From positions 1,025 through 65,024 of the forward strand of contig JAWXBW010000064.1 in NCBI GenBank assembly GCA_034440395.1: 64,000 nt of DNA, given 5' to 3'. A program made the translations under genes and the position numbers. Positions 1 to 64,000 of this stretch are shown here, piece after piece. How positions within the stretch are numbered: position 1 is the stretch's first letter; every line of letters begins with the position of its first letter. The notes under the pieces are model-generated. The model was not told where the DNA came from. It ran no database searches and saw nothing but the letters and a program-made list of their open reading frames with translations. Source of the DNA: Blastochloris sp. GTDB taxonomy: Bacteria; Verrucomicrobiota; Verrucomicrobiia; Methylacidiphilales; JAAUTS01.

Positions 1-182
1 TCCGTTAGATAACTTAATAATTTTTTTATTAAGCTATCTAACCTAATTACAGGCTAACCTAGTGGAAACAAAATAGCCAGACAATGCGGGCAATGAGCTG
101 ATTTTTAATCTCTAGCTTCAGTTTTCAGAGAAAAAAAGATAGGGAGTAGCCCTTAGATTTTTAGGCCAGGGAGATGGTCTTT

Positions 183-581
183 TTACAAAATACCCAGTTT
201 GACGGCGTTAGAGTCGTGACGGGCGGCTTCTTCTTCACGCATTTTATTGCTCTTGGCTTGCCAGTCATCCCACGATTTACCAAAGGCGATGTCTGCTCCG
301 CTGAAAAGCACGGAAGCGATTTGATCGTAGCTAGCGGTCGTGGGGACGGATTCTCTGGCACCCTCTTTAATAAAAAGTTGGATAACCCTGCTGGTATGGT
401 TGAAGTTATAAACGAAGCCTTCTTGGATGCTGCCGTCTTTAAAGCGTAGTGTAGTATCGCCACGGTAGTCGAAGGCGAGCCGAATGGCTTCCTTAAGTTC
501 TTCTTGGTTATTAGGGATAATTTCTTGGCCTTCGAGCTGGCTGCAGCCGATGGTGGCGTGCGACTTATCTTGTTGGGGCAT
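183..581 (-). CDS. hypothetical protein (132 aa), co-oriented just downstream of hpnH
   Basis: Longest ORF in the region, with a 35-nt gap to the hpnH stop. I recognise no motif. The overlapping ORFs 161-463(-) and 174-449(+) look like shadows. Confidence 0.5.
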   Translation of the reverse strand: MPQQDKSHATIGCSQLEGQEIIPNNQEELKEAIRLAFDYRGDTTLRFKDGSIQEGFVYNFNHTSRVIQLFIKEGARESVPTTASYDQIASVLFSGADIAFGKSWDDWQAKSNKMREEEAARHDSNAVKLGIL

Positions 582-616
582 ATGATTAGGAGATTAACGT
601 GGTGAAGGAGCTCTGA

Positions 617-1633
617 TTAAATACCGTAGGCCATGGTGCCTTTGACCGTGCGGACAAAGCCCGAGAGGGACCCGAAGGTGTCATCCACAGACGTCGCCTC
701 GTAGCCGCAATGTACCATGCAGTCTTTACAACGGGCTTCTTCGCTCTTGTGACCGTATTTAGACCATTCTGTGGTTTCAATCAATTCTTTGAAGGTTTGG
801 ACATAACCATCTTGAAGAAGGTAGCAAGGTTTCTGCCATCCGAAGATGTTGAAAGTAGGGTTACCCCAAGGCGTGCATTCATAATCAACATTACCTTGTA
901 GAAACTCGAGGAAGTTCGGGGAGAGGTTAAACTTCCAGCTCTTTTTACGATCTTTGAGAATTTCCTTAAAGAGAGTTTTGGTGGCTTCACGTCCGAGGAA
1001 GCTTTCTTGGTCAGGAGCTTTTTGGTAGCTGTAGCCAGGGGAGAGCATCATGCCTTCCACGCCTAGTTTCATCATTTCATCAAAAAACTCACGCACACGA
1101 GCTGGTTGAGCGGCGGCGAAGAGAGTTGTATTGGTGGTAACGCGGAAGCCACGCTTGACGGCCTCTTTGATGCCTTCAAGTGCGGTGTTGTAGGTGCCGT
1201 CACGGCAGACAGCGATGTCATGCTCCTCTTCTAAGCCGTCCATGTGGATGCTAAAGGTGAGGTATTTACTGGGTTTAAAAATGTCGATTTTCTTCTTAAG
1301 TAAAAGAGCGTTAGTGCAAAGGTAGATATACTTCTTGCGAGCCACAAGACCTTCCACAATTTCCCCGATTTCGTTATGGATAAGAGGCTCGCCGCCAGGG
1401 ATGCTGACCATGGGGGCACCGCATTCATCCACGGCTTTGAAACATTGTTCGGGGGATAGACGTTTATTCAGGATATGGTCTGGGTATTGGATCTTACCAC
1501 AGCCAGCGCAGGCTAAGTTACAACGGAATAAGGGCTCTAACATGAGCACAAGAGGATAATGTTTATTTCGTTTGAGTTTTTGTGAAATCACATAACTCGC
1601 TACGGTGAGGGCTTGAGAGATGGGTACGGGCAT
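617..1633 (-). CDS. hpnH: radical SAM adenosylhopane synthase (hopanoid side-chain extension) HpnH
   Basis: 338 aa with the radical-SAM CxxxCxxC motif 'CNLACAGCGKI'. Family-typical strings include 'PLVLMLEPLFRCNLACAGCGKI', 'CTPWGNPTFNIFGWQKPCYLL' and 'CKDCMVHCGYE'. The resemblance to HpnH runs end to end. Confidence 0.9.
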   Translation of the reverse strand: MPVPISQALTVASYVISQKLKRNKHYPLVLMLEPLFRCNLACAGCGKIQYPDHILNKRLSPEQCFKAVDECGAPMVSIPGGEPLIHNEIGEIVEGLVARKKYIYLCTNALLLKKKIDIFKPSKYLTFSIHMDGLEEEHDIAVCRDGTYNTALEGIKEAVKRGFRVTTNTTLFAAAQPARVREFFDEMMKLGVEGMMLSPGYSYQKAPDQESFLGREATKTLFKEILKDRKKSWKFNLSPNFLEFLQGNVDYECTPWGNPTFNIFGWQKPCYLLQDGYVQTFKELIETTEWSKYGHKSEEARCKDCMVHCGYEATSVDDTFGSLSGFVRTVKGTMAYGI

Positions 1634-1806
1634 AAGATGGGATGTAGAGTAACGGTAAAGGCCTACTTGTCAATCGGATGCTGAGATTTCTTTATTTAGA
1701 TAAAATCACTTCTTTGGACTTAAGGTAAGATTTTTTAAAAACCCAAAAAACGACGCGCTAACACAAAAATCTTAAATCTTTATCGATATAGTTTTATGTA
1801 AATCAT

Positions 1807-3957
1807 TCAAGATTCAGCTGCAAGGCTAATCGGAATAATCTGCGGTTCCTGCACTCGGGCAGCGGTGGCGTGGGCGGCTGCTTGGTTTTCTTGTTCGGCT
1901 CGAGCCATGAAGACACCTTGACAACGTAAGGTCGGTTCAGCCTCACCGGGTTTGCGGCGCTCGTGTTTACCGTCGGGCAGGAGGCGGCGGGACTTGACGT
2001 TATCTTTTTTATAGATGCCGATGATTTGTTCCATCACATGTTGTTTGATTTTTGGGTCGTCAAGAGGGAAGATAACCTCGACGCGGCGGCGCAAGTTGCG
2101 GGGCATCCAGTCGGCACTGCCTAGATAGATTTCGTATTTCCCATCATTATCAAATTGGAAAATACGGCTATGCTCGAGAAATTGATCGACGATGCTATAA
2201 ACTTCAATGTTCTCACTGACGTGAGGAATTCCAGGTCTCAGACAGCACGTGCCGCGCACGATAAGATAAATCTTCACGCCGGCGCAGGAAGCTTTGTAAA
2301 GGGCTTGAATGATTTCCATATCCACGAGGGCATTCATTTTGGCAAAAATACCCGCAGGCTTACCTGCCTTGGCGTGTTGTATCTCGCGTTCGATCAGGTT
2401 TAGGAATTTTTCAACCATGTCAAAAGGGGCTACGAGAAGTTTTTTGGAGCCGTGATATTCTGACATGCCAGTGAGGGCGTTAAAGAGAGCAGCGATTTCG
2501 TCGGTTATGGCGGTTTTGGTCGTAAATAAGCCGAGGTCCGTGTAGAAGCGTGCCGTGCTGGGGTGGTAGTTACCCGTGCCTAGGTGAACGTAATGGCGAA
2601 TTCGGTCGTCGTCGCGGCGCACGACGAACATGACCTTACAATGAGTCTTTAAGCCTACCAATCCATACACGACGTGGATGCCGGCATCTTCCATTTGACG
2701 AGCCCAAGCGATGTTATTTGCCTCGTCAAAGCGGGCTTTGAGTTCCACTAAAACGGTCACTTGTTTACCAGCACGAGAGGCGGCGATGAGACCTTTAATA
2801 ATAGGAGAATCCCCGCTAGTGCGGTAGAGCGTCATTTTAACGGCTAAGACGCGAGGGTCGTTGGCAGCTGTTTCTAGAAATTCTACGACGCTGCTAAAAC
2901 TTTCATAAGGGTGGTGGAGTAGAACGTCTTGATGGCGGATGACTTCGAAGATGCTGGCTTCGGTTTGGAAGAGTGGAACGGTGACAGGACTGAAAGGTTT
3001 ATATCTTAAATTAGACAATGTGTCTAACTCCGTCAGCGCAACGAGGCGGAGAAGGTTAATGGGATCCTCAACTAAATAAAGATCTTGCTTGGTGAGCTTA
3101 AATTTTTCTAATAAAAACTGCACCACCGCTATAGGGCAATCATTGGTGATTTCTAATCGCACGGCATTTCCGCGGTTGCGTTTCCTTAATTCTTCTTCAA
3201 TCGTGCGCAGCAGGTTGAGAGCTTCTTCGTCATCGATATAGAGATCGCTGTTCCTCGTCACGCGGAAGGCGTAGGCACCTGACACAGTTACGCCAGGGAA
3301 AAGAAGATGAGCGTGAGACTCAATCAATTGGCTTAGAAAAAGAAAATCATGCACTGTCTCACTGCGCTCGGGGAGTTCGATTAAGCGGTTCAGAACGCGA
3401 GGCACCTGGACGATGGCGTAACGGTGTTCGCCCGGTGCATCGCTGCGCTCAAGTGAAACGATGACGTTGAGGCTTTTGTTCAGGAGCTGGGGGAAGGGAT
3501 GGCTGGGGTCGATGGCTAGGGGAGTTAAGACGGGATAAACTTCCTGCAAGAAATACTCCTTTGCCCATGCACGTTCGTAGTCGGGCATATCCTCTACACG
3601 ATGAAAGCGGATGTTATTTAAATTTAGGGCTGGCACGAGTTGTTCTCGCCAGAGGGTGTATTGATCCTGCACCATTTGCGTGACTCGGTCGTTGATGGAC
3701 TTAAAAATTTCTAAGGCACTCAAACCATCGGGGCCGGGATCGTTGGTTTTGTTTTCGATTTGTTGTTTAATGCCAGCTACACGGATTTCAAAAAACTCAT
3801 CTAAATTCGAGCAAGAAATACAGAGGAATTTTACTCGTTCGAGCAGAGGGTTGCTAGGATCTTGAGCCTCTTCTAAAACACGTTGATTAAATTCTAGCCA
3901 ACTGAGCTCCCGGTTGGAGTAATGGCTGGCTTGGGGTAAATGAGATGAAGCAGGCAT
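1807..3957 (-). CDS. ppk: polyphosphate kinase 1
   Basis: 716 aa. PPK1-typical strings are 'YSNRELSWLEFNQRVLEEA', 'LDEFFEIRVAG' and 'LKTHCKVMFVVRR' (phospho-His region). Length and domain order are typical. Confidence 0.93.
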   Translation of the reverse strand: MPASSHLPQASHYSNRELSWLEFNQRVLEEAQDPSNPLLERVKFLCISCSNLDEFFEIRVAGIKQQIENKTNDPGPDGLSALEIFKSINDRVTQMVQDQYTLWREQLVPALNLNNIRFHRVEDMPDYERAWAKEYFLQEVYPVLTPLAIDPSHPFPQLLNKSLNVIVSLERSDAPGEHRYAIVQVPRVLNRLIELPERSETVHDFLFLSQLIESHAHLLFPGVTVSGAYAFRVTRNSDLYIDDEEALNLLRTIEEELRKRNRGNAVRLEITNDCPIAVVQFLLEKFKLTKQDLYLVEDPINLLRLVALTELDTLSNLRYKPFSPVTVPLFQTEASIFEVIRHQDVLLHHPYESFSSVVEFLETAANDPRVLAVKMTLYRTSGDSPIIKGLIAASRAGKQVTVLVELKARFDEANNIAWARQMEDAGIHVVYGLVGLKTHCKVMFVVRRDDDRIRHYVHLGTGNYHPSTARFYTDLGLFTTKTAITDEIAALFNALTGMSEYHGSKKLLVAPFDMVEKFLNLIEREIQHAKAGKPAGIFAKMNALVDMEIIQALYKASCAGVKIYLIVRGTCCLRPGIPHVSENIEVYSIVDQFLEHSRIFQFDNDGKYEIYLGSADWMPRNLRRRVEVIFPLDDPKIKQHVMEQIIGIYKKDNVKSRRLLPDGKHERRKPGEAEPTLRCQGVFMARAEQENQAAAHATAARVQEPQIIPISLAAES

Positions 3958-4052
3958 ACGGATTTGTACGTTGAGTGTGTGGCGTTAAGATGTCGGTGTT
4001 GTGGCAAACGTGTTAAGAAGATCGTTTTCCTACAAGTATTCCCGTGCGTTTT

Positions 4053-5642
4053 TTAATCCTTATCCTTGGTCGTTTTAATCTCAATCACATCGTGCGGGGA
4101 TGCCTCCCGTTGCCCAGCGGCACTAACGCGAATGTAGCGCGCTTTTTGCTTCAGCTCTTTCAAATCCCGTGCGCCTAAGTAACCCATGCCACTTTGAATT
4201 CCTCCAGCCATTAGTGCCACCGTTTCATCAAGTGAGCCAGAGACTTCCTTCAACGCCTCCACGCCCTCGGCCGCTACTTTACGTTGCGCATCTTTTTTAT
4301 CATGTCCATAGCGCGCCGCAGAGCCTGCCTTCATCGCTTCCAGACTTCCCATGCCGCGGTATTCTTTATAAAGCTTTCCATTGATTTCGATGATTTTACC
4401 TGGTGCTTCTTTGCAACCCGCTAGGAGACCACCGCAGATGACGGCGTCAGCTAAGGTGAGTGCTTTCACCATGTCGCCTGATTTACTTATTCCGCCATCA
4501 GCCAGCAAACTGACCCCACATTTAGCAGCGGCTTGGGAAGCCACGTAGAGGGCGGTGAGTTGGGGAATACCGACGCCGGCGACGATACGTGTGGTGCAGA
4601 TTGAGCCAGGGCCTTGACCGACTTTGATGGCGTTGGCACCCGCGTGGGCGAGAAACTCGACGCCTTCTGCGCTAGTGACGTTTCCCGCAATGATGGTCAG
4701 CCCAGGAAATTGGCTCCGCACGAGTTTAACTGTTTCACCCACGCCTAGGCTATGGCCGTGGGCGGTGGAGATGGCTACCACGTCGAGCCCTTCATGGATG
4801 AGCTGTGAGAGGTGGTGGATGATGCGGTCTCGGTCTAGCTCCCCGTTAGTGTGGCGAGGGGAAGCAATAGCGGCACCGCAGATAAGGCGGAACTTGGAGT
4901 CACGAGCAGGGCGGGTATTGGCACTGGCCTCTTCTGTAATGCGCTCCACATCACTCAACGTAAATAAACCCCTGAGCCGATCTTGTTGATCCACCACAAG
5001 TAGTTTATGTATCCCCATATGTTCGCTGAAAAAATGGTCAGCCGCTTTCACGGGATCGTCAGAAAGTGTTGTTTCATTTATGGTGAATACTTCCGAGCGG
5101 GGACTCATGGCAGAGAGGACGCTGTGAGAGGCGTAGCGTGGTTTCACCACCCGTCCTGAGAGTAAGCCGACGAGGACGCCCAAGTCATTAACCACGGGAA
5201 ACGTGCGGAAGCCGAAACCTTTATTTTCAATCATGTTTAAGACATCGCCAATGCTTTGCTCGGGGCGCACCGTGATGGGATCTTGAATAAGGCCGTGGAC
5301 ATGGTTTTTAACGCGAGCGACTTGTTTAAGTTGCTGCTTCTCCGTCATGTTGTAATGGATCAGGCCGAGTCCGCCATTGAGTGCCATGGCGATGGCCATG
5401 TCCGCTTCGGTTACCGTGTCCATATCAGCGGAAATGATGGGCAGATGCAGCGTGATGGACGGGGATAGAGCTACGTCTAACTTCGTTTGCTTCGGCAGCA
5501 CGTCGGAGTAATTGGTGGCGAGGGAGACGTCGTCGTAGGTTAGAGCTTCGTTAAAGCTGGTGGAGAAAAAATCCCGAGCAGGAAGGTAGAAGTCCGAATC
5601 GGTGGAGGAGCGAAGAGGAGGTGGTTGTGCTGCCATAAACAA
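4053..5642 (-). CDS. guaB: IMP dehydrogenase with CBS-pair insert
   Basis: 529 aa. Catalytic loop '[22 protein letters not shown]', then 'LLADGGI' and '[10 protein letters not shown]'. The CBS-like insert lies around '[21 protein letters not shown]'. Confidence 0.93.
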
Positions 5643-5912
5643 GAAAACATCACCCTAAGCCGAGAAGCAAGTTTTTTCTCAACTTTTAGAAATTGCTTAT
5701 GTTGATGTGAATGAAGTTATGAGATACTTCTCCGCAGCACGTTCAACAACGATCCTAAACATTTCTTACTTCCTTGCGAGGCTGGTCAAGACCTTTTCAC
5801 GAGAGCGGTCCTGCAATGACTTGCAACGAGCTTTTTTCATATAAATACTATCCTCAGCATCTTCGAAGCGCTCAATCAATTCGGTGTAATCTTCAATAGA
5901 CGGGAGGTGTGC

Positions 5913-7895
5913 TCAAATCCAGCGCAAGCGGTGACTAATAGGTTGGCGTTGTTCGGAACTTAAAACAGGTAAGTCGGGCATGGGATGCTGGGGCTGAAAT
6001 TTTAACCATTGCTCGGCCTCGCTTTGTAGTTCGCTCCAGCGTGACCAGTCTAAGGCAGGTGCTTGCCTGATTTGCCGCAGCAGACTGTTCCACTCGGTCA
6101 TCAGGCGATCGATGTCGCCTATACCAGAATGTTCTCCAGTGAGTTGGCTACGGCGTTTGGTTTTATTAAGCAATTCTTTGACTAAGTCGGAGGCTCCCAA
6201 GCCGTAGTGGGGTGGGACGCCTGAGAAGAGATAACCTTCGATGGAGAAGCGGCCATAGATCTTTTGGCAGGCTAGGGCGAGGGAACCTGACCAACGTGGC
6301 TCAGTTCCAGCAAAGCGGTCGTTCCCATAAAGGTTAGCCAGATCGAAGATGATATCTTGAACGGGGTAGTCGGGGTGTTCTAAAGCGGCGGCTATGGCTA
6401 AACCTTCTGGCCCGAGAAAGTAAGAAACGACTCGTCCACGCCGGGTCAAGCCGAGGGCTGGATCCAACAGGCCGATTCGTGTCCACTGCCAAAGTAACAC
6501 AGGATGGGGATCAAGCTGGAGACATTCCTCACGCTGCAAGCACGTGCGGCAGGGCTTAAAAGGGCGTTTACGCCGCTGCACCAAGCGTGCACGCGCTGTA
6601 TCGGTCGGGAGGTGGCAGGGGATAAGGGCTTGAATCTCGGGCGTAGTTAACTCCACCCCTAGACGTAGAGGGTGCTTGCTAAAAAAGGTGCGGCTTGTCT
6701 GGCGCATGAGTTCGACGGGGTTTTGCGTGTCAGCCAGACTCTGTAAAAGGCTAGACCAAGGCAGGGGAAGGGAGCGTTGGAGCCGCATGGGGTAAGCTTC
6801 TAACATGCGGGGGGATTCTCGGCTGGCTAAGTAATATCCCACCGTGTCTAAACCACGGCGTCCAGCGCGCCCGATCATCTGGAGAAGTTCGTGCGGCAGT
6901 ATTTCTTGTTCCACCCCAGCGATGGAGTAGGAGCGGGAGGTAATGATGACGGAACGGAGAGAGAAGTTAATCCCAGCACTTAATCCTAAGGTTGCCACAA
7001 CCACCCGGAGCTGCCCCATTTTGGCGAGAGGCTCAATTACCCCAGCACGCTGGGCAAAAGTCAGGCCGCTGTGGTGGAAGGCTACCCGTTGCTCCAGTAG
7101 TTTGATCAGTTCAGGTGTGAGCACCAGTTTCTGCTCAGGCGTGAGGGTTAAGGGAGCGCATGGAGGTAACTCCCGCGCAGCTTGGCGGGCGAGCCGCTCG
7201 GCCTCACGCCGGTGTGGAGCGAACATGAGAATCGGCCCTAGATCATCACGTAGGGCTCCGATTAAGCGCTTTGCCCAAAAACCATCTATTCCGGTAGGCA
7301 CACGTTTTGATAGGGCGTCGGCGTCCACTTCTTCTAAGGGAACGGGACGTTCTTTGGTCGAGACAACTTGAGGCTGTCGTCCGAGTTTGGTCAGCCATTT
7401 CGCTAAATCTTGTGGGTTCGCCACGCAGCCGCTCATGAAGAGAAGCTGTGTTTCAAGGGGTAAAGACAGAATCACCCCTTCGTAGTGATTACCTCGACTG
7501 AGATCGGCTAGCCACTGGTATTCGTCAATGGCGAGGAGAGCTGGCTTGATGCCGCGATTCAAAAGCCCACGCAGAGCTTCTAAGGTGCCGACGACGAGGG
7601 GGGCGCTGGGGTTGAGGCTGGTGTCACCTGTGACAAGACCGACATGCCAGCTCTTGGCTAGCCATTCAGCATGTTTGTCATTGGCTAGGGCGCGAGTCGG
7701 GACCGCATAGAAACTAGGGCGGGCGTGATGCTGTCTTTCGTAAAATTTCTCGAAAACATAGGTTTTACCTGCACCCGTGGGGGCGTCTAGGATCACGTCT
7801 AGACCAGAGCGCAGGTGTTGAATGGCTTCGCCCTGCCAAGCGTCGGGCAGGACGAGAGTTTGTAAGAGCTGGATCTGATCACGATGAAGAGCCAT
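5913..7895 (-). CDS. SF2 DEAD/DEAH-box (Ski2/Lhr-like) helicase
   Basis: 660 aa. Walker A 'DAPTGAGKT', motif II 'AIDEYQW', motif VI 'QMIGRAGRRG', plus a C-terminal extension of unknown role. Confidence 0.8.
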   Translation of the reverse strand: MALHRDQIQLLQTLVLPDAWQGEAIQHLRSGLDVILDAPTGAGKTYVFEKFYERQHHARPSFYAVPTRALANDKHAEWLAKSWHVGLVTGDTSLNPSAPLVVGTLEALRGLLNRGIKPALLAIDEYQWLADLSRGNHYEGVILSLPLETQLLFMSGCVANPQDLAKWLTKLGRQPQVVSTKERPVPLEEVDADALSKRVPTGIDGFWAKRLIGALRDDLGPILMFAPHRREAERLARQAARELPPCAPLTLTPEQKLVLTPELIKLLEQRVAFHHSGLTFAQRAGVIEPLAKMGQLRVVVATLGLSAGINFSLRSVIITSRSYSIAGVEQEILPHELLQMIGRAGRRGLDTVGYYLASRESPRMLEAYPMRLQRSLPLPWSSLLQSLADTQNPVELMRQTSRTFFSKHPLRLGVELTTPEIQALIPCHLPTDTARARLVQRRKRPFKPCRTCLQREECLQLDPHPVLLWQWTRIGLLDPALGLTRRGRVVSYFLGPEGLAIAAALEHPDYPVQDIIFDLANLYGNDRFAGTEPRWSGSLALACQKIYGRFSIEGYLFSGVPPHYGLGASDLVKELLNKTKRRSQLTGEHSGIGDIDRLMTEWNSLLRQIRQAPALDWSRWSELQSEAEQWLKFQPQHPMPDLPVLSSEQRQPISHRLRWI

Positions 7896-8232
7896 GAATT
7901 TAAACCTAGGCTAAGTTAATAACTTATCTCGGAACTATTTAAAAAAACGATGGAAATAAATCTACTTCTCTCAACGGGGAAAATAGGTGTTATTAACCAT
8001 GTTTAAGATGTGCTTAGATTCGAGGCACATCAGATTACTAACTTTTAAACCCTCTTCAATACAGCAATAAGGGGGTGATGACGTACACTAAAAAATAATT
8101 GAGAACTAATATCAAAGATCTCATGTGTAATTTGTTAATAACTCATTAATTAAATTGCTTAGTCAATATAATCGTCTTATATATAGATATTCAGGTAAAT
8201 CTCATAGACGAACTAAACTACTCGATACAACT

Positions 8233-8745
8233 ATGAAAAATTTAAGAAAAATATTTAGTACTAGATTTAAAAGAGGCACTGCTCTTGTTGAGTTTGCTCT
8301 GGCTTTCCCCATCTTTATCTTTTCACTTTTTTTCTTGATCGATCTCTGTCGTTACTACTTTATTCAGCAGACATTTTCTCACCAAATACGTCAGACTTTA
8401 CGCACCGCCATCATTTTTGATTCAGACAATCCAGGCGCCGAAATAGTGGCGGGAACACCTAATACGCGTTCTGCTATCATTGAGAAAGTAATAGAAGACT
8501 CAAATTTGCTGAACTTTGACTTAGATGTTAAGTTTGTTGCCACTCCAGCCACGGTAGCAACGCCAACCACAGGTAAAAATGTTTTAGTCACCGTAAGTCC
8601 CGCCGATGGAGGAAAGAAAGACGAACTGCTAACCATCCAAATGGAATATGTGGATTTTAAATTCCTAACGCCATTTGTTGGCAGTTTAGGGTCACAAATT
8701 TTCCCCTTGAAAGCCAGCCTTGCCTTTGCGATTGAGAATATATGA
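8233..8745 (+). CDS. TadE-like pseudopilin / Flp-pilus assembly protein
   Basis: N-terminus 'MKNLRKIFSTRFKRGTALVEFALAFPIFIFSLFF' is the TadE-type prepilin-like leader plus hydrophobic helix. I prefer ATG 8233 to the ORF-track TTG at 8155. The stop overlaps the next start (ATGA). Confidence 0.7.
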   Translation: MKNLRKIFSTRFKRGTALVEFALAFPIFIFSLFFLIDLCRYYFIQQTFSHQIRQTLRTAIIFDSDNPGAEIVAGTPNTRSAIIEKVIEDSNLLNFDLDVKFVATPATVATPTTGKNVLVTVSPADGGKKDELLTIQMEYVDFKFLTPFVGSLGSQIFPLKASLAFAIENI

Positions 8746-9413
8746 AGCGCAAGTCTAATAATAAAGGTCAATCCATGGTAGAGTTGGCTCTCTCCCTGAC
8801 GTTCTTGTTTATCATGACCTTAGGCGTTATTGATTTTGCGCGTATTTTCTCTACGTATCAGCGCATGGTTTCAGTTGGTCGAGAAAGTGGACGTCTTTTT
8901 GTTAAGAGCAATATTAACACGGCCACAACTAATACGACTGTTTTAAGGGATGGTCCCGAAGGTGTTAAAATCAAAGTTTACGACGTAATTGTTAATACGA
9001 TGAAGCCAGATAAACTTGATAGAGAAGGTTCCGTTATTATCTCGGTGCTACGTCGGGTCGATAATGTGTTGCTCGCCACTGCTAGTGACACTCTTTTGCA
9101 AAGAGAAACGGCAGAGTCCGATGATCAGCTGCAGCTTGTCCACCGTTTTATCTTCGATTCCACTCCAGCTACTGGATTTACGCAAAGCAAGATTAACCAA
9201 GTGATGGATGGCACTAAAATTATCGTTTCTGGGCCATCGGGTCCTACCCTCACTCCAGTAGTTACGACTCCTGTGATCAGTGTAAACACAGTACGCTTAG
9301 GTGAAGAATTAATTGTAGTTGAAATGTATTATAAGAACGACATGATTACGGGTATCGATAATTTATTTTCTGCCTTAGCCATAGACCGACTCTACGACCG
9401 CACCATTTTTTAA
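8742..9413 (+). CDS. TadE-like pseudopilin / Flp-pilus assembly protein
   Basis: 'KGQSMVELALSLTFLFIMTLGVIDFARIF' is the TadE-type N-terminal motif. Translationally coupled to the upstream gene. Confidence 0.7.
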   Translation: MKRKSNNKGQSMVELALSLTFLFIMTLGVIDFARIFSTYQRMVSVGRESGRLFVKSNINTATTNTTVLRDGPEGVKIKVYDVIVNTMKPDKLDREGSVIISVLRRVDNVLLATASDTLLQRETAESDDQLQLVHRFIFDSTPATGFTQSKINQVMDGTKIIVSGPSGPTLTPVVTTPVISVNTVRLGEELIVVEMYYKNDMITGIDNLFSALAIDRLYDRTIF

Positions 9414-9428
9414 CCTCTATTCAAGTCT

Positions 9429-12400
9429 ATGAAACATTACCTGCCCACTACTAAAAGTCGTTCAAAGGGACAGATCTTAGTTCTCTTTGCTCTTAGCTTA
9501 GTAGTGATATTAGGTTTTGCTGCGTTGGGCATTGATGCAGGCGGAGCCTACATTACAAAGACCAAGTTAGCTCGCGCCAATGATGCGGCCGCCTTGCGTG
9601 TGGTTAATAATTTTACAGGTGGTCGAGATATAGCGGATGCAGCAGGCCGCCAAAAATATCGTAGAGACATGGCTTTTAATGTCTTCCGAGCTAATATACG
9701 TACGTTTAATGATGGTAACCCAGCATTGGAAACTGACTGGACGTCGATTCCGGGCGTTGCGGCATCGGCTGGACCTCCCCCCGTTTCAGCCGCTGCTGCT
9801 TACTGGGTATTTTCTAAGACCTTTCCTGCAGGCCACCGTAGAGCTGGCGAGATTGACGAGTTTATTATTAAAGAAGACTCTCAGGCCTCCTCTTCTTCCT
9901 CTGCTGCTTTAAAAATCATGGAAGTCGAGATTTCGAGTAAAACATCATACCCTACCTATTTCGCTCGTGCATTTGGTCCTTTAGTGGGTGCAGGTGGTGG
10001 CTTTAACAATGTTGCTATGTCTGAAGCCGCTAAGGCGGCTAAGTATCCCACACTTAACGCTGTTATTATTGACCAATCGGGTTCCATGCTGCTCAATGGC
10101 GGAGCAGCGGTTATGGCAGATGCAGTAGAGGCTTTCGCTAAAGCTTTTGATGAAACCAGTGATCCTTTGATCGTTATTTCATTTTCTTCTACGTACGATA
10201 TCATCTGGCCTGGCATAAATGAAACTACAGGTAGATTTATTAACATTAATGCTTGTTACGGATTAAATACCTACAACGGTGCTGGAGTAGCCGCTGGCAA
10301 GACAAAAATCTACGATGCAGTAAATGCTGTCGCCTACGGTGGGGCGACAAACGCCGCTATCGGTCTTCGCGAAGCGGTTTACCAAGTCGATAACGCTATA
10401 GCTGACTTTAAAATAGCTAACCCTACACTGGCAAATAAGCTTAAGGTCAACTATATATTCATGACGGACGGGAAGTTTAATGCCTTACCTGCCTACGTGC
10501 GTGGACGCGGTTTCGGTATGAATTGGAATCCACCTGCTACATTCGGAAATTCTACTATTCCATCTGGTACGATGGGTCAGGATTTTGGCATCAGCGGATT
10601 TCCCCCTTGGCACTTAAGACGGCCTGTCTTCGGTGGTGGCACTAACTTAACCGCCGATCCTGCTGGATTCTACAAAGATAAGAACTCTGTCCAAACATCT
10701 TTTAAATACTGGGAAAGTGGTAATGTCTCGGCTACACCATCCAGCACCGTTATCTTGGCTGATAAGTTTGCGAATAGTGGTTTTAATCCAGCATTTACGG
10801 GTTGCATAAACGCGGCAGTAGGAGATCAAGATACTAGTCCATTTGCCTCGTGGATGGGTGAGTTTATGGGCGGTGAAGGCGGTGCTGGTTTAGGGGTTGT
10901 TGGCGGTGCTACAGGCGGCACAGCGCGTTGGGCTGTAAATGATGCTTTAGGCACTATGGGAGCTAAAAATTCATGGAATGATACCAATCTAAAAAATGCC
11001 CCTACCAATGCTATTCCTAACTCGACCGTCGTTTTTCCTTATAACGTCGCTATTTCTAGCTTACCAGATCCACCAAATATAGCGACAAGTTGGCCCGTAA
11101 ATTTTGATATTTCAGGTGCCACTATTGATTCCATCACCGGCACTTCCATCGTCCCTCCCAAAATACGAGACGATGCAGCGATTTTGGACACACAATTTAT
11201 TAATGTTATGCGTTTTTGTTATGATCCACGCAACTGGGAAATATGGAAGACGGACGGCGCTGCCGTGTCCGCCATTTTTGATTATGGTGGCAGCGAACCG
11301 TATAGCCCTCTGATTTCTAGGCCTAGGATTATGGTCATGCCACAACTACTTTTAAAGGATGATCCCATACCTTCGTCTGCAAACGACATTCTTGCCGTTG
11401 GTGCGGGTACGAACACCGAACAGCGCAAACGCTTCAACTACCGTCCGGGTGCTCGGGCTTTTGCTAATCATTATAATTCTTTTAGTTACGACAATCGAAC
11501 CACTATCGGCGCGGCAACCAGTTATGACGATCATTTGCTTGGCGTTGGGAAGGCTGCTCATAACTATAGCAATCGAGCCACTTCTACCTTAAAAATAAAA
11601 GATTTTTATCCTAACTTCTCGGTTGGTGGTAATGCCGACCAATTTCCGCCAACGCGTTACCAACCGAAAAAATGGGTCAGAGTAGGCGCCTACTCTCAGT
11701 TTGATATACACACACCTGCGCAAGCAGCAAATAGTACTCAGGTCGGTCAAGGGACTAATTTTGACTATGAATACTCCTCTGGCGTCAGTTCTCCCCCTTC
11801 ACCTCAATTGCCTCTTCTTGAAGCAATTAAGGCGGCTTCCACTTCGCCTTATGATACAACTTTAAACCGGACGGACATAGAGGAATGGGACCGAGTTCAA
11901 AATGCTGCTGACTATTATGTAGACACTTATGAGCCTCAAAAAATTAGTGCCGCAAAGAAATACATGTTGGCAGGTTTTTCTCTACCTCGTTTGCGTGTAG
12001 CACCTCTCATACTGGGAGACGGAATTATTCCTACGGCAACCCCGCGCCCTACTAGAACACCTACGGTAACACCTATCCCAACATCTACTCCAGCACCTAC
12101 GGCAACACCCATCCCAACTGCTACACCTCAGCCCACGCCTACGCCCACAGCTACACCAACTACCACGCCAACTCCCACGCGAACACCAACCATCACGCCA
12201 ACACCGACACGCACACCGACCCGAACTCCCACACGTACACCGACTATCACACCAACACCAACGCGCACGCCGACACCGACTATTACGCCAACGCCGACAC
12301 GTACACCGACTATTACGCCAACCCCAACGCGTACGCCGACACCGACTATTACACCAACGCCCACACGTACGCCTACACCGACCATTACGCCAACGCCCAC

Positions 12401-13268
12401 ACGTACACCCACTATTACACCCACGCCAACGCGGACACCAACGCGGACACCAACGCCGACACGTACGCCGACACGTACGCCGACTATTACACCTACTCCC
12501 ACACGTACGCCTACACCGACCATTACGCCAACGCCGACACGCACACCCACTATTACACCCACGCCGACATCTACACCCACTCCAACTCCAACAAGTACAC
12601 CGACTATAACACCAACGCCGACCCGCACTCCGACAATAACCCCAACACCAACTCCCACAATCACTCCTACCCCAACACCAACTCGCACACCGACCCGGAC
12701 GCCAACGCCGACGCCGACAATTACGCCTACACCGACACGGACTCCGACTAGAACCCCTACTCCAACGCCAACATCCACGCCAACGCCAACGCCAACACGC
12801 ACACCAACTCCGACCCCGACGATAACGCCTACCCCCACACCCGCTGGGACAGAGCAAGTAGCAGTCGTTCCTATTTTTGATGATTATGTAGGCTGGTCGC
12901 AGCTCTACTCTTATAAGCAGGGAAGATGGTTGTATTACAATTTCAACCCTGAAAATAATGCGACCAAAAGAAGCCAAAATGATGCAGTTGATGCTGCTAT
13001 TAAAGAAGAAGCTCGTTGGTTAGTGGCTGCCCAAGCCTCATTTGCGCGGCATGCTCACGAAGCCACCATTTATTGTGTAGGTTTATCTTCCAGCGAATCA
13101 AACATCGATTCAGAAATTTTAAAACAGTTAGCTAATGCCAAAGATGAGACCACCCCTTTTGACTCAACCCAAAAACTAGGAGCTTACTATTTTGCGCCCA
13201 ATGCTGCTGCTGTCACAACGGCCTTTGAAGCTATTGCACGTAAGGCGGGTGCGGTCTTAACGAAGTAA
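9429..13268 (+). CDS. TadG-N-terminal domain / von Willebrand A protein with giant insert and Thr-Pro stalk (1279 aa)
   Basis: N-terminus '[46 protein letters not shown]' is the Tad/TadG-like N-domain. vWA MIDAS 'VIIDQSGSM' (aa 212-220), 'GGATNAA' (aa 304-310) and '[10 protein letters not shown]' (aa 342-351). The vWA-type C-terminal strands 'IYCVGLSS...[20 protein letters not shown]' appear only at aa 1214-1270. Confidence 0.8.
12030..12842 (+). repeat. in-frame (Thr-X)n low-complexity array, ~271 aa, X = Pro >> Arg > Ile > Ser (words such as [10 protein letters not shown] and [12 protein letters not shown])
   Basis: Read directly from the translation of 9429-13268 (aa ~868-1138). This gives 6-nt periodicity ACN-NNN. 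Synonymous codons are scrambled between units (ACG/ACA/ACC/ACT, CCA/CCG/CCC/CCT, CGA/CGC/CGT/CGG). Confidence 0.92.
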
Positions 13269-13295
13269 GTAATTTGCTTAGATTAGGTTTTAGTT

Positions 13296-13322
13296 GAAGG
13301 CTGGGCTTGTTTCCCAGCCTTC
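13296..13322 (+). terminator. stem-loop after the TadG/vWA gene (possible intrinsic terminator or attenuator)
   Basis: Perfect 10-bp stem GAAGGCTGGG / CCCAGCCTTC with a 7-nt loop, 28 nt after the stop. Only a weak T-rich tail follows (ttgctgt). Confidence 0.5.
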
Positions 13323-13352
13323 TTGCTGTCAAGTTCTCAGAATTTTTTAATT

Positions 13353-13736
13353 ATGTCTGTTTATTCCGTTCATTCCCCTCGTGGTCAAGTTTGCCAACAG
13401 TGTCATTTCTCTAATTCTCTATTCTTTCGTATGAAAGGGTTGCTTGGCCGCACAAGTCTTGTCCCATTAGAAGGTCTATGGTTGAAACCTTGTAATAGTA
13501 TCCACATGTTTTTTATGAGGTTTTCCATTGATGCTTTGTTTTTAGATAAGCAACAATGTATTGTGAAAGTTTATCACTCCCTCCCTCCTTGGGCCATCAG
13601 CTCCCTGATTTTTAGAGCAGAATCTGTTTTAGAACTAGCCGCAGGCCGAGCTAATGAGTTAGGTCTCCAGATTGGTGATCAACTTGTTTTTACGGATACC
13701 TCGGATTCCCTTTTGGAGAAAAGTTCTCATGACTAA
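13353..13736 (+). CDS. DUF192 (UPF0127/COG1430-like) protein
   Basis: 'GLLGRTSLVPLEGLWLKPCNSIHMFFMRFSIDALFLDKQ...VLELAAGRANELGLQIGDQLVF' matches the DUF192 pattern as I remember it. I prefer ATG 13353 to the TTG at 13323. The stop overlaps the next start (ATGACTAA). Confidence 0.6.
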   Translation: MSVYSVHSPRGQVCQQCHFSNSLFFRMKGLLGRTSLVPLEGLWLKPCNSIHMFFMRFSIDALFLDKQQCIVKVYHSLPPWAISSLIFRAESVLELAAGRANELGLQIGDQLVFTDTSDSLLEKSSHD

Positions 13737-15171
13737 GAAGTCTTCTCTTCTTGTAGTTGATCTAGACGGAACCTTACTCAAGTCAGATCTTTTGTGGGAA
13801 TGCCTGCTCAGGTTTTTAATCCCGAAAGGATGGCGCATCATACAAGTCCTAGCATGGATTTTTCAAGGAGGGCCGAGTTTACTTAAAGCCCAACTTGCTC
13901 ACCATGTAAAGCTAGACGCTAGTACTTTGCCTTGGAATGAGAGCGTTGTTCTCTTCTGTGAAAAGTGGGTGAGGGAAGGCGGCAGGGTAGTTATCGCTAC
14001 CGCTTCTAATCAAGAACTTACCCAGAAAATTACCCAGCATTTCAGCTTCGTTTCTGTGGTGATCGGAAGCACGTCCACTTGGAACGGTAAAGGAGACCAA
14101 AAAGCTCTGCGTTTAGTCGAGACTTATGGTGTTTCAGGATTCGACTACATGGCAGATAGTTCAGCGGATATTCCTGTCTGGAAAGTTTCGCAGCAAGCAT
14201 GGTTTGTCGGTAGTAAGATGAAGCATCGTAGCTTACAACGATCGTGTGCAGCGGAACTACATCATCTAGCTGAATCAGATCAATCGTTGCACATGGGATT
14301 TTTAAAAGCGATTCGACCCCATCAATGGTTGAAGAATGTTTTAGTTTTCGTTCCTTTGATTGCAGCACATCGCTGGAGCGAGATCATGGTTTGGCAACAA
14401 ACACTACCAGCTTTCTTTTCCCTTTGCTGCATGGCTTCCGCCTCATACCTATGGAATGACATGGCAGATATTGAGGCAGATAGACGCCATCCGGCGAAAA
14501 AACATCGCCCCATTGCTAGCGGTTCACAAGGGATACCAGTGGCCGTTTTGTCAATGTTCGGGTTATTTAGCCTAGGTATCTTAGCGGCATGGTCAGCAGG
14601 ATTAATTGTAGTGCTAGCAAGCTTGGCCTATTTTTTCCTGTCCCTCATCTATACGATAAAAATTAAAACAATTCCCGTTTTTGATGTCCTCTTTCTTTCG
14701 GGCTTATATACTTATCGTATGGTGTTAGGCGGCCTAGCTGCCAGCGTCATGATCTCCCCTTGGTTGCTGGCTTTTTCTACGGCCTTTTTTCTGGGGCTAG
14801 CTTTTCTCAAGAGGTATGTGGAATTAAGTGGATCAGATCCCAAGGAAGCTAACGAGTTGTTTTCGCGCCGGGGCTACGTGCAAGGAGATAGTTTATTTAT
14901 CTTAATTGCAGGACTCTGTTCCAGTTTTTTTTCGATCGTCGTTTTAGCACTCTACCTTGACAGCTCTGCCAGTAAGGTTCTATATCAAAGCCCTGAACGA
15001 TTATGGGGTATTGCGCTGGCTTTACTGGCTTGGAATCTTTACGTCTGGTTCTTAGCCCTTAGAAAAAAAATGTGTGAAGATCCCGTCTGGTTTGCCGCCA
15101 GAGATCCTGTGACTTACGGCCTAGCTTTCCTTAGCCTTCTTTCCATCGCCTTATCCGGCCCACGTGCATGA
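13729..15171 (+). CDS. fusion protein: HAD-superfamily phosphatase domain + UbiA-family polyprenyl-phosphate phosphoribosyltransferase (DPPR-synthase-like)
   Basis: HAD motif I 'LLVVDLDGTLLKSD' at the N-terminus. The UbiA part has 'IRPHQWLKNVLVFVPLIAAH' and 'NDMADIEADRRHPAKKHRPIASG' (NDxxDxxxD), followed by multiple TM helices. ATG 13729 fits better than the upstream track start at 13672. Confidence 0.8.
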   Translation: MTKKSSLLVVDLDGTLLKSDLLWECLLRFLIPKGWRIIQVLAWIFQGGPSLLKAQLAHHVKLDASTLPWNESVVLFCEKWVREGGRVVIATASNQELTQKITQHFSFVSVVIGSTSTWNGKGDQKALRLVETYGVSGFDYMADSSADIPVWKVSQQAWFVGSKMKHRSLQRSCAAELHHLAESDQSLHMGFLKAIRPHQWLKNVLVFVPLIAAHRWSEIMVWQQTLPAFFSLCCMASASYLWNDMADIEADRRHPAKKHRPIASGSQGIPVAVLSMFGLFSLGILAAWSAGLIVVLASLAYFFLSLIYTIKIKTIPVFDVLFLSGLYTYRMVLGGLAASVMISPWLLAFSTAFFLGLAFLKRYVELSGSDPKEANELFSRRGYVQGDSLFILIAGLCSSFFSIVVLALYLDSSASKVLYQSPERLWGIALALLAWNLYVWFLALRKKMCEDPVWFAARDPVTYGLAFLSLLSIALSGPRA

Positions 15172-16481
15172 GTGGAGTTAATAAAACTCTAAGTTCGTGG
15201 GGAGGAAACCAAAGCGTAGGCTCGAAGGTTTACCGCACTTCTTGGAGAAGTGAGCCCTTACCGAAGGTTTCTACGAAGCTACTGGCTTATGGCATGGGGC
15301 GCAGTTACGGCGACTCGTGTCTTTTAAATAACGGGACTTTCATCGAAACGCATGATCTGAATCATTTTATTTCTTTTGATTCATCTCGTGGTCTCATAAG
15401 GGTCGAGGCCGGCTGTACAATGGCTGCATTGTTGCGTTTCTGTGTTCCGCACGGGTGGTTTGCGCCCGTCACGCCAGGGACTAAGTTTGTCACCTTAGGC
15501 GGATGTTTGGCCAATGACATCCACGGGAAAAATCATCACAATGCAGGAAGCTTCGGCTGTTTTGTACCACGTTTCGGATTAAGGCGTTCAGACGGTTCAG
15601 AGCTAGAGTGTAGCCCTGATCGTAACCCTGAGCTGTTTTGTGCGACTATTGGCGGGCTAGGTTTGACTGGGTTAATCCTGTGGTTAGAACTTCAACTTAA
15701 ACCTATTCGCAGCCCGCTGATTTCACAGACGAAAACGTTGTTATCAGGATTAGACTCTTTCTTTGAACATGCGGAAAAAGAAGAAGCTGAATTTGAATAT
15801 TCCGTAGCGTGGTTAGACGTCACGCACAAGGGCAAACCGCGCGGTGTCTTTCTCGCAGGCAATCACGCAAAGCAAGCATCCGCTCTTGAGCACACCTTAC
15901 CTGTCCCTCTTCTTTCCTTACCCTTTCAGTTACCCGATGCGGCCTTGTCTGGTTGGTCTATCGGGTTAATGAATAGCGGCTATTATTTATCAAACGTCTT
16001 CAGTCCGAAGCGTAATGAACTGTTTTACGATTCTTTTTTTTATCCTCTTGATTCCGTAGCTCACTGGAACAGAGCGTATGGGGCGAAAGGGTTGAGACAG
16101 TATCAATTTGTTGTGCCCCGCCAGAATGGGTTGGACGTTTTAGCCGAAGTTTTGGACAAGGTGCAGGTCGCTCGGCAATCGTCATTCCTCACCGTTGTTA
16201 AACTATTTGGAAATAGGCGCTCCCCTGGGATACTGTCCTTTCCGAGAGCAGGCGTCACCGTTTGTTTTGATTTCCCTAACTTGGGTGCTGCCACGGAACG
16301 GCTACTTGATGATCTCGACACCACCGTCTTCTCCTGTGGCGGAGCTCTTTATCCAGCCAAAGACTGTCGCATGAGTCCAGACGCCTTCGAGCGTTCCTTT
16401 CCTAAACACAAAGAGTTTAAAAAATGGATCGACCCAGCCTTTGCTTCAACTTTTTCTCAACGCATAGGTTTAACATCTTAA
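15168..16481 (+). CDS. FAD-binding oxidoreductase, DprE1-like (polyprenyl-phospho-ribose 2'-oxidase-like)
   Basis: 437 aa. 'GMGRSYGDSCL' and 'TLGGCLANDIHGKNHH' are typical of the FAD_binding_4/DprE1 family. ATGA overlap with the upstream gene. Confidence 0.78.
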   Translation: MSGVNKTLSSWGGNQSVGSKVYRTSWRSEPLPKVSTKLLAYGMGRSYGDSCLLNNGTFIETHDLNHFISFDSSRGLIRVEAGCTMAALLRFCVPHGWFAPVTPGTKFVTLGGCLANDIHGKNHHNAGSFGCFVPRFGLRRSDGSELECSPDRNPELFCATIGGLGLTGLILWLELQLKPIRSPLISQTKTLLSGLDSFFEHAEKEEAEFEYSVAWLDVTHKGKPRGVFLAGNHAKQASALEHTLPVPLLSLPFQLPDAALSGWSIGLMNSGYYLSNVFSPKRNELFYDSFFYPLDSVAHWNRAYGAKGLRQYQFVVPRQNGLDVLAEVLDKVQVARQSSFLTVVKLFGNRRSPGILSFPRAGVTVCFDFPNLGAATERLLDDLDTTVFSCGGALYPAKDCRMSPDAFERSFPKHKEFKKWIDPAFASTFSQRIGLTS

Positions 16482-16502
16482 CGCCATTTGTAGGTAAAGA
16501 TC

Positions 16503-17231
16503 ATGAAACACATACTAGTTCTAGGCGCCACCTCAGCCATGGCTCAATCTCTTTGCAAGCTCTATGCAGTTTCGGGTTCACACTTTTATCTGTTAGGCCG
16601 TAATGAACAAAGGCTAAACATCGTGGCCGCAGACTTACTCGTGCATGGGGCGCAAGCGGTTGAAGTTAGGGTGGTTGATTCGTTTCCCCAATTAAAAGCA
16701 GCGGCCGAAGAGGCCTGTCAGCAAGCAGATGGATTAGATTTATTCTTAGCAGCTCAAGGGTCATTGCCTTCACAAGAAATAGTGGAAAAATCTGGTGAAT
16801 CAGTCAGTGAACTTTTTCACGCTAATGCGGTGCAAATCATGGATGCGTGTCTTTGTGTAGCCTCTTTTTTTGAAGCTCAAGGGCACGGAACCTGTGTGGT
16901 AATAGGCTCTGTGGCAGGAGATCGTGGTCGTCGTAGCAACTATCTTTACGGTGCATCAAAGGCTGCACTAGAAGTTTTTTGTGATGGATTGCGTCAACGA
17001 CTTGAACCTAATTGTTCGTTAGTTTTTATCAAGCCAGGTCCCGTTGATACGCCCATGACATCCCATTTAAAGAAGGGGGCACTGTTCAGCACCTCCGAAA
17101 AAGTGGCTAAAGATATTCTCAGCGGAATTGAGCGAGGCAGTGCTGTTGTTTACACGCCTTCTTATTGGAAATGGATCATGCTCGTGATTAAGCTTCTACC
17201 TGATAGCGTAGTAAAACGACTACGTGCTTGA
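16503..17231 (+). CDS. short-chain dehydrogenase/reductase, DprE2-like
   Basis: 242 aa. N-terminal Rossmann 'VLGATSAMAQ', catalytic 'YGASKAAL' (YxxxK) and 'KPGPVDTPM'. The position after the DprE1-like gene matches the dprE1-dprE2 order. Confidence 0.75.
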   Translation: MKHILVLGATSAMAQSLCKLYAVSGSHFYLLGRNEQRLNIVAADLLVHGAQAVEVRVVDSFPQLKAAAEEACQQADGLDLFLAAQGSLPSQEIVEKSGESVSELFHANAVQIMDACLCVASFFEAQGHGTCVVIGSVAGDRGRRSNYLYGASKAALEVFCDGLRQRLEPNCSLVFIKPGPVDTPMTSHLKKGALFSTSEKVAKDILSGIERGSAVVYTPSYWKWIMLVIKLLPDSVVKRLRA

Positions 17232-20200
17232 ACAACCACACAGCTCTGACAATCTCTACTATCTTGAAACTCGAGCCGACACAACTTCCTGAGCAGCACG
17301 ACCCCATCAAAAAAAGCACTCGCTGGTTGTTGATCCTCATTCTATGCCTCGGAGCATTACCACGTTTTATGTGGTCAGATTGGGACGATTTTAAGGGTCA
17401 ACATCCTGACGAGCGACATATCATGATGTGTACGAGCAGCCTAGCTTGGCCCCAGTCTATTGGTCAGTTTCTCAATGAATCAGCATCCCCGTTAAATCCG
17501 CGCAATCGTGGAGCACATTATTTCGCTTATGGAACCTTACCTAGCACCATGCTGAAGGGTCTGACAGAACTTGGCACGGTGCGGGACGGGCTGCAAGTAG
17601 CTAAGTTATCGCGTGGTTTCTCGGCCTTTGCGGATACCTGCGTAATTGGCCTTGTATTCTTACTAGCATGGACGCTGTATCGTCGAGCATCCGTCGCTTT
17701 ACTGGCCGCAGCTTTTTACGCTATGTGTGTACTGCCGATTCAACACGCTCATTTTTTCGTAGTAGATCCGTTTGCAAATTTCTTTGTGACCTTAGCCCTG
17801 ATTTTTCTGGCTCGAGCGTGGCGCAGTGGGGGATGGAAAGACTATGCCGCAACAGGTGTAGCTCTAGGCTTAGCTATCAGTTGTAAAATCTCAGTTGCCA
17901 CTATGGGATTACCCGTGGCACTCGTCGCTCTCATTCCATTAGTGGGAGAAAAGCACAGAATTTCTCAACGTCTTCTCACAGCGATTTTTCGCACAGCCGT
18001 TTTTTCCCTAGCGACAATCATTACGGTTAGATTCGCTTTGCCCGATGCTTTCTCTGGCTTTTGGCCGTGGCAACTTGCACCACGTTGGGTGGCTAACATG
18101 CGAGAGGTTGTCAGTATAAGTACAGGTGTCATTGATATTTTTTTCACGCGTCAGTTCTACAACCGCATTCCCCTACTCTGGCCTTGGTGGAACATGGTGG
18201 CGTGGGGAATGGGGTTAGCACTTGGTCTGGCTGCGTGGGCAGGTTGGTTGAAGGCACTTTGGCAAATCATCACGAAGCGCATCTGGGCCCATAGCGTTTT
18301 AGTGCTTTGGGTGGCGGTAGTATTTTTTCATATGGGCTTTACCTACCAATCAACCCTACGTTACTTCCTCCCCATTTACGCACCCCTTTGTATTTTAGCA
18401 GCAGTTTTTCTTCTGCCGCGCACCTTCACTTACCTGAGTTTTTTGCGAAAAGGACTCGTCCTGAGTGTTTTCTTTTTTACGCTAGCTTGGGCTTTTGCGT
18501 TTCTAGCTATTTATCAAAAACCCATGACGAGAATCGAAGCCTCGAATTGGATTTATGACAACATCCCCAAAGGCAGCTCGCTTGCTTGCGAGCATTGGGA
18601 TGACACGATTCCCTTACCTTTCAATGCAGAACGAACTTCTGAATTTTATCAATACGTCGAGATGCCGCTTTACGTGGTGGATAATCCAGAGAAGCGAGGT
18701 CAGCTCTTAGAGAAGTTAAAGAGCGCAGATTATATTATTCTAGCGAGCCAGAAATTACGGGATTCGATTCCACGTATGCCGCACCGCTACCCCTTGACCA
18801 TACGTTACTATGAGTGGCTAGAGGATGGCACCCTAGGTTTTGATAAAGTCGCAGAATTTACCCGCCCCATGATTTTTTTAGGCTTACCAATCTCAACGCG
18901 AAGTGCGGAAGAAGCCTTCAGCGTTTACGATCATCCGCCCGTGGTCATTTTCAAAAAAACAGAACGCTACGACCCCCAGAAAGTGGTCGATCTTTTCAAT
19001 GCCGTTTCTTTAGATGGCGTAACGGACACTCGCGAGCCAGCGGAAGAATTTAAAGAGCTTCCGATAGAAAAAGTTGTTAAGAACAACCAAGAGGTAGCCA
19101 AGGCAGAACCTAGCGTCTTGCTTAAGCCAGCACGCTGGGCCGCAGCTCAAAATGAAGGGACATGGAGAGACTTCTTTGATCGAAACTCCTTCTCAGTTCG
19201 CTATCCCGTAATTGTCTGGGTGCTACAACTCATACTTTTACAATGGATAGGCTGGGTCTGTTTAGCTCCACTGCTAAAATGTTTGCCTGACCGTGGAGCG
19301 GCTCTTGCCCGACCCCTCGCCATACTTATTCCTTGCTGGATCCTGTGGCTTTTAGCTAGCTCTGGCATCATGAAAAACCAGCCGGCAACGTATTGGCTTA
19401 TTCTATCTTTTTTTATTTTAATCACGGCCAGGATCACATGGGTGAATCGTCGCGAGTGGAAAAATAAGTTTAAAATCACGGGAAACGAGGGCTTAGCGGT
19501 GGAAGGAGTTTTCTGGCTTGGTTTTACCCTCTTTCTCTGTATCCGTTCTTTAAACCCCGACGTATGGCACCACTCTTGGGGTGGGGAAAAGCCCATGGAG
19601 ATGACCTTTCTTTATGGCGTGATTAAATCAGACCATTTTCCGCCCATGAATCCTTGGTATGCGGGTGGCTTTATTAATTATTACTATTTCGGATTTGTTC
19701 TATGCGGAACTTTAATTAAGAGTTTGGGAATTTTACCTGAAGTGGGCTTTAACTTATGCCTAGCAACTTTTTTTGGGATGGCTTGTGCGGCCACCATGTC
19801 TTTTGCCCGAGCATTTCGACCACAAAATTCCCGGCTAGTGGCATTTGCCGCTACGGCCTTTGTCATGCTAATCGGTAACTTGTTCCAAATCCGGTTCATC
19901 TGGAATCGGCTTCAGCTTCTAGGAGCACCAGATCATGACCTGACTTTTCCCATCGTCTCTGATCTAATCCGTGCTGGTTACGGATTATTTCATGTTGCTG
20001 GCGAGGCCACGCTAGGCAACTACCCAGCTGATCTATACTGGGTAGCAGCTCGTGCGATCACGGGGGAAGATGTTGCCCCAGTTACGGAGTTTCCCTACTG
20101 GAGTTTTCTCTACGGTGATTTGCATCCGCATCTCATAGCACTTCCCTACACACTTTGTCTGTTAGGTCTTCTTGTGGCGTGGATTCGCTGTGACTCTTTT

Positions 20201-27748: not shown

Positions 27749-29185
27749 ATGAGTAATAGAAAAATTTATTTAGCGGTAGATTTAGGCGCTAGCAGTGGGC
27801 GCGTTTTGGCAGGTATTTATGACGGGGAAACAATAGAGCTGCGTGAGTTAAATCGTTTTCCGAGCGAAGCCTTTCAAAAAGACGGGAGTTGGCACTGGAA
27901 GTTTGACTCCATTTTCTCCCATATTAAAAAAGGCATAGCTTTAGCAACGGCTGAGTATGGGGAAGCAGTGATTTCTTTAGGCGTGGATACGTGGGGGGTG
28001 GATTACGGCTTGATTGATGGGGAAGGGAACTTATTAGAGCAACCCTACCAGTATCGCGATAGTCGCACCGATGGGATGATGGAAAAGGCTTATGGGCTTA
28101 TGCCGAAGTCAGAAATCTACCAGCGGACGGGGATTCAGTTCATGTTTTTTAACACATTATTTCAACTCCTAGGCGAGCAAAATTCTGGGCGTAGTTTGAT
28201 GGAGAAGGCTGATCGTTTGTTGTTTATGCCCGACTTGGTAAATTATTTTTTAACAGGCCGTAAGGTCAATGAGCGTTCGATTGCCAGCACGGGTCAGTTA
28301 TTGGATGCAAGGTCGCAGAGTTGGGATCACGAGTTGTTAAAAGCCATGGGTTTTCCTGCCTCGATATTTGGGGAATTGGTGGAGGCGGGGACGGTGCTAG
28401 GTGAATTGAAGCCTGAACTGGCGAGGGAGCTAGGATCAAGCACGCTGAAGGTGGTGGCCGTGGGTTGTCATGACACGGCCTCGGCTGTGGCGGGTGTTCC
28501 TGCGTTGGAAGCGGATCCTGTTTTTTTAAGCTCGGGGACCTGGTCACTGATCGGGCGGGAGTTAAGTTGCCCAATCTTAACGACGGAAAGTTTTAAGGAA
28601 GGTTTTTCTAATGAAGGTGGGGTTTTAGACACGACTCGATTTTTAAAGAATATCGCTGGCATGTGGCTAGTCCAAGAATGTAAAAAGAAGTGGGACGAAC
28701 AAGGGCAGGAAATCAGCTTCGGAGAATTAGTCGAGCTGGCACAGAAGGAGAGTGGGGCTTTAGGACTGATTGACCCAGATGCTAAGGAGTTCCAAGCTCC
28801 AGCGGATATGCCAAAGGCGATTGCGGATTACTGTCGGGCGAGGGGACAGGCGGTGCCAGAGAGGCCTGGGCAATTCGTGCGGATGATTCTAGAAAGCTTA
28901 GCGGATCGTTATGCAGAGGTGAAAGTTTCGCTAGAAAAAGTGACGGGACGTGAGGTGAAAAAAATCTACATCGTCGGAGGTGGATCGCAGAATCGGCTCT
29001 TGAACCAATTAGCTGCTAATGCCACGGGCTGTGAAATCGTAGCGGGACCAGTTGAGGCCACTTCGTTGGGGAATATTTTAATGCAAATGATTGCTAGTGG
29101 AGACTTGAAGGATTTAAAGGAAGGTCGCAGATTAGTAGCAAAGTCTTTTGCGGTAGAAACATTTCTGCCAAATATTAAAAATTAA
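27749..29185 (+). CDS. rhaB: rhamnulokinase-type FGGY sugar kinase
   Basis: 478 aa. Near-colinear with E. coli RhaB motifs '[11 protein letters not shown]', '[11 protein letters not shown]', 'YRDSRT', '[13 protein letters not shown]', '[10 protein letters not shown]', '[14 protein letters not shown]' and '[12 protein letters not shown]'. Confidence 0.85.
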
Positions 29186-29192
29186 AAACTGT

Positions 29193-29951
29193 ATGAGTGA
29201 ACTTTTAGATCGGTTAGTGACCTTGTCCCATGAACTGGGTAGGGAAGAAAGAAAACTGGCAATACTTGGTGAGGGTAATACTAGTGCAGACATCGGGGAT
29301 GGAACTTTTTGGATCAAGGGTTCTGGCAGCTCTCTGGGCACGATGCAGCCGCAGCAATTTTCCCGGGTGAAGCGTCAAGAGGTATTAGACTTCGTGGACA
29401 GGGACGCTACGGAACAGGAAGTGCAGGATTTTTTACAGGCCAGTCGAGTGGATGTCTCCCAACCTCATCCTTCGGTAGAGACTTTTCTTCATGCACTTTG
29501 TATGGAGCTAGGTGGGGCGAAGTTTGTCGGACACACGCATACGGAATCTATGCTTTCTATTTTAGCCAGTAAAGCTGGAGCGGAGCCTTTCTTACGACAT
29601 ATCTATCCCGATGTGATCGTGGTGTGCGGGCGTCATGTAGCGGTAGTGCCTTATGTGGACCCCGGTTTGGAATTAGCTCAAGCGGTGCGGGCGGAGTTGA
29701 TTCGTTATCAAGAAAAACACGGCAAGGGACCGAAGCTTCTCCTGATGGTTAATCATGGACCCGTAGCTTTAGGGCAAACAGAAAAAGAAGTTTTAAATAT
29801 TTTATTAATGGCGGATAAGTGGGCCAGAGCTTTAAACCAAACTCACGCTTGGGGTGGACCTAACTATATGAGTGAGGTCGATTCTGACCGTATTGATAGC
29901 CGACTTGACGAACATTTTAGACGTAAACAAATTTTAGCCGCTAACAAATAA
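29193..29951 (+). CDS. class II aldolase/adducin-family protein (fuculose/rhamnulose-phosphate aldolase-like)
   Basis: 252 aa. 'GEGNTSA', 'WIKGSGSS', '[12 protein letters not shown]' and '[15 protein letters not shown]' parallel FucA 'GNVS...HNHAVH...HHGLIA'. Confidence 0.75.
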
Positions 29952-29976
29952 GTAAACCACCAACACAAACAAATTC

Positions 29977-31779
29977 ATGAAAAACCAAACATACAGCTGC
30001 TGGCAAGGAAAACTACCCCGTATTGGAATTCGTCCCACGATCGACGGACGTCTGGGCGGTGTGCGTGAGTCGTTAGACACGATTACGTTGAACATGGCGA
30101 AGAGTGTGGCTAAATTAATTTCCTCCACCCTGCGCTATCCAAACGGAGAGCCAGTGGAGTGTGTGGTGCCTCCAACCTGTATCGGTGGCGCAGCGGAAGC
30201 GGCCTTAGTGGCGGAGCAGTTCCAAAATGAGAACGTAGGTGTTTCCCTAACGGTGACGCCTTGCTGGTGCTACGGTTCAGAAACGATGGATCAAGATCCA
30301 TTGATCCCGAAAGCGGTCTGGGGTTTCAATGGCACAGAACGTCCTGGTGCTGTATATTTGGCCGCTGTGCTTTCTGGGCACACACAAAAAGGTTGGCCTG
30401 CTTTCGGCATCTATGGCCGTGATGTGCAGGATGCAGGCGACACAAAAATCCCAAACGACGTTTCAGAAAAAATCTTACAGTTCGCCCGCGCTGGTTTAGC
30501 TGTGGCCTTAATGAAGGGTAAGTCCTATCTAGCCATGGGCGGAACCTCCATGGGTATCGCGGGCTCCATTGTGGATCAAAGTTTCTTTGAGCGCACCTTA
30601 GGTATGCGGGTAGAATCAATCGATATGACAGAGTTTATCCGTCGCATGGATAAAGGCATCTACGATCAAGCAGAATATAAAAAAGCACTTACTTGGGTTA
30701 AAAAGAATTGCAAAGAAGGCAAGGACTATAACTCCGCTAAAACGAAACGTGACCGTGCTCACCTCGACAAGGAATGGGAATGGTCCGTGCAGATGGCTTT
30801 AATTGCTCGGGATCTCATGATTGGTAATCCAGCGCTAGATGAAATAGGTTACGGTGAAGAAAGCTATGGGCATAACGCCATCGTCAGTGGTTTTCAAGGT
30901 CAACGTCAATGGACAGATCATTGCCCAAATGGTGATTTCATGGAAGCGATCCTTAGCTCATCCTTCGACTGGAACGGCATACGCGAACCGTTTATGGTGG
31001 CCACAGAAAACGATGCGCTTAATGGTGTGACCATGTTGTTCGGACACCTCTTAACAAACACCGCACAGGTTTTTGCTGATGTCCGCACCTACTGGAGCCC
31101 TGATGCGGTCAAGCGCGTGGCGGGTCATAAATTAACAGGCACAGCTGCAGGTGGATTTCTCCATTTGATTAACTCAGGCCCTGCTGCTTTAGATGGATCT
31201 GGTGAGCAAAGTGTTAAAGGCAAGGCCGCCATGAAGCCCTTCTGGGATATAACTGAATCTGAAGCGAAAAAGTGTTTAGATGCGACGAGTTGGCACCCCT
31301 CTATTACGGAATATTTCCCTGGCGGCGGATGGTCCACTCGTTATACCACGAAGGGCGGCATGCCTGTAACCATCGCCCGTTTGAACTTGGTTTATGGTCT
31401 AGGACCGGCACTACAGATCGCAGAAGGCTGGTCGGTCGAGCTACCTAAAAAAGTTAATGACATCTTAGATCAACGCACTAATCCTACGTGGCCTACGACG
31501 TGGTTCGCTCCTCGCACGGGCGGCACAGGTGTCTTTCGAGATGTTTACTCCGTCATGAATGCGTGGGGCGCAAATCACTGCGCTTTGAGCTACGGACACA
31601 TCGGGTCTGAATTGATCACTCTAGCTTCCATGCTACGCATCCCCGTTTACATGCACAACGTGGCAGAAGACAAGGTGTTCCGTCCAAGTTATTGGACATC
31701 TTTTGGAACTAATGACCATCAAGGTGCCGACTTCCGCGCTTGTGAAACACTTGGGCCTCTTTACGGAAAAAGAGGTTAA
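29977..31779 (+). CDS. fucI: L-fucose isomerase
   Basis: 600 aa and colinear with E. coli FucI. Matching strings are '[21 protein letters not shown]', '[14 protein letters not shown]', '[16 protein letters not shown]', '[10 protein letters not shown]', '[13 protein letters not shown]' and 'WPTTWFAPR'. Confidence 0.92.
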
Positions 31780-31810
31780 ATTACAAGCCCGTCGTCCTTG
31801 ACCATTTACC

Positions 31811-33310
31811 ATGAACCAATCCTCATTTATAGATAACCCAGATGTAGTGCTCATCGGCAGCGGTGTCATGTCCGCCAATCTCGGAGCTATGCTGAAACGT
31901 TTAGAGCCTAAGCTCAAAATTCAGCTCTATGAAGTGACAGAAGACTTGGCACAAGAAAGCTCTAACGGTTGGAACAATGCGGGAACTGGGCATGCTGGTA
32001 TTTGCGAGCTTAGCTACACGCCGAAACGTGAAGCGGATGGTACGGTTAAGGTGGATAAGGCGGTAGAGATATTCGAACAGTTCCAACGCTCAAAAGAATT
32101 TTGGAGCTACGCCGTGAGTACGGGCATGATTAATAATCCAAAAGAATTTATTAATCCTGTTCCACACCTTAGCTTCGTGCATGGACAAGACCAAGTGGAC
32201 TTTCTCCGGGCACGTCATGCGGGCATGTCCGCCCATCATTTTTTTGAAGAGATGGAGTATTCTACAGATCCAGAAAAAATCCACAAATGGGCACCGCTTT
32301 TAACCGAAGGTCGCTCGAACATCCCTATCGCAGCGACTCGTATGATGGGTGGGACGGATGTGAATTTCGGTGTCGTCTCCCACAAGCTCCTGCATTGGCT
32401 GGGGCAGCAAGAGGGCTGCGGCATTGCTTGCAATCATCGGGTCGTGGGATTAGAGGAACAGGGGGGTAATTGGAAATTAACCATTCGCAATCTAATGACG
32501 AATAAACTCCGTCATAGCACAGCAAAATTTATTTTTATCGGCGCTGGCGGAGGGAGTTTAACCTTGCTTCAAAAATCTGGAATCCACGAAAGCAAAGGAT
32601 TGGGCGGTTTTCCTATCGGCGGGCAATGGTTAGTCTGTGACAAGCCAGAGATCGTAGCTAGACATCAAGCAAAAGTTTATGGACAAGCTCTCGCCACGGC
32701 TCCAACCATGGCGGTGCCACACCTAGATACTCGTGTTTTAGATGGAAAGAAGACCTTGCTCTTCGGACCTTTTGCGGCGTGGACGACAAAGTTTCTCCAT
32801 AAAAAAGGTAGTTACCTAGACTTACCCTTATCAGTTAAATTAGACAATCTGGCCACCCTCATTAAAATTGGTTTATATAATATCGATTTAGTAAAGTACC
32901 TGATTCAGCAAGGCACGCAAAGCATGGCGGATCGCATGAAGGTTTTGCACGTCTTCTATCCATCCGCCCAAACTAAGGATTGGAAGTTGATAGATGCAGG
33001 CATCCGGGTTCAGGCCATAAAAAAAACAGATGGAGAAGCTGGAATTGTCCACTATGGCACGGAAGTCATTACTAATGCTAGCCGCACGATATCCGCCCTG
33101 TTAGGAGCTTCTCCTGGAGCTTCGGTTTCTGTTCACGTTATGCTGGAAGTAATTAAAAACTGTTTTCCTGAACTTCTGAAAACACCAGAAGGCCACTCCC
33201 GCATGAAGGAAATGATTCCTACTTATGACGAGGATATTAAAAGGCCAGAATTAGCCGAGCGTTTTAAAGCAGTCAGCCAGAAGACGGATGAGATACTTGA
33301 GTTGATATAA
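31811..33310 (+). CDS. mqo: malate:quinone oxidoreductase
   Basis: 499 aa. 'DVVLIGSGVMSANLGAMLKRLEP', 'NNAGTGHAGICELSYTP' and 'GASPGASVSVHVML' are typical of Mqo. Confidence 0.9.
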   Translation: MNQSSFIDNPDVVLIGSGVMSANLGAMLKRLEPKLKIQLYEVTEDLAQESSNGWNNAGTGHAGICELSYTPKREADGTVKVDKAVEIFEQFQRSKEFWSYAVSTGMINNPKEFINPVPHLSFVHGQDQVDFLRARHAGMSAHHFFEEMEYSTDPEKIHKWAPLLTEGRSNIPIAATRMMGGTDVNFGVVSHKLLHWLGQQEGCGIACNHRVVGLEEQGGNWKLTIRNLMTNKLRHSTAKFIFIGAGGGSLTLLQKSGIHESKGLGGFPIGGQWLVCDKPEIVARHQAKVYGQALATAPTMAVPHLDTRVLDGKKTLLFGPFAAWTTKFLHKKGSYLDLPLSVKLDNLATLIKIGLYNIDLVKYLIQQGTQSMADRMKVLHVFYPSAQTKDWKLIDAGIRVQAIKKTDGEAGIVHYGTEVITNASRTISALLGASPGASVSVHVMLEVIKNCFPELLKTPEGHSRMKEMIPTYDEDIKRPELAERFKAVSQKTDEILELI

Positions 33311-33336
33311 ATAAGGGCTCTTGCGCTATGGAGCAA

Positions 33337-34251
33337 TCAATCTTGATTTTTCTTAATTAATTGTTTTTTCAGTTCGGCTAACGACTTTTCCATCTGAGCC
33401 AATGTGGTTTCAATTTCCTTAATTGAATGAGATTGAGTAGCGGAAGCCTCTTCAGCTTCTTGGTGCATTTCGCTCATGCTGTTCACCACGACACCGATTA
33501 GTAGGTTCAGCATAATCATGGTGCCAAAAAGAATAAAGCTGACGAAGTAAGCTGCTGCGATAAGTGGTTGACCGAGGGATTCTCTCGCCAGACCCATCAT
33601 TTGATCTCCCCCGAATTGATCGGAGCCATACATCTGGGTTTTCAGGATTTCTGCCCAACCTTCAAGTGTCACGACTTGAAATAGGGTAAGCATGGAGTTT
33701 TGAATAGTTCCAAAATGGAGGGGATCATTGAGTCCAAAGAAAACCGTGCCCATGACGGCATACATGTAAACTAGTAAGACAAGGAGCAAGGCTACGTAAC
33801 CCATCGAGGGCACACTACGCAGAAGAGCACCGACCAGAATTTGCAGTCGGGGCAGGACGGATATTAGTCGCAGCACTCTAAGAATTCGAACCAGACGCAG
33901 CACGGCGGCGAACTCACTATCTAAGGGAAGAAGGCAGATAGCGACGATAATGAAATCAAAGACATTCCAAGGATCGTTAAAAAAGTGTAGAAAATTTCTT
34001 CCGTGGGAAAGGAGTTTTAATGCGATCTCAATGACAAAAATGCCAATAATCATTTTATCTAGTGCATGGAGGAGGTTGCCCCATTTGGCCATGACGGAGG
34101 GATACGTTTCCAGTCCCATGACGATTCCAGTGAACACAATGATTCCGATGATAAAACGTTGAAACCAAATTGATTCAGTGATGGTGCGGGCGAGGGTGGG
34201 CATGGGATTAAGAAAGAGCGTTCTGATGGGAATGCAAGCTTTAGTCGACAA
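33337..34251 (-). CDS. voltage-gated ion channel, bacterial NaV (NaChBac/BacNaV)-type, 6TM with C-terminal coiled coil
   Basis: S4 'LRLVRILRVLRLISVLPRL' has Arg at every third residue. Pore 'TLFQVVTLEGWAEI' (filter TLEGWAE at 33649-33669). S6 'FVSFILFGTMIMLNLLIGVVVN'. Heptad-like tail 'IKEIETTLAQMEKSLAELKKQL'. The start may be ATG 34203 instead. Confidence 0.8.
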   Translation of the reverse strand: MSTKACIPIRTLFLNPMPTLARTITESIWFQRFIIGIIVFTGIVMGLETYPSVMAKWGNLLHALDKMIIGIFVIEIALKLLSHGRNFLHFFNDPWNVFDFIIVAICLLPLDSEFAAVLRLVRILRVLRLISVLPRLQILVGALLRSVPSMGYVALLLVLLVYMYAVMGTVFFGLNDPLHFGTIQNSMLTLFQVVTLEGWAEILKTQMYGSDQFGGDQMMGLARESLGQPLIAAAYFVSFILFGTMIMLNLLIGVVVNSMSEMHQEAEEASATQSHSIKEIETTLAQMEKSLAELKKQLIKKNQD

Positions 34252-34299
34252 ACTCTTGGCACTTAAACGTGGCGCGAGTTGCTGGCTTATCTGGACTGG

Positions 34300-36483
34300 T
34301 TAGGAATCTAGCAAACGATCAACGGCTTCTACAACGTTAGCCCCGCTCCATGCGGCGCCTTCTAGAGTTCCTGGAAGTCCCGTTTGTGTCCAGTCACCAG
34401 CGAGGAGTAAATTTTTCCAAGGTGATTTTGCGCTTGGTCGTCTCGTTTCGGTTTCTGGTCGTGCGGCAAATGTAGCATCTTTAGATTTATAAAGAATGTG
34501 GCGCAGAATGGTGCCAGAGCGGGTGCGTGGGAAGAAGCGGTTAATTTCTGACCACATGAGTTTAACAAATTCCTCTTGCTTCATGTCCATCAAGGAACCT
34601 GCTGCGCTTACCACGAGGGCATACATATAACCTTTTTCATGAGTGCCTTTAAGATGGGTGCTGCGGTCGAAGATCCAGTGCAAAGGGGAGTCGAGTAAAC
34701 CGATAAAGGGTTCTGTAGTAATTTCGCAATCGCAGATGATGTTGAGTGAAATAATCGGGGCGGATTCGATGGCGGCTAAGTCACGAGTTAAGCGTTCTTC
34801 TGGTGGTAACAGAGATTTCAGTGTCATCCATGGTAGAGCGGAAACATAGGCGTCGGCTTGAATCACGGCTCCACTGCTGCTGACAAAGGAGTCAATAAAA
34901 TGTGGAGAAAAATTTACGGAACGAACTCCTTCGTTTAAAAAAATGCGAGAGCCAGTCGAGCGGAGGAAGGCGTCGGTCTCGGGATTAAATAAATCGCTCA
35001 GGCCGACTTTACTGGTGTAGATAGCGGCGTCTGATTTAGAGCCGAAGAGGGAGCGGCGAAGTGTTTCGTAAAGCAGAACGGCGCTGGCTGTTTGGCAGGG
35101 TTCATTAAGGGCAGCAACGCAGAAAGGCTCCCATAAGGCACGAATACTGTTCTGCGTTTGTCCGTTTTGGGCAAACCATTCCTGAGCGGTTTGTTTGCCT
35201 TGCGGCTTCTGCTCGAGTTTCATGACTAAGCCCATACGTGCGATGGCTAGGCGATCCATCCAAGAAAGTTCGCCGTAATTAAGCAGAGCAGTTAATAGAT
35301 TAAAAGGAGCGGGGAGATTGGAGGCTTTTAGTTTTTGTAAGGTGGAGCCAGGACTAAGGAAGGGGACTTCCATGTCGGGTTGCATGGCGAGTTTATCTGT
35401 GATGCCTAGGATTTTGAAGAGGTCTAGGCATTGATGGTAGCAGCCCATGAAAATATGTTGACCGTTATCAAAGGTGAGGCCGGTTTTTACATCGGTGAAG
35501 CTGTGGGCGCGGCCCCCGAGGTAGGGACGGCTTTCGTAAAGATCTACTTGATGTCCAGCGCGAGCGAGATGGACGGCTGCGGAAATGCCCGCAAAACCTG
35601 CGCCCCAGACGGCAATTTTTTTGGGTCGAGGCCGGTGGATGCTGTTGATGGCGGCACCTTTTTTGGATGCAACTCCAACTGCGATAATCTTTTGAACTTT
35701 GTTAAGGCGGGTGGTGTTTGTGCCTTGTTGAAAATGATTTTTCTCCAACTTAGTAAGTAACCGGAAATACACTTCAGTCATGAGTTCAGCGGCGATGAAA
35801 TTCGGGCGGTCTCCCGCTGGTAATAGGCGAGCGGCTTTGTGGAAGTAGTGGGTGGCTCGGAAATGTTGCATCCGAAAGAGGCGTTGTTTAGCGGGAGTCA
35901 TTTCGGTGGAACGAAGTTCAGCTTCACTTATTCCGAAGGTGCGGAGTTCTTCTTGTGGTAGGTAGATGCGGTCGTATTTAGCTAAGTCCACATTTACATC
36001 ACGCAGGATATTGGTTAATTGGAAGGCCATACCTAGGGCGATGGCGTAATCCTTTGATTGAGCATGGGTGAAGCCAAAAATTTCTATGGAAACGAGACCA
36101 ACGGCAGAGGCTACGCGGTAGCAGTAAAGGGTTAGCTCTTCAAAAGTTTCGTAACGATTTTTGTGTAGATCCATTTCTACGCCGTCGAGGAGATCGAAAA
36201 AAGGTTGAGGCGGAATAAGGTATTCGTGGATGATATCTTTAAGTTCAAACCCAAGTTCTGTGGCGGGTATGCCTTCGTAACAGGCTTTGATTTCTGAACG
36301 TAGTTCATTGATTTGCTGGCGTTTTTCAACTTCGGAAGTGCCCAGTTCATCTACAATGTCATCAGCAATGCGGCAGAAGGCGTAAAAGGTGGACATGGCT
36401 TGTCTCTTGGCGGGAGAGAGACAAAAAAAGGAGAGGGCTAAGTTTGATCCACTTTTTTTAGTAATGCTCTGGCTTGAGGTCAT
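34300..36483 (-). CDS. fusion of presqualene-diphosphate synthase (HpnD-like) and FAD-dependent hydroxysqualene dehydroxylase (HpnE-like)
   Basis: 727 aa. The N-terminal squalene/phytoene-synthase domain has 'FYAFCRIADDIVDE', 'YCYRVASAVGL' and 'TNILRDVNVDLAKYDRIYLP'. From aa ~293 there is an amine-oxidase Rossmann 'KIAVWGAGFAGISAAVHLARAGHQVDLYESRPYLGGRA', ending 'LAGDWTQTGLPGTLEGA'. Confidence 0.8.
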   Translation of the reverse strand: MTSSQSITKKSGSNLALSFFCLSPAKRQAMSTFYAFCRIADDIVDELGTSEVEKRQQINELRSEIKACYEGIPATELGFELKDIIHEYLIPPQPFFDLLDGVEMDLHKNRYETFEELTLYCYRVASAVGLVSIEIFGFTHAQSKDYAIALGMAFQLTNILRDVNVDLAKYDRIYLPQEELRTFGISEAELRSTEMTPAKQRLFRMQHFRATHYFHKAARLLPAGDRPNFIAAELMTEVYFRLLTKLEKNHFQQGTNTTRLNKVQKIIAVGVASKKGAAINSIHRPRPKKIAVWGAGFAGISAAVHLARAGHQVDLYESRPYLGGRAHSFTDVKTGLTFDNGQHIFMGCYHQCLDLFKILGITDKLAMQPDMEVPFLSPGSTLQKLKASNLPAPFNLLTALLNYGELSWMDRLAIARMGLVMKLEQKPQGKQTAQEWFAQNGQTQNSIRALWEPFCVAALNEPCQTASAVLLYETLRRSLFGSKSDAAIYTSKVGLSDLFNPETDAFLRSTGSRIFLNEGVRSVNFSPHFIDSFVSSSGAVIQADAYVSALPWMTLKSLLPPEERLTRDLAAIESAPIISLNIICDCEITTEPFIGLLDSPLHWIFDRSTHLKGTHEKGYMYALVVSAAGSLMDMKQEEFVKLMWSEINRFFPRTRSGTILRHILYKSKDATFAARPETETRRPSAKSPWKNLLLAGDWTQTGLPGTLEGAAWSGANVVEAVDRLLDS

Positions 36484-36495
36484 GGGTGGGAAAGC

Positions 36496-37401
36496 TTAGC
36501 GGGTAAGAAAGGAACGTAGCAAGAGGGTAAACATATCGAGCTTAGTTAATTTTGGGCGACGGCTGAGGGTATCATAGCGTAGCTGCTCGATTTTTTTTAA
36601 GATGGTGGTGCCGCCAAGCCAAGTCATTCGAATTTCCCAAGATAATTTGGTCGAGAGATGTTTGGATAGAGGTTTACCTTGATTGAAAAAATTCCACGTG
36701 CGTTTGACTTGAAATTGGATGAGATTACAGAACTCAGGAGATGCTAAGCCTTGGAAGAGCTGAGTCTCGGTTACTTGGAAACGTTTCAGATCTTCTTGGG
36801 GGAGATAAATGCGGTCTTTGCCTAAATCGACGGAAACATCCTGCCAGAAGTTAGCGAGTTGCAAGCCGGTGCAAATATGGTCAGAGAGGCAATGCAGTGC
36901 GGGTTCGCGGTAGCCATGAAGTAAGAGCACGAGTCGGCCAATGGGATTAGCGCTGCGAGTACAATAATCTTGGACGTCGCAGAACTCGGCGTAGCGGCGT
37001 TGGTGGATGTCTTGCTCGAAGGCGGAGAGGAGATCGTAAAAGAGCTGCGGAGGGAGGTTGTGTTTTTGAATGGTGTCGAGAATGGGCAGGAAAATCCATG
37101 AATATTCTTCAGAGGATTTTTTGCCAGCAAGAGTGGCTTCGAAATCTTGTCGATAGTTTTGTAAAAGTTGGAGGCGTTCCGCTTGGCTCAAGGTTTCAGG
37201 ATCATTTACTTTTTTTAGTCGAGGATCGGCGTAGCCTTCATCAGCTAAATCATCTGCCACGCGAGAAAAAGCATACACGGCATGGACATGTGGTTGCAGT
37301 TCTATGGGCACAAGTCGGCCGACGGGAAAGTTCTCATAGTGAGAGCGAGCCAGAGCCGAGCAACGTTGGTAACCTTCTTCGATCGTTAGTGCCATAAGCA
37401 A
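36496..37401 (-). CDS. hpnC: hydroxysqualene synthase (HpnC-like squalene synthase family)
   Basis: 301 aa. 'HYENFPVG' (ENFPV is HpnC-typical), 'YAFSRVADDLADEG', 'LQLANFWQDVSVDLGKDRIYLP'. It lies 12 nt upstream of the HpnD::HpnE gene on the same strand. Confidence 0.8.
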   Translation of the reverse strand: MLMALTIEEGYQRCSALARSHYENFPVGRLVPIELQPHVHAVYAFSRVADDLADEGYADPRLKKVNDPETLSQAERLQLLQNYRQDFEATLAGKKSSEEYSWIFLPILDTIQKHNLPPQLFYDLLSAFEQDIHQRRYAEFCDVQDYCTRSANPIGRLVLLLHGYREPALHCLSDHICTGLQLANFWQDVSVDLGKDRIYLPQEDLKRFQVTETQLFQGLASPEFCNLIQFQVKRTWNFFNQGKPLSKHLSTKLSWEIRMTWLGGTTILKKIEQLRYDTLSRRPKLTKLDMFTLLLRSFLTR

Positions 37402-37488
37402 GACGTCATCATCTCGTAATAAAGCGTGAGATCAAGCCTGAAGGATGGGTCGGTAAAATTTGGATTTAAGACTCAAGGCTAGAGTGCT

Positions 37489-38286
37489 TTAAGACATCAA
37501 GGGTTGCTCTGTCGGTGACTCTTCACTTAAGGCTTCTATGGTCCCTGGGCTTAAGCTAAATAGGTCAACTTTTAGTAGCTCAATCTTTCCGTCATGGTGT
37601 TCAACCAAAGCAGAGCAGCTCTCCACCCAATCACCTGCATTATAATAGTCGATCGTGTCTATCTTACGAATGGCCGCATGGTGGATGTGGCCGCAGAGGA
37701 CGGCATCTACTCGATATTCGCGAGCATAGCGAACAACAGCATTTTCAAAATCGCCTATAAAGCTGACGACATTTTTTACTTCATTTTTTACGTAGGCACT
37801 GAGTGACCAGTATTCGTAGCCAAAAAATCGGCGGGCGTAGTTGATCACACCATTGAGCTCTAAGAGTATTTTGTAACCCCAATCTCCGACGTGAGCGAGC
37901 CAGCCAAGGTTTTGGATTACTGCATCGAGTTCATGGCCATGAATAACGAGGATACGTTTACCATCGGCTGTGGTGTGGATGTCATTTTTTTTCAAAGTGA
38001 TTGCACCGAAATGCCCTAGAAAATGACTCACAAACTCGTCATGGTTACCTGGTATATATATAACCGTAGAACCCTTACGAGCTTTACGTAGTAGTTTTTG
38101 AACAACGTCGTTGTGTTCTTGGGGCCAATAAATGCCACGTCGCAAGGCCCAGATATCAATGATATCGCCCACCAGATAAAGCGTATCGAATTCATGATCA
38201 CGCAAAAAATCTAGAACCGCCTGAGCTTTAGAGCCGCGTGTTCCGAGGTGAATATCCGAAATCCATGCTGTGCGGTAATGTGCCAT
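37489..38286 (-). CDS. calcineurin-like metallophosphoesterase, UDP-2,3-diacylglucosamine diphosphatase (LpxH-like)
   Basis: 'WISDIHLGTRGSKA', 'LYLVGDIIDIW', 'IPGNHDEF', 'IHGHELD' and 'CGHIHHAAI' form the full metallophosphoesterase motif set with LpxH-like spacing. I prefer ATG 38286 to the start at 38322. Confidence 0.62.
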   Translation of the reverse strand: MAHYRTAWISDIHLGTRGSKAQAVLDFLRDHEFDTLYLVGDIIDIWALRRGIYWPQEHNDVVQKLLRKARKGSTVIYIPGNHDEFVSHFLGHFGAITLKKNDIHTTADGKRILVIHGHELDAVIQNLGWLAHVGDWGYKILLELNGVINYARRFFGYEYWSLSAYVKNEVKNVVSFIGDFENAVVRYAREYRVDAVLCGHIHHAAIRKIDTIDYYNAGDWVESCSALVEHHDGKIELLKVDLFSLSPGTIEALSEESPTEQPLMS

Positions 38287-38458
38287 GTGAGTGACAATAA
38301 CAGAAAAAAAACAAGTGGACACTATGGAGATGTGACAAAGAGGTGACGAGATAGGCTATTATTGCCATGCAAGGCAAATTCTGCCTAGACATGCCATTTG
38401 ATATCACATTTGTTAAGAGTAAAGGGCGTTTTTTATTAGTTGGCATGGGTTTAGCTGA

Positions 38459-38665
38459 ATGGTAGATGTGGATATTGTTATTACAAAAATATTTAACTAT
38501 AGCAAAAAGCTGGGTTATTCACAAAAAGGGCAGACTTTGGTTGAGTATGGATTGATTATTGCCTTAGTTAGTATTACCGTGATAGTAGTAGTTAGTCAAT
38601 TAAGTGGTTCTATAGAAAATTCGTTTAGTAGAATTGTATCCTCAATCGCTGATGCAACAAAATAG
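38459..38665 (+). CDS. flp: Flp-family type IVb pilin (prepilin)
   Basis: 68 aa. Flp motif 'KG|QTLVEYGLIIALVSITVIVVV' is a G-XXXXEY processing site followed by a hydrophobic helix. The mature part is short (~44 aa). Confidence 0.75.
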   Translation: MVDVDIVITKIFNYSKKLGYSQKGQTLVEYGLIIALVSITVIVVVSQLSGSIENSFSRIVSSIADATK

Positions 38666-38707
38666 TAAAAATTTGGATGACGAAAATAAACAAAAGGAAA
38701 AAATAAT

Positions 38708-38887
38708 ATGATGACAGAAATATACGTTCAGTTCTTAAATAAAATGAAAAGTCGCAAAGGTCAGACCCTCGTTGAGTATGGTTTGATCTTAGCCTTAGTT
38801 GCAATCGTTGTTATTGCTGTAATGACAATCATGGGCGACCAGTTGACCAACATTTTCAGCACAGTAACTAGCTCACTAGCAATCTGA
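38708..38887 (+). CDS. flp: second Flp-family pilin (59 aa; below the 60-aa ORF-track cutoff, found by hand translation)
   Basis: ATGATG...TGA translates to 'MMTEIYVQFLNKMKSRKGQTLVEYGLILALVAIVVIAVMTIMGDQLTNIFSTVTSSLAI'. It has the same 'KGQTLVEYGLI' motif as the upstream paralog. A purine-rich stretch 'aaggaaaaaa' sits just upstream. Confidence 0.75.
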   Translation: MMTEIYVQFLNKMKSRKGQTLVEYGLILALVAIVVIAVMTIMGDQLTNIFSTVTSSLAI

Positions 38888-38936
38888 GTTGCGATCCCGT
38901 TCAGCCAGTTAGTGTAATTCTAACGGTTGTCTTGCT

Positions 38937-38971
38937 AGAGGCGTTCCTATATAGGAACGCCTCTTTTTTTT
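38937..38971 (+). terminator. Rho-independent terminator after the flp pair
   Basis: Perfect 11-bp stem AGAGGCGTTCC / GGAACGCCTCT with loop TATATA, followed by T7 (38965-38971). Confidence 0.78.
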
Positions 38972-39011
38972 CCTTGCGGAAAACAGTCTAAGAGGCTGAC
39001 TTAATCAGCGT

Positions 39012-39899
39012 ATGAAAATTTTTCCTCTTTTTTTTCTATTACTGATTAATTCTTTACTAGCGCAGGATTTATTGCCGACCGTGAAAGACACTGTTCCTCA
39101 AATTTTATTTCTAGAAGCAGGAGGAAAGCAGGTGAATACTATATTGAGGGGTGAAAATCTCCAAGGCTTACAAAAAATTCAAGTTACGAAGCAGGGTCGA
39201 CCTGTGCGGGCAATTTTTACTCAGCTTGGACCACCAGAACAGAATCGCCGTGGGATCACATTCATAGCCAGTGAGCAATCTACTTTAGGAACTTTTTATA
39301 CGCTGCAAGGTTTGACCAAAGAGGGCTCAATCGTAACGATCCCGATGTCCCTAACCATTGTTCCCTTGGGCGACTCACGCGCTACGCTGTCTGATACGGC
39401 GACATTGGCCGAGGTGACTCGGGTGCAAAACAGCAGTCGAGTCGTAGTTTCAGAAACCCTTGCTCCCGTGGTAACGAGCACGCAACCTAACCCCTTAATT
39501 TTAGCTCCAAACAAGGATAAACAAACCATTATTTTACAAGGCCGGAATTTAGAGGGAATAACCGAAGTAAGGGTGCGCAAAGCAAATAAAAAACCTCTTT
39601 ACCGTGGAAACCAAGGCTTATTACCCTCTCGCATAACTGAGCGCGGTTTGGAGGTGGATGTAATTGTAGGAACGGGAACGGCTATGGGAAGCACATTTAC
39701 TTTAGATCTGATGGTTAAGAAATTTCTAGCGGATTCGATTAGTCTTAGCGTGGGAATACCTGTGGTTGCCACAGTCCAAGAAGTTTTTACAGCACCTTTG
39801 CCTAGCGCAGCGAACCCTGTTGAGGTTACAGTAGAAGAAGTGCAGACGCCCAAAGAAATCGTGATACCCCTGAAAAGAAAGACGAACAACACACCATGA
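39012..39899 (+). CDS. secreted protein with two Ig-like (IPT/TIG-like) repeats
   Basis: Signal peptide 'MKIFPLFFLLLINSLLAQ'. There is an internal duplication: 'ILFLEAGGKQVNTILRGENLQGLQKIQVTKQGRPV' versus 'LILAPNKDKQTIILQGRNLEGITEVRVRKANKKPL'. The stop overlaps the next start (ATGA). Confidence 0.55.
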   Translation: MKIFPLFFLLLINSLLAQDLLPTVKDTVPQILFLEAGGKQVNTILRGENLQGLQKIQVTKQGRPVRAIFTQLGPPEQNRRGITFIASEQSTLGTFYTLQGLTKEGSIVTIPMSLTIVPLGDSRATLSDTATLAEVTRVQNSSRVVVSETLAPVVTSTQPNPLILAPNKDKQTIILQGRNLEGITEVRVRKANKKPLYRGNQGLLPSRITERGLEVDVIVGTGTAMGSTFTLDLMVKKFLADSISLSVGIPVVATVQEVFTAPLPSAANPVEVTVEEVQTPKEIVIPLKRKTNNTP

Positions 39900-41410
39900 C
39901 TGGGTTATTCCTACGAGATTCTTCCAGAAAATTCTCTTGGGAGTTCTTGGCTTTTTTGGGTCTTAGTTTAATTCCCGTTATTTTAGTTTGGATTTTTCGC
40001 TTTTTCCCGAGCCAAGATCCTTATGCTCATCTTTATACCATCCGTTTACTAGACTGGTGGTGGTCTGACCCTAATTCTTTTCCTGCGTTGTTTGAACCCG
40101 TTTTAAGGCCTGTGCCGAATTGGTTCTGCCAAATATTTCTTTGGTTAGGCATGAAATTAGTGGGCTTAGAATTAGCCCATAAATTATTTATAAGTTGTTA
40201 TTTACTGCTTTTTCCATTGGCTTTTCGATACAATGTTACGGCATTGAAAGAGGTTTCACCGTGGAAGTGTTGGTTCGTCTTCCCGTTTGCGCTCAATCAT
40301 TATGTTTTTTTTGGATTTTATAATTATATTTTTGGCTTTGTTTTCTTTCTCTTCTTAACAGGGTATCTGTTAAGACTTCCAGATCGGCCTGCAAAGCGTA
40401 GTTGGCTCGTGATTGGAGTGTGGTGTACATTGCTCTATTTTTGTCATTCGATTCCGGCGGTATTTGCGGGATTAGCTGTGCTTTTAAAGTTTCGCCGTGT
40501 GCTCTGGCAGGAAAGACTGGGGATTGTGGGTTCTTTGCTGCCACTGGGATTATTGATCCTTGTTTTTATTATAAACTCCACTGAGTCCCAAAAGTCTTGG
40601 CAGCCCCTTGAGCAAACAGTTCAACAGTTGTTTTATATTAGTGCATTTTTTCCTTTTTCCAATACAGCAGAGATAATTGTGGTGATATGGGCTGTGTTAA
40701 TTGTCCCAGTCTTTATAGTAGATATTATCAATAAGCGATGGATAAAAGATGAGAATTCATTCTTTTTTTATACCATAACTTTTATCTCATTCTTACTTTG
40801 TTTTCTTGCACCCAACCGATCTTCTGGAGGTGATATTATACAGTATCGATTAACACTACTGCCATGGCTTTTTATGGTTCTCGGGCTGGCGGTTCGTCAG
40901 AAAGGCATTCTAATTATATTGATTTTTGTTTCTCTGACAGTTTATGCGCATCAGCTTTCAAGGTTTTGGACAGTGGCTGAGGCATCGCAGACTGAGTACA
41001 ATGCCTATCAAGAGATCATGTCACTTGTACCCAACCGTGCGGTGGTTTTAAATTTTAATGAAAACACGTACGGAGTAGATGCGGAAGGCCATAAACTCGG
41101 CGGCATGACAGAACTATATGCGCATGCTCACGCTGTAGTGGCTTTGCAAGATTCTTTACCAATTCTCTTGAATTATTATCAGGGTAACTGGCCGGCTTTT
41201 CCTTTTAAGTTTAAATATCCACGTAACTGGACAGTTCAGGATGCTGCTACCTTAACACCGTGGGAAGCCAAGAATAAGGTGCGGGTGGATTATTTGGTTA
41301 TTCAAGGACACATTACTCCAGAGTTACTCCTAACTTGGGAGGAATTTTTTGAGCCTATGGCTGGGGCGATTGCTCCTAAGGGATTTCATATTTTAGCCCG
41401 AAAGAAGTAA
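39896..41410 (+). CDS. polytopic membrane protein with C-terminal soluble domain (function unknown; GT-C-like layout)
   Basis: 504 aa. The N-terminal ~350 aa are strongly hydrophobic with many predicted helices. The last ~150 aa are hydrophilic. I recognise no family motif. Confidence 0.55.
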   Translation: MTGLFLRDSSRKFSWEFLAFLGLSLIPVILVWIFRFFPSQDPYAHLYTIRLLDWWWSDPNSFPALFEPVLRPVPNWFCQIFLWLGMKLVGLELAHKLFISCYLLLFPLAFRYNVTALKEVSPWKCWFVFPFALNHYVFFGFYNYIFGFVFFLFLTGYLLRLPDRPAKRSWLVIGVWCTLLYFCHSIPAVFAGLAVLLKFRRVLWQERLGIVGSLLPLGLLILVFIINSTESQKSWQPLEQTVQQLFYISAFFPFSNTAEIIVVIWAVLIVPVFIVDIINKRWIKDENSFFFYTITFISFLLCFLAPNRSSGGDIIQYRLTLLPWLFMVLGLAVRQKGILIILIFVSLTVYAHQLSRFWTVAEASQTEYNAYQEIMSLVPNRAVVLNFNENTYGVDAEGHKLGGMTELYAHAHAVVALQDSLPILLNYYQGNWPAFPFKFKYPRNWTVQDAATLTPWEAKNKVRVDYLVIQGHITPELLLTWEEFFEPMAGAIAPKGFHILARKK

Positions 41411-41411
41411 G

Positions 41412-42179
41412 ATGAAAATAGGTTTGCGTGATTATGTATTGAAGGCTTCCAGCACGCATGAGCTTTTTTCGCAAAGTGTCTTGATTGGGTTTCAGGGTGT
41501 GGAAATGGTTCTAACACGGGCAGATTTATTGAAAAGCGATCGTGAGCGACTTGAAGAATTATTATGTGCCAAGATTTCTACTGGCTTGCTTATACCAAGC
41601 CTTTCGTTGAGCCATCATAATTTAGGTGGCATTTCCAATGAGAATCCCGCCGAAGTGGCGATGGCGGTGTCGGAATTGCACCGTTGTTTTGAGTGGGGAG
41701 AGGCACTTGGTGCAAAGGTCGTGCTGCTTCCTTTTTTTGGGCAGGCCACGTTGCGGGATTCTACCGCAAGAGAACGAGCTCTAAAGGTTTTATCGGATTT
41801 ATGTCCAGAGGCAGAGCAGATGGGTGTGACCTTGGCGTATGAGGGAGATTTGACGTCACGAGAGATTCAGCAAATGGCGAAGGTGTTGAAATCCCCAGCT
41901 TTTCGTTGCTACGTGGATTTAGCGAACCCTCTCGTTTACGGTCGTGACCCCGTAGAGGAGCTTAAAGGTCTGGAAGGTTTAGTCGCTTCGGTTCACATAA
42001 AGGACTTTCAGACTGTGCTTGGGGATAGTCGCCCAGGTGAGGGAAGAGTGCCTTTACCCGCCTGTGCAGAGGTTTTACGTAGGATGGGATATGATGGTTG
42101 GCTCATTTTAGAGACGCCTCCAGCGGAGGCTTCTGCGGTGCAACGTGACTTGGATTATGTGAGGGAGTATTTTCTGTGA
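41412..42179 (+). CDS. sugar phosphate isomerase/epimerase (xylose-isomerase-like TIM barrel)
   Basis: 255 aa. The pattern 'GFQGVEM...', 'LGAKVVLLPFFG', 'LAYEGDL', 'VHIKDF', 'GWLILETP' is typical of the AP_endonuc_2/TIM-barrel family. It starts 2 nt after the upstream stop. Confidence 0.7.
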   Translation: MKIGLRDYVLKASSTHELFSQSVLIGFQGVEMVLTRADLLKSDRERLEELLCAKISTGLLIPSLSLSHHNLGGISNENPAEVAMAVSELHRCFEWGEALGAKVVLLPFFGQATLRDSTARERALKVLSDLCPEAEQMGVTLAYEGDLTSREIQQMAKVLKSPAFRCYVDLANPLVYGRDPVEELKGLEGLVASVHIKDFQTVLGDSRPGEGRVPLPACAEVLRRMGYDGWLILETPPAEASAVQRDLDYVREYFL

Positions 42180-43135
42180 TTCAAACCGTCACAGGTGAGT
42201 TAAAGCCTGAGCACTTGGGTCGCTGTTATGCTCACGAGCATGTGATCATGGATGCAAGTTATGCTACGCAAATTTTCCCTGAGCAGTGTTTAAATTCAGT
42301 CGAAAATGCAGTGAAGGAACTAGAGATGTTTCGTGATTTAGGTGGCTCTGCCATGGTGGAGGCGACACCGTGCGGGATAGGACGGAATATTAGAAAATTA
42401 GTGGAAATTTCCCAACGCAGCGGGGTGCGGATTATTGCTTCAACGGGATTGCACCTAGATAAATACTACAGCCCAGGTCATTGGTCTCGGTTTTATTCGC
42501 AGGAAGAATTGGTGGAGCTTTTCGTGGCGGATATAGAGGATGGAATAGACTTTTACGATTATGCTGGGCCTTTAATAAAACGTTCTACGGCTAAGGCAGG
42601 GATGATCAAGGTGGCATCTGGATTGAATCAATTGACACCTCGTGAGCGAGAGATTTTTCGTGCAGCCGCAGCGGCGCATCGGCGAACGGGGTGTCCGATG
42701 ATAGCACATACCGAGCAGGGGACAGCGGCCGATGAACAGATTTATTTGTTGAAGAATGAGGGTGTCGAGTTGAGTCGAGTCATGCTTTGTCATTTAGATC
42801 GTAAGCCTGACCTAGAGTTGCATCGCAGCTTGTTAAAGAAGGGTGTTACTTTGGAATATGATAGTGCGTTTCGTTGGAAGGGGAGGGAGGATAATCCCAC
42901 CTTGGAATTGTTAAAGGTTTTAGTTCATGAGTTCCCAGATCAGTTAGTCTTAGGGATGGATGCGGCACGGCACGCTTACTGGAAATATTATGGGGGTGCT
43001 CCAGGGCTAGGATATTTATTGTCCGAATTTAAAGAGCTTATGTCAGATGCGGGTTTAGGAGAGCTATTCATAGATAAGTTATTTGTAAAAAACCCGGCAC
43101 GAATTTTAAATTTCGGTGAGCGTATATTTATGTAA
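42176..43135 (+). CDS. phosphotriesterase-related protein (PHP/COG1735 amidohydrolase; likely lactonase-type hydrolase)
   Basis: 319 aa with the binuclear-metal ligand set in order: 'YAHEHVIMD' (HxH), 'MIKVASG' (bridging Lys), 'MIAHTEQG', 'MLCHLDR' and 'LGMDAAR' (Asp). GTGA overlap with the upstream gene. Confidence 0.8.
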   Translation: MIQTVTGELKPEHLGRCYAHEHVIMDASYATQIFPEQCLNSVENAVKELEMFRDLGGSAMVEATPCGIGRNIRKLVEISQRSGVRIIASTGLHLDKYYSPGHWSRFYSQEELVELFVADIEDGIDFYDYAGPLIKRSTAKAGMIKVASGLNQLTPREREIFRAAAAAHRRTGCPMIAHTEQGTAADEQIYLLKNEGVELSRVMLCHLDRKPDLELHRSLLKKGVTLEYDSAFRWKGREDNPTLELLKVLVHEFPDQLVLGMDAARHAYWKYYGGAPGLGYLLSEFKELMSDAGLGELFIDKLFVKNPARILNFGERIFM

Positions 43136-43293
43136 GAAACGTCTTGAGCAGCGGAAGCTTGTAAAATGAAGGTTAGCTGAATTATACTCAGAAAGTCTCA
43201 AGTTGAAACAGAAAATTCCAAAACCATGAAAACTATGCACTCTGTTCACGAGACTTTTATTCTCGTATTATACTTACCAGTTTTCTTATCCTT

Positions 43294-44010
43294 ATGAGTA
43301 GCACAAATTTTGTTAATTCTAATGCAGCCATCGAGAACTTTGAGTTCAGTGCTCTAGAAAAAGCAGTAAATTATCGTCAGTCTCTTATGAGGGAGTTTGA
43401 GCCTTTTCTTGAAGGCCAAGTCCTAGAAGTGGGTTCTGGTATTGAGCAAATGACGCAGCTTTGACTTACAAAAAAGAGTGTAGAAAATGTGCATTGTGTA
43501 GAACCTGAACAATTATTATTTGAGCGGTTAAAAGCGAAAGGCTTTAAGGCTAGATTAACATGCGGCGCGATCTTGAATGTTCCTGAGGTGAATTATTATG
43601 ATGCGGTTTTCAGCGTTAATGTCTTAGAGCATATTGAAGAGGATAGGCAGGAGTTAAAATGTTATGCTGATAAGCTCAGGGAGGGCGGTCGTTTATGTCT
43701 TTTAGTCCCAGCATGTCCCTCTATTTATTTGCCTATAGATAAAAGCTTCGGACATTATCGTCGCTACACTAAAAAAAATCTGACAAAGATAGTTTGCGCT
43801 GCTGGTTTACAGATTGAACATATTCATTACTATAACAGCGTAGGATATGTGGCGTGGTGGCTTAGTTTTTGCGTTTTAAAACAGATGTCTTTTAAAGCCT
43901 CAAGAGTTTTTTTCTACGATCGTTTCATTTTTCCTATGGTTCATGCGCTGGAATATTATGTGCTTCGCCCGCCTTTAGGGCAAAGTTTGCTCGTAATCGC
44001 AAAAAAGTAG
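43294..44010 (+). pseudogene. class I SAM-dependent methyltransferase interrupted by an in-frame TGA (43462-43464)
   Basis: ATG 43294 gives 'MSSTNFVNSNAAIENFEFSALEKAVNYRQSLMREFEPFLEGQVLEVGSGIEQMTQL*'. The same frame continues 'LTKKSVENVHCVEPEQ...DAVFSVNVLEHIED...GGRLCLLVP' (the track ORF 43489-44010). SAM motif I lies upstream of the stop and motifs II-III lie downstream of it. Confidence 0.6.
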
Positions 44011-44305
44011 GCTGATGAAGATGCTTGATTCAAAAAGGCTACTCCCGATCCTTTTAAGGGAAAAATAAGCGTCCGCTAAGTAAGTAATCTGACTGTGCTT
44101 TGGCGAATAATTAGCTGCATTATTTGTATTTCAAAAAAACTTATACGATTCCTGTAGCTAGTGTTTATGAGCCAAGGAGAGGCAAAGCCGCTTTAAATTT
44201 TAATGCGACATGGTCTCATATCAGAACGGCATTGACAAGGCATCCTTGAGATGAGAATTCATGTTCGGTAAAAATGATAATTAGTAACAAAACACGTCTT
44301 ATAAG

Positions 44306-44325
44306 TTGCACAACTAACTGTGCAA
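44306..44325. promoter_or_regulatory. perfect inverted repeat TTGCACA-N6-TGTGCAA, 44 nt upstream of actA (candidate operator)
   Basis: Read directly from the sequence. It is the only clean palindrome in the 358-bp gap preceding the respiratory operon. Confidence 0.3.
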
Positions 44326-44368
44326 AAAAGATTGTTTAAAATAATTATTAAGGAACATTGTAGGACAG

Positions 44369-45022
44369 ATGGCAAATATTTTCCCGACTTGGACGAAGTG
44401 GCTACCGCTCAAACTGGTTATCGCAATGCTCTGCCTAGGCACGATGACGGCGGTGGCTGTTACTTATTACTTCACTCCCAAATATACCCGAGTAGGTTAT
44501 CAACCCATCCAACCCGTCAGCTTCGATCATTCCCTACATGTCAACCAACTCGGTATCGACTGCCGTTACTGCCATCAATCGGTTGAGGTATCTGGCACGT
44601 CTAGCGTTCCCTCAACGCAGACCTGCATGACTTGTCATACGCAAATAAAAAAGCAGAGTCCTAAGTTGGAAATTGTTCGCAGTAGTTGGGCTACGGGCGA
44701 GTCTATTCCTTGGGTGAAGATTCACAAAGCGCCTGACTATGTTTATTTCAATCATGCCATTCACGTGAACAGTGGAGTCAGTTGTTACAGTTGCCATGGC
44801 CAGATAAATCAAATGGAGGTCGTGTGGCATGACCAGCCGCAAAGCATGGGCTGGTGTTTAGAATGTCACCGCCATCCTGAAGGTAATGTTCGTCCTAAGG
44901 ATCAGGTCTATAACATGGACTGGCGAGCCGAGAGTCCTTCGGTGCAACGTAAAGAAGGTCAGAAATTTGTAAAGGAATGGAATATTAACCCGCCCGTAAA
45001 TTGTGCAGCCTGCCATCGCTAA
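44369..45022 (+). CDS. actA: Alternative Complex III subunit ActA, pentahaem cytochrome c
   Basis: 217 aa with an N-terminal TM anchor. Five CxxCH motifs are present: CRYCH, CMTCH, CYSCH, CLECH and CAACH. Confidence 0.85.
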   Translation: MANIFPTWTKWLPLKLVIAMLCLGTMTAVAVTYYFTPKYTRVGYQPIQPVSFDHSLHVNQLGIDCRYCHQSVEVSGTSSVPSTQTCMTCHTQIKKQSPKLEIVRSSWATGESIPWVKIHKAPDYVYFNHAIHVNSGVSCYSCHGQINQMEVVWHDQPQSMGWCLECHRHPEGNVRPKDQVYNMDWRAESPSVQRKEGQKFVKEWNINPPVNCAACHR

Positions 45023-45028
45023 GACCTC

Positions 45029-48000
45029 ATGAAACGCATTGTTGAACATCCTCCAGAAACTGGTGCCGCAAAAGCTTATTGGCGCAGTGTCGAAGACTTT
45101 TCCCATACAGAACAATTTCAAGGTTGGCTTAAGACCGAATTCCCTCAGGGTGCGGCCGAGTTCTGGGGAGATGGTGTTTCTCGTCGGAGTTTCTTACGTT
45201 TGATGGGAGCTTCCATGGCTTTGGCTGGGCTGGGCTTGTCAGCCTGTCGTCGGCCTGAGGCGCATATTTTACCTTTCACAAAAACGCCGGAGTGGCAGAT
45301 CCCCGGTAAAACCTTAAACTACGCCACAAGCCTACCCCGTCGTAATGGTGGCGCACCTCTCCTCATTACGAGCTACAGTGGTCGTCCTATTAAGATAGAA
45401 GGTAATCCTTTGCACGAGGCCTGTAAAGGTAAGAGCGACTCCCTAGCCCAGGCTTCGATTCTCAATCTTTATGACCCTGACCGCTCCAACAGGTTTCTAA
45501 AAAACGGTAAAAATATTTCTTCTGCAGATGCTATCAAAGCTCTCGCTGAATGGAAAAAATCATGGCAAGCCAATCAAGGCAAAGGTTTAGCTATTCTTTC
45601 TGAAGATAATCTTTCTCCGACGGAAGATCGTCTCCAAGCAGAGTTCTCCGCTAAATATCCTGCCGCCGTGCGTGCCGTTTATGAGCCTGCGACTACAGGT
45701 TTTGCTCAAGCCGCAATCGAAACCGCTTACGGTAAAGGCTCCATTATCCGCTACAATTACGAGAAGGCTAAAGTCATTCTCTCCCTCGATGCGGATTTCC
45801 TCACAGGCGATGAAGCTACTTTAGCTTCCGTGCGTGGTTTTGCTGATGGCCGGCGCATGGAGAATGCTGATTCCCCGATGAACCGCCTCTACGCTATCGA
45901 GAGTCGTTACACCAACACAGGAGCCGCCGCAGATCACCGCCAACGCTTGCCTGCCAGCCATATCGCAGCCGTGGCAGCTAAATTAGCAGAACTAGTTGGC
46001 GCAAAAAGTTTGCCTATCTTCCAAGCCCTTCCTGAGTTGCAAATGGATCCAAAGTGGATCATAGAAGCGGCCAAGGATTTAATGTCAGCAGAAGGCAGAG
46101 CACTCGTGGTAGCTGGATCCAATCAGCCCGCCAGCGTTCATCTCGCTGTCGCCGCCATCAACGAAGCGTTAAAGGCTCAAGGCATCACCTTTGAAATTTA
46201 CAAAAGACCCCGACCAACATCACTCAGCATCGTTGAGCTTGCCGACGTAATCAAGTCTGGACAAATCACCGATCTCGTCATCCTCGGTTGTAACCCTGTT
46301 TATAACGCTCCCGCCGATTTGAACTGGACCGAGCTACAGAAATCCGTTAACACGGTCATTCGCCTCGGTGCCTATGAAGACGAGACTGCAGCTCTTTCCA
46401 CGTGGCATTTACCTCAAGCGCATTATCTCGAAACATGGGGAGATTCGGTATTACAAGATGGCTCCCACGGTTGCATGCAGCCTTTAATTCTGCCTTTGTA
46501 CGATGGCCTTTCCTCTTCCCAATTTTTAGCCTACCTCCTCGATGCCCCTGCAGGAGTAGATAAAGTCTGGGTAGACGGCCCCGAGCTTGTCCAAGAAACT
46601 TTTAAAACCAAGGTTGCCGCTTTTGCCACGACCTACGCTTTCGATAATGCCTGGAGTCTTTTCGTGCGCGACGGATTTCTAAAAGATTCCAAACCTAGAG
46701 CGCAAGCTTCGCCATTTGTTTTTGCTGGTGCCAGCATGATCGCTGAGACACGTATCGCCAGCCCGCAAGCATTGAGTAAAGACAATCTCGAAGTGGTTTT
46801 TATCACGGATACAAAAGTGGATGACGGTCGCTATGTTAACAACGGTTGGCTTCAAGAGTTACCCGATGGCATCACAAAATTGACCTGGGATAACGCTGCC
46901 CTCATGAGTGCTAAAACGGCGGATGAACTTGGAATTTATTCTGGTGTTCACGTTAAGGGAATAGTTGCGGGTTTAACTGATGCGGGCATTTACTTTTCCG
47001 ACGTGATTACTCTCACCGTGGATGGACGCAGTTTGGATATCCCTTTCCTCATCGTGCCAGGACATCCTGACTACACCCTTACCTTACCACTCGGCTATGG
47101 CCATGAGAAAACAGGACGCGTTGGCCAAGGCGTCGGCTTCAACGCTTACAAACTACGCACTAGCCAAGCCCCTGCTATTTTAACTAATGCCACAGTCATT
47201 AAAACTTCCGCCCCGCGCTATAAATTCGCCATTACTCAAGAGCATTGGAGCATGGAAGGCCGTGATATCGTCCGTGAAGCTCCCATCGCTTATTATAAAG
47301 AAAACCCCGGATTCGTCCGAGCTCTCGGTATCGAAAGTCATACCCCAGAGAATATTACTTTCTACAAATCACCACCTTTTGATTATGAAAAGTATCATCA
47401 GTGGGGCATGTCCATTGATTTAACTACTTGCATCGGTTGCAACGCTTGTGTCATTGCTTGCCAGAGTGAAAACAATATAGCTATCGTCGGTAAAGACCAA
47501 GTCGCTAAAGGCCGTGAACTAAGTTGGATCCGGATCGACCGTTACTTCTCTGGTTCCCAACGTGACATTGAAATGGGTAAAGGCGTTATCCCGAGTGATC
47601 CTGAGATGATTCTTCAACCCGTTACCTGTTTGCACTGCGAAAACGCACCATGCGAGACCGTTTGCCCGGTCAATGCCACCGTCCACAATGAGGAAGGTCT
47701 TAACGTCATGGTCTATAACCGTTGCATCGGTACACGTTACTGCGCCAACAATTGCCCCTACAAAGTTCGCCGCTTTAATTGGTTTGATTACAATCAACGT
47801 CAACTCGACCAGCTTTATTGGGGCCCACTCGGTCCGAAAAAGGTCGAAGAAACTATCAAGCTTTCTAAGAACCCTAATGTCTCTGTTCGTATGCGCGGCG
47901 TCATGGAAAAATGTACATTCTGCGTGCAACGGATCGAGACTGCTAAGATCGATCATAAAATCCTGACCAAGCGCACAGAGCGTAAAATCCCTACCGATAG

Positions 48001-48343
48001 TCTGCAAGTGGCCTGCCAACAGGCTTGCCCAGCAGACGCCATTGTCTTTGGTGATCTATCCGATCCTAACAGCCGTGTGACAAAACTTAAATCACGTGAG
48101 CTTGACTACAGCCTATTAGATTATTTAAACACCAGACCCCGTCTAACCTATCTAGCTCGTGTCCGTAATCCTAACATGCGTATGCCTGGTGCAGAACTAG
48201 TTGGAATGAGCCTTGTTAATGCTCGTATCCATCACCATGCTGAAACAGAAGGGCACGGAGAAGAAGGCGCAGCACACGGCGACACTAAAGCTCATGGACA
48301 TGAGGCCGAAGCAAAACCAGCGGAACATGGATCTAAACATTAA
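45029..48343 (+). CDS. actB: Alternative Complex III subunit ActB (molybdopterin-oxidoreductase-like + 4Fe-4S ferredoxin-like fusion)
   Basis: 1104 aa. Tat signal '[23 protein letters not shown]'. Fe-S motifs are '[16 protein letters not shown]', '[14 protein letters not shown]', '[19 protein letters not shown]' and 'CTFCVQR...[14 protein letters not shown]'. Confidence 0.9.
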
Positions 48344-48348
48344 GTGAT

Positions 48349-49776
48349 ATGAGCGAACAATCATCAACCTACTTTGGGCCAGCCAAGGGTAACATCCTTG
48401 AACGCCGTCCTTTGGTTTCTAATAATCGTAGCATGGGTTGGATCACCGCTCACATTGCGGGGATGCTCGAGGGTAAGATGCCTATGTGGTGGCTGATCGC
48501 CGTTGTCATCACTGGGGTATGGGCCTTGCTCGTTCCCTTAGAATTAACCTATCTCGTCAGCACAGGAGTTGGTATCTGGGGATCGAATCAACCCGTCGCT
48601 TGGGCTTGGGACATAACCAACTTCGTCTTCTGGATCGGTATCGGTCACGCTGGAACCTTGATCTCGGCTATTCTTTTTTTGACTCGTCAAAAATGGCGCA
48701 CTTCCATCAACCGTGCGGCGGAAGCCATGACTATTTTCGCCGTGATCTGCGCGGGTATCTTCCCCGCCTTCCACGTCGGTCGTGTGTGGATGGCGTGGTA
48801 TCTCGCACCTATTCCTAACGCTAACGCCATCTGGCCTAACTTTAAAAGCCCACTCCTTTGGGACGTTTTTGCCGTTTCTACTTATTTTACGGTTTCGTTA
48901 ATTTTCTGGTATATCGGACTGGTTCCTGACCTCGCCACCATCCGCGATCGTGCCACGGGTAAGTTTCGTAAATTCATCTATGGCGTAGCTGCTCTGGGCT
49001 GGCGTGGGGGTAATCGTCAATGGCGCCACTATGAAAAAGCTTACTTGATTTTAGCAGGTATCTCTACGCCCCTCGTGCTTTCCGTTCACTCCATTGTGTC
49101 CTTTGACTTTGCTACCTCCGTCATCCCTGGCTGGCATACGACGATCTTCCCGCCTTACTTCGTGGCAGGAGCTATTTTCGGCGGCTTCGCCATGGTCTTG
49201 ACGCTCATGATCCCCGCCCGCGCTATCTTCGGTCTGCATGACATGATCACTCGTAAGCATATTGATAACATGGCTAAGATCATCGTTCTTACTGGATCCA
49301 TTGTCGGTTACGCCTACTTGATGGAGCTTTTCATTGCATGGTATAGCGGAAATCCGAACGAATGGTGGGCCTTCCTTCATAACCGTATCCATCCTGAGGC
49401 ACCTTACGCCTGGGCTTATTGGTCTATGATGTTTTGTAACGTAATCGCCCCACAGCTCTTTTGGTTTAAGTGGTGTCGCACGAACATTCTCGCCGTCTGG
49501 ATTATTGTGCAATTTCCAAATATAGGCATGTGGTTTGAGCGTTTTGTTATTATCGTTACATCCTTACATCGTGACTTCTTGCCCTCTTCTTGGGGTATGT
49601 TTGTGCCGTCTGTTCATGACATCCTTCTTTTCTTCGGCACCTTTGGTTTGTTCCTATTCTTGTTCTTACTTTTCTTAAGATTTTTACCAGCCATTACGAT
49701 TTTCGAAGTTAAAGCCGTGCTGCCTGAGGCAGATCCGCACTACGTCGATCCTCATGCGAAGGGACATCAACACTAA
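48349..49776 (+). CDS. actC: Alternative Complex III subunit ActC (NrfD/PsrC-like quinol-binding membrane subunit)
   Basis: 475 aa polytopic protein of the NrfD type ('[34 protein letters not shown]'), at the position after actB. Confidence 0.85.
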
Positions 49777-49782
49777 TCGCAT

Positions 49783-50325
49783 ATGAAAGAGGATCAGAAA
49801 AAAATTCACGGTATTGGAGCCGAATTTAACAACGCTCAAGAACTCTATGTAGCCGCTAAAAAACTGCGCGCATCAGGTTTCAAGCGGTGGGACGTTTTTT
49901 CTCCATACCCTATTCACGGCATGGATGACGCCATGGGACTCCCTAACTCTAAAGTCTCCTTCTTCTCTCTTTGTGGAGGCATCGTGGGAGCCGCCACAGC
50001 CTTCTTCCTTATTTGGTACACCTCAGGGGTGGAGTATCCCTTAGTAGTGCAAGGTAAACCGCACTTTGCCTTTGAGCCGACTTTTCCAGTCTTTTTTGAA
50101 ATAACGATTCTTCTGACGGCGTTCTTCACCGTGGGAAGTATGTTGGTCTTAAATTTCTTGCCCCGCTATTATCACCCCGTTTTCAACTGGGATCGTTTTG
50201 CTAAAGTTACGGACGATAAATTTTTTGCCGTGATCGAGTCGTCGGATCCGCTCTTTCATGAGGCAAAAACAAAAGCACTTTTGGAGGATTTAGGTGGCAC
50301 GCATGTGACGCTCATTGAGGAATAA
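49783..50325 (+). CDS. actD: Alternative Complex III subunit ActD (DUF3341)
   Basis: 180 aa. 'IHGIGAEFNNAQELYVAAKKLRASGFKRWDVFSPYPIHGMDDAMG' is followed by two TM helices, which is the typical ActD layout. Confidence 0.75.
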   Translation: MKEDQKKIHGIGAEFNNAQELYVAAKKLRASGFKRWDVFSPYPIHGMDDAMGLPNSKVSFFSLCGGIVGAATAFFLIWYTSGVEYPLVVQGKPHFAFEPTFPVFFEITILLTAFFTVGSMLVLNFLPRYYHPVFNWDRFAKVTDDKFFAVIESSDPLFHEAKTKALLEDLGGTHVTLIEE

Positions 50326-50935
50326 CATGAAAGTTTTCTTTTTTAGTTTATTAGTAGCCATTGTGGCCGTAGTAGCCATAGCGGGTTTGCGCGGCACAAA
50401 GACAACCTCGACCCCGGTTGAGATTTTTTCCGATATGGATCATCAACCCAAGGCCAAAGCTCAAACAGAGAGTCGTTTTTTTGCGGATGGTCGGAGCGAC
50501 CGTCTTCCCGTCTCAGGCACTATCCCGTCGAAGGTTCCCGTAGAAGAGCCGTATAAAGTAACAGGAAAGATTGAAGGTTATTGGGGCGACGGTATTCCAT
50601 CAGAAGTCACCACAGAATTTCTAGCTCGCGGTAAAGAACGTTACATCATCAACTGTGCCGTATGCCATGGAGATACTGGGGCTGGGAATGGCATCACCAG
50701 TCAATACGGTCTCGTGGGATCGGCTAATTACAACACCGACCGCTTACGCCAAGTTCCAGATGGTTACCTTTATAACGTAGTCGTGCACGGTAAAAATAAC
50801 ATGATCGGATTACCGCATATTCAATTAGAAGATCGTTGGGCCATAGTGGCCTACATCCGTGTTTTACAACGGGCTGGCAACAGCCGCATTCAGGACGTCC
50901 CTGAAGAAGAAGCTAAAAAACTTTTGAGCCCATGA
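50315..50935 (+). CDS. actE: Alternative Complex III subunit ActE, monohaem cytochrome c
   Basis: 206 aa with a signal/anchor sequence, a single 'CAVCHG' and a distal 'NMIGLPH' Met region. The start may be ATG 50327. Confidence 0.8.
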   Translation: MRNNMKVFFFSLLVAIVAVVAIAGLRGTKTTSTPVEIFSDMDHQPKAKAQTESRFFADGRSDRLPVSGTIPSKVPVEEPYKVTGKIEGYWGDGIPSEVTTEFLARGKERYIINCAVCHGDTGAGNGITSQYGLVGSANYNTDRLRQVPDGYLYNVVVHGKNNMIGLPHIQLEDRWAIVAYIRVLQRAGNSRIQDVPEEEAKKLLSP

Positions 50936-52179
50936 GTGAACATACCTTACAAGCACCTAAAGAAGAGCGTTTAAATGTGACAAAGTTAGGGATCATTCCC
51001 GTTGCTTTGCTCGCACTGAGCGTCGTATTGTTAGGCTTTAGCCTTCTCTTCGGCTATTTCTTCAATCCACAACAACTAGCTTATTCTTGGTTGGTATCCT
51101 TCATGTGGGTTTTCACTATTAGTGCAGGCTGTTTCTTTTGGGTTTTAGTCCATCATGCGGTGGATGCGGATTGGTCTGTCGTCGTCCGTCGTATTATGGA
51201 AACTATCGGCTCACTTTTCTTTCCATGGATTTTATTATTGTTTATTCCCATGTACTTTATGGTTCCACTGATTTATAAATGGTGGACGATCAAACCTGGA
51301 GTGGATTTCCTCCTTGATCACAAAGCCGCTTTTCTCAATCACCAGGTTTTCTGGGGTAAAGCCGCTTTGTATTTCCTTTATTTCGGTTTTGCCACATGGT
51401 TCATGCGCCGCATCTCCATTCAGCAAGATGCTACAGGCGATCCTTTTTTAACCATAAAAATGCGTAAATATGCATATGGTTTTATGCCTCTGTTTGCGGT
51501 TCTCATTACCTTTGCTTTCCTAGATTGGATCATGGGGTTGAATCATCACTGGTATTCTACCATGTTTGGAGTTTACCTTTTCGCAGGCACTGCGGGTGGT
51601 GGGATAGCCATCACCATCTTGGTCAGCAACGCCCTTCGTGCCGCTGGTTATCTCAGAGGAGTGGTTACGGTTGAGCACAACCACATCATGGGCAAGCTGC
51701 TCCTGGCCTTCACTATCTTTTGGGCCTACACAGCATTCAGCCAATACATGCTGATCTACTACGCTAACATTCCTGAAGAAACCATTTTCTATGTTCACCG
51801 CAACACGAACAGTTGGCTTTACGTGAGTATCTTTATCGTCTTTGCTCGTTTCCTCATCCCTTTTATCATGCTCTTGACCCAACCAGCTAAACGGAATCCT
51901 TTCCGTATTTGTTTCACGGCGGCGTGGATACTTGTTATGCATGTGGTAGATTTACACTGGTTGATTATGCCACAAATGCAAATTTTTCAAGCGATCAAAG
52001 CAGGGCACCCCCATGGCGCAGCAGAGTATTTACACTTTGCCCCTCATATCTTAGATTTAACCGTTTTAGTGGGGATGATCTGTCTCTTGGCTTTTGTCTT
52101 CCTCCGCCGTTTCTCTAAAGCTTCTATTTTTCCCGTGCGTGATCCGCGTCTCTTTGATTCTGTCACGCTAACTAACTAA
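50932..52179 (+). CDS. actF: Alternative Complex III subunit ActF (second NrfD-like membrane subunit)
   Basis: 415 aa polytopic protein. ATGA overlap with actE, at the canonical position. Confidence 0.8.
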   Translation: MSEHTLQAPKEERLNVTKLGIIPVALLALSVVLLGFSLLFGYFFNPQQLAYSWLVSFMWVFTISAGCFFWVLVHHAVDADWSVVVRRIMETIGSLFFPWILLLFIPMYFMVPLIYKWWTIKPGVDFLLDHKAAFLNHQVFWGKAALYFLYFGFATWFMRRISIQQDATGDPFLTIKMRKYAYGFMPLFAVLITFAFLDWIMGLNHHWYSTMFGVYLFAGTAGGGIAITILVSNALRAAGYLRGVVTVEHNHIMGKLLLAFTIFWAYTAFSQYMLIYYANIPEETIFYVHRNTNSWLYVSIFIVFARFLIPFIMLLTQPAKRNPFRICFTAAWILVMHVVDLHWLIMPQMQIFQAIKAGHPHGAAEYLHFAPHILDLTVLVGMICLLAFVFLRRFSKASIFPVRDPRLFDSVTLTN

Positions 52180-52195
52180 ACTTATTAATTTAACC

Positions 52196-52588
52196 ATGGC
52201 TAACGAAGAAATTTTTTTTAAAAAGTCTGTCCCCACGTGGAAGGTAGTGGTCTGCTCACTTCTTGGATTTATCCTGCTGAGCAGTGCGGCGTTGATCGTG
52301 CGTAATTATTTAAATGAACCTGCCGTGGTAGATCAAAAAATAGTGGATGAACGGGTGGAACGCTTGAAGAAATTACGGGAAGAAATGGTGCAGGCTAAGA
52401 CCCAATACGCATGGGAAGACAAAGCTACTGGCGTTGTCCGCATCCCTCTGGAAGCCGCCCTTAACCTAGCACTCCCAGAAATCCGTAATCGAGTTTTACA
52501 GAAATCTAATGTATTAGTGGACCCCATTGTAGCAGCAGCTCCCGCCACTGCCGTCCCAGCTGAAGCGGCCCCCGGAGTGAAAAAATAA
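52196..52588 (+). CDS. single-TM membrane-anchored protein of unknown function (ActG-like position)
   Basis: 130 aa with one TM ('WKVVVCSLLGFILLSSAALIV') and a charged helical region. It lies between actF and ccoS with gaps of 16 nt and 1 nt. Confidence 0.5.
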   Translation: MANEEIFFKKSVPTWKVVVCSLLGFILLSSAALIVRNYLNEPAVVDQKIVDERVERLKKLREEMVQAKTQYAWEDKATGVVRIPLEAALNLALPEIRNRVLQKSNVLVDPIVAAAPATAVPAEAAPGVKK

Positions 52589-52589
52589 T

Positions 52590-52826
52590 ATGGTTTTATA
52601 CTATATTCTCATGCTCGTATCCCTCGTAGTTTTGGGCGGCAGCGCCGTCTATGCTCTTTACTGGGCTGCTAGTCATGGACAATTCAAAAAAATGGAGCAA
52701 AACGCCACCACTATTTTTGATAGCGACGAGCCCGTGGGCGAACCGACTGATGCCTTCCCTGGAATAGATTTAAAAAAAGAAATCGAGCATCGCGCCAAGG
52801 CCAAAGAAAAGAGTAAGAAAGTTTAG
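52590..52826 (+). CDS. ccoS: cbb3-type oxidase maturation protein CcoS/FixS-like
   Basis: 78 aa. 'YYILMLVSLVVLGGSAVYALYWAASHGQFKKMEQNATTIFDSDEP' follows the CcoS pattern (TM, then W..SGQ[FY], then an acidic tail). Confidence 0.65.
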   Translation: MVLYYILMLVSLVVLGGSAVYALYWAASHGQFKKMEQNATTIFDSDEPVGEPTDAFPGIDLKKEIEHRAKAKEKSKKV

Positions 52827-52827
52827 T

Positions 52828-54372
52828 ATGTCAAAAAATCTCTATGGAACACCCACGGATTCTACTGATGCCCAAGAACGCGCGTTAGTGGACGCTTCGT
52901 GCCGCATTCCCGTTTTACTATTCATTGCTAGTTCTGTCTTCTGGCTGCTTGTAGGGACGGTCTTCGGTTTAATTGCTTCCATCAAATTACATAACCCCCA
53001 TTTCTTGATCGAACTACCACGATGGTTCGCTCTCTACCTCGACAAGTTTTCACCCGATGGAACAGTGGACTTTATCAACGCCATGTTGACTTTTGGTCGC
53101 GTGCGCCCTGCTCACTTAAATATCGTAGCCTACGGCTGGGCCTCGGCCTCGGCTCTCGGAGTAGCTATCTGGTTGATGGCTCGACTTTGTCGGGCACCAC
53201 TACGTTTCCCAGCCTTAGTAACGGCCGCCATGGTGTTATGGAACATTGCTATTGCCATTGGAACCATCGCTATCCTCGGCGGTAAAAGCACATCAATTGA
53301 ATGGCTAGAGTTTCCAAGTTACGTCAGCATAATGCTTTTCGTTTCTTACGCCCTCATTTCCATCTGGGGCGTAAACATGTTCGTGCATCGTAAACCTGGA
53401 CACGTTTATGTTTCTCAATGGTATATTATGGCGGCACTGTTTTGGTTTCCATGGCTTTACGGCACCGCCAATTTATTGTTAATCTTTGCACCCATTCAAG
53501 GATCTTCCCAAGCCATTGTTAACTGGTGGTATGGACATAACGCTCTGGGCCTCTGGTTCACCCCGATTGGTTTAGCCGCTGCTTATTATTTTATCCCAAA
53601 GGTCATTGGACGCCCTGTTCATAGCTACTATCTTTCCGCTTTTGGTTTCTGGGCCTTAGCTTTATTTTATAGTTGGAATGGTGGACATCACCTTATAGGT
53701 GGGCCGCTCCCTGCGTGGCTGATTACGTCTAGCATCGTAGCCAGTTTGATGATGTTTGTGCCCGTCCTCGTGACGGCCATCAACCATCACATGACAATGA
53801 AGGGAAACTTCCACATGTTGCATTACAGCCCGACCTTACGCTTTGTCGTCTTCGGCGCTATGTCCTACACTTTAGCAAGTCTTCAAGGTAGCAGCATGGC
53901 CTTTCGTTCTTGGAACTCGTTGACCCATTTTACTCATTACACGATTGGGCATTCTCACTTAGGGTTGTATGCCTTTTTCACCATGATCATGTTTGGCTCC
54001 ATCTATTACATTGTGCCTCGACTAACCCGCAGAGAGTGGCCTTCGATCACCTTGATTAAAATCCATTTCTGGGGCTCGGCTTATGGTATCATCCTTATGG
54101 TGTTGGTTCTCAGTGTAGGAGGGGTTGTGCAAGGCTGGATGATGAATAACCCGCAGATTCCCCAAAATACTTTTGAAAATATCCTTAAAATCACGAATCC
54201 TTACCTTTTCGCCCGCAGTTTATCGGGAGCCTTGCTCATGGTGGCGCACATCGCCTTCGCCCTTAACCTAACGCTTATTCTTCTAGGCTGGGGAAAGAAA
54301 ACTGGCGGCCCAACGCTCTTTAACCAACTCGAAGCTAGCGAAGAAGCTAAACCTAAGGAGTCCACACTATGA
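52828..54372 (+). CDS. ccoN: cbb3-type cytochrome c oxidase subunit I
   Basis: 514 aa. 'WWYGHNALGLWFTP', 'WNGGHHLIGGPLPAW' (CuB His pair) and 'TIGHSHLGLYAFFT'. Confidence 0.88.
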   Translation: MSKNLYGTPTDSTDAQERALVDASCRIPVLLFIASSVFWLLVGTVFGLIASIKLHNPHFLIELPRWFALYLDKFSPDGTVDFINAMLTFGRVRPAHLNIVAYGWASASALGVAIWLMARLCRAPLRFPALVTAAMVLWNIAIAIGTIAILGGKSTSIEWLEFPSYVSIMLFVSYALISIWGVNMFVHRKPGHVYVSQWYIMAALFWFPWLYGTANLLLIFAPIQGSSQAIVNWWYGHNALGLWFTPIGLAAAYYFIPKVIGRPVHSYYLSAFGFWALALFYSWNGGHHLIGGPLPAWLITSSIVASLMMFVPVLVTAINHHMTMKGNFHMLHYSPTLRFVVFGAMSYTLASLQGSSMAFRSWNSLTHFTHYTIGHSHLGLYAFFTMIMFGSIYYIVPRLTRREWPSITLIKIHFWGSAYGIILMVLVLSVGGVVQGWMMNNPQIPQNTFENILKITNPYLFARSLSGALLMVAHIAFALNLTLILLGWGKKTGGPTLFNQLEASEEAKPKESTL

Positions 54373-54992
54373 ATAGTCTGAGAACCTTATTTATAGGCTT
54401 CACCATTACGTTCACTTTAGCATGGTTAGGTTTAGTTATTATTCCTTATTTTCAATTAGGTCAACTTGCCCCGCAAGTGGATGAAGACGCTGGCATGTCC
54501 TATCCTCTCATCCGCAGTGGATTGGCTGAACGTGGCAAACAAGTTTATCAAGCTAACGGTTGTATCTATTGTCATTCCCAGCAGGTTCGCCCAATGGATG
54601 CCGACCCTATCAAAGGCCGTGGTTGGGGACCACGCCGCACCGTGGCGCGTGACTACATTTACGATAAACCCCATCTCCTAGGCACGATGCGCACGGGACC
54701 TGATTTGACCAATATCGGCAAACGCCAACCCAGTGCAGACTGGCATCACGCCCACCTTTATGCACCTCAAAGCATGGCTGAATATTCCGTCATGCCTCCT
54801 TACCGGTACCTTTACACGGTGCAAAAAATCAAAAGTACCCCTAACCCTAAAGCCGTTAAATTAGCTAAAGGTTATCAGCCTGAAGAAGGTTACGAAGTTA
54901 TTCCTACTCCTGATGCCATCGCCCTCGTGGCTTACCTTCAAAGCATGGATCGCACCTACGCATTGCCCGAAGCACCCCTACCTAAAGAATGA
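54369..54992 (+). CDS. ccoO: cbb3-type cytochrome c oxidase subunit II, monohaem
   Basis: 207 aa. 'GKQVYQANGCIYCHSQQVRP', 'LGTMRTGPDLTNIG' and 'WHHAHLYAPQS'. ATGA overlap with ccoN. Confidence 0.88.
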   Translation: MNSLRTLFIGFTITFTLAWLGLVIIPYFQLGQLAPQVDEDAGMSYPLIRSGLAERGKQVYQANGCIYCHSQQVRPMDADPIKGRGWGPRRTVARDYIYDKPHLLGTMRTGPDLTNIGKRQPSADWHHAHLYAPQSMAEYSVMPPYRYLYTVQKIKSTPNPKAVKLAKGYQPEEGYEVIPTPDAIALVAYLQSMDRTYALPEAPLPKE

Positions 54993-55759
54993 GCACGCAC
55001 GACGAACATAATCCAGCACCGCAACACTCTGAGGATCATGATCCACAGCTGTTGGGTATTGACTACTCTGAGCAAAATAATGTTTCTCAGATCCATGAGA
55101 CGCTTTTGCGCGAAAAACCAGAGCCTTCTGACGGCATGGAACCCGTTCCTATTTTGTTGATTGCTATAATCGCTTTTGTTTTTTCCATCGGCGGTTTCTA
55201 TGGTGGTAGATATTTTTCCAGCACCGATCCTATGGTCTATGATGAAAATCCTGGCTCCTCTATTGTTGCCGCAGCTAAGGCAGGTGGCCCTACTACGGAA
55301 GTGGCTCTCGATCCTATTGCTGATTTAGTTAAACTGGGAAAAAGGCAATACAGTAATAATTGTGCATCTTGCCATCAGCCCACGGGGCTGGGATTAGCTG
55401 GCCAATACCCTCCCTTAGCCGGTTCAGAATGGGTCGTAGAAGCAGAGCGTCCGTTAATCGCTATTCTCGTTCACGGTTTACAAGGCTCCGTCGATGTCAA
55501 GGGTCAAACTTACAACGGTGCCATGCCTGCATGGGGTAAGAGCATGAGCGATCGTCAGATCGCCGCTGTGCTAACCTACATTCGCCAGGAATGGGGGAAC
55601 ACCGCTGGCCCGATTTCGCCTGACCAGATTAAAGCGATCCGTACAGAACTAGAAGGACGCGCTAAGGAATGGTCAGAGGCCGAACTGAAAGCTTTACCTA
55701 AAGATCCTGTTCCAGGCGGATTGACTGCCGCCGCACCTGTCGCTGCAAAGAAGTCGTAA
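54989..55759 (+). CDS. membrane-anchored monohaem c-type cytochrome in the CcoP position
   Basis: 256 aa with one TM ('VPILLIAIIAFVFSIGGFYGG') and a single class-I domain 'CASCHQPTGLGLAGQYPPLAGSEWV...YNGAMPAWG'. It has one CxxCH, where canonical CcoP has two. Confidence 0.7.
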   Translation: MSTHDEHNPAPQHSEDHDPQLLGIDYSEQNNVSQIHETLLREKPEPSDGMEPVPILLIAIIAFVFSIGGFYGGRYFSSTDPMVYDENPGSSIVAAAKAGGPTTEVALDPIADLVKLGKRQYSNNCASCHQPTGLGLAGQYPPLAGSEWVVEAERPLIAILVHGLQGSVDVKGQTYNGAMPAWGKSMSDRQIAAVLTYIRQEWGNTAGPISPDQIKAIRTELEGRAKEWSEAELKALPKDPVPGGLTAAAPVAAKKS

Positions 55760-55818
55760 TTTGAGCTCAGTCATGTATAATGTCGCACGAAGCGTTTTAA
55801 AATTCAAAGTATCTCATT

Positions 55819-57678
55819 ATGGAAACCAACATTAACCACTCCAACGCCCACACTTCTCACGACGATCAGGGTCACCATGAACATCAGGAACTTAAGTTCT
55901 GGCAAAAATATATTTTCTCGGTAGATCATAAAGTCATCGGCATCCAATACGCCATCACGGCTCTCTTGTTCCTTCTCCTGGGCTTCGCCCTCATGGGTTA
56001 CATGCGTTATCAACTAGCCTATCCCGACACCGCAGCGCCTTACGGTTTTGGTAAAGCCCTGACCGCCCTCGTTGGTCAAGAAATGGCTCCTGACGGTAAA
56101 ATGTCGGGTGCCCTTTATAATTCTTTCGGTGCCATGCACGGCACCATCATGGTTTTCCTGGCGATTGTTCCTCTCGCTGTCGGTGCCTTCGGGAACTTCG
56201 TCGTTCCGCTGCAAGTGGGGGCAGGGGACATGGCCTTTCCCAAACTAAATGCCGCTAGCTATTGGACCTACCTACCAGGAGGCGTCATTATGTTGATCAG
56301 CTTCTTTGTGCCTGGAGGTGCCGCTAAATCAGGCTGGACTTCCTATGCCCCGCTCTCAGTAATCTCCGACCACGGCCCCGCTTTTCACCCCATAATGAAT
56401 GGGCAAACTTTATGGCTCATTGGCATGACGGTGCTAATCTTTTCCTCCCTACTCGGCTCCGTCAACATGATCGTTACGATCGTTCAGCTTCGTGCTAAAG
56501 GCCTAACTTGGATGCGTCTTCCTTACTTCGTCTGGGCTCAATTTGTTACCGCTTTCCTTTTGCTCTTAGCCTTCCCCCCCCTTCAAGCTGCAGGCGTTAT
56601 GCAGTTGATGGATCGTATCGCAGGCACCAGCTTTTTCATGCCAACAGGCTTAGTCGTCAATGGTCAAATCTGGGATCATAGTGGAGGCGGCAGCCCTCTT
56701 CTCTGGCAACATCTCTTCTGGTTCCTTGCTCACCCGGAGGTGTATGTGTTGATTCTTCCTGCTCTCGGCATCGTGGCTGAAGTTGTTTCGAATAACACCC
56801 GCAAACCCATCTGGGGCTATAAATCTATGGTTTATGCGACCTTATTTCTTGGTGTTGTCTCCTTCACGGTCTGGGCTCACCACATGTATCTCACTGGCAT
56901 GGGCACCAAGGTCAGTAGTTTTTTCCAAACTACGACCATAATAATTTCCATTCCCTCCGTTATTATCCTTAGCTGCCTCGTCATATCGCTCTATGGCGGT
57001 TCCATTCGTTTTAACACCCCTATGCTCTTCGCTGTAGCCTTCATGCCTATGTTCGGACTGGGCGGTTTAACAGGTATTCCTTTAGCCTTTAATGCCACAA
57101 ATATTGTTCTGCACGATACCTACTACGTCATTGGCCACTTCCATTACATTGTGGCACCGGGCACCATCTTCGCCATGTTCGCCGGCATCTACTATTGGTA
57201 TCCGAAAGCAACGGGTCGTAAGATGAGCGAATTTCTCGGTAAACTTCATTTCTGGCCCTCACTTATTTTAATGAACGGAATTTTCATGCCCATGTTCTTC
57301 CAAGGTTTAGCCGGCGTACACCGCCGCTGGCACACGGGTGGCGTTGTCAATGGAGAGGCTCTTTTTGAAGTAACCAAACATGCGCTGCACTGGAACTCCT
57401 TCATGTCTTGGAGTGCATGGTTACTGGCCGTAGCACAAATCCCTTTCATCATCAATTTCTTCTGGGCTTGGAAACGTGGAGAAAAAGTGGGAGACAATCC
57501 TTGGGAAGCTACCACCTTAGAATGGAATACTCCCACCCCACCGCCTCATGGTAATTTCTTGAAAGAACCCATCGTCTATCGTGGTCCTTACGAATACAGC
57601 GTTCCGGGCGAAGATAAAGATTTCACGCCATCATGGGAAGAGCCGAAGAAAAGTAAGACGGACCTAGTGAACCTTTAA
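55819..57678 (+). CDS. ctaD: haem-copper oxidase subunit I, A-family (aa3-type)
   Basis: 619 aa. 'DHKVIGIQY', 'FWFLAHPEVYVLILPALG' (HPEV Glu of the A1 type), 'WAHHMYLTGMG' and 'HDTYYVIGHFHY'. Confidence 0.92.
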   Translation: METNINHSNAHTSHDDQGHHEHQELKFWQKYIFSVDHKVIGIQYAITALLFLLLGFALMGYMRYQLAYPDTAAPYGFGKALTALVGQEMAPDGKMSGALYNSFGAMHGTIMVFLAIVPLAVGAFGNFVVPLQVGAGDMAFPKLNAASYWTYLPGGVIMLISFFVPGGAAKSGWTSYAPLSVISDHGPAFHPIMNGQTLWLIGMTVLIFSSLLGSVNMIVTIVQLRAKGLTWMRLPYFVWAQFVTAFLLLLAFPPLQAAGVMQLMDRIAGTSFFMPTGLVVNGQIWDHSGGGSPLLWQHLFWFLAHPEVYVLILPALGIVAEVVSNNTRKPIWGYKSMVYATLFLGVVSFTVWAHHMYLTGMGTKVSSFFQTTTIIISIPSVIILSCLVISLYGGSIRFNTPMLFAVAFMPMFGLGGLTGIPLAFNATNIVLHDTYYVIGHFHYIVAPGTIFAMFAGIYYWYPKATGRKMSEFLGKLHFWPSLILMNGIFMPMFFQGLAGVHRRWHTGGVVNGEALFEVTKHALHWNSFMSWSAWLLAVAQIPFIINFFWAWKRGEKVGDNPWEATTLEWNTPTPPPHGNFLKEPIVYRGPYEYSVPGEDKDFTPSWEEPKKSKTDLVNL

Positions 57679-57688
57679 AAATAAATTC

Positions 57689-58489
57689 ATGGACATCCCC
57701 TACACAGTTAATAATCGTCCCGACACAGGCCTCTACAATGCTAAGCTCGGCATGTGGCTCTTCCTCGCCTCGGAAGTGATGCTCTTTGGCGGCCTCTTCA
57801 GTGCCTATATCTTTCTCCGCCTCGGAGCAGATGACGGCATGTGGCCGCACCAAATCCTTGATGTTAAACCCGCCTTCATCAACACCATGATCCTTATCAT
57901 TTCCAGCGTGACCATTGTCCAAAGCTGGGCCGCGGTGAAAATGGGGAACTTGAAAAAGTTTAAGCTCTACATGGGTATGACCATTCTTCTCGCCTCCGCC
58001 TTCGTCGGTATTAAGAGCTACGAGTATTACACTAAGGTTCATCACTACGGTTTAATTACCAATACACGTATTCAAGTCACTGGTTACCTTGATCAAGATA
58101 AAACGAACGATCAAGTCGTCGCCATCATCCCTGATAAACATCAGGCCTTTGAATCGGGTAAGAAATTCATGGAAACGAAACTGGAAGCTGGTGCCGTTTC
58201 CGCTGGACACCACGAGCCTATCCTTTTTCAACGGAGTGATCTGGTTTGGTTCTCCAACTTCATGCCTCGCTATAACACCTTTTTTGCTATCTATTTCACC
58301 ATGACCGCCTTACACGCATTGCACGTCATCGGGGCGATTGTCGTGCTGGCCTACTTCTGGGGGCCAGGCAGTAAAATGTTCCACACCAACCGTGCGCAAT
58401 TCGCTAACCGAATCGAAGTCGTCGGTTTATTCTGGCACTTTGTTGAGCTAGTTTGGATCTTCCTCTTCCCCGTGCTTTACCTCCTTTGA
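57689..58489 (+). CDS. ctaE: cytochrome c oxidase subunit III
   Basis: 266 aa. 'GMWLFLASEVMLFGGLFSAYIF', 'YFTMTALHALHVIGAIV' and 'VGLFWHFVELVWIFLFPVLYL'. Confidence 0.85.
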   Translation: MDIPYTVNNRPDTGLYNAKLGMWLFLASEVMLFGGLFSAYIFLRLGADDGMWPHQILDVKPAFINTMILIISSVTIVQSWAAVKMGNLKKFKLYMGMTILLASAFVGIKSYEYYTKVHHYGLITNTRIQVTGYLDQDKTNDQVVAIIPDKHQAFESGKKFMETKLEAGAVSAGHHEPILFQRSDLVWFSNFMPRYNTFFAIYFTMTALHALHVIGAIVVLAYFWGPGSKMFHTNRAQFANRIEVVGLFWHFVELVWIFLFPVLYLL

Positions 58490-58533
58490 GTAATCCGTCT
58501 TGAATTTAACCTAAATAAAACTAAACTATATCT

Positions 58534-58851
58534 ATGGCATCGACTGAAAACCCCGAGCAAATTAAACAAATTGTTAAACAACATTGGGTCATAGCCGGCT
58601 TACTGTTTACCCTCATTCTCATCTCCATCGGCATCGCCCAAATTCCTTTTGTTACATGGGCGCACATGGCCATTGGCTTAGGGATCTCCTTTGTTATGGC
58701 CAGTTTAGTGCTGTGGTTTTTTATGCATCTTTCAAATGAGCGTAAACTTATTTATCAGGTCATGGTGTTTAGCGTCATATTTTCCATCGTCCTTGTGGCC
58801 TTATCCTTACTGGCCTACTTTGATCACTCTGGCTACAACGTAAAATACTAA
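58534..58851 (+). CDS. prokaryotic cytochrome c oxidase subunit IV family protein
   Basis: 105 aa with three TM helices. 'LVLWFFMHLSNERK' matches the COX4_pro 'FMHL' signature. Confidence 0.65.
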   Translation: MASTENPEQIKQIVKQHWVIAGLLFTLILISIGIAQIPFVTWAHMAIGLGISFVMASLVLWFFMHLSNERKLIYQVMVFSVIFSIVLVALSLLAYFDHSGYNVKY

Positions 58852-58869
58852 TCAACTTAGGAGCCCACC

Positions 58870-59082
58870 ATGTCACTTAAAGCTTTTCATGTTATTTTTG
58901 TCACCCTCACCACACTATTTTCTTTGGTGGGAGCACGCTGGGCCTTTCAAATTTACCAGCAAACCTCAAGCTTAGAAATGAAGGTCGTTTCCTTTAGCTC
59001 CATCGCCATTGCCGTCGCATTACTCGTTTACGGAGTCTGGTTTTATCGTAAATTAAAAACCCATCCTGCTTACCAAAACTAA
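58870..59082 (+). CDS. small two-TM membrane protein, unknown
   Basis: 70 aa with two hydrophobic helices, embedded in the cox operon with gaps of 18 nt and 7 nt. Confidence 0.4.
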   Translation: MSLKAFHVIFVTLTTLFSLVGARWAFQIYQQTSSLEMKVVSFSSIAIAVALLVYGVWFYRKLKTHPAYQN

Positions 59083-59089
59083 TACCCCC

Positions 59090-59359
59090 ATGAAACTCTT
59101 CTCACGCCCGTTCATTCTTGCGCTTCTCTCAGGACTTGCCTTGGCCGAAGCTCAAGCCTGCACAGTTTGCGGAGCGGAAGCGGGGCAAAAGGCTTCGGAC
59201 GCCGCCAGCCTAGCCATCGGCTTCCTACTCATCATCATTCTTCTCGTCATCGGCGGAATTGGCTCCGTCGTAGCTTCCATCATGTTACGCACACGCAAAC
59301 TTAACCGTGCGGCTGAACTCTCCCAAGCCTTAGAACTTAAGCCTCATTCCCCTTTATGA
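59090..59359 (+). CDS. small exported/anchored protein with CxxC, unknown
   Basis: 89 aa. The signal-like N-terminus 'LLSGLALAEAQAC' is followed by 'CTVCG' and one TM. The stop overlaps the coxB start (ATGA). Confidence 0.4.
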   Translation: MKLFSRPFILALLSGLALAEAQACTVCGAEAGQKASDAASLAIGFLLIIILLVIGGIGSVVASIMLRTRKLNRAAELSQALELKPHSPL

Positions 59360-60120
59360 TTACTACGTTCCTAGGACTTCCTCCAGACGCCTCAGCCGAA
59401 GGATTTGTTATTGATCACTTATTAGAAATTGTTCACTGGTTCATTATTGCCCTTTTCATTGGCTGGGCGATTTTCTTTTTTTACATGCTCTGGCGTTTCC
59501 GCGCAGGTAAAAATCCCAAAGCCCAATACGCAGGCTTGAAATCTCACATGAGCACTCACGCTGAAATAGGGGTTGTTGCCATCGAAGTTCTGCTCCTACT
59601 AGGACTAGCCATTCCTATCTGGGCAGTGCAAGTTAAAGAATTCCCCACTGTTGGAGCCATTCCAGTCCACGCTATCGCCTACCAATTTGGTTGGCAGTTC
59701 CATTACCCAGGTGAAGACGGCGTCTTTGGTCGTCAAAACTTCCGTCTCACCACTGGTTCAAATCCCATCGGCCTTGACTGGACAGATCCCGCCTCAAAAG
59801 ACGATGTAGTGGTCATGAATACCATGAAAGCTCCTTTGAATAAAAAACTCGCCATTCGCGTCACCTCTAAGGATGTAATCCATAATTTTTCCGCTCCCAG
59901 CTTTCGCGTCTCCAAGGACGCTATTCCTGGCATCATGAATCCCATTTGGTTTACCCCTATCAGATTAGGGGAATACGATATCATCTGTGGGCAGCTCTGT
60001 GGCTCGGGTCATGGCGTTATGAAAGGCACGGTCGAGGTTATCAACCAAGAAGATTTTGACGCCTTCATCAAGGCCACTAAGTCCGCACCCGCAGAGGCGC
60101 AACTCTCATCGATACCTTGA
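59356..60120 (+). CDS. coxB: cytochrome c oxidase subunit II (CuA; no fused cytochrome c domain)
   Basis: 254 aa with two N-terminal TM helices. The CuA motif is H-X34-'CGQLCGSGHGVM' (spacing counted by hand). Confidence 0.85.
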   Translation: MITTFLGLPPDASAEGFVIDHLLEIVHWFIIALFIGWAIFFFYMLWRFRAGKNPKAQYAGLKSHMSTHAEIGVVAIEVLLLLGLAIPIWAVQVKEFPTVGAIPVHAIAYQFGWQFHYPGEDGVFGRQNFRLTTGSNPIGLDWTDPASKDDVVVMNTMKAPLNKKLAIRVTSKDVIHNFSAPSFRVSKDAIPGIMNPIWFTPIRLGEYDIICGQLCGSGHGVMKGTVEVINQEDFDAFIKATKSAPAEAQLSSIP

Positions 60121-61169
60121 GCACAACGGCATCTTCCCAAAAACAAATAGGCTATTGGCTCGTAGCCGTAGCCCTTTCTATTTGGTTAATGGTTATCATC
60201 GGTGGTACCACCCGTCTGACAGGCTCAGGTCTCTCCATTACGGAATGGAAGCCTATCATGGGAATTTTACCTCCTATGAATGGAGAGCATTGGGATGAAG
60301 CCCTGCAAAAGTATCGAGCTACCCCACAATTTCGCATTTCAAATCCAGACATAACTCTGGATGAATTTAAAGTCATCTTCTTTTGGGAATACATCCACCG
60401 CCTCTGGGGTCGCTTGATTGGCTTACTCTTTGCCCTTCCCTTGATTTATTTCACCCTGACCCGACAACTCACCCGGTCCCTAGCCGCAAAACTTTTCTTA
60501 ATCCTAATCCTAGGTGGGGCTCAAGGTTTTCTTGGTTGGTTCATGGTCATGAGCGGACTCGTTGACCGACCTTCGGTCAGTCCCTACCGCCTCACCGCAC
60601 ATCTCTTGCTAGCCCTAGCACTCTTCAGCGCTGTCCTTTGGTTAGCTTGCGATCAACTTTGTAGAGAAATTAAATTGAAGCATAAGCCCGCCTCGTGGTT
60701 AAAAATAGCGTTACCAGCCTTGCTTGTGCTGCTTTGTTTGCAAATAGCTTGGGGCGGATTCATGGCTGGCGGAAAAATGGCCATGAGCTATCCCAGCTTC
60801 CCTGACTTTAACGGGCAATGGCTCCCCTCAGGACTTTTTCAATTCAACTCCTTTTGGAGACATATCTGCGAGCAGGCTGCCGCTGTTCACCTTATCCACC
60901 GCACACTAGGAACCTTACTTGTTCTAGGAATACTTGTGCTCTGGTGGAAAACCCGCCACTACGCTTGGACAGGTTTGCTCGGTTGGGCCCGTCAGGCTCT
61001 TGTGGTCTGCGTTATTGTGCAATTTCTCCTAGGAGTTATGACGGTCTTGCAATCTATCGGCCATATCCCCATCTTCTGGGGTGTCGCCCACCAAGGTACT
61101 GCGGTGGCCTTGCTCGGCAGCTTCCTCATCCTCTGGCATCAAATAGCTACAGCTGCGGCGCAGAAGTGA
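60117..61169 (+). CDS. ctaA: haem A synthase (COX15/CtaA)
   Basis: 350 aa. 'IIGGTTRLTGSGLSITEWKPIMGILPPMN...W...F..Y' and multiple TM helices carrying His ('YIHRLWGR', 'AAVHLIHRTLG', 'GVAHQGTA'). Its start overlaps the coxB stop. Confidence 0.85.
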   Translation: MSTTASSQKQIGYWLVAVALSIWLMVIIGGTTRLTGSGLSITEWKPIMGILPPMNGEHWDEALQKYRATPQFRISNPDITLDEFKVIFFWEYIHRLWGRLIGLLFALPLIYFTLTRQLTRSLAAKLFLILILGGAQGFLGWFMVMSGLVDRPSVSPYRLTAHLLLALALFSAVLWLACDQLCREIKLKHKPASWLKIALPALLVLLCLQIAWGGFMAGGKMAMSYPSFPDFNGQWLPSGLFQFNSFWRHICEQAAAVHLIHRTLGTLLVLGILVLWWKTRHYAWTGLLGWARQALVVCVIVQFLLGVMTVLQSIGHIPIFWGVAHQGTAVALLGSFLILWHQIATAAAQK

Positions 61170-61764
61170 GCTTACGATTTTTAGTTTAAAGTTCCTCGGT
61201 TCATACCCTTAAGCTCCATTCTTTCCTTAGATCCTTATCCCTATTATTCCTGTCTGCCTAGAAAGGCAACACGCTAAGGGGTTATAGTAAATAAGGCTTT
61301 AAACACGACCCCTTTAATAGGTGTATGAGCCTTCGTGTGCGGAGTGATTAGATCCAGTGCATCGTATGCGTAGTCCTTCAGAAAAGGTTTGACTCGTGAA
61401 TATCAATTTAATTTCATATAATAATTAATAATTCCAAACATAAAAACGTCGAGATTTGATCCGCTTCAGGTGGATTAACTCTATTGATCACGTTTCCCCA
61501 ATTATTCACAACACTTAGATCCAAGGACTGACCCCGAGCTCTGACACTTCTTAGTAGATAGAACAGCCCGTCCCGAGGGGATTGACTGATTGTTCAGATT
61601 ATGTAAATTGCAAACCATGAATCATCAACATGACCATCCTTTGAAGGATGTTGAATCTGAGCTTAACGACAATCTGTGTAGGTTGTTGGTGAGCGAGACG
61701 AACCTTTGAACGATACTACACAGTTCAGCACTAAGAAACAATCCGTATTGTGAAAAACCCTATT

Positions 61765-62955
61765 ATGCAAAACAACCTAGATCTCGAAAAGTCCCTTAAT
61801 CCTCGCGTCTTGATGTATCCTCGGAGCAAGTTGATTGACCGTTTAGAGTGGACGGGCCCGGCACACAAAGTGGCTGGATCGGCATCCGACATGCACTGGC
61901 ACGCTTGGGGCAGCGACGGTGCGCTCTACTTGGTTGATGACGACGGCGTGAACAACGGAGGTCCGCGAACATTTGCGCATCTGCTCCGGGTCGAGGGAAA
62001 GCCGCCGCACCAAACTTTTCACGTGGTGAGCCGTTTCCCTGGGCTGCAACGCTCTTCGCTCAGGCGGCATCTTTATGTGAGTGGCGCATTAGCAGTGGGT
62101 GACCGACTCTACGTTGCTGCGTACGAATACGACAGTCACGATCCAGGTAACCCGGGACGTTATCTCGTCGGCAACGATATTCAGGCCGAGAAAGGCAGCG
62201 ATTTCTTCATCATGGACGCAATCAGCCACCACGGTGGGGTCGCTTCTTTGATGTTCTCCGATGATGGCGGTGAGACGTGGCAAAACTATCCGGTTCCAGA
62301 CGCACCGCTGTTTTTGGGCCCGCGCTTCGCCGGGCTAGCGTTCGTCGGCTTTGGCCCCGGATACTCAGGTGTGCCGAATAATCTGGAAGGCTACGTCTAT
62401 GCGATCAGCAACGATGAATCTTGGGAAAGCGGCAGCCACGTCTTCTTGGCCCGCGCACCTTTGAATCAGGTCCTAGATCGCAACGCATGGACCTTTTACG
62501 GAGGACGTACGCCAGCAAATGAAGCGGCGTGGATCCCCGAGGAAGTCTACGCACGGCCGATCATGACGGACCACGGTCACGTCGGGCATCCCACCATGAC
62601 CTATAACGCAGGATTAGGTCGCTTTATCCTGGCATTCGGCAGTGATGCCGTGCCCAAGAGCTACGCGCACGACCCGGCCATTGCGTGGGAACGTTGGCAT
62701 CGCCGCCGCGAGCTGCAGATTTACGAAGGGCCGACGCCGTGGGGTCCTTGGGCTCTTGTGCATTACGACTCCGCGTGGGAGGGCGACCACGTCGCCTACC
62801 TACCCCAGATACCGCCTTGCTGGCTGAGTGCCGATGGAACCGAGGGAACGCTCATGTTCAGCGGCGACTACCGCATGTGGGGCGTGCCGGAGCCGGAAGG
62901 ACACGAGTCTTGGTACGCGCAAATAACCCGCCCCTTTCGGTTCATCTTGAAGTGA
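61765..62955 (+). CDS. hypothetical protein, possibly DUF4185/sialidase-like beta-propeller
   Basis: ~396 aa (GTG 61750 or ATG 61765) with no signal peptide. 'FSDDGGETWQNY' is an Asp-box-like element. GC-rich codon usage is unlike that of its neighbours. The family call is weak. Confidence 0.45.
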   Translation: MQNNLDLEKSLNPRVLMYPRSKLIDRLEWTGPAHKVAGSASDMHWHAWGSDGALYLVDDDGVNNGGPRTFAHLLRVEGKPPHQTFHVVSRFPGLQRSSLRRHLYVSGALAVGDRLYVAAYEYDSHDPGNPGRYLVGNDIQAEKGSDFFIMDAISHHGGVASLMFSDDGGETWQNYPVPDAPLFLGPRFAGLAFVGFGPGYSGVPNNLEGYVYAISNDESWESGSHVFLARAPLNQVLDRNAWTFYGGRTPANEAAWIPEEVYARPIMTDHGHVGHPTMTYNAGLGRFILAFGSDAVPKSYAHDPAIAWERWHRRRELQIYEGPTPWGPWALVHYDSAWEGDHVAYLPQIPPCWLSADGTEGTLMFSGDYRMWGVPEPEGHESWYAQITRPFRFILK

Positions 62956-63027
62956 AGCATCCGAGGGCTTTTGCGTGATTTCACCGCGGCGGCGCGGTTT
63001 GGGATTAAATCTTGTTCACGCAGTCCC

Positions 63028-64000
63028 TTACCTTTTGCGGAGGCGAAGAACCAACGGGAGCATGAGGAGCGGGGCGAGGGCGGAGATGGCGAGGCCCCAA
63101 TGGAGGTTGCTGTAGTCGGCTATGTAGCCGACGAGCCAAGGCATGAAGATGCCGCCGGCGTTGCCGAGCGCCGCCAATGCGCCAAACATGCTGGCACCGC
63201 CGTTTGGGTAGCGGTCGGCGGTTACGGCGAGCATCGTAGGCCAGAGACAGCTAGCCGTGAAACCCGCGAGGATGCAGGCAGTGAGGGCGAGGGACGGAAT
63301 GGGCAGGAAACTGCCTAAAAGAAAAAGAACGACCGTGCTGCCGCAGCTCCAAGCCATAAGTTGAAATGCGTTGAAGCGGGTGCCGGCGAAACCGATTATC
63401 ATGCGGCCGAGACCCATGGCGACGGAGAACAGTAGGAGCGAGCCTCCGCTTATCCAGGTCGGAAACCCGAGGGAGGTTTCCGCGTAGGCGGGGAGCCATT
63501 GGGTCATGCCGAGTTCGGTTGCACCGCCAAGAAAGAGAGCGATGGCAGCGAAGAGGAACCAGTGTTGGGCGAAGAGCGAGCGGACGGAGGTGCGGACGCT
63601 TTCGTGGGCAAGGTCGGGAAACCGTAGTGGGGCGAAGGCAACGAGGAGGCCGAGCGGAAGTGGGAGAAAGATAAGGCACGAGCCGCGCCAGCCGAATCCG
63701 GCGGCGAGGGCGAGTGAACCAGCGAGAATGGTGATGACGGCACCGACGCAATAGAACGAGTGGAGCCAGTTCAGGGCTGCGGCCCGGTTTGAGGGATTGA
63801 GTGTGGAGACGATGGGGCTAAGAACCATATCAAGCATGCCGGCGGCGAGGCCGAGGGCGAAGAATGCGACGAGGAGGAGGTTGTAAGTGGGTGCGAAGGC
63901 CATCGCAATAAGACTGATGGCGGTCAGGGCGTTGCCCAGTTGGGCGAAGAACTTGGTGCCGTGGCGGTCGGCGAGCGGACCGGTGATGAGGATGCCGACG
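63028..64000 (-). CDS. MFS transporter (partial; N-terminus lies beyond the window end)
   Basis: The frame stays open from 63903 to the window edge ('VGILITGPLADRHGTKFFAQLGNALTAISLIAMAF...'). 'GPLADRHGTKF' matches the MFS loop-2/3 motif. The rest is multiple TM helices. Confidence 0.8.
   Translation of the reverse strand, partial: VGILITGPLADRHGTKFFAQLGNALTAISLIAMAFAPTYNLLLVAFFALGLAAGMLDMVLSPIVSTLNPSNRAAALNWLHSFYCVGAVITILAGSLALAAGFGWRGSCLIFLPLPLGLLVAFAPLRFPDLAHESVRTSVRSLFAQHWFLFAAIALFLGGATELGMTQWLPAYAETSLGFPTWISGGSLLLFSVAMGLGRMIIGFAGTRFNAFQLMAWSCGSTVVLFLLGSFLPIPSLALTACILAGFTASCLWPTMLAVTADRYPNGGASMFGALAALGNAGGIFMPWLVGYIADYSNLHWGLAISALAPLLMLPLVLRLRKR

Follow-up and report, generated by a model that had tools for sequence, protein, structure and literature searches.

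A probable TadG-class minor pilin with a vWA domain split after beta4 by a long insert

The window (the whole 64,000-nucleotide stretch of a Blastochloris sp. contig that was analysed, and whose positions are used here) includes an open reading frame in which the motifs that open a vWA domain and those that would close it lie hundreds of residues apart. This arrangement raises the question of whether the two pieces form a single domain, and of what kind of protein would carry such an interruption. An initial annotation of this DNA had located these motifs exactly, with DQSGSM at aa 215, GGATNAA at aa 304 and FMTDGKFN at aa 344 on the N-terminal side, and IYCVGLSS at aa 1214 and [20 protein letters not shown] at aa 1251 on the C-terminal side. 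The product is read here as a modular minor pilin of the TadG class, which would form the large subunit of a tip complex in Tad/Flp pili and have a split vWA domain that closes, at a probability of about 0.78. The features on which this reading is based are collected in Table 1.

Table 1. Positions in the window of the TadG-class gene, its parts and its immediate neighbours.
Feature	Position	Strand	Remarks
TadE-like minor pilin gene 1	8155..8745	+	Pfam TadE PF07811, E 4.3e-9
TadE-like minor pilin gene 2	8742..9413	+	Pfam TadE (PF07811), E 8.8e-10
Probable TadG-class modular minor pilin, whole ORF	9429..13268	+	ATG start, 1279 aa
Prepilin-like leader (…SKG14/QILVLF20…) and hydrophobic alpha1 helix, aa 1-60	9429..9608	+	
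Pilin-like head, aa 61-205	9609..10043	+	helices, then beta-sheet
vWA N-terminal part, beta1 to beta4, aa 208-360	10050..10508	+	pLDDT about 90-97
Non-repetitive insert part, aa 361-868	10509..12032	+	no known domain; mostly low-confidence model
Conserved insert core, aa 661-763	11409..11717	+	alignment A3
(Thr-X)135 array, aa 869-1138, 270 aa	12033..12842	+	imperfect in DNA, periods 12-138 nt
vWA C-terminal part, aa 1150-1279	12876..13265	+	pLDDT 80-98; homology to canonical TadG-vWA C-termini
Perfect 10-bp stem with 7-nt loop	13296..13322	+	28 nt past TadG stop, read from sequence
DUF192 gene	13354..13736	+	Pfam DUF192, E 3.5e-18

Assignment to the TadG class follows from the Pfam Tad match (PF13400, aa 14-58, E 3.4e-8), which at 34.1 bits exceeds the 22.3-bit gathering threshold, and from the two TadE genes directly upstream. 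The AlphaFold2 model has the alpha1 helix at aa 13-60 (pLDDT 79-95) and the strands of the head at aa 123-129, 142-151, 164-175 and 194-205. The putative prepilin-peptidase site reads ...SRSKG14-QILVL-F20ALSL; the glycine and the phenylalanine at +6 agree with the family consensus GQxLxxFA, and the residue at +5 after the putative cleavage glycine is leucine, not glutamate. Such a site consists of a glycine ahead of a hydrophobic stretch, summarised for CpaL as G/A-x4-F/E. The first TadE-like gene is listed from a TTG, with the likely true start at ATG 8233 (MKNLRK...), and has the motif G-TALV-E-F; the second overlaps it by 4 nt and has the leader ...NKG/QSMVEL. The TadE-TadE-TadG cassette is also found in relatives, and the JGI name given to relatives is 'Flp pilus assembly protein TadG'. 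TadG/CpaL-type proteins have been modelled at the pilus tip together with TadE/F-type minor pilins (PMC11870444; PMC12075869), and the present protein, encoded with two TadE-like minor pilins, is most likely a Tad pilus-tip adhesin. Among the window genes scanned with Pfam, to about 51 kb, there is no Flp major pilin, TadV/CpaA, CpaF/TadA ATPase, TadB/C or RcpA/CpaC secretin, so the machinery is encoded elsewhere or the cassette is orphaned.

An exhaustive HMMER search of 1.84e9 representatives yielded 497 matches at E<=1e-3. A word-index homology search with the array-deleted protein returned a near-identical strain variant only, and a scan of the genome collection with the single protein detected one distant TadG from the Verrucomicrobiia (L002); a Patescibacteria match from that scan was spurious, with no ORF beneath it. 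Canonical TadG-vWA proteins of 400-450 aa match the present protein in three blocks, aa 10-80, about 166-300 and about 1190-1272, and the third pairs with their last ~80 residues. In alignment with these homologues, then, the C-terminal piece corresponds to their own C-terminus. The protein has the complete set of five MIDAS residues (D215, S217, S219, T307 and D347), and their columns are at least 90% conserved across 143 sequences.

It could be argued that the C-terminal ~90-130 residues are an independent domain, which would leave a truncated or degenerate vWA on the N-terminal side. Pfam sees just the first ~60 residues of the vWA domain and does so below threshold: in the whole protein VWA_2 covers aa 212-268 only, at 16.4 bits against a gathering threshold of 27, and the score on a construct joining the two pieces, 20.7 bits, also falls under 27. 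The C-terminal piece scanned by itself against Pfam gives no vWA match. These low scores contrast with those of the family profile, which matches solved vWA domains with E from 3e-21 to 1e-6. One of them, 4rck_A, is matched in two pieces (profile 147-259 on chain residues 18-135, profile 352-417 on 144-216), which aligns the C-terminal piece with the last part of a solved vWA chain, and Mfa5 (6tnj) is matched in a single stretch (profile 141-424). For several TadG-vWA proteins found in the search of 1.84 billion proteins (P0040, P0041, P0068 and P0123), the highest-scoring stretch is the C-terminal piece by itself (whole-library E 1e-7 to 1e-13), so the split signal goes beyond chance. Its homology to the last ~80 residues of canonical proteins, where it lies only ~100 aa after the N-terminal part, also argues against an independent domain, which is very improbable.

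Structure prediction points the same way. In the AlphaFold2 model of the array-deleted protein, the N-terminal vWA part and the C-terminal piece have pLDDT values of 80-97, and most of the insert falls below 50. The modelled C-terminal elements are a beta-hairpin (1155-1172), alpha5 (1178-1209), beta5 (1213-1219), alpha6 (1228-1234), beta6 (1252-1256) and alpha7 (1259-1274). With the insert deleted (aa 190-362 joined to 1150-1279), one closed vWA domain is predicted in full beta1-alpha7 order, at pLDDT 89.9 and pTM 0.89. In Foldseek this construct aligns over 275-295 columns with complete vWA domains, with a target-normalised TM-score (TMt) of 0.74-0.78 for ANTXR1/2 and TEM8, and the Streptococcus sanguinis minor pilin PilB (7b7p) is among its top five matches. 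The long model aligns over only ~147 columns (TMt ~0.5), restricted to the N-terminal vWA part because the insert cannot be bridged. The proposal in the initial annotation that FMTDGKFN ends the first three quarters of the fold, and that the closing elements lie at aa ~1214-1270, is thus borne out by homology, structure prediction and fold search alike. Residues 1190-1279, whose independence was to have counted against that proposal, are in these models part of the C-terminal piece that completes the vWA fold.

Judged by structure and alignment, the insert extends from about aa 361 to 1149, or ~790 aa. It had been described as aa 352-1190 (~840 aa); its presence stands, and its limits are revised, the end being earlier than aa 1190 because the beta-hairpin and the long helix at 1178-1209 belong to the conserved family core. 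The insert leaves the domain through the beta4-alpha5 loop, which bears the MIDAS aspartate D347. Because the MIDAS is built from three loops and this is one of them, vWA topology suggests that the insert, whose own model is of low confidence, would emerge on the ligand-binding face. The N-terminal end of the non-repetitive part follows straight on from beta4; the earlier picture of a tethered module is therefore incorrect, and the Thr-X array is a long closed loop and not a swinging tether.

The non-repetitive part is mostly modelled at pLDDT <50, with moderate values at aa 390-470 and 633-745. Describing aa 352-867 as Gly/Asn/Ser-rich overstates what is a mild compositional bias (A 10%, G 9.5%, S 8%, P 8%, T 7%, N 7%). 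The earlier reader did not recognise this region, and domain HMMs run over the insert likewise gave no Pfam match at E<=10; neither NCBIfam nor Pfam assigned the insert a domain, whether the whole protein, the insert or C-terminal piece by itself, or the joined construct was scanned. A PDB sequence search with the whole protein matched just Pro/Thr-rich or Asn/Pro-rich low-complexity regions.

A comparison of relatives shows that the interruption has many smaller counterparts. In alignment A1 the anchors of beta4 (F/M-T-D) and beta5 (I/V-Y-x-I/V-G-L) line up across 124 relatives, in which the spacing between them is at most 130 aa in 63 (median 105), 131-249 in 23 and 250-576 in 38; in the present protein it is 868, or 594 when the array is left out. 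The beta4-to-beta5 interval is thus a continuum in the TadG-vWA family. The architecture is not unique, given the 38 relatives with 250-576 aa at the same site and the published split vWA of CpaL. The protein takes a known design to an extreme and does not represent a new kind of protein.

The insert core of the present protein is also found in 21 of the 38 long relatives. The family consensus of this ~100-aa core is NYFPGGRxYAN ... SDFYPxYTxGG, which in the present protein reads [12 protein letters not shown] ... [11 protein letters not shown], and its invariant and near-invariant residues are retained in the 21 long relatives at overall identities of 17-31%. An HMM built from the core alignment matches these 21 and no short relatives, and its profile gives nothing significant against PDB and Pfam. 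A second motif at the base of the insert, YVRGxGFG ... PxWH ... V(F/Y)GG, is common to the present protein, P0004 and P0005. The long relatives make up a subfamily of uncharacterised metagenomic TadG proteins of 683-900 aa (for example P0005-P0023) with the same beta4-alpha5 insertion site, the same core and, in all three contexts examined, the same TadE-TadE-TadG cassette, followed by DUF192 in two of the three. With an insert longer than 250 aa at the beta4-alpha5 site, and with the core in place, the present protein belongs to this subfamily, although its 868 aa exceed the 320-514 aa of the other inserts. The core has apparently not been described before.

Several characterised proteins offer points of comparison. 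TadG of Aggregatibacter and CpaL share with the present protein a pilin-like N-terminal module, a Tad-type leader, a C-terminal MIDAS-bearing vWA and joint encoding with TadE/F-type minor pilins. Caulobacter crescentus CpaL has been described as a TadG orthologue with a single vWA split by an inserted region (PMC11870444). The CpaL insert (aa 204-383) consists of two beta-barrels and interrupts the vWA near its start, separating the DxSxS segment from the remainder (PMC11870444). In the present protein the 132 aa from DxSxS to TDG are unbroken, and the interruption comes after beta4 and the MIDAS aspartate, which rules out a split of the CpaL type. The present insert is also about four times as long, has no confident fold and includes the 270-aa array.

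PilB of Streptococcus sanguinis, whose vWA module has been shown experimentally to be an adhesin (PMC8179133), likewise consists of a pilin module with a grafted MIDAS-bearing vWA adhesin module. Unlike the present protein, it is a type IVa pilin (IPR012902 leader) and not one of the Tad class, identity is about 14%, and its precursor, at 461 residues, is too short to accommodate an insert several hundred residues long. SpaC (6m48/6m3y, from a sortase pilus) and Mfa5 (6tnj, type V pilus), whose vWA domains are among the fold and profile matches, are tip adhesins in which this domain tolerates inserts. Their inserted arms flank the MIDAS face. They differ in pilus system and anchoring, and the arms are short structured beta elements, not hundreds of residues together with a low-complexity array. 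By analogy with such arms in Gram-positive pilus-tip vWA adhesins, the present insert would most plausibly serve as a specificity or accessory binding element.

The array was correctly located inside the vWA domain by the initial annotation, which gave ~271 aa for the 270 measured. Threonine occupies 130 of the 135 alternate positions, and the intervening positions are dominated by proline (88), arginine (22) and isoleucine (15). Its only strong PDB sequence match is the Pro/Thr-rich interdomain linker of the glycoside hydrolase AaBglC (8zvk), which has the same composition. Linkers of that type join domains in series, whereas both ends of this array return to the same fold. None of the listed long TadG members has a Thr-Pro array except the query's own allele. 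Only the array and the exact insert sequence are lineage-specific; the insertion site and core are common to relatives.

In a 99%-identical strain the array is longer by 50 residues, in frame, and a second allele likewise bears an array; the array would form a long, probably extended loop whose length varies among strains. Counts of synonymous and non-synonymous changes in TadG and its neighbours for the 99% strain pair gave nothing unusual. Near-identical strains differ by a sharp replacement of the allele, which suggests that the tip protein is a target of diversifying exchange.

Assemblies break at repeat arrays, and the long ORF might itself be an artefact, such as a mis-join, induced by repeats, between the 5' part of a TadG gene and a 3' end unrelated to it. 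One related contig stops inside the array, and that of another relative (P0002, 51% identity) diverges into implausible sequence just past FMTDGKFN and then ends; this apparently truncated relative is accordingly uninformative on the insert. An independent metagenome contig, however, reads through the array in frame; its flanks are identical and its array is of another length. The 3' end, for its part, encodes just the portion of this domain family that the 5' part lacks. Of the explanations considered, a mis-join is the least probable, and extremely so.

A further possibility is that insert and array are neutral expansions of a permissive surface loop, with no binding or mechanical role. Most of the insert is modelled at pLDDT <50 and has no detectable domain, its length and sequence differ widely among relatives, and the array differs by 50 aa between strains that are 99% identical. 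Set against this are the retention of the ~100-aa core in 21 long relatives, the recurrence of the insert-base motif in P0004 and P0005, and a reading frame that stays intact over about 2.4 kb in three alleles. The site also counts against neutrality, because changes in a vWA MIDAS loop are unlikely to be neutral for ligand binding. Neutral expansion is accordingly judged unlikely.

Under the preferred reading, a TadG-class minor pilin with a closed split vWA, the 1279-aa protein would be made together with the two upstream-encoded TadE-like minor pilins and anchored in the pilus by its prepilin-like leader and hydrophobic helix. A pilin-like head would follow the anchor, and then a single MIDAS-bearing vWA adhesion domain, interrupted by about 790 residues between beta4, which ends in D347, and alpha5. 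The C-terminal 130 residues would then return with the beta-hairpin, alpha5, beta5, alpha6, beta6 and alpha7, closing the fold. Two layers may be distinguished in the insert: about 510 aa partly common to the long TadG subfamily, including the ~100-aa core, and the lineage-specific (Thr-X)135 array as a long loop of strain-variable length. TadG/CpaL-type proteins are emerging as customisable Tad pilus tips for adhesion, surface sensing and predation, and the present protein, with roughly 40 long relatives, marks the MIDAS-adjacent beta4-alpha5 loop as a recurrent site of large insertions. The vWA fold can apparently tolerate a very long internal low-complexity loop. The split-vWA TadG extends a known design and provides candidates for structural work; current understanding is not overturned.

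It is distinctly unlikely, in our estimate, that the array inside the closed pilus-tip fold is a functional element in its own right. If it were, a heavily O-glycosylated, mucin-like loop, possibly arabinosylated by the neighbouring DprE1/DprE2-type pathway and GT-C enzyme, could shield or tune the MIDAS face; alternatively, the array might keep about 80-90 nm of contour length hidden in reserve, to be paid out if force parts the two halves of the domain, so that the tip adhesin would act as a mechanical fuse or sensor. Allele replacement and variation in array length would then tune the property between strains.

The genes beyond TadG bear on the first of these ideas. The stem-loop after the TadG stop is terminator-like, without a clean T tract, and a consensus scan did not flag it; Rfam and promoter and terminator scans gave nothing informative. 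DUF192 lies directly 3' of TadG in P0004, P0007 and the alleles L001 and L004, and not in P0005. On the same strand here, DUF192 is followed by an overlapping HAD-UbiA phosphoribosyltransferase-like gene, DprE1-like and DprE2-like genes, and a PMT_2/DUF2298 gene encoding a 1458-aa GT-C membrane glycosyltransferase, whose nearest named homologues come from Verrucomicrobia. The best NCBIfam matches are decaprenyl-phosphate phosphoribosyltransferase, DprE1 and DprE2, all below their equivalog cut-offs.

This set might O-glycosylate the array, producing a mucin-like, arabinosylated loop at the pilus tip. The candidate genes lie directly downstream on the same strand, an arrangement retained in both other array-bearing alleles and missing beside three array-less relatives, and the TfpW arabinosylation of Pseudomonas group IV pilins is a precedent, in which the DprE1/DprE2 pathway and an enzyme of the GT-C type serve to arabinosylate pilins (bioRxiv 10.1101/2020.04.19.049825). 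The proposal is nonetheless unlikely: every array-bearing allele comes from one species-level lineage, so that the co-occurrence counts once (n=1), and a strong hairpin stands between TadG and DUF192. Two further GT-C relatives have neither the block nor Tad genes, and a 61%-identical GT-C relative has the HAD-UbiA/DprE1/DprE2/GT-C block beside other glycosyltransferases and no Tad genes. Conservation of the block apart from Tad genes points to a cell-envelope glycan module that merely adjoins TadG at this locus.

The TadG-class protein of 1279 aa encoded in the window (the query) contains a vWA domain interrupted by a large insert. The interruption, first noted in the initial annotation, is confirmed, and the structural interpretation offered there, in which a C-terminal piece closes the fold, is supported by family homology, an AlphaFold2 construct and Foldseek. 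The motifs quoted for it lie at the residues claimed, namely DQSGSM (215), GGATNAA (304), FMTDGKFN (344), IYCVGLSS (1214) and a 20-residue motif (1251). An assembly artefact as the origin of the long ORF is contradicted by independent contigs.

Pfam VWA_2 covers only aa 212-268 of the query, with a score below threshold. Because this alone is indecisive on the C-terminal piece, an HMMER search was conducted against a library of 1.84 billion representative proteins after removal of the strict 270-aa (Thr-X) array at aa 869-1138, and gave 497 matches at E<=1e-3. In a domain table built locally from the best 150 of these 497, ordinary TadG-vWA proteins of 400-450 aa share three blocks with the query (aa ~10-80, ~166-300 and ~1190-1272), the last of which pairs with their final ~80 residues. 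This C-terminal block is the top-scoring stretch in several proteins (P0040, P0041, P0068 and P0123; whole-library E 1e-7 to 1e-13). Alignment with MAFFT brings the motifs of beta4 (F/M-T-D) and beta5 (I/V-Y-x-I/V-G-L) into register across the family, and a family profile matches vWA domains among PDB sequences in the same two pieces as in the query. For 4rck_A, profile positions 147-259 align with chain residues 18-135 and positions 352-417 with residues 144-216; the gap between the pieces is nine residues in this solved structure, versus ~90 profile positions in the query's family. Mfa5 (6tnj) is matched in a single stretch (profile 141-424).

An AlphaFold2 model of the array-deleted protein (1005 aa, 150-sequence alignment) has a mean pLDDT of 64 and a pTM of 0.69, with values of 80-97 in the pilin helix and head, the N-terminal part of the vWA domain and the C-terminal 125 residues, and low confidence in most of the insert. 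Foldseek relates this model to vWA domains such as SpaC, ANTXR2 and integrin I domains, over only ~147 columns (TMt ~0.5) because the insert cannot be bridged. The insert-deleted check suggested in the initial annotation was run by joining aa 190-362 to aa 1150-1279, and this construct is predicted with a pLDDT of 89.9 and a pTM of 0.89. Its elements run in the order beta1 (208-215), alpha1, beta2, beta3, helices, beta4 (339-346) and a short strand (357-359), followed by a beta-hairpin (1155-1172), a 32-residue alpha5 (1178-1209), beta5 (1213-1219), alpha6, beta6 (1252-1256) and alpha7 (1259-1274). The construct aligns with complete vWA domains over 275-295 columns (TMt 0.74-0.78 for ANTXR1/2, TEM8), and the S. 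sanguinis minor pilin PilB (7b7p) is among its top five matches. The gain in target coverage, from ~0.5 to ~0.78, is as expected of a C-terminal piece that supplies alpha5 through alpha7, and therefore does not point to a separate fold. The rival reading, in which this piece is an independent domain, is thus contradicted by the joined construct, predicted as one vWA fold, and by the homology of the C-terminal block to the ends of TadG-vWA proteins. The two vWA halves are predicted to assemble into one domain.

None of the MIDAS residues (D215, S217, S219, T307 and D347) is missing, and family-wide each is conserved to at least 90%. The break falls about a dozen residues after beta4 and D347, so that the insert emerges from the beta4-alpha5 loop, which by established vWA topology is one of three that form the MIDAS face. 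The insert had been estimated at ~840 aa; the interruption is indeed large, with structure-based limits of about aa 361-1149, or roughly 790 aa. The 516 aa before the array, described as Gly/Asn/Ser-rich, show just a mild excess of A, G, S, P, T and N. The picture of a tethered module does not hold: the non-repetitive part is fused directly to beta4, and the array must return the chain to the hairpin before alpha5, forming a closed loop rather than the tether of a diffusing module. Assuming about 0.31-0.34 nm per residue, the contour length of an extended array is estimated at up to roughly 80-90 nm. A split has already been reported in Caulobacter CpaL, described as the TadG orthologue: next to a pilin-like module, two beta-rich domains leave its one vWA domain 'divided between two distinct segments'. 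The site differs, since the CpaL break (between residues 203 and 384; PMC11870444) precedes the MIDAS Thr and Asp, whereas the query is broken after beta4 and D347.

The architecture, initially considered unfamiliar, is less unusual than was thought. Among 124 relatives with both anchor motifs aligned, 63 have no more than 130 aa between beta4 and beta5 (median 105, just the hairpin and alpha5), 23 have 131-249 aa and 38 have 250-576 aa; the query has 868 aa, or 594 once the array is removed. Some long proteins carry the JGI label 'Flp pilus assembly protein TadG'. An insert core of ~100 aa (query aa 661-763, consensus NYFPGGRxYAN ... SDFYPxYTxGG) is common to 21 long relatives (683-900 aa) and to none of the short ones, and has no match in Pfam or the PDB. 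A second conserved element at the base of the insert (YVRGxGFG ... PxWH ... V(F/Y)GG) is common to the query, P0004 and P0005. Other long relatives, among them P0040, P0074 and P0099, lack the core, and therefore the site probably accepted different inserts more than once. The query stands at the extreme of a long TadG-class subfamily that had not been described before; what is new about it is the insertion site, the conserved core without a recognised fold and the Thr-X array embedded within a domain. Neutral loop expansion is a possible explanation of the array, and a less plausible one for the conserved core. The contig of the 51%-identical relative P0002 (L005, 3255-3373) turns Arg/Ser/Pro-rich and GC-rich just past FMTDGKFN before it stops; a chimeric or broken unitig where the insert begins is the probable cause, and the contig says nothing on the architecture of P0002.

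Thr occupies 130 of the 135 alternate positions of the array, and the other positions are mostly Pro (88), Arg (22) and Ile (15); the underlying DNA repeats imperfectly, at periods of 12-138 nt. No Thr/Pro array occurs in the other long relatives listed: the array is specific to the query lineage, the site and core are not. The strain variant P0001 (99% identical; its gene is truncated at a contig end) has an array of 320 aa versus 270, longer by a single in-frame block of 50 aa. A second allele (P0003) also has an array: its contig, L004 from a related sample, begins inside it, immediately before the C-terminal vWA piece, which is 72% identical to that of the query in protein and 53-88% per 60-nt bin in DNA (window 12756-14468 compared with L004 1-1717). 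From about 13343 onward, through DUF192 and HAD-UbiA, DNA identity is 97-100%, with a sharp boundary just past the 10-bp hairpin. This pattern suggests that the tip-protein gene was swapped by allele replacement between otherwise near-identical genomes. The hairpin is terminator-like, lacks a clean T run and adjoins the recombination boundary.

Features of the window around the TadG-class gene and beyond
Feature	Position	Strand	Remarks
Radical-SAM DUF3463 gene	617-1633		
TadE-family gene 1	8155-8745	+	Directly upstream of query ORF; Pfam
TadE-family gene 2	8742-9413	+	Directly upstream of query ORF; Pfam
Query ORF (TadG)	9429-13268	+	Intact, ATG start, 1279 aa
Perfect 10-bp inverted repeat	13296-13322		GAAGGCTGGG / CCCAGCCTTC, 7-nt loop; 28 nt past TadG stop codon
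DUF192 gene	13354-13736		Directly 3' of TadG; start of HAD-UbiA gene overlapped by 8 nt
HAD-UbiA / DprE1-like FAD oxidase / DprE2-like SDR / 1458-aa GT-C set	13672-21604	+	Operon-like
Alternative complex III-like cluster	44369-50935		Multihaem cytochrome c, Fe-S subunit, NrfD, ActD, cytochrome c

The query ORF has an above-threshold Pfam Tad (TadE/G-like) N-terminal motif, and with the two TadE-family genes it forms a three-gene minor-pilin cassette. The vWA domain of its TadG-class product has an intact MIDAS, and the large insert, conserved in part within a subfamily, leaves one of the MIDAS loops. Among the window genes scanned with Pfam, none was found for an Flp pilin, ATPase, platform protein or secretin. 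The TadE-TadE-TadG cassette recurs around relatives, in most cases followed by DUF192, which may be an unrecognised accessory. A published model gives TadG-type proteins, with their modular C-terminal domains, the role of backbone in Tad pilus tip complexes (PMC12075869), and pilin-vWA fusions in S. sanguinis are proven adhesins (PMC8179133). In the proposed mechanism, the TadG protein would undergo processing near G14 and prime or cap a Tad pilus jointly with the two TadE-like proteins; its MIDAS face would bind a surface or ligand, with the insert adding specificity and the variable array serving as a spacer or shield.

Genes for helicase-like, IMP dehydrogenase, polyphosphate kinase and radical-SAM proteins lie on the opposite strand upstream of the TadE genes. 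Downstream of TadG follow DUF192, a HAD-UbiA fusion (best NCBIfam matches, decaprenyl-phosphate phosphoribosyltransferase), a DprE1-like oxidase, a DprE2-like reductase and a membrane glycosyltransferase with PMT_2 and DUF2298/Chlor_Arch_YYY domains; the genes from HAD-UbiA onward look like a lipid-linked arabinofuranose-type donor pathway and its transferase, outside Actinobacteria. Glycosylation of the array by the DprE1/DprE2/GT-C products has a precedent in Pseudomonas TfpW (10.1101/2020.04.19.049825), and these genes remain adjacent in all array-bearing alleles. However, all such alleles come from one lineage, and near genes for relatives of the GT-C protein the sugar module is found with no Tad genes, which makes this proposal improbable. 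In a 61%-identical relative, the conserved sugar block is accompanied by a GLF (UDP-galactopyranose mutase) gene and further glycosyltransferases, with no Tad genes nearby. Among named homologues of the glycosyltransferase, the closest belong to Verrucomicrobia MAGs (55-59% identity), and the sole match for TadG in a genome-collection scan is a Verrucomicrobiia MAG, which makes a verrucomicrobial source genome probable.

A DUF192 gene also lies directly 3' of TadG near P0004 and P0007 (4-nt overlap in one case) and in both other alleles; none follows TadG near P0005. Two long ORFs inside the Thr-X array on the opposite strand (331 and 236 aa, Gly/Val/Arg/Cys-rich; 11982-12977) are the mirror image of the repeat and almost certainly not genes. 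The complex III-like cluster, the DUF3463 gene and the squalene/phytoene synthase genes elsewhere in the window belong to ordinary metabolism.

Follow-up and report, generated by a model that had tools for sequence, protein, structure and literature searches.

A TadG-like minor pilin encoded in a 64,000-nucleotide stretch of DNA assigned to Blastochloris sp. (hereafter the window) carries, between the two halves of a split vWA domain, a 271-residue array in which threonine alternates with proline and a few other residues. We consider it likely that this array is a disordered, proline-stiffened and polycationic Thr/Pro linker in a hypervariable loop of the vWA domain, encoded by a degenerate minisatellite and probably O-glycosylated. 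It is an unusually long and strict case of a common kind of Pro/Thr-rich linker and, judged from the family homologues compared, its expansion is a lineage-specific insertion. The features discussed here are collected in Table 1.

Table 1. Coordinates in the window of the pilin genes, the array and its repeats, and the downstream genes
Feature	Position	Strand	Details
TadE-like pseudopilin gene 1	8155-8745	+	Pfam TadE PF07811, E 4e-9; in other assemblies a 170-aa gene from ~8233
TadE-like pseudopilin gene 2	8742-9413	+	223 aa; Pfam TadE, E 9e-10
Array host ORF, TadG-like minor pilin with split vWA	9429-13268	+	1279 aa; translation, Pfam, family profile, Foldseek
N-terminal Tad/pseudopilin hydrophobic segment	9468-9602	+	aa 14-58; Pfam PF13400, E 3e-8, 34.1 bits against a cut-off of 22.3
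vWA N-terminal half	10062-10475	+	aa 212-349; MIDAS-type DQSGS and MTDG motifs
Lineage-variable insert within vWA	10509-12029	+	aa 361-867; YYPxGRxYAN-like and a second family motif (family alignment consensus)
P/T-rich array	12030-12842	+	aa 868-1138, 271 aa, 813 nt; GC ~59%, strong C>G and A>T skew
Strict (Thr-X)118 core	12135-12842	+	aa 903-1138; longest (T-X)n run in regex scan
33-nt segment	12224-12256	+	AACTCCCACACGTACACCGACTATCACACCAAC; twice in 321-aa allele, 150 nt apart; marks indel junction
Longest exact repeat (38 nt), copy 1	12360-12397	+	copy 2 at 12498-12535, spacing 138 nt
vWA C-terminal half	12843-13265	+	C-terminal 141 aa; ATIYCVGL ... GAYYF ... AFEAIARKA
DUF192 gene	13323-13736	+	Pfam PF02643, E 3.5e-18; fourth gene of TadE-TadE-TadG-DUF192 cassette
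Four-gene glycosylation cassette (candidate partner)	13729-21604	+	Pfam/NCBIfam; co-directional with tad cassette
HAD+UbiA polyprenyl-phosphoribose synthase (PPPRS)	13729-15171	+	NF006088 UbiA/HAD fusion above cut-off; overlaps DUF192 end by 8 nt
DprE1-like gene	15168-16481	+	strong equivalog match, below cut-off
DprE2-like gene	16503-17231	+	strong equivalog match, below cut-off
GT-C gene	17228-21604	+	1458 aa; PMT_2 + DUF2298/chlor_Arch_YYY (TIGR03662)

The array and its host protein

An earlier note, made from the sequence alone, had described a Thr-X array of about 271 residues, and the translation bears this out, with a composition of T131, P89, R23, I17, A5, S4, V1 and Q1 and no acidic residues; Thr and Pro together account for 81% of it, and Pro alone for 33%. 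Throughout the core Thr occupies every odd position (118/118 in a regex scan of the translation), as had been claimed, and the 118 X residues – P77, R21, I15, S3, A1 and T1 – follow the order of frequency given there. Because Thr makes up only 6.7% of the same protein outside the array, a chance origin of the pattern is excluded. A further rule can be added to the first description: the 41 non-Pro X residues of the core are never adjacent (0 pairs, with ~14 expected), so that every one of them is framed as P-T-x-T-P. The positive charges, which had been predicted to be regularly spaced, are so only roughly, with Arg-Arg spacings mostly of 4, 10 or 12. The 64-kb window contains no second array of this kind.

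The Tad segment, the vWA domain with its MIDAS-type motif and the TadE-like neighbours identify the host as a TadG-like vWA protein. In this protein Pfam matches the N-terminal vWA half weakly (VWA, profile positions 4-114 of 174, E 0.011; VWA_2, E 6e-4), and the family, with 453 HMMER hits, makes the assignment clearer: among 35 members the Tad domain is found in 34, VWA_2 in 30 and VWA in 24, and each of the 30 homologues read has the C-terminal vWA module conserved at its C-terminus. When the family profile is aligned with the 220-aa vWA protein 4rck, its N-terminal part maps to residues 21-84 and its C-terminal part (profile positions 678-740) to residues 148-215, with ~450 profile positions lying between the two aligned parts. 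The best Foldseek match in the PDB is the vWA minor pilin PilB of S. sanguinis (7ba2), and the vWA matches, which include adhesins as well as minor pilins, reach a TMt of ~0.5 over ~150 of 177 columns. In the AF2 model the two vWA halves are well predicted (pLDDT 75-94 and 83-95, respectively), the insert scores low, and the array is a coil with no strands at ~30, a value that the small depth of the alignment (35 sequences) may in part explain.

Sequence searches of the insert (aa 361-867) give no Pfam, NCBIfam or PDB matches. The array follows it between the family motifs DFYPxFxxGG and YSFxxxxW, in a stretch that is of very variable length among homologues and that differs widely in low-complexity content; none of 150 family homologues has a T-X array there or elsewhere, the longest T-X run being 8 aa. 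As a low-complexity Thr/Pro segment between family-conserved segments, modelled as coil, the array has the character of a linker. The earlier note had pictured an extended spacer. Disorder is consistent with the AF2 coil, but a stalk does not fit, since the array lies within the vWA insertion, with folded parts anchoring it on either side, and is probably a loop or tether.

The same TadE-TadE-TadG-DUF192 order is found in the contig of the closest array-less homologue. A scan of ~30 large window ORFs revealed no genes for the Tad machinery (TadA/CpaF ATPase, TadB/C, prepilin peptidase and Flp pilin).

A glycosylation cassette downstream of the pilin genes

The DUF192 gene is followed by genes for a polyprenyl-phosphoribose synthase, DprE1- and DprE2-like proteins and a giant GT-C, a cassette architecture and domain set like those of the 'three-component' pentofuranose systems (PMC11127046). 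This raises the possibility, which we regard as unlikely, that the array is the acceptor for this cluster, with a polyprenyl-phosphate-arabinofuranose pathway feeding the GT-C, which would O-arabinosylate Thr and give an extensin- or mucin-like pilus tip. Such a reading would refine the linker explanation rather than exclude it. It draws on the arrangement of the two cassettes, which run in the same direction with consecutive genes overlapping by 4-8 nt or separated by gaps of up to 55 nt and with no terminator-like site between 13268 and 13729; on the closest array-less TadG homologue, which has the tad cassette and lacks the GT-C cluster; and on a direct precedent in the TfpW-dependent arabinofuranosylation of P. 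aeruginosa pilin (bioRxiv 10.1101/2020.04.19.049825). The linkage is not conserved, however, and the pilin and GT-C cassettes were never found together in four other loci inspected. A cassette with a 61%-identical GT-C is not adjacent to tad genes and has GT2 and UDP-galactopyranose-mutase genes as neighbours, a setting that suggests a role in a cell-envelope glycan. The 10 kb upstream of a 59%-identical GT-C are likewise free of tad genes, but on the downstream side the contig stops ~80 nt past that gene. Moreover, no such cluster lies within 10 kb of the TadE-like pilins with TP arrays from Thermoflexus and Anaerolineales, and no flippase gene was identified. Doubtful, too, is the stronger form of the proposal, in which the array would be the dedicated acceptor of the adjacent Araf/giant GT-C (PMT_2 + chlor_Arch_YYY) system and would display a pilus-tip brush of >100 O-linked pentofuranose chains. 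Were this reading true, the brush would be a bacterial counterpart of plant extensins or mucins, and the DUF2298/'YYY' glycosyltransferases would have their first assigned substrate.

Duplication history, length alleles and constraint on threonine

Every one of the four Thr and four Pro codons occurs in the array, along with five for Arg, and a 10-residue peptide present in five copies is encoded by five distinct DNA sequences, in agreement with the earlier observation that units identical as peptides differ in their codons. Diverse as they are, the codons fall short of maximal scrambling. The longest exact internal repeat is 38 nt, compared with 18.2±2.6 under synonymous shuffling, repeated 12-, 15- and 18-mers exceed the synonymous shuffles (z = 9, 11 and 14), and third-position identity among identical peptide units is 45% where 29% is expected. 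TRF reports periods of 30, 36, 66 and 138 nt with matches of 60-83%, the 138-nt period being represented by two copies at 83%, and finds no perfect tandem repeats; the argument made previously against recent slippage therefore holds, in that there is no perfect-repeat slippage tract. The array is a decaying, degenerate minisatellite that is still recombining.

A 99%-identical sister strain has an array of 321 aa in place of the 271 aa in the window, and the two alleles are separated by a single in-frame indel of 150 nt whose junction lies within a 33-nt perfect direct repeat. Removal of any 150 nt starting at positions 2481-2514 of L001, which carries the 321-aa allele, best recreates the window array, with the fewest mismatches, and the two 150-nt periods of that allele are 83% identical. 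The idea that synonymous codons were scrambled by selection against recombinogenic repeats is not supported, given this indel and the excess of exact repeats and of shared third positions over expectation.

Long-term selection on the peptide, also proposed in the earlier note, finds support. All 131 Thr codons retain AC at positions 1-2 while their third positions are largely randomised. The two alleles differ at eight amino acids, every one of them at an X position and none at Thr, with six Thr codons differing synonymously. These comparisons, which comprise 21 changed codons between two alleles of one species-level population together with the internal paralogues, indicate that Thr identity in the array is under purifying selection. 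They also bear on an alternative to which we assign a low probability, namely that the array is a neutral low-complexity expansion in a hypervariable surface loop, with its Thr pattern derived from a founding unit and weak constraints. Neutrality would suit the wide variation in length and low-complexity content among homologues, the absence of the array from all 150 of them, the length difference between near-identical strains, and the rate of codon differences per codon between alleles, which in the array (7.7%) is about twice that in the flanks (3.5-3.8%). It does not readily account for the retention of Thr at every one of 131 codons with near-random third positions, for non-Pro X residues that are never adjacent, for replacements between strains that all avoid Thr, or for the independent origin of similar arrays in other Tad minor pilins.

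That the array arose through misassembly, or is a contingency repeat subject to phase variation, is very improbable. Short-read contigs do end inside the array (L011, L012, L013 and L021), two length alleles exist, and one MAG has a 10-N scaffold gap ~190 nt downstream of the array together with a mosaic of two haplotypes, and this breakage of short-read assemblies at the array serves as a warning. Each length allele was nevertheless recovered with identical sequence in three assemblies, two others sharing the 813-nt array of the window with no differences, and since the longest exact repeat is well under the 151-nt reads of the Lake Vanda libraries (PMC11080526), collapse or expansion during assembly is unlikely, as had been argued at the outset. 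The earlier note had named large, perfect-repeat length polymorphism among related strains as the sign of a simple contingency repeat. Length does differ between strains, but by one indel that keeps the reading frame and so changes length with no on/off switching, and in the absence of perfect tandem repeats a contingency simple-sequence repeat was rejected.

Proposed role and relation to known systems

In the linker explanation that we favour, blocks of 30-150 nt were duplicated and then drifted at synonymous sites, with unequal recombination continuing wherever a few tens of identical bases persist and yielding the in-frame 271- and 321-aa alleles. Selection holds Thr at alternate positions, and the Thr-Pro flanks of each non-Pro residue (Arg, Ile or Ser), while exchanges among Arg, Pro, Ser and Ile at X are tolerated. 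Given its place between the two vWA halves, the array would most likely project at the tip of a Tad pilus in the form of a long, flexible tether or loop, with a contour length of ~80 nm if polyproline-II-like and a net charge of ~+23. By analogy with actinobacterial PT linkers, dense O-glycosylation of its Thr residues is most likely, and would give a hydrated, sticky brush that, by the same analogy, may be protease-resistant. What the analysis establishes is the sequence pattern, the family of the host protein, its split vWA, the past duplications, the difference between alleles and the constraint on Thr; the tip location, an adhesive or spacer role, glycosylation and a disordered, extended state are inferred.

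Ice-binding proteins classically carry a T-x-T motif, and the antifreeze glycoproteins of fish consist of glycosylated Thr repeats. With a period of 2, Thr does not line up along a single face of a polyproline-II helix, and Thermoflexus, the genus named on pilins with the same kind of array, is thermophilic. That the array interacts with ice, as a T-x-T ice-binding or antifreeze-glycoprotein-like element, is barely credible, the origin of the locus contigs in mat runs SRR6448204 and SRR6448206 from ice-covered Antarctic Lake Vanda (PMC11080526) being outweighed by Pro at one residue in three, which the flat beta-sheet faces of T-x-T binders could not accommodate, by the coil predicted by AF2, and by the arrays of pilins labelled Thermoflexus sp. 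A T-x-T ice-binding beta-solenoid was likewise rejected on the 33% Pro and the strandless model at pLDDT ~30.

If the linker explanation is right, the array marks a natural extreme among period-2 Thr linkers, and displays how such linkers evolve, through block duplication, synonymous decay, unequal crossover at short islands of identity and strict selection on Thr. Tad-pilus tip subunits could then hold very long low-complexity tethers within vWA, which bears on surface reach and sticking. The practical value is modest, but the array would serve well as a substrate on which to test bacterial O-glycosylation systems.

TP-rich proteins are numerous elsewhere (>2000), and the strict T-X runs in them have a median of 50 aa and reach 148 aa. 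Among them are the arrays on TadE-like pilins labelled Thermoflexus sp. and Anaerolineales (P0171, P0183 and P0186), which lie inside tad loci and share the TPTxTPT grammar, the frequent Arg at X and the association with Tad minor pilins. Those are shorter C-terminal tails of small TadE-like proteins, with Cys-bearing breaks, whereas the window array has a greater strict length (236-286 aa) and occupies an internal position in a TadG-like subunit. TP arrays on Tad minor pilins of unrelated lineages suggest a general, unstudied design feature.

In Gram-positive adhesins, the Ser-Asp repeats of Clf/Sdr proteins and the (Ser-X)n repeats of serine-rich repeat glycoproteins (SRRPs) are period-2 repeats extending over hundreds of residues, with degenerate DNA and strain-variable length, and the known cases are O-glycosylated by dedicated enzymes. 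The window array resembles these adhesins in its strict period-2 hydroxy-amino-acid repeat, degenerate DNA repeats, length variation between strains and association with a putative adhesin, and differs in pairing Thr with Pro, Arg or Ile, rather than Ser with Asp or Ala/Val/Glu, and in being cationic, not anionic. The host protein has no LPXTG anchor, its C-terminus being the vWA half that ends ...AGAVLTK with no wall-spanning position, and SdgA/B, GtfA/B and accessory Sec genes are absent from the window ORFs scanned. A dipeptide-repeat adhesin stalk was rejected on these grounds and on the position of the array inside a domain.

In secreted glycoside hydrolases of the actinobacterium Cellulomonas and of Caldicellulosiruptor, the PT linkers carry heavy O-glycosylation, with Thr densely modified by polyprenyl-phosphate-sugar-dependent GT-C enzymes (GT39), and are considered protease-resistant (PMC12757957). 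Like the PT-box linkers of Cellulomonas fimi Celf_3184 and C. bescii CelA, the window array alternates Thr with Pro, is of low complexity and extracytoplasmic, lies between folded modules and is presumably extended. It is ~5-10x longer (271-321 aa compared with ~30-65 aa), keeps a strict Thr register over 118-143 dipeptides, has Arg and Ile at X with its high net charge, and sits inside the vWA of a pilus subunit rather than between catalytic and binding modules.

In P. aeruginosa, the GT-C TfpW attaches D-Araf in O-linkage to Thr/Ser residues of group IV pilins, a modification that uses homologues of DprE1, DprE2 and DPPR synthase (bioRxiv 10.1101/2020.04.19.049825). The likeness to the window is one of gene set: a pilin offering Thr/Ser as acceptors, putative ones in the window, is accompanied by a GT-C and by homologues of those three enzymes. 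The P. aeruginosa substrate is a major pilin with few sites, and tfpW is next to pilA with the Araf genes elsewhere, whereas the GT-C of the window is a PMT_2 + DUF2298 protein whose linkage to tad genes is not conserved.

Minor pilins of the TadG/CpaL and PilB type with a vWA domain act as tip adhesins or mechanosensors (PMC12607857, PMC12075869). The host protein shares with them the pseudopilin segment, a vWA with a DxSGS MIDAS-type motif, TadE-like neighbours and the structural match to PilB, but in comparison with the TadG, CpaL and PilB proteins described, only the window protein has a vWA insert of ~860 aa, 271 aa of it a T-X array.

Pattern and composition of the array

The TadG-like protein of the window carries a Pro/Thr-rich segment with a core in which Thr occupies every odd position of 118 consecutive dipeptides (Table). 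The alternate position (X) is Pro in 77 cases, Arg in 21, Ile in 15, Ser in three, and Ala and Thr in one each. The wider segment consists of 131 Thr, 89 Pro, 23 Arg, 17 Ile, five Ala, four Ser, one Val and one Gln with no acidic residues, and Thr accounts for only 6.7% of the other 1008 residues of the protein. Scanning the 64 kb window in all frames identified no second such array. The regular-expression run, the residue counts and the uniqueness of the array in the window agree with the coordinates, residue numbers and composition reported in the earlier note. There is an additional rule that escaped that note: no two of the 41 non-Pro X residues are neighbours, where about 14 adjacencies are expected, such that every Arg, Ile, or Ser lies within P-T-x-T-P.

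The array region is about 59% GC compared with 47.6% for the whole window, and has a strong skew of C over G and of A over T. Because of this composition, two long stop-free minus-strand reading frames overlap the array, and one reverse frame reads GVGVGV...; we reject both as genes, and regard them as compositional shadows of ACN and CCN codons. No tRNAs or Rfam families were found in the 64 kb window.

Table. Features of the array locus and of the remainder of the window (nt, window positions)
Feature	Position	Strand	Basis or content
Host open reading frame (single), 1279 aa	9429-13268	+	Translation
Insert segment around NWEIWKTD	~11079-11282 (aa 551-618)		38-41% identity to Hainich groundwater contigs L003, L023 and L024
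Shadow reading frame, 331 aa	11982-12977	−	Stop-free; overlaps array
Pro/Thr-rich segment, 271 aa	12030-12842 (aa 868-1138)	+	Composition count
Shadow reading frame, 236 aa	12128-12838	−	Stop-free; overlaps array
Strict (T-X)n run	12135-12842 (aa 903-1138)	+	Regular-expression scan
DUF192 gene	13323-13736		Fourth cassette member after TadE-TadE-TadG
Predicted pentofuranose cassette	13729-21604	Same direction as tad cassette	HAD+UbiA polyprenyl-phosphoribose synthase, DprE1-like, DprE2-like, 1458-aa GT-C
Phytoene/squalene synthase gene group	21662-24418		Phytoene/squalene synthase, acyltransferase and GT2 genes; looks like a carotenoid-glycoside-ester cluster
Deoxy-sugar (fucose/rhamnose) catabolic cluster	24666-33310		DeoR regulator, FGGY kinases, class II aldolases, L-fucose isomerase
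Alternative complex III-type operon	44369-52179		Multihaem cytochrome c, Fe-S subunit, NrfD-like, ActD, cytochrome c

A TadG-type minor pilin with a split vWA domain

The host protein has a Pfam Tad domain (PF13400) at residues 14-58, and its gene is preceded by two TadE-like genes and followed by a DUF192 gene. With the array taken out of the query, a word-indexed search returned the sister allele only, so an exhaustive HMMER search (query residues 1-867) was needed to recover the family, and yielded 453 relatives. The 30 examined vary from 359 to 1165 residues and – with the exceptions of P0002, a fragment, and P0126, a doubtful reading frame – share the N-terminal 380 residues and a C-terminal module (...ATIYTV...MAN...GxYY...F.DIA.RI...). 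Among 35 aligned family sequences, 34 match Tad, 30 VWA_2 and 24 VWA. The family profile aligns with the 220-residue vWA chain 4rck in two widely separated pieces (profile positions 170-225 with residues 21-84, and 678-740 with residues 148-215), and the N-terminal half of the window protein spans positions 4-114 of the 174-position VWA profile. An AF2 run on residues 151-1279 with 35 sequences is confident at about residues 160-470 and 1155-1279, which form the usable core, and gave no model for the variable insert; its best PDB matches are the Streptococcus sanguinis PilB vWA minor pilin, pilus adhesins, and integrin and ANTXR2 vWA domains. Taken together, the Tad domain, the two-piece alignment, the partial VWA match and the structural matches identify the host as a minor pilin of the TadG type in which a large variable insert interrupts the vWA domain.

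The array lies within this insert, between the family motifs DFYPxFxxGG and YSFxxxxW, at a place where homologues are highly variable in length, and T-X runs in 150 homologues do not exceed eight residues. It is thus probably a loop within the vWA domain rather than a stalk, which departs from the extended spacer of the earlier note. Searches of PDB, NCBIfam and Pfam with the N-terminal part of the protein gave no match in the 500-residue insert. The NWEIWKTD segment of the insert, which has matches in Hainich groundwater contigs including one Patescibacteria MAG, may be a small shared module. The DUF192 gene occupies the same place in the contig of P0003, the closest homologue lacking the array, which suggests an unrecognised accessory role for DUF192 in the minor-pilin module.

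The contigs bearing this locus are from Antarctic lake microbial mats. A search of genome-collection contigs with residues 1-867 gave distant matches only, in Verrucomicrobiia and Patescibacteria, so that this collection offers no named close relative of the TadG protein; the only relative that it contains is a Verrucomicrobiia MAG. A GC match with a Lake Vanda MAG and the chlor_Arch_YYY hit at first pointed to Chloroflexota (Anaerolineae A4b), a reading that was withdrawn: the best named homologues of the nearby GT-C protein are in Verrucomicrobia MAGs (55-59% identity), and Verrucomicrobiia MAGs of the same GC content are present in that Lake Vanda study. The source MAG is labelled 'Blastochloris sp.' at NCBI (Alphaproteobacteria; proteins MDZ4789221-MDZ4789239), a label at odds with the 47.6% GC and with the relatives of the GT-C and TadG proteins, which indicate Verrucomicrobiota. 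The contig was probably binned or labelled wrongly, and the source is most likely a member of the Verrucomicrobiota.

Duplication history, alleles and constraint on Thr

The array draws on the full set of four codons for Thr and for Pro and on five for Arg, and one ten-residue peptide present in five copies is encoded by five distinct DNA sequences. TRF reports degenerate periods only (12-138 nt, 60-83% matches). When synonymous codons were permuted between positions encoding the same amino acid (500 shuffles), the longest exact repeat averaged 18.2±2.6 nt with a maximum of 29 nt, compared with 38 nt in the real sequence, and 12-, 15- and 18-mer repeats exceed the shuffles with z values of 9, 11 and 14, respectively. 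Among identical peptide units, 45% of third positions agree, where 29% is expected (z = 3.5), and these units retain position-specific codons, e.g. CCA at the first Pro in five of five units. Exact repeats are spaced at 66 and 138 nt. The excess of exact repeats and the shared third positions show that the array consists of old block duplications decaying at synonymous sites. The suggestion that codon scrambling reflects selection against repeats is not borne out, as exact repeats exceed the synonymous shuffles and there is no sign of avoidance.

Two alleles are represented. The 271-residue array is identical in ENA ERZ505514 NODE_839 (one nucleotide difference over 17.3 kb) and in the NCBI MAG GCA_964551655.1. 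The second allele, with flanks 99% identical, has a 321-residue array, of which 286 residues form a strict T-X run, and is nucleotide-identical in JGI Ga0105049_10000251, ENA ERZ27246989 k141_1513311, and the 360 kb contig Ga0209490_10000002. The size difference is 150 nt, and the long allele contains two 150-nt periods that are 83% identical. Removal of any 150 nt starting within a 34-nt range (2481-2514 of L001, a contig carrying the long allele) converts the long form to the short, and this range corresponds to a perfect direct repeat of 33 nt (2481-2513 and 2631-2663). The indel bears the hallmark of slippage or unequal recombination at a short stretch of identical sequence. A two-gap alignment (120+30 nt) has 24 mismatches compared with 29 for the single 150-nt event, which replaced it.

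Codons that differ between the alleles are more frequent in the array (7.7%) than upstream (3.8%) or downstream (3.5%). All eight amino acid replacements in the array are at X (R>P five times, R>Q, P>S and I>T); Thr is never replaced, while six Thr codons are altered synonymously. This pattern upholds the proposal that selection acts on the peptide.

The array is also an assembly hazard. Contigs from Lake Vanda mats, whose libraries are 2x151 Illumina (PMC11080526), terminate within it at window positions 12506, 12766 and 12769, and a contig from SRR5468149 starts within the 321-residue allele. GCA_964551655.1 has a 10-N scaffold gap in place of about 24 nt, some 190 nt downstream of the array (window ~13031), and is a mosaic with flanks resembling the long allele and the array of the short one; it is a strain-chimeric consensus. 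The earlier view that the array is neither simple slippage nor an artefact nonetheless stands, since the TRF periods are degenerate, no exact repeat exceeds 38 nt, well short of the read length, and both alleles are reproducible across assemblies.

Glycosylation genes and related arrays

Downstream of the tad cassette is a predicted complete 'three-component' polyprenyl-phosphate-pentofuranose (arabinofuranose-type) cassette, with the architecture described for such systems (PMC11127046) and a GT-C protein containing PMT_2 and DUF2298/TIGR03662 (chlor_Arch_YYY) domains. In Pseudomonas aeruginosa, the GT-C enzyme TfpW draws on such a pathway and O-arabinosylates Thr/Ser residues of the pilin (bioRxiv 10.1101/2020.04.19.049825), and the DUF2298 GT-C cluster could similarly O-arabinosylate the Thr array at the pilus tip. 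The two cassettes are co-directional, neighbouring genes either overlap by 4-8 nt or leave gaps of up to 55 nt, and no terminator-like site was found between them, in a promoter/terminator scan that was uninformative with counts below those of shuffles. However, the association is not conserved. The array-less homologue P0003 is without the GT-C cluster, arrayed TadE-like pilins elsewhere have no such cluster within 10 kb, a 61%-identical GT-C cassette lies among GT2 and GLF (UDP-galactopyranose mutase) glycan genes, and the 10 kb upstream of a 59%-identical GT-C contain no tad genes, on a contig ending about 80 nt downstream of that gene. We therefore consider this enzyme–substrate pairing improbable, although pilus-tip O-arabinosylation by a DUF2298 GT-C would be an interesting extension.

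TadE/TadF/TadG-type minor pilins have been modelled at pilus tips with the variable domain of the large subunit exposed (PMC12075869, PMC12607857). We envisage the array as a Thr-rich loop or tether, disordered, stiffened by Pro and cationic (about +23), that would project from a putative tip adhesin, with a contour length that we estimate at roughly 80 nm under polyproline-II geometry, probably O-glycosylated and maintained through selection on Thr. The sequence analysis establishes the pattern, the protein family of the host, the split topology, the history of duplication and recombination and the constraint on Thr, while extension, glycosylation and a role in adhesion are inferred. An ice-binding role was rejected.

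With the array as query, more than 2000 TP-rich proteins were found among 8000 candidates scored, and across the best 120 of these the longest strict T-X run per protein reaches 148 residues, with a median of 50. The window array is the longest and strictest of those compared. The matches include several TadE-like pilins, from entries labelled Thermoflexus sp. or Anaerolineales, that bear Arg-rich C-terminal TPTxTPT arrays, showing that TP arrays on Tad minor pilins recur across lineages. At three of these loci (L014 and L015, 10001-11146; L016, 10001-11179) the arrays are ~150-180 residues long and broken by Cys-containing motifs (LCPPSVC), and the pilins are in TadE-TadG(vWA)-TadE cassettes adjoining tad machinery genes. 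The window array belongs to a widespread, uncharacterised class of TP arrays. Among characterised sequences it comes closest to the O-mannosylated PT linkers of actinobacterial glycoside hydrolases (PMC12757957), and it represents an extreme form of an already known type of low-complexity linker.

Follow-up and report, generated by a model that had tools for sequence, protein, structure and literature searches.

Alternative complex III, cbb3 oxidase and aa3 oxidase genes in one two-module cluster of a Verrucomicrobiota-like bacterium

Introduction

In verrucomicrobial methanotrophs and in Opitutaceae the genes of alternative complex III (ACIII) directly precede those of a C-family oxidase (PMC8498564, PMC6688271, citing Refojo et al. 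2010), and the Verrucomicrobia studied possess no bc1 complex, combining ACIII with several cytochrome c oxidases (PMC8498564). Both PMC8498564 and PMC6688271 describe only the adjacency of ACIII and cbb3 oxidase, the remaining oxidases being treated separately. An A-family oxidase encoded downstream of ACIII is present in R. marinus (6f0k), in F. johnsoniae (6btm) and in the acidobacterial ACIII-A2 caa3 superoperon (PMC8407424).

Here we describe a run of 18 genes which encode ACIII, a cbb3 oxidase, an aa3 oxidase and haem A synthase, and which are situated within a window of 64 kb (the whole stretch of DNA that was analysed). As in the clusters of Methylacidiphilum and Opitutaceae, which belong to the same phylum and whose hosts lack bc1, the act genes are followed on one strand by a C-family oxidase; here, in contrast, the genes of an A1-type aa3 oxidase and ctaA come immediately after those of cbb3. 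With the ACIII-caa3/aa3 systems the locus shares the A-family oxidase downstream of ACIII and clear homologues of ActA, ActD and ActF, yet a complete cbb3 module is placed between the two, the genes run in the unusual order ctaD...coxB-ctaA, and CtaD bears an A1-type motif (HPEVY). While the five-haem ActA resembles that of R. marinus, CoxB lacks the fused cytochrome c domain of caa3 oxidases. In the bc1-cbb3 supercomplex of R. capsulatus (PDB 6xkw family) cytochrome cy is a membrane-tethered shuttle. The present locus likewise combines cbb3 with a membrane-anchored monohaem cytochrome c, which might act as a local electron shuttle; its quinol oxidoreductase, however, is ACIII rather than bc1, and the tethered cytochrome, whose role is putative, is encoded where ccoP would be expected.

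As in a III-IV superoperon, the oxidase genes of this locus come directly after those of a quinol:cytochrome c oxidoreductase on one strand, an order kept in relatives. We consider it quite probable that the region is a respiratory superoperon typical of its lineage, which is composed of two modules and in which one ACIII would serve a branched chain end.

Results

All 18 consecutive ORFs (actABCDEF, a 130-aa ORF, ccoS-ccoN-ccoO, a cytochrome c gene, ctaD-ctaE-coxIV, two small ORFs and coxB-ctaA) are found on the plus strand between 44369 and 61169, exactly where the original prediction had located them (Table 1). The spacing it had given is reproduced upon recomputation from the ORF coordinates. 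Throughout module 1 (44369-55759) neighbouring ORFs overlap or are separated by at most 16 nt (6, 5, 6, -11, -4, 16, 1, 1, -4 and -4 nt, negative values denoting overlaps); a gap of 59 nt leads to module 2 (55819-61169) with spacings of 10, 44, 18, 7, -4 and -4 nt. The genes of module 1 are, as predicted from this layout, tightly translationally coupled. Since the ORF order is kept in other genomes, the run does not reflect chance. The stretch upstream of actA is bordered on its other side by a methyltransferase-like gene, and ctaA is followed by about 580 nt of non-coding DNA. The flanking genes, which code for phosphotriesterase, TIM-barrel, methyltransferase and DUF4185 proteins, are unrelated to respiration and were not assigned to the cluster. 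An Rfam scan of the whole window gave no match.

Table 1. Genes and non-coding elements of the cluster, with positions in the window.
Feature	Position	Strand	Evidence or remark
Non-coding stretch 5' of actA; presumed cluster promoter region	44011..44368	+	358 nt without ORF
actA, pentahaem cytochrome c subunit of ACIII, N-terminal membrane helix	44369..45022	+	five CxxCH
actB, fused B1 (molybdopterin-like) and B2 (4Fe-4S), Tat signal	45029..48343	+	Fer4_7/Fer4_11
actC, NrfD/PsrC-like membrane subunit (quinol site)	48349..49776	+	PF03916 NrfD, E 1.7e-18
actD, ACIII-specific two-helix membrane subunit	49783..50325	+	PF11821 ActD, E 6e-60
actE, monohaem cytochrome c subunit	50315..50935	+	one CxxCH; PF13442 match
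actF, second NrfD-like membrane subunit	50932..52179	+	matches 6f0k_F, 8k9e_F
Probable actG (130 aa), single-helix anchored protein	52196..52588	+	profile match to ActG chain
ccoS, cbb3 maturation protein	52590..52826	+	PF03597 FixS, 24.5 bits (cut-off 23.1)
ccoN, catalytic subunit, C-family haem-copper oxidase	52828..54372	+	TIGR00780; 3mk7_A
ccoO, monohaem subunit II of cbb3	54369..54992	+	PF02433 FixO, E 2.4e-30; one CxxCH
Membrane-anchored monohaem cytochrome c, CcoP position, c552-like domain	54989..55759	+	one CxxCH
cbb3/aa3 module junction, 59 nt	55760..55818	+	TATAAT 55776-55781
ctaD, subunit I, A-family (A1-type) cytochrome c oxidase	55819..57678	+	TIGR02891, 568 bits
ctaE, subunit III, internal insertion	57689..58489	+	PF00510 COX3 in two stretches
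Subunit IV (CoxIV/CtaF-like)	58534..58851	+	PF03626, 28.7 bits (cut-off 28.9 narrowly missed)
s70, small two-helix membrane protein, conserved	58870..59082	+	7 loci
s89, small protein, signal peptide and one helix; overlaps coxB start	59090..59359	+	7 loci
coxB, subunit II, CuA site, no fused cytochrome c domain	59356..60120	+	TIGR02866
ctaA, haem A synthase	60117..61169	+	PF02628 COX15-CtaA, E 1.5e-94

The gene identifications of the original prediction, and with them its reading of a complete quinol-to-O2 chain, are borne out by family, motif and structure matches for the subunits, with refinements at three points: the supposed anchor protein, the cytochrome c and the two small ORFs. The assignment of actABCDEF to ACIII, a predicted quinol:cytochrome c oxidoreductase, is supported by each of its products. 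ActA is a pentahaem protein anchored by one TM-like segment and matches the five-haem ActA chains 8k9e_A (E 4e-70) and 6f0k_A (E 8e-67) instead of the 444-aa type of F. johnsoniae, which was ruled out. The fused ActB (1104 aa) exhibits a Tat-type N-terminus (TIGR04519 Tat-variant domain at residues 15-56), a 4Fe-4S domain and a weak Molybdopterin match (PF00384). The two NrfD/PsrC-like subunits characteristic of ACIII are present as ActC, which shares 60-74% identity with the proteins at this position in related loci, and ActF, which finds no match in Pfam and is recognised by its similarity to R. marinus ActF (6f0k_F, E 5.7e-61) and to 8k9e_F (E 2e-47). They are accompanied by the ACIII-specific ActD and the monohaem ActE, whose translation may start at an alternative ATG at 50327.

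The 130-aa ORF, taken for an anchor protein in the original prediction, probably encodes the ActG subunit of ACIII. ActG is a single-helix ACIII subunit encoded after actF and absent from some clusters. The position after actF is conserved for this ORF among related loci, and its family comprises 234 clusters at 50% identity. A profile built from 40 homologues matches 8k9e_G, the chain named ActG in a solved ACIII, with an E value of 6.8e-4 and the common motif SY..G.V.IPI.RAM.L. Queried as a single sequence, the protein returned no match in Pfam, NCBIfam or the PDB; a word-indexed homologue search retrieved nothing apart from the protein itself, and no fold was significantly similar to its AF2 model (mean pLDDT 79, pTM 0.35). 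It was the profile search only which disclosed the link to ActG.

Within the cbb3 module CcoS scores under the TIGR00847 cut-off. The best NCBIfam match of CcoN is to TIGR00780 (ccoN) with 237.6 bits, which is below the cut-off of 583, and the corresponding equivalog comparison of CcoO yields 88.5 versus 200.65; these low scores reflect a divergent verrucomicrobial clade. CcoN matches its P. stutzeri counterpart 3mk7_A with an E value of 2.5e-58, and its alignment to 9g6b_A (same score as 3mk7_A) was inspected. Its motifs RPxHxN (RPAHLN), WWYGHNA, FYSWNGGHH and TIGHSH find their counterparts in the alignment with solved CcoN and contain what we take, from the P. stutzeri structure, to be the histidines coordinating haem b, haem b3 and CuB as well as the cross-link tyrosine of helix VII.

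The cytochrome c gene behind ccoO encodes a monohaem protein of 256 aa with one TM-like segment at residues 53-71. The haem domain most strongly resembles T. thermophilus c552 and the cytochrome c part of Cu nitrite reductases (E 1e-18 to 1e-21), whereas the match to CcoP reaches only about 1e-8. With its one CxxCH and its nearness to c552/NiR-type cytochromes c, this protein is not a canonical dihaem CcoP. To our knowledge CcoN and CcoO are the only universal subunits of C-family oxidases, so the missing dihaem CcoP does not bar the enzyme from the cbb3 type. A tethered monohaem cytochrome c follows ccoO in nearly all related loci.

Module 2 encodes an aa3 oxidase of the A1 type. CtaD matches 1ar1_A (E 1.3e-112) and carries the sequence AHPEVY, whose HPEVY motif presumably comprises the D-channel glutamate and the cross-link tyrosine. 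CtaE (COX3, E 2.1e-16) retains its position in the related loci L081-L083; at the CoxIV position, where we obtained 34 bits with TIGR02229 (cut-off 37.25), PF03626 (COX4_pro) is called in relatives. The two small ORFs proved to be conserved when seven loci were compared: in s70, which belongs to no known family, MSL, H7 and YxVWF are invariant, and in s89, for which the family search gave no match, A-C-x-x-C is invariant (A23, C24, C27). CoxB exceeds the TIGR02866 cut-off (149 versus 147.7 bits), possesses no CxxCH and displays the CuA ligand pattern H-x34-C-x3-C-x3-H-x2-M. As all CuA ligands are kept, module 2 was rejected as a quinol oxidase. Neither ctaB nor sco1 follows ctaA in the window, whereas the more distant relatives L085-L090 show the order ctaA-ctaB-sco1; the window contains a single UbiA-family gene, a HAD fusion with a different genomic context.

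The original prediction implied that ACIII followed by both oxidase families is unusual, and this does not hold: the ACIII-cbb3 pairing has been published, and the triple layout recurs widely. ACIII is located upstream of ccoSNO-cytochrome c in 44 of the 54 related loci that extend far enough upstream to be informative; the pairing reaches well past the two published groups, as it is also present in Chthoniobacterales, Verrucomicrobiales, Limisphaerales, Gemmataceae and Tepidisphaerales. The survey of ACIII followed by both oxidase families which had been called for gave the following picture. The full 18-gene order is present in L081, L082 and L083, whose CcoN is 69-74% identical and whose flanking genes differ. 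Six CtaD homologues (about 67-71% identity), picked blind with long contigs as the sole criterion, are without exception encoded downstream of ACIII-cbb3 on the same strand, and genes are inserted (0, 0, 1, 1, 4 and 9) exactly at the cbb3/aa3 junction only. The arrangement ACIII-cbb3-A-family oxidase is seen in seven of 58 species-representative loci plus six truncated contigs. In Chthoniobacterales, too, an A-family oxidase with its haem A genes comes after the same ACIII-cbb3 core on one strand; this second module, however, is non-orthologous, as its CtaD is about 45% identical and its gene order is coxB-ctaD-ctaA-ctaB-x-ctaE-sco1-DUF420, including ctaB and sco1 (L010, L014, L016, L035, L042 and others). 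The layout thus recurs in many Verrucomicrobiota genomes and is, on this comparison, a typical feature of the lineage and no oddity. ACIII-cbb3 looks like a fixed core and aa3/haem A like a separable module attached to it. The pairwise identities of CcoN and of CtaD give the same three locus groups, with a weak rank correlation (rho 0.28, p 0.15); co-inheritance of the two proteins is plausible. Several A-family CtaD homologues are annotated as "cbb3-type subunit I", by which automated annotation hides the cluster layout.

By comparative evidence the 59-nt gap marks the boundary between the modules. An alternative which we regard as rather unlikely is that of two fully independent operons which happen to abut, with an aa3/haem A promoter in the gap, separate regulation and an adjacency without functional meaning. 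The gap does contain a perfect -10 hexamer, L085 and L086 have a common conserved motif upstream of ctaD, and in L086 and L088 opposite-strand genes separate ACIII-cbb3 from the aa3 module, which must therefore be autonomous there. The -35 element, however, is poor, and consensus scans for promoters and terminators across 43000-62500 gave counts not above those of shuffles. TATAAT is absent from L081-L083 and the gap in L081 measures 20 nt only, so that the view of two units rests on more distant relatives. Moreover, the consensus scan detected no terminator-like site in the gap behind the cytochrome c gene (nor within about 580 nt past ctaA), and the linkage in all six homologues together with a second oxidase type in the same slot is hard to square with a meaningless adjacency. 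The RNA of the gap is predicted to be unstructured (z = +1.3). Inverted repeats in the three non-coding stretches revealed nothing operator-like, and FNR/CRP-type boxes are absent from the regulatory regions, the one perfect match falling inside actB. The presumed promoter region upstream of actA shows weak sigma-70-like matches only (9 of 12), not above shuffles. For the superoperon of two modules we favour a transcript starting upstream of actA which probably reads through the gap; an extra internal transcription start is possible.

Discussion

In the branched chain that we propose, menaquinol would be oxidised at ActC/ActF and its electrons would pass via the iron-sulfur clusters of ActB and the five haems of ActA to ActE. 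From there they might reach CcoO/CcoN, directly or via the tethered cytochrome c, in a high-affinity branch, and the CuA site of CoxB and then the haems a/a3 of CtaD, again directly or via the tethered cytochrome, in a low-affinity branch. Haem A synthase, encoded in module 2, is needed by the aa3 oxidase only. Both branches would be served by one quinol:cytochrome c oxidoreductase, the sole one considered from the 64-kb window. Whether ACIII feeds both oxidases had been posed as a question; in a phylum whose studied members have several cytochrome c oxidases and no bc1 (PMC8498564) this is the default expectation and no new puzzle.

A further reading, to which we give limited credence, is that ACIII, cbb3 and possibly aa3 form a physical supercomplex bridged by ActG and the tethered c552-like cytochrome, so that the gene order would reflect co-assembly and not only co-regulation. 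ACIII-aa3/caa3 supercomplexes have been solved or proposed (PMC5928083, PMC8552683), and cbb3 occurs in the solved multi-subunit respiratory assemblies 6xkw and 9g83. The tight coupling of module 1 and the conserved placement of ActG at the ACIII/cbb3 border and of the tethered cytochrome at the cbb3/aa3 border would agree with this. In the literature searched, however, no ACIII-cbb3 supercomplex was found, the five-haem ActA has no counterpart of the additional mobile haem domain that F. johnsoniae employs, the relatives' insertions at the cbb3/aa3 junction argue against obligatory co-assembly with aa3, and adjacency by itself does not show contact. It appears improbable that an undescribed ACIII-cbb3 supercomplex exists in which ActG and the tethered cytochrome, replacing CcoP, are lineage-specific bridges, the same cytochrome feeds the CuA site of aa3 and ACIII switches between high- and low-affinity partners.

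That the C-family enzyme is no O2 reductase and instead a divergent relative acting on another substrate such as NO, leaving one true oxidase in the cluster, is hardly credible: CcoN, CcoO and the third subunit do fall well short of the NCBIfam equivalog cut-offs and the monohaem protein at the CcoP position is atypical, yet the best matches are by a wide margin to cbb3 CcoN/CcoO including solved cbb3 oxidases, the helix-VII tyrosine and every haem and CuB histidine align, and the maturation gene ccoS directly precedes ccoN.

Since all parts of the two-module superoperon stem from known families and ACIII-oxidase superoperons have already been known, the locus alone changes little. Judged from the relatives, the ACIII-cbb3 core has acquired a downstream A-family oxidase module on at least two occasions, each time of a different form. 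A cultured relative from Chthoniobacter or Methylacidiphilum would offer a testable case both for one ACIII serving two oxidase families and for an ACIII-cbb3 supercomplex.

Architecture of the respiratory gene cluster

The 18 consecutive plus-strand genes claimed in the original prediction are all found in the ORF list at the implied positions (44369-61169). The computed junctions bear out their tight packing, as they amount to 6, 5, 6, -11, -4, 16, 1, 1, -4 and -4 nt up to position 55759, followed by 59 nt between the cbb3 and the aa3 module. The junctions 3' of this gap are 10, 44, 18, 7, -4 and -4 nt. Non-coding stretches of 358 nt upstream and about 580 nt downstream flank the cluster, and the neighbouring genes, which encode a xylose-isomerase-like TIM barrel, a phosphotriesterase, a methyltransferase-like protein and a DUF4185 protein, are unrelated to respiration. 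The predicted gene names are backed, with some refinements, by Pfam and NCBIfam scans, comparison with solved structures and motif counts. Features within and around the cluster, as well as those of related loci (designated by L numbers), are compiled in the table.

Positions of features in the window and in related loci
Feature	Sequence	Position	Strand	Characteristics
Prenyltransferase gene row	window	13672-21604	+	HAD-UbiA prenyltransferase fusion (499 aa), FAD_binding_4 protein, 1458-aa DUF2298/PMT_2 membrane protein
Squalene/phytoene-synthase-family gene pair	window	34300-37401	-	one fused to amine-oxidase-type flavoprotein; looks like an HpnCDE-like squalene route
Two ORFs upstream of cluster	window	39012-41410	+	295 and 504 aa; no Pfam family
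FNR/CRP-type palindrome	window	47784-47797		TTGATTACAATCAA, within actB coding sequence
ActB C-terminus	window	48220-48343	+	His-rich, 9 His among last 40 residues
130-aa protein	window	52196-52588	+	probable ActG
256-aa cytochrome c	window	54989-55759	+	at CcoP position
N-terminus of 256-aa cytochrome c	window	54989-55110	+	His-rich, 5 His among first 40 residues
cbb3/aa3 junction	window	55760-55818		59-nt gap
TATAAT hexamer	window	55776-55781		perfect; poor -35
CtaD N-terminus	window	55819-55940	+	His-rich, 7 His among first 40 residues
s70	window	58870-59082	+	70 aa, two helices, between coxIV and s89; invariant MSL, H7, YxVWF
s89	window	59090-59359	+	89 aa, signal peptide, invariant A-C-x-x-C, one helix; stop overlaps coxB start
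Region behind ctaA	window	61170-61750		about 580 nt, AT-rich, non-coding
G+C-rich end	window	62001-64000		G+C 0.606 (0.42-0.54 elsewhere); MFS transporter gene on - strand
Pyr_redox_2 gene at cbb3/aa3 junction	L085	8899-9894		thioredoxin-reductase-like flavoprotein
Pyr_redox_2 gene at cbb3/aa3 junction	L090	8722-9717		thioredoxin-reductase-like flavoprotein
Pyr_redox_2 gene at cbb3/aa3 junction	L086	6121-7143		thioredoxin-reductase-like flavoprotein; encapsulated-ferritin-like gene comes after it
Chthoniobacterales A-family module	L035	12854-19717		coxB-ctaD-ctaA-ctaB-x-ctaE-sco1-DUF420

Composition of the three modules

ActA contains five CxxCH motifs and matches the 5-haem ActA of solved ACIII structures (8k9e_A, E 4e-70; 6f0k_A, E 8e-67); the protein is not the longer F. 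johnsoniae form. ActB is present in its fused form (1104 aa), whose N-terminus is of the Tat-variant type and which contains 4Fe-4S domains, ActC is NrfD-like, ActD matches PF11821 (E 6e-60) and ActE carries a single haem motif. ActF, for which a Pfam scan gave no match, is similar to its R. marinus counterpart (E 5.7e-61). The 130-aa protein, originally predicted to be an anchor protein, could not be attributed to any family in Pfam, NCBIfam or among solved structures when its single sequence was used. Its own family comprises at least 234 clusters at 50% identity, and a 40-member profile thereof hits the chain named ActG in the ACIII entry 8k9e (E 6.8e-4), both having the motif SY..G.V.IPI.RAM.L in common. 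On account of this profile match the protein is probably ActG, so that the ACIII set would read actABCDEFG.

Within the cbb3 module, CcoS scores above the Pfam FixS cut-off. CcoN, whose best model is TIGR00780 and which resembles CcoN of P. stutzeri (E 2.5e-58), clearly belongs, judged from its sequence, to the C-family. Upon alignment to chain 9g6b_A, which gives the same score as 3mk7_A, the motifs that bear the histidines of haem b, haem b3 and CuB as well as the helix-VII tyrosine in the P. stutzeri structure all match up. Since its score of 237.6 bits is far under the equivalog cut-off of 583 bits, this CcoN represents a divergent clade. CcoO belongs to the FixO proteins and carries one haem. 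The CcoP position is occupied by a 256-aa protein with one membrane helix and one haem, whose haem domain most closely resembles Thermus c552 and the cytochrome c domain found in Cu nitrite reductases (E 1e-18 to 1e-21), with CcoP trailing far behind (about 1e-8).

CtaD is an A-family subunit (TIGR02891, 568 bits; P. denitrificans subunit I, E 1.3e-112) bearing the A1-type HPEVY motif. CoxB retains the whole CuA pattern H-x34-C-x3-C-x3-H-x2-M, which led us to reject a quinol oxidase, and the motif count revealed no haem c motif in this subunit, which led us to reject a caa3 enzyme; the module therefore encodes a cytochrome c oxidase of the aa3 type. CtaA gave a PF02628 match (E 1.5e-94). After ctaA, ctaB, sco1 and DUF420 are absent from the window and from the related loci L081-L083. 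The prenyltransferase gene row located elsewhere in the window appears to belong to a lipid-linked glycan pathway and not to represent ctaB. Both small ORFs of this module, s70 and s89, are conserved across seven loci; s70 is without known family, and Pfam and NCBIfam scans returned none for s89, which could assist in CuA assembly or thiol-redox reactions, or else be a small subunit.

Distribution of the layout

That ACIII adjoins cbb3 in Opitutaceae and in verrucomicrobial methanotrophs is on record (PMC8498564, PMC6688271). Among known systems, the present locus comes closest to two types, namely the ACIII-cbb3 clusters seen in Opitutaceae and Methylacidiphilum and the ACIII-caa3/aa3 superoperons that occur in Rhodothermus, Flavobacterium and Acidobacteria (PMC5928083, PMC8552683, PMC8407424), and it unites the two. 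The triple ACIII-cbb3-aa3 layout, of which our literature search found no description, is common in public genomes, and its parts are all known.

To 80 species-representative loci around CcoN relatives we mapped the 18 window proteins. actB and actC lie upstream of ccoS-N-O-cytochrome c in 44 of the 54 loci with at least 9 kb of upstream sequence, Gemmataceae and Tepidisphaerales included. An A-family oxidase follows, in the same orientation and at a distance of up to about 300 nt, in 7 of the 58 loci (drawn from the 80) which offer at least 3 kb downstream, and its start is visible at the end of six more short contigs. Two distinct A-family modules fill this slot. The window-type module starts with ctaD (L001, L011), while the order given for L035 in the table characterises a module of Chthoniobacterales (also L010, L014, L016, L028 and L042) whose CtaD is only about 45% identical to that of the window, which suggests a second, independent attachment of an A-family oxidase behind ACIII-cbb3. 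L081, L082 and L083 reproduce the full 18-gene order down to actG, ccoS and the two small ORFs, with flanking genes that differ.

Six homologues of the window CtaD (about 67-71% identity) were picked solely for their position on long contigs (L085-L090). Each of them shares its strand with an ACIII-cbb3 set and is located downstream of it, and the cbb3/aa3 junction takes all insertions, namely 0, 0, 1, 1, 4 and 9 genes, part of them on the opposite strand. Behind ctaA, these more distant relatives carry ctaB (UbiA family) and sco1, and L087 and L089 additionally DUF420. NCBI names the A-family CtaD homologues P0127, P0148, P0158 and P0225 "cbb3-type cytochrome c oxidase subunit I", so that surveys based on annotation would overlook an A-family module behind ACIII-cbb3.

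The nearest CcoN and CtaD relatives are named Verrucomicrobiota, Methylacidiphilales, Chthoniobacterales and similar, and the G+C content of the window is about 47%. Hence, the label "Blastochloris sp.", which refers to an alphaproteobacterial genus, looks wrong. NCBI attaches this label to the MAG with the identical 130-aa protein and to the closest locus, L001.

Transcription units

Scans for consensus promoters and terminators gave results no richer than those of shuffled sequences, and they located no terminator either within the 59-nt gap or behind ctaA. The RNA of this gap is unstructured. Its TATAAT hexamer is missing from L081-L083, the gap of L081 comprising just 20 nt. A search for FNR-type sites in the regulatory regions found none; the palindrome within actB, the only perfect FNR/CRP-type match across the 64 kb window, may be due to chance. 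The aa3 module is able to stand as a unit of its own, as shown by L086 and L088, where genes of the opposite strand intervene. Read-through starting at the actA promoter is at least as likely in the window and the loci closest to it, and both modes may apply.

Proposed electron path

Menaquinol would be oxidised by ACIII, from which electrons would exit via ActA and ActE to arrive either at CcoO/CcoN or at the CuA site of CoxB. Since ActA is devoid of an extra mobile haem domain and CoxB of a fused cytochrome c, the aa3 branch would need a separate cytochrome c; the obvious candidate for this role is the tethered c552-like cytochrome, whose gene lies at the module border. An ACIII-cbb3 supercomplex in which ActG and this cytochrome serve as bridging parts seems rather improbable. 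Studied members of the phylum possess no bc1 complex and express their oxidases differentially (PMC8498564), so that one ACIII feeding several oxidases is to be expected.
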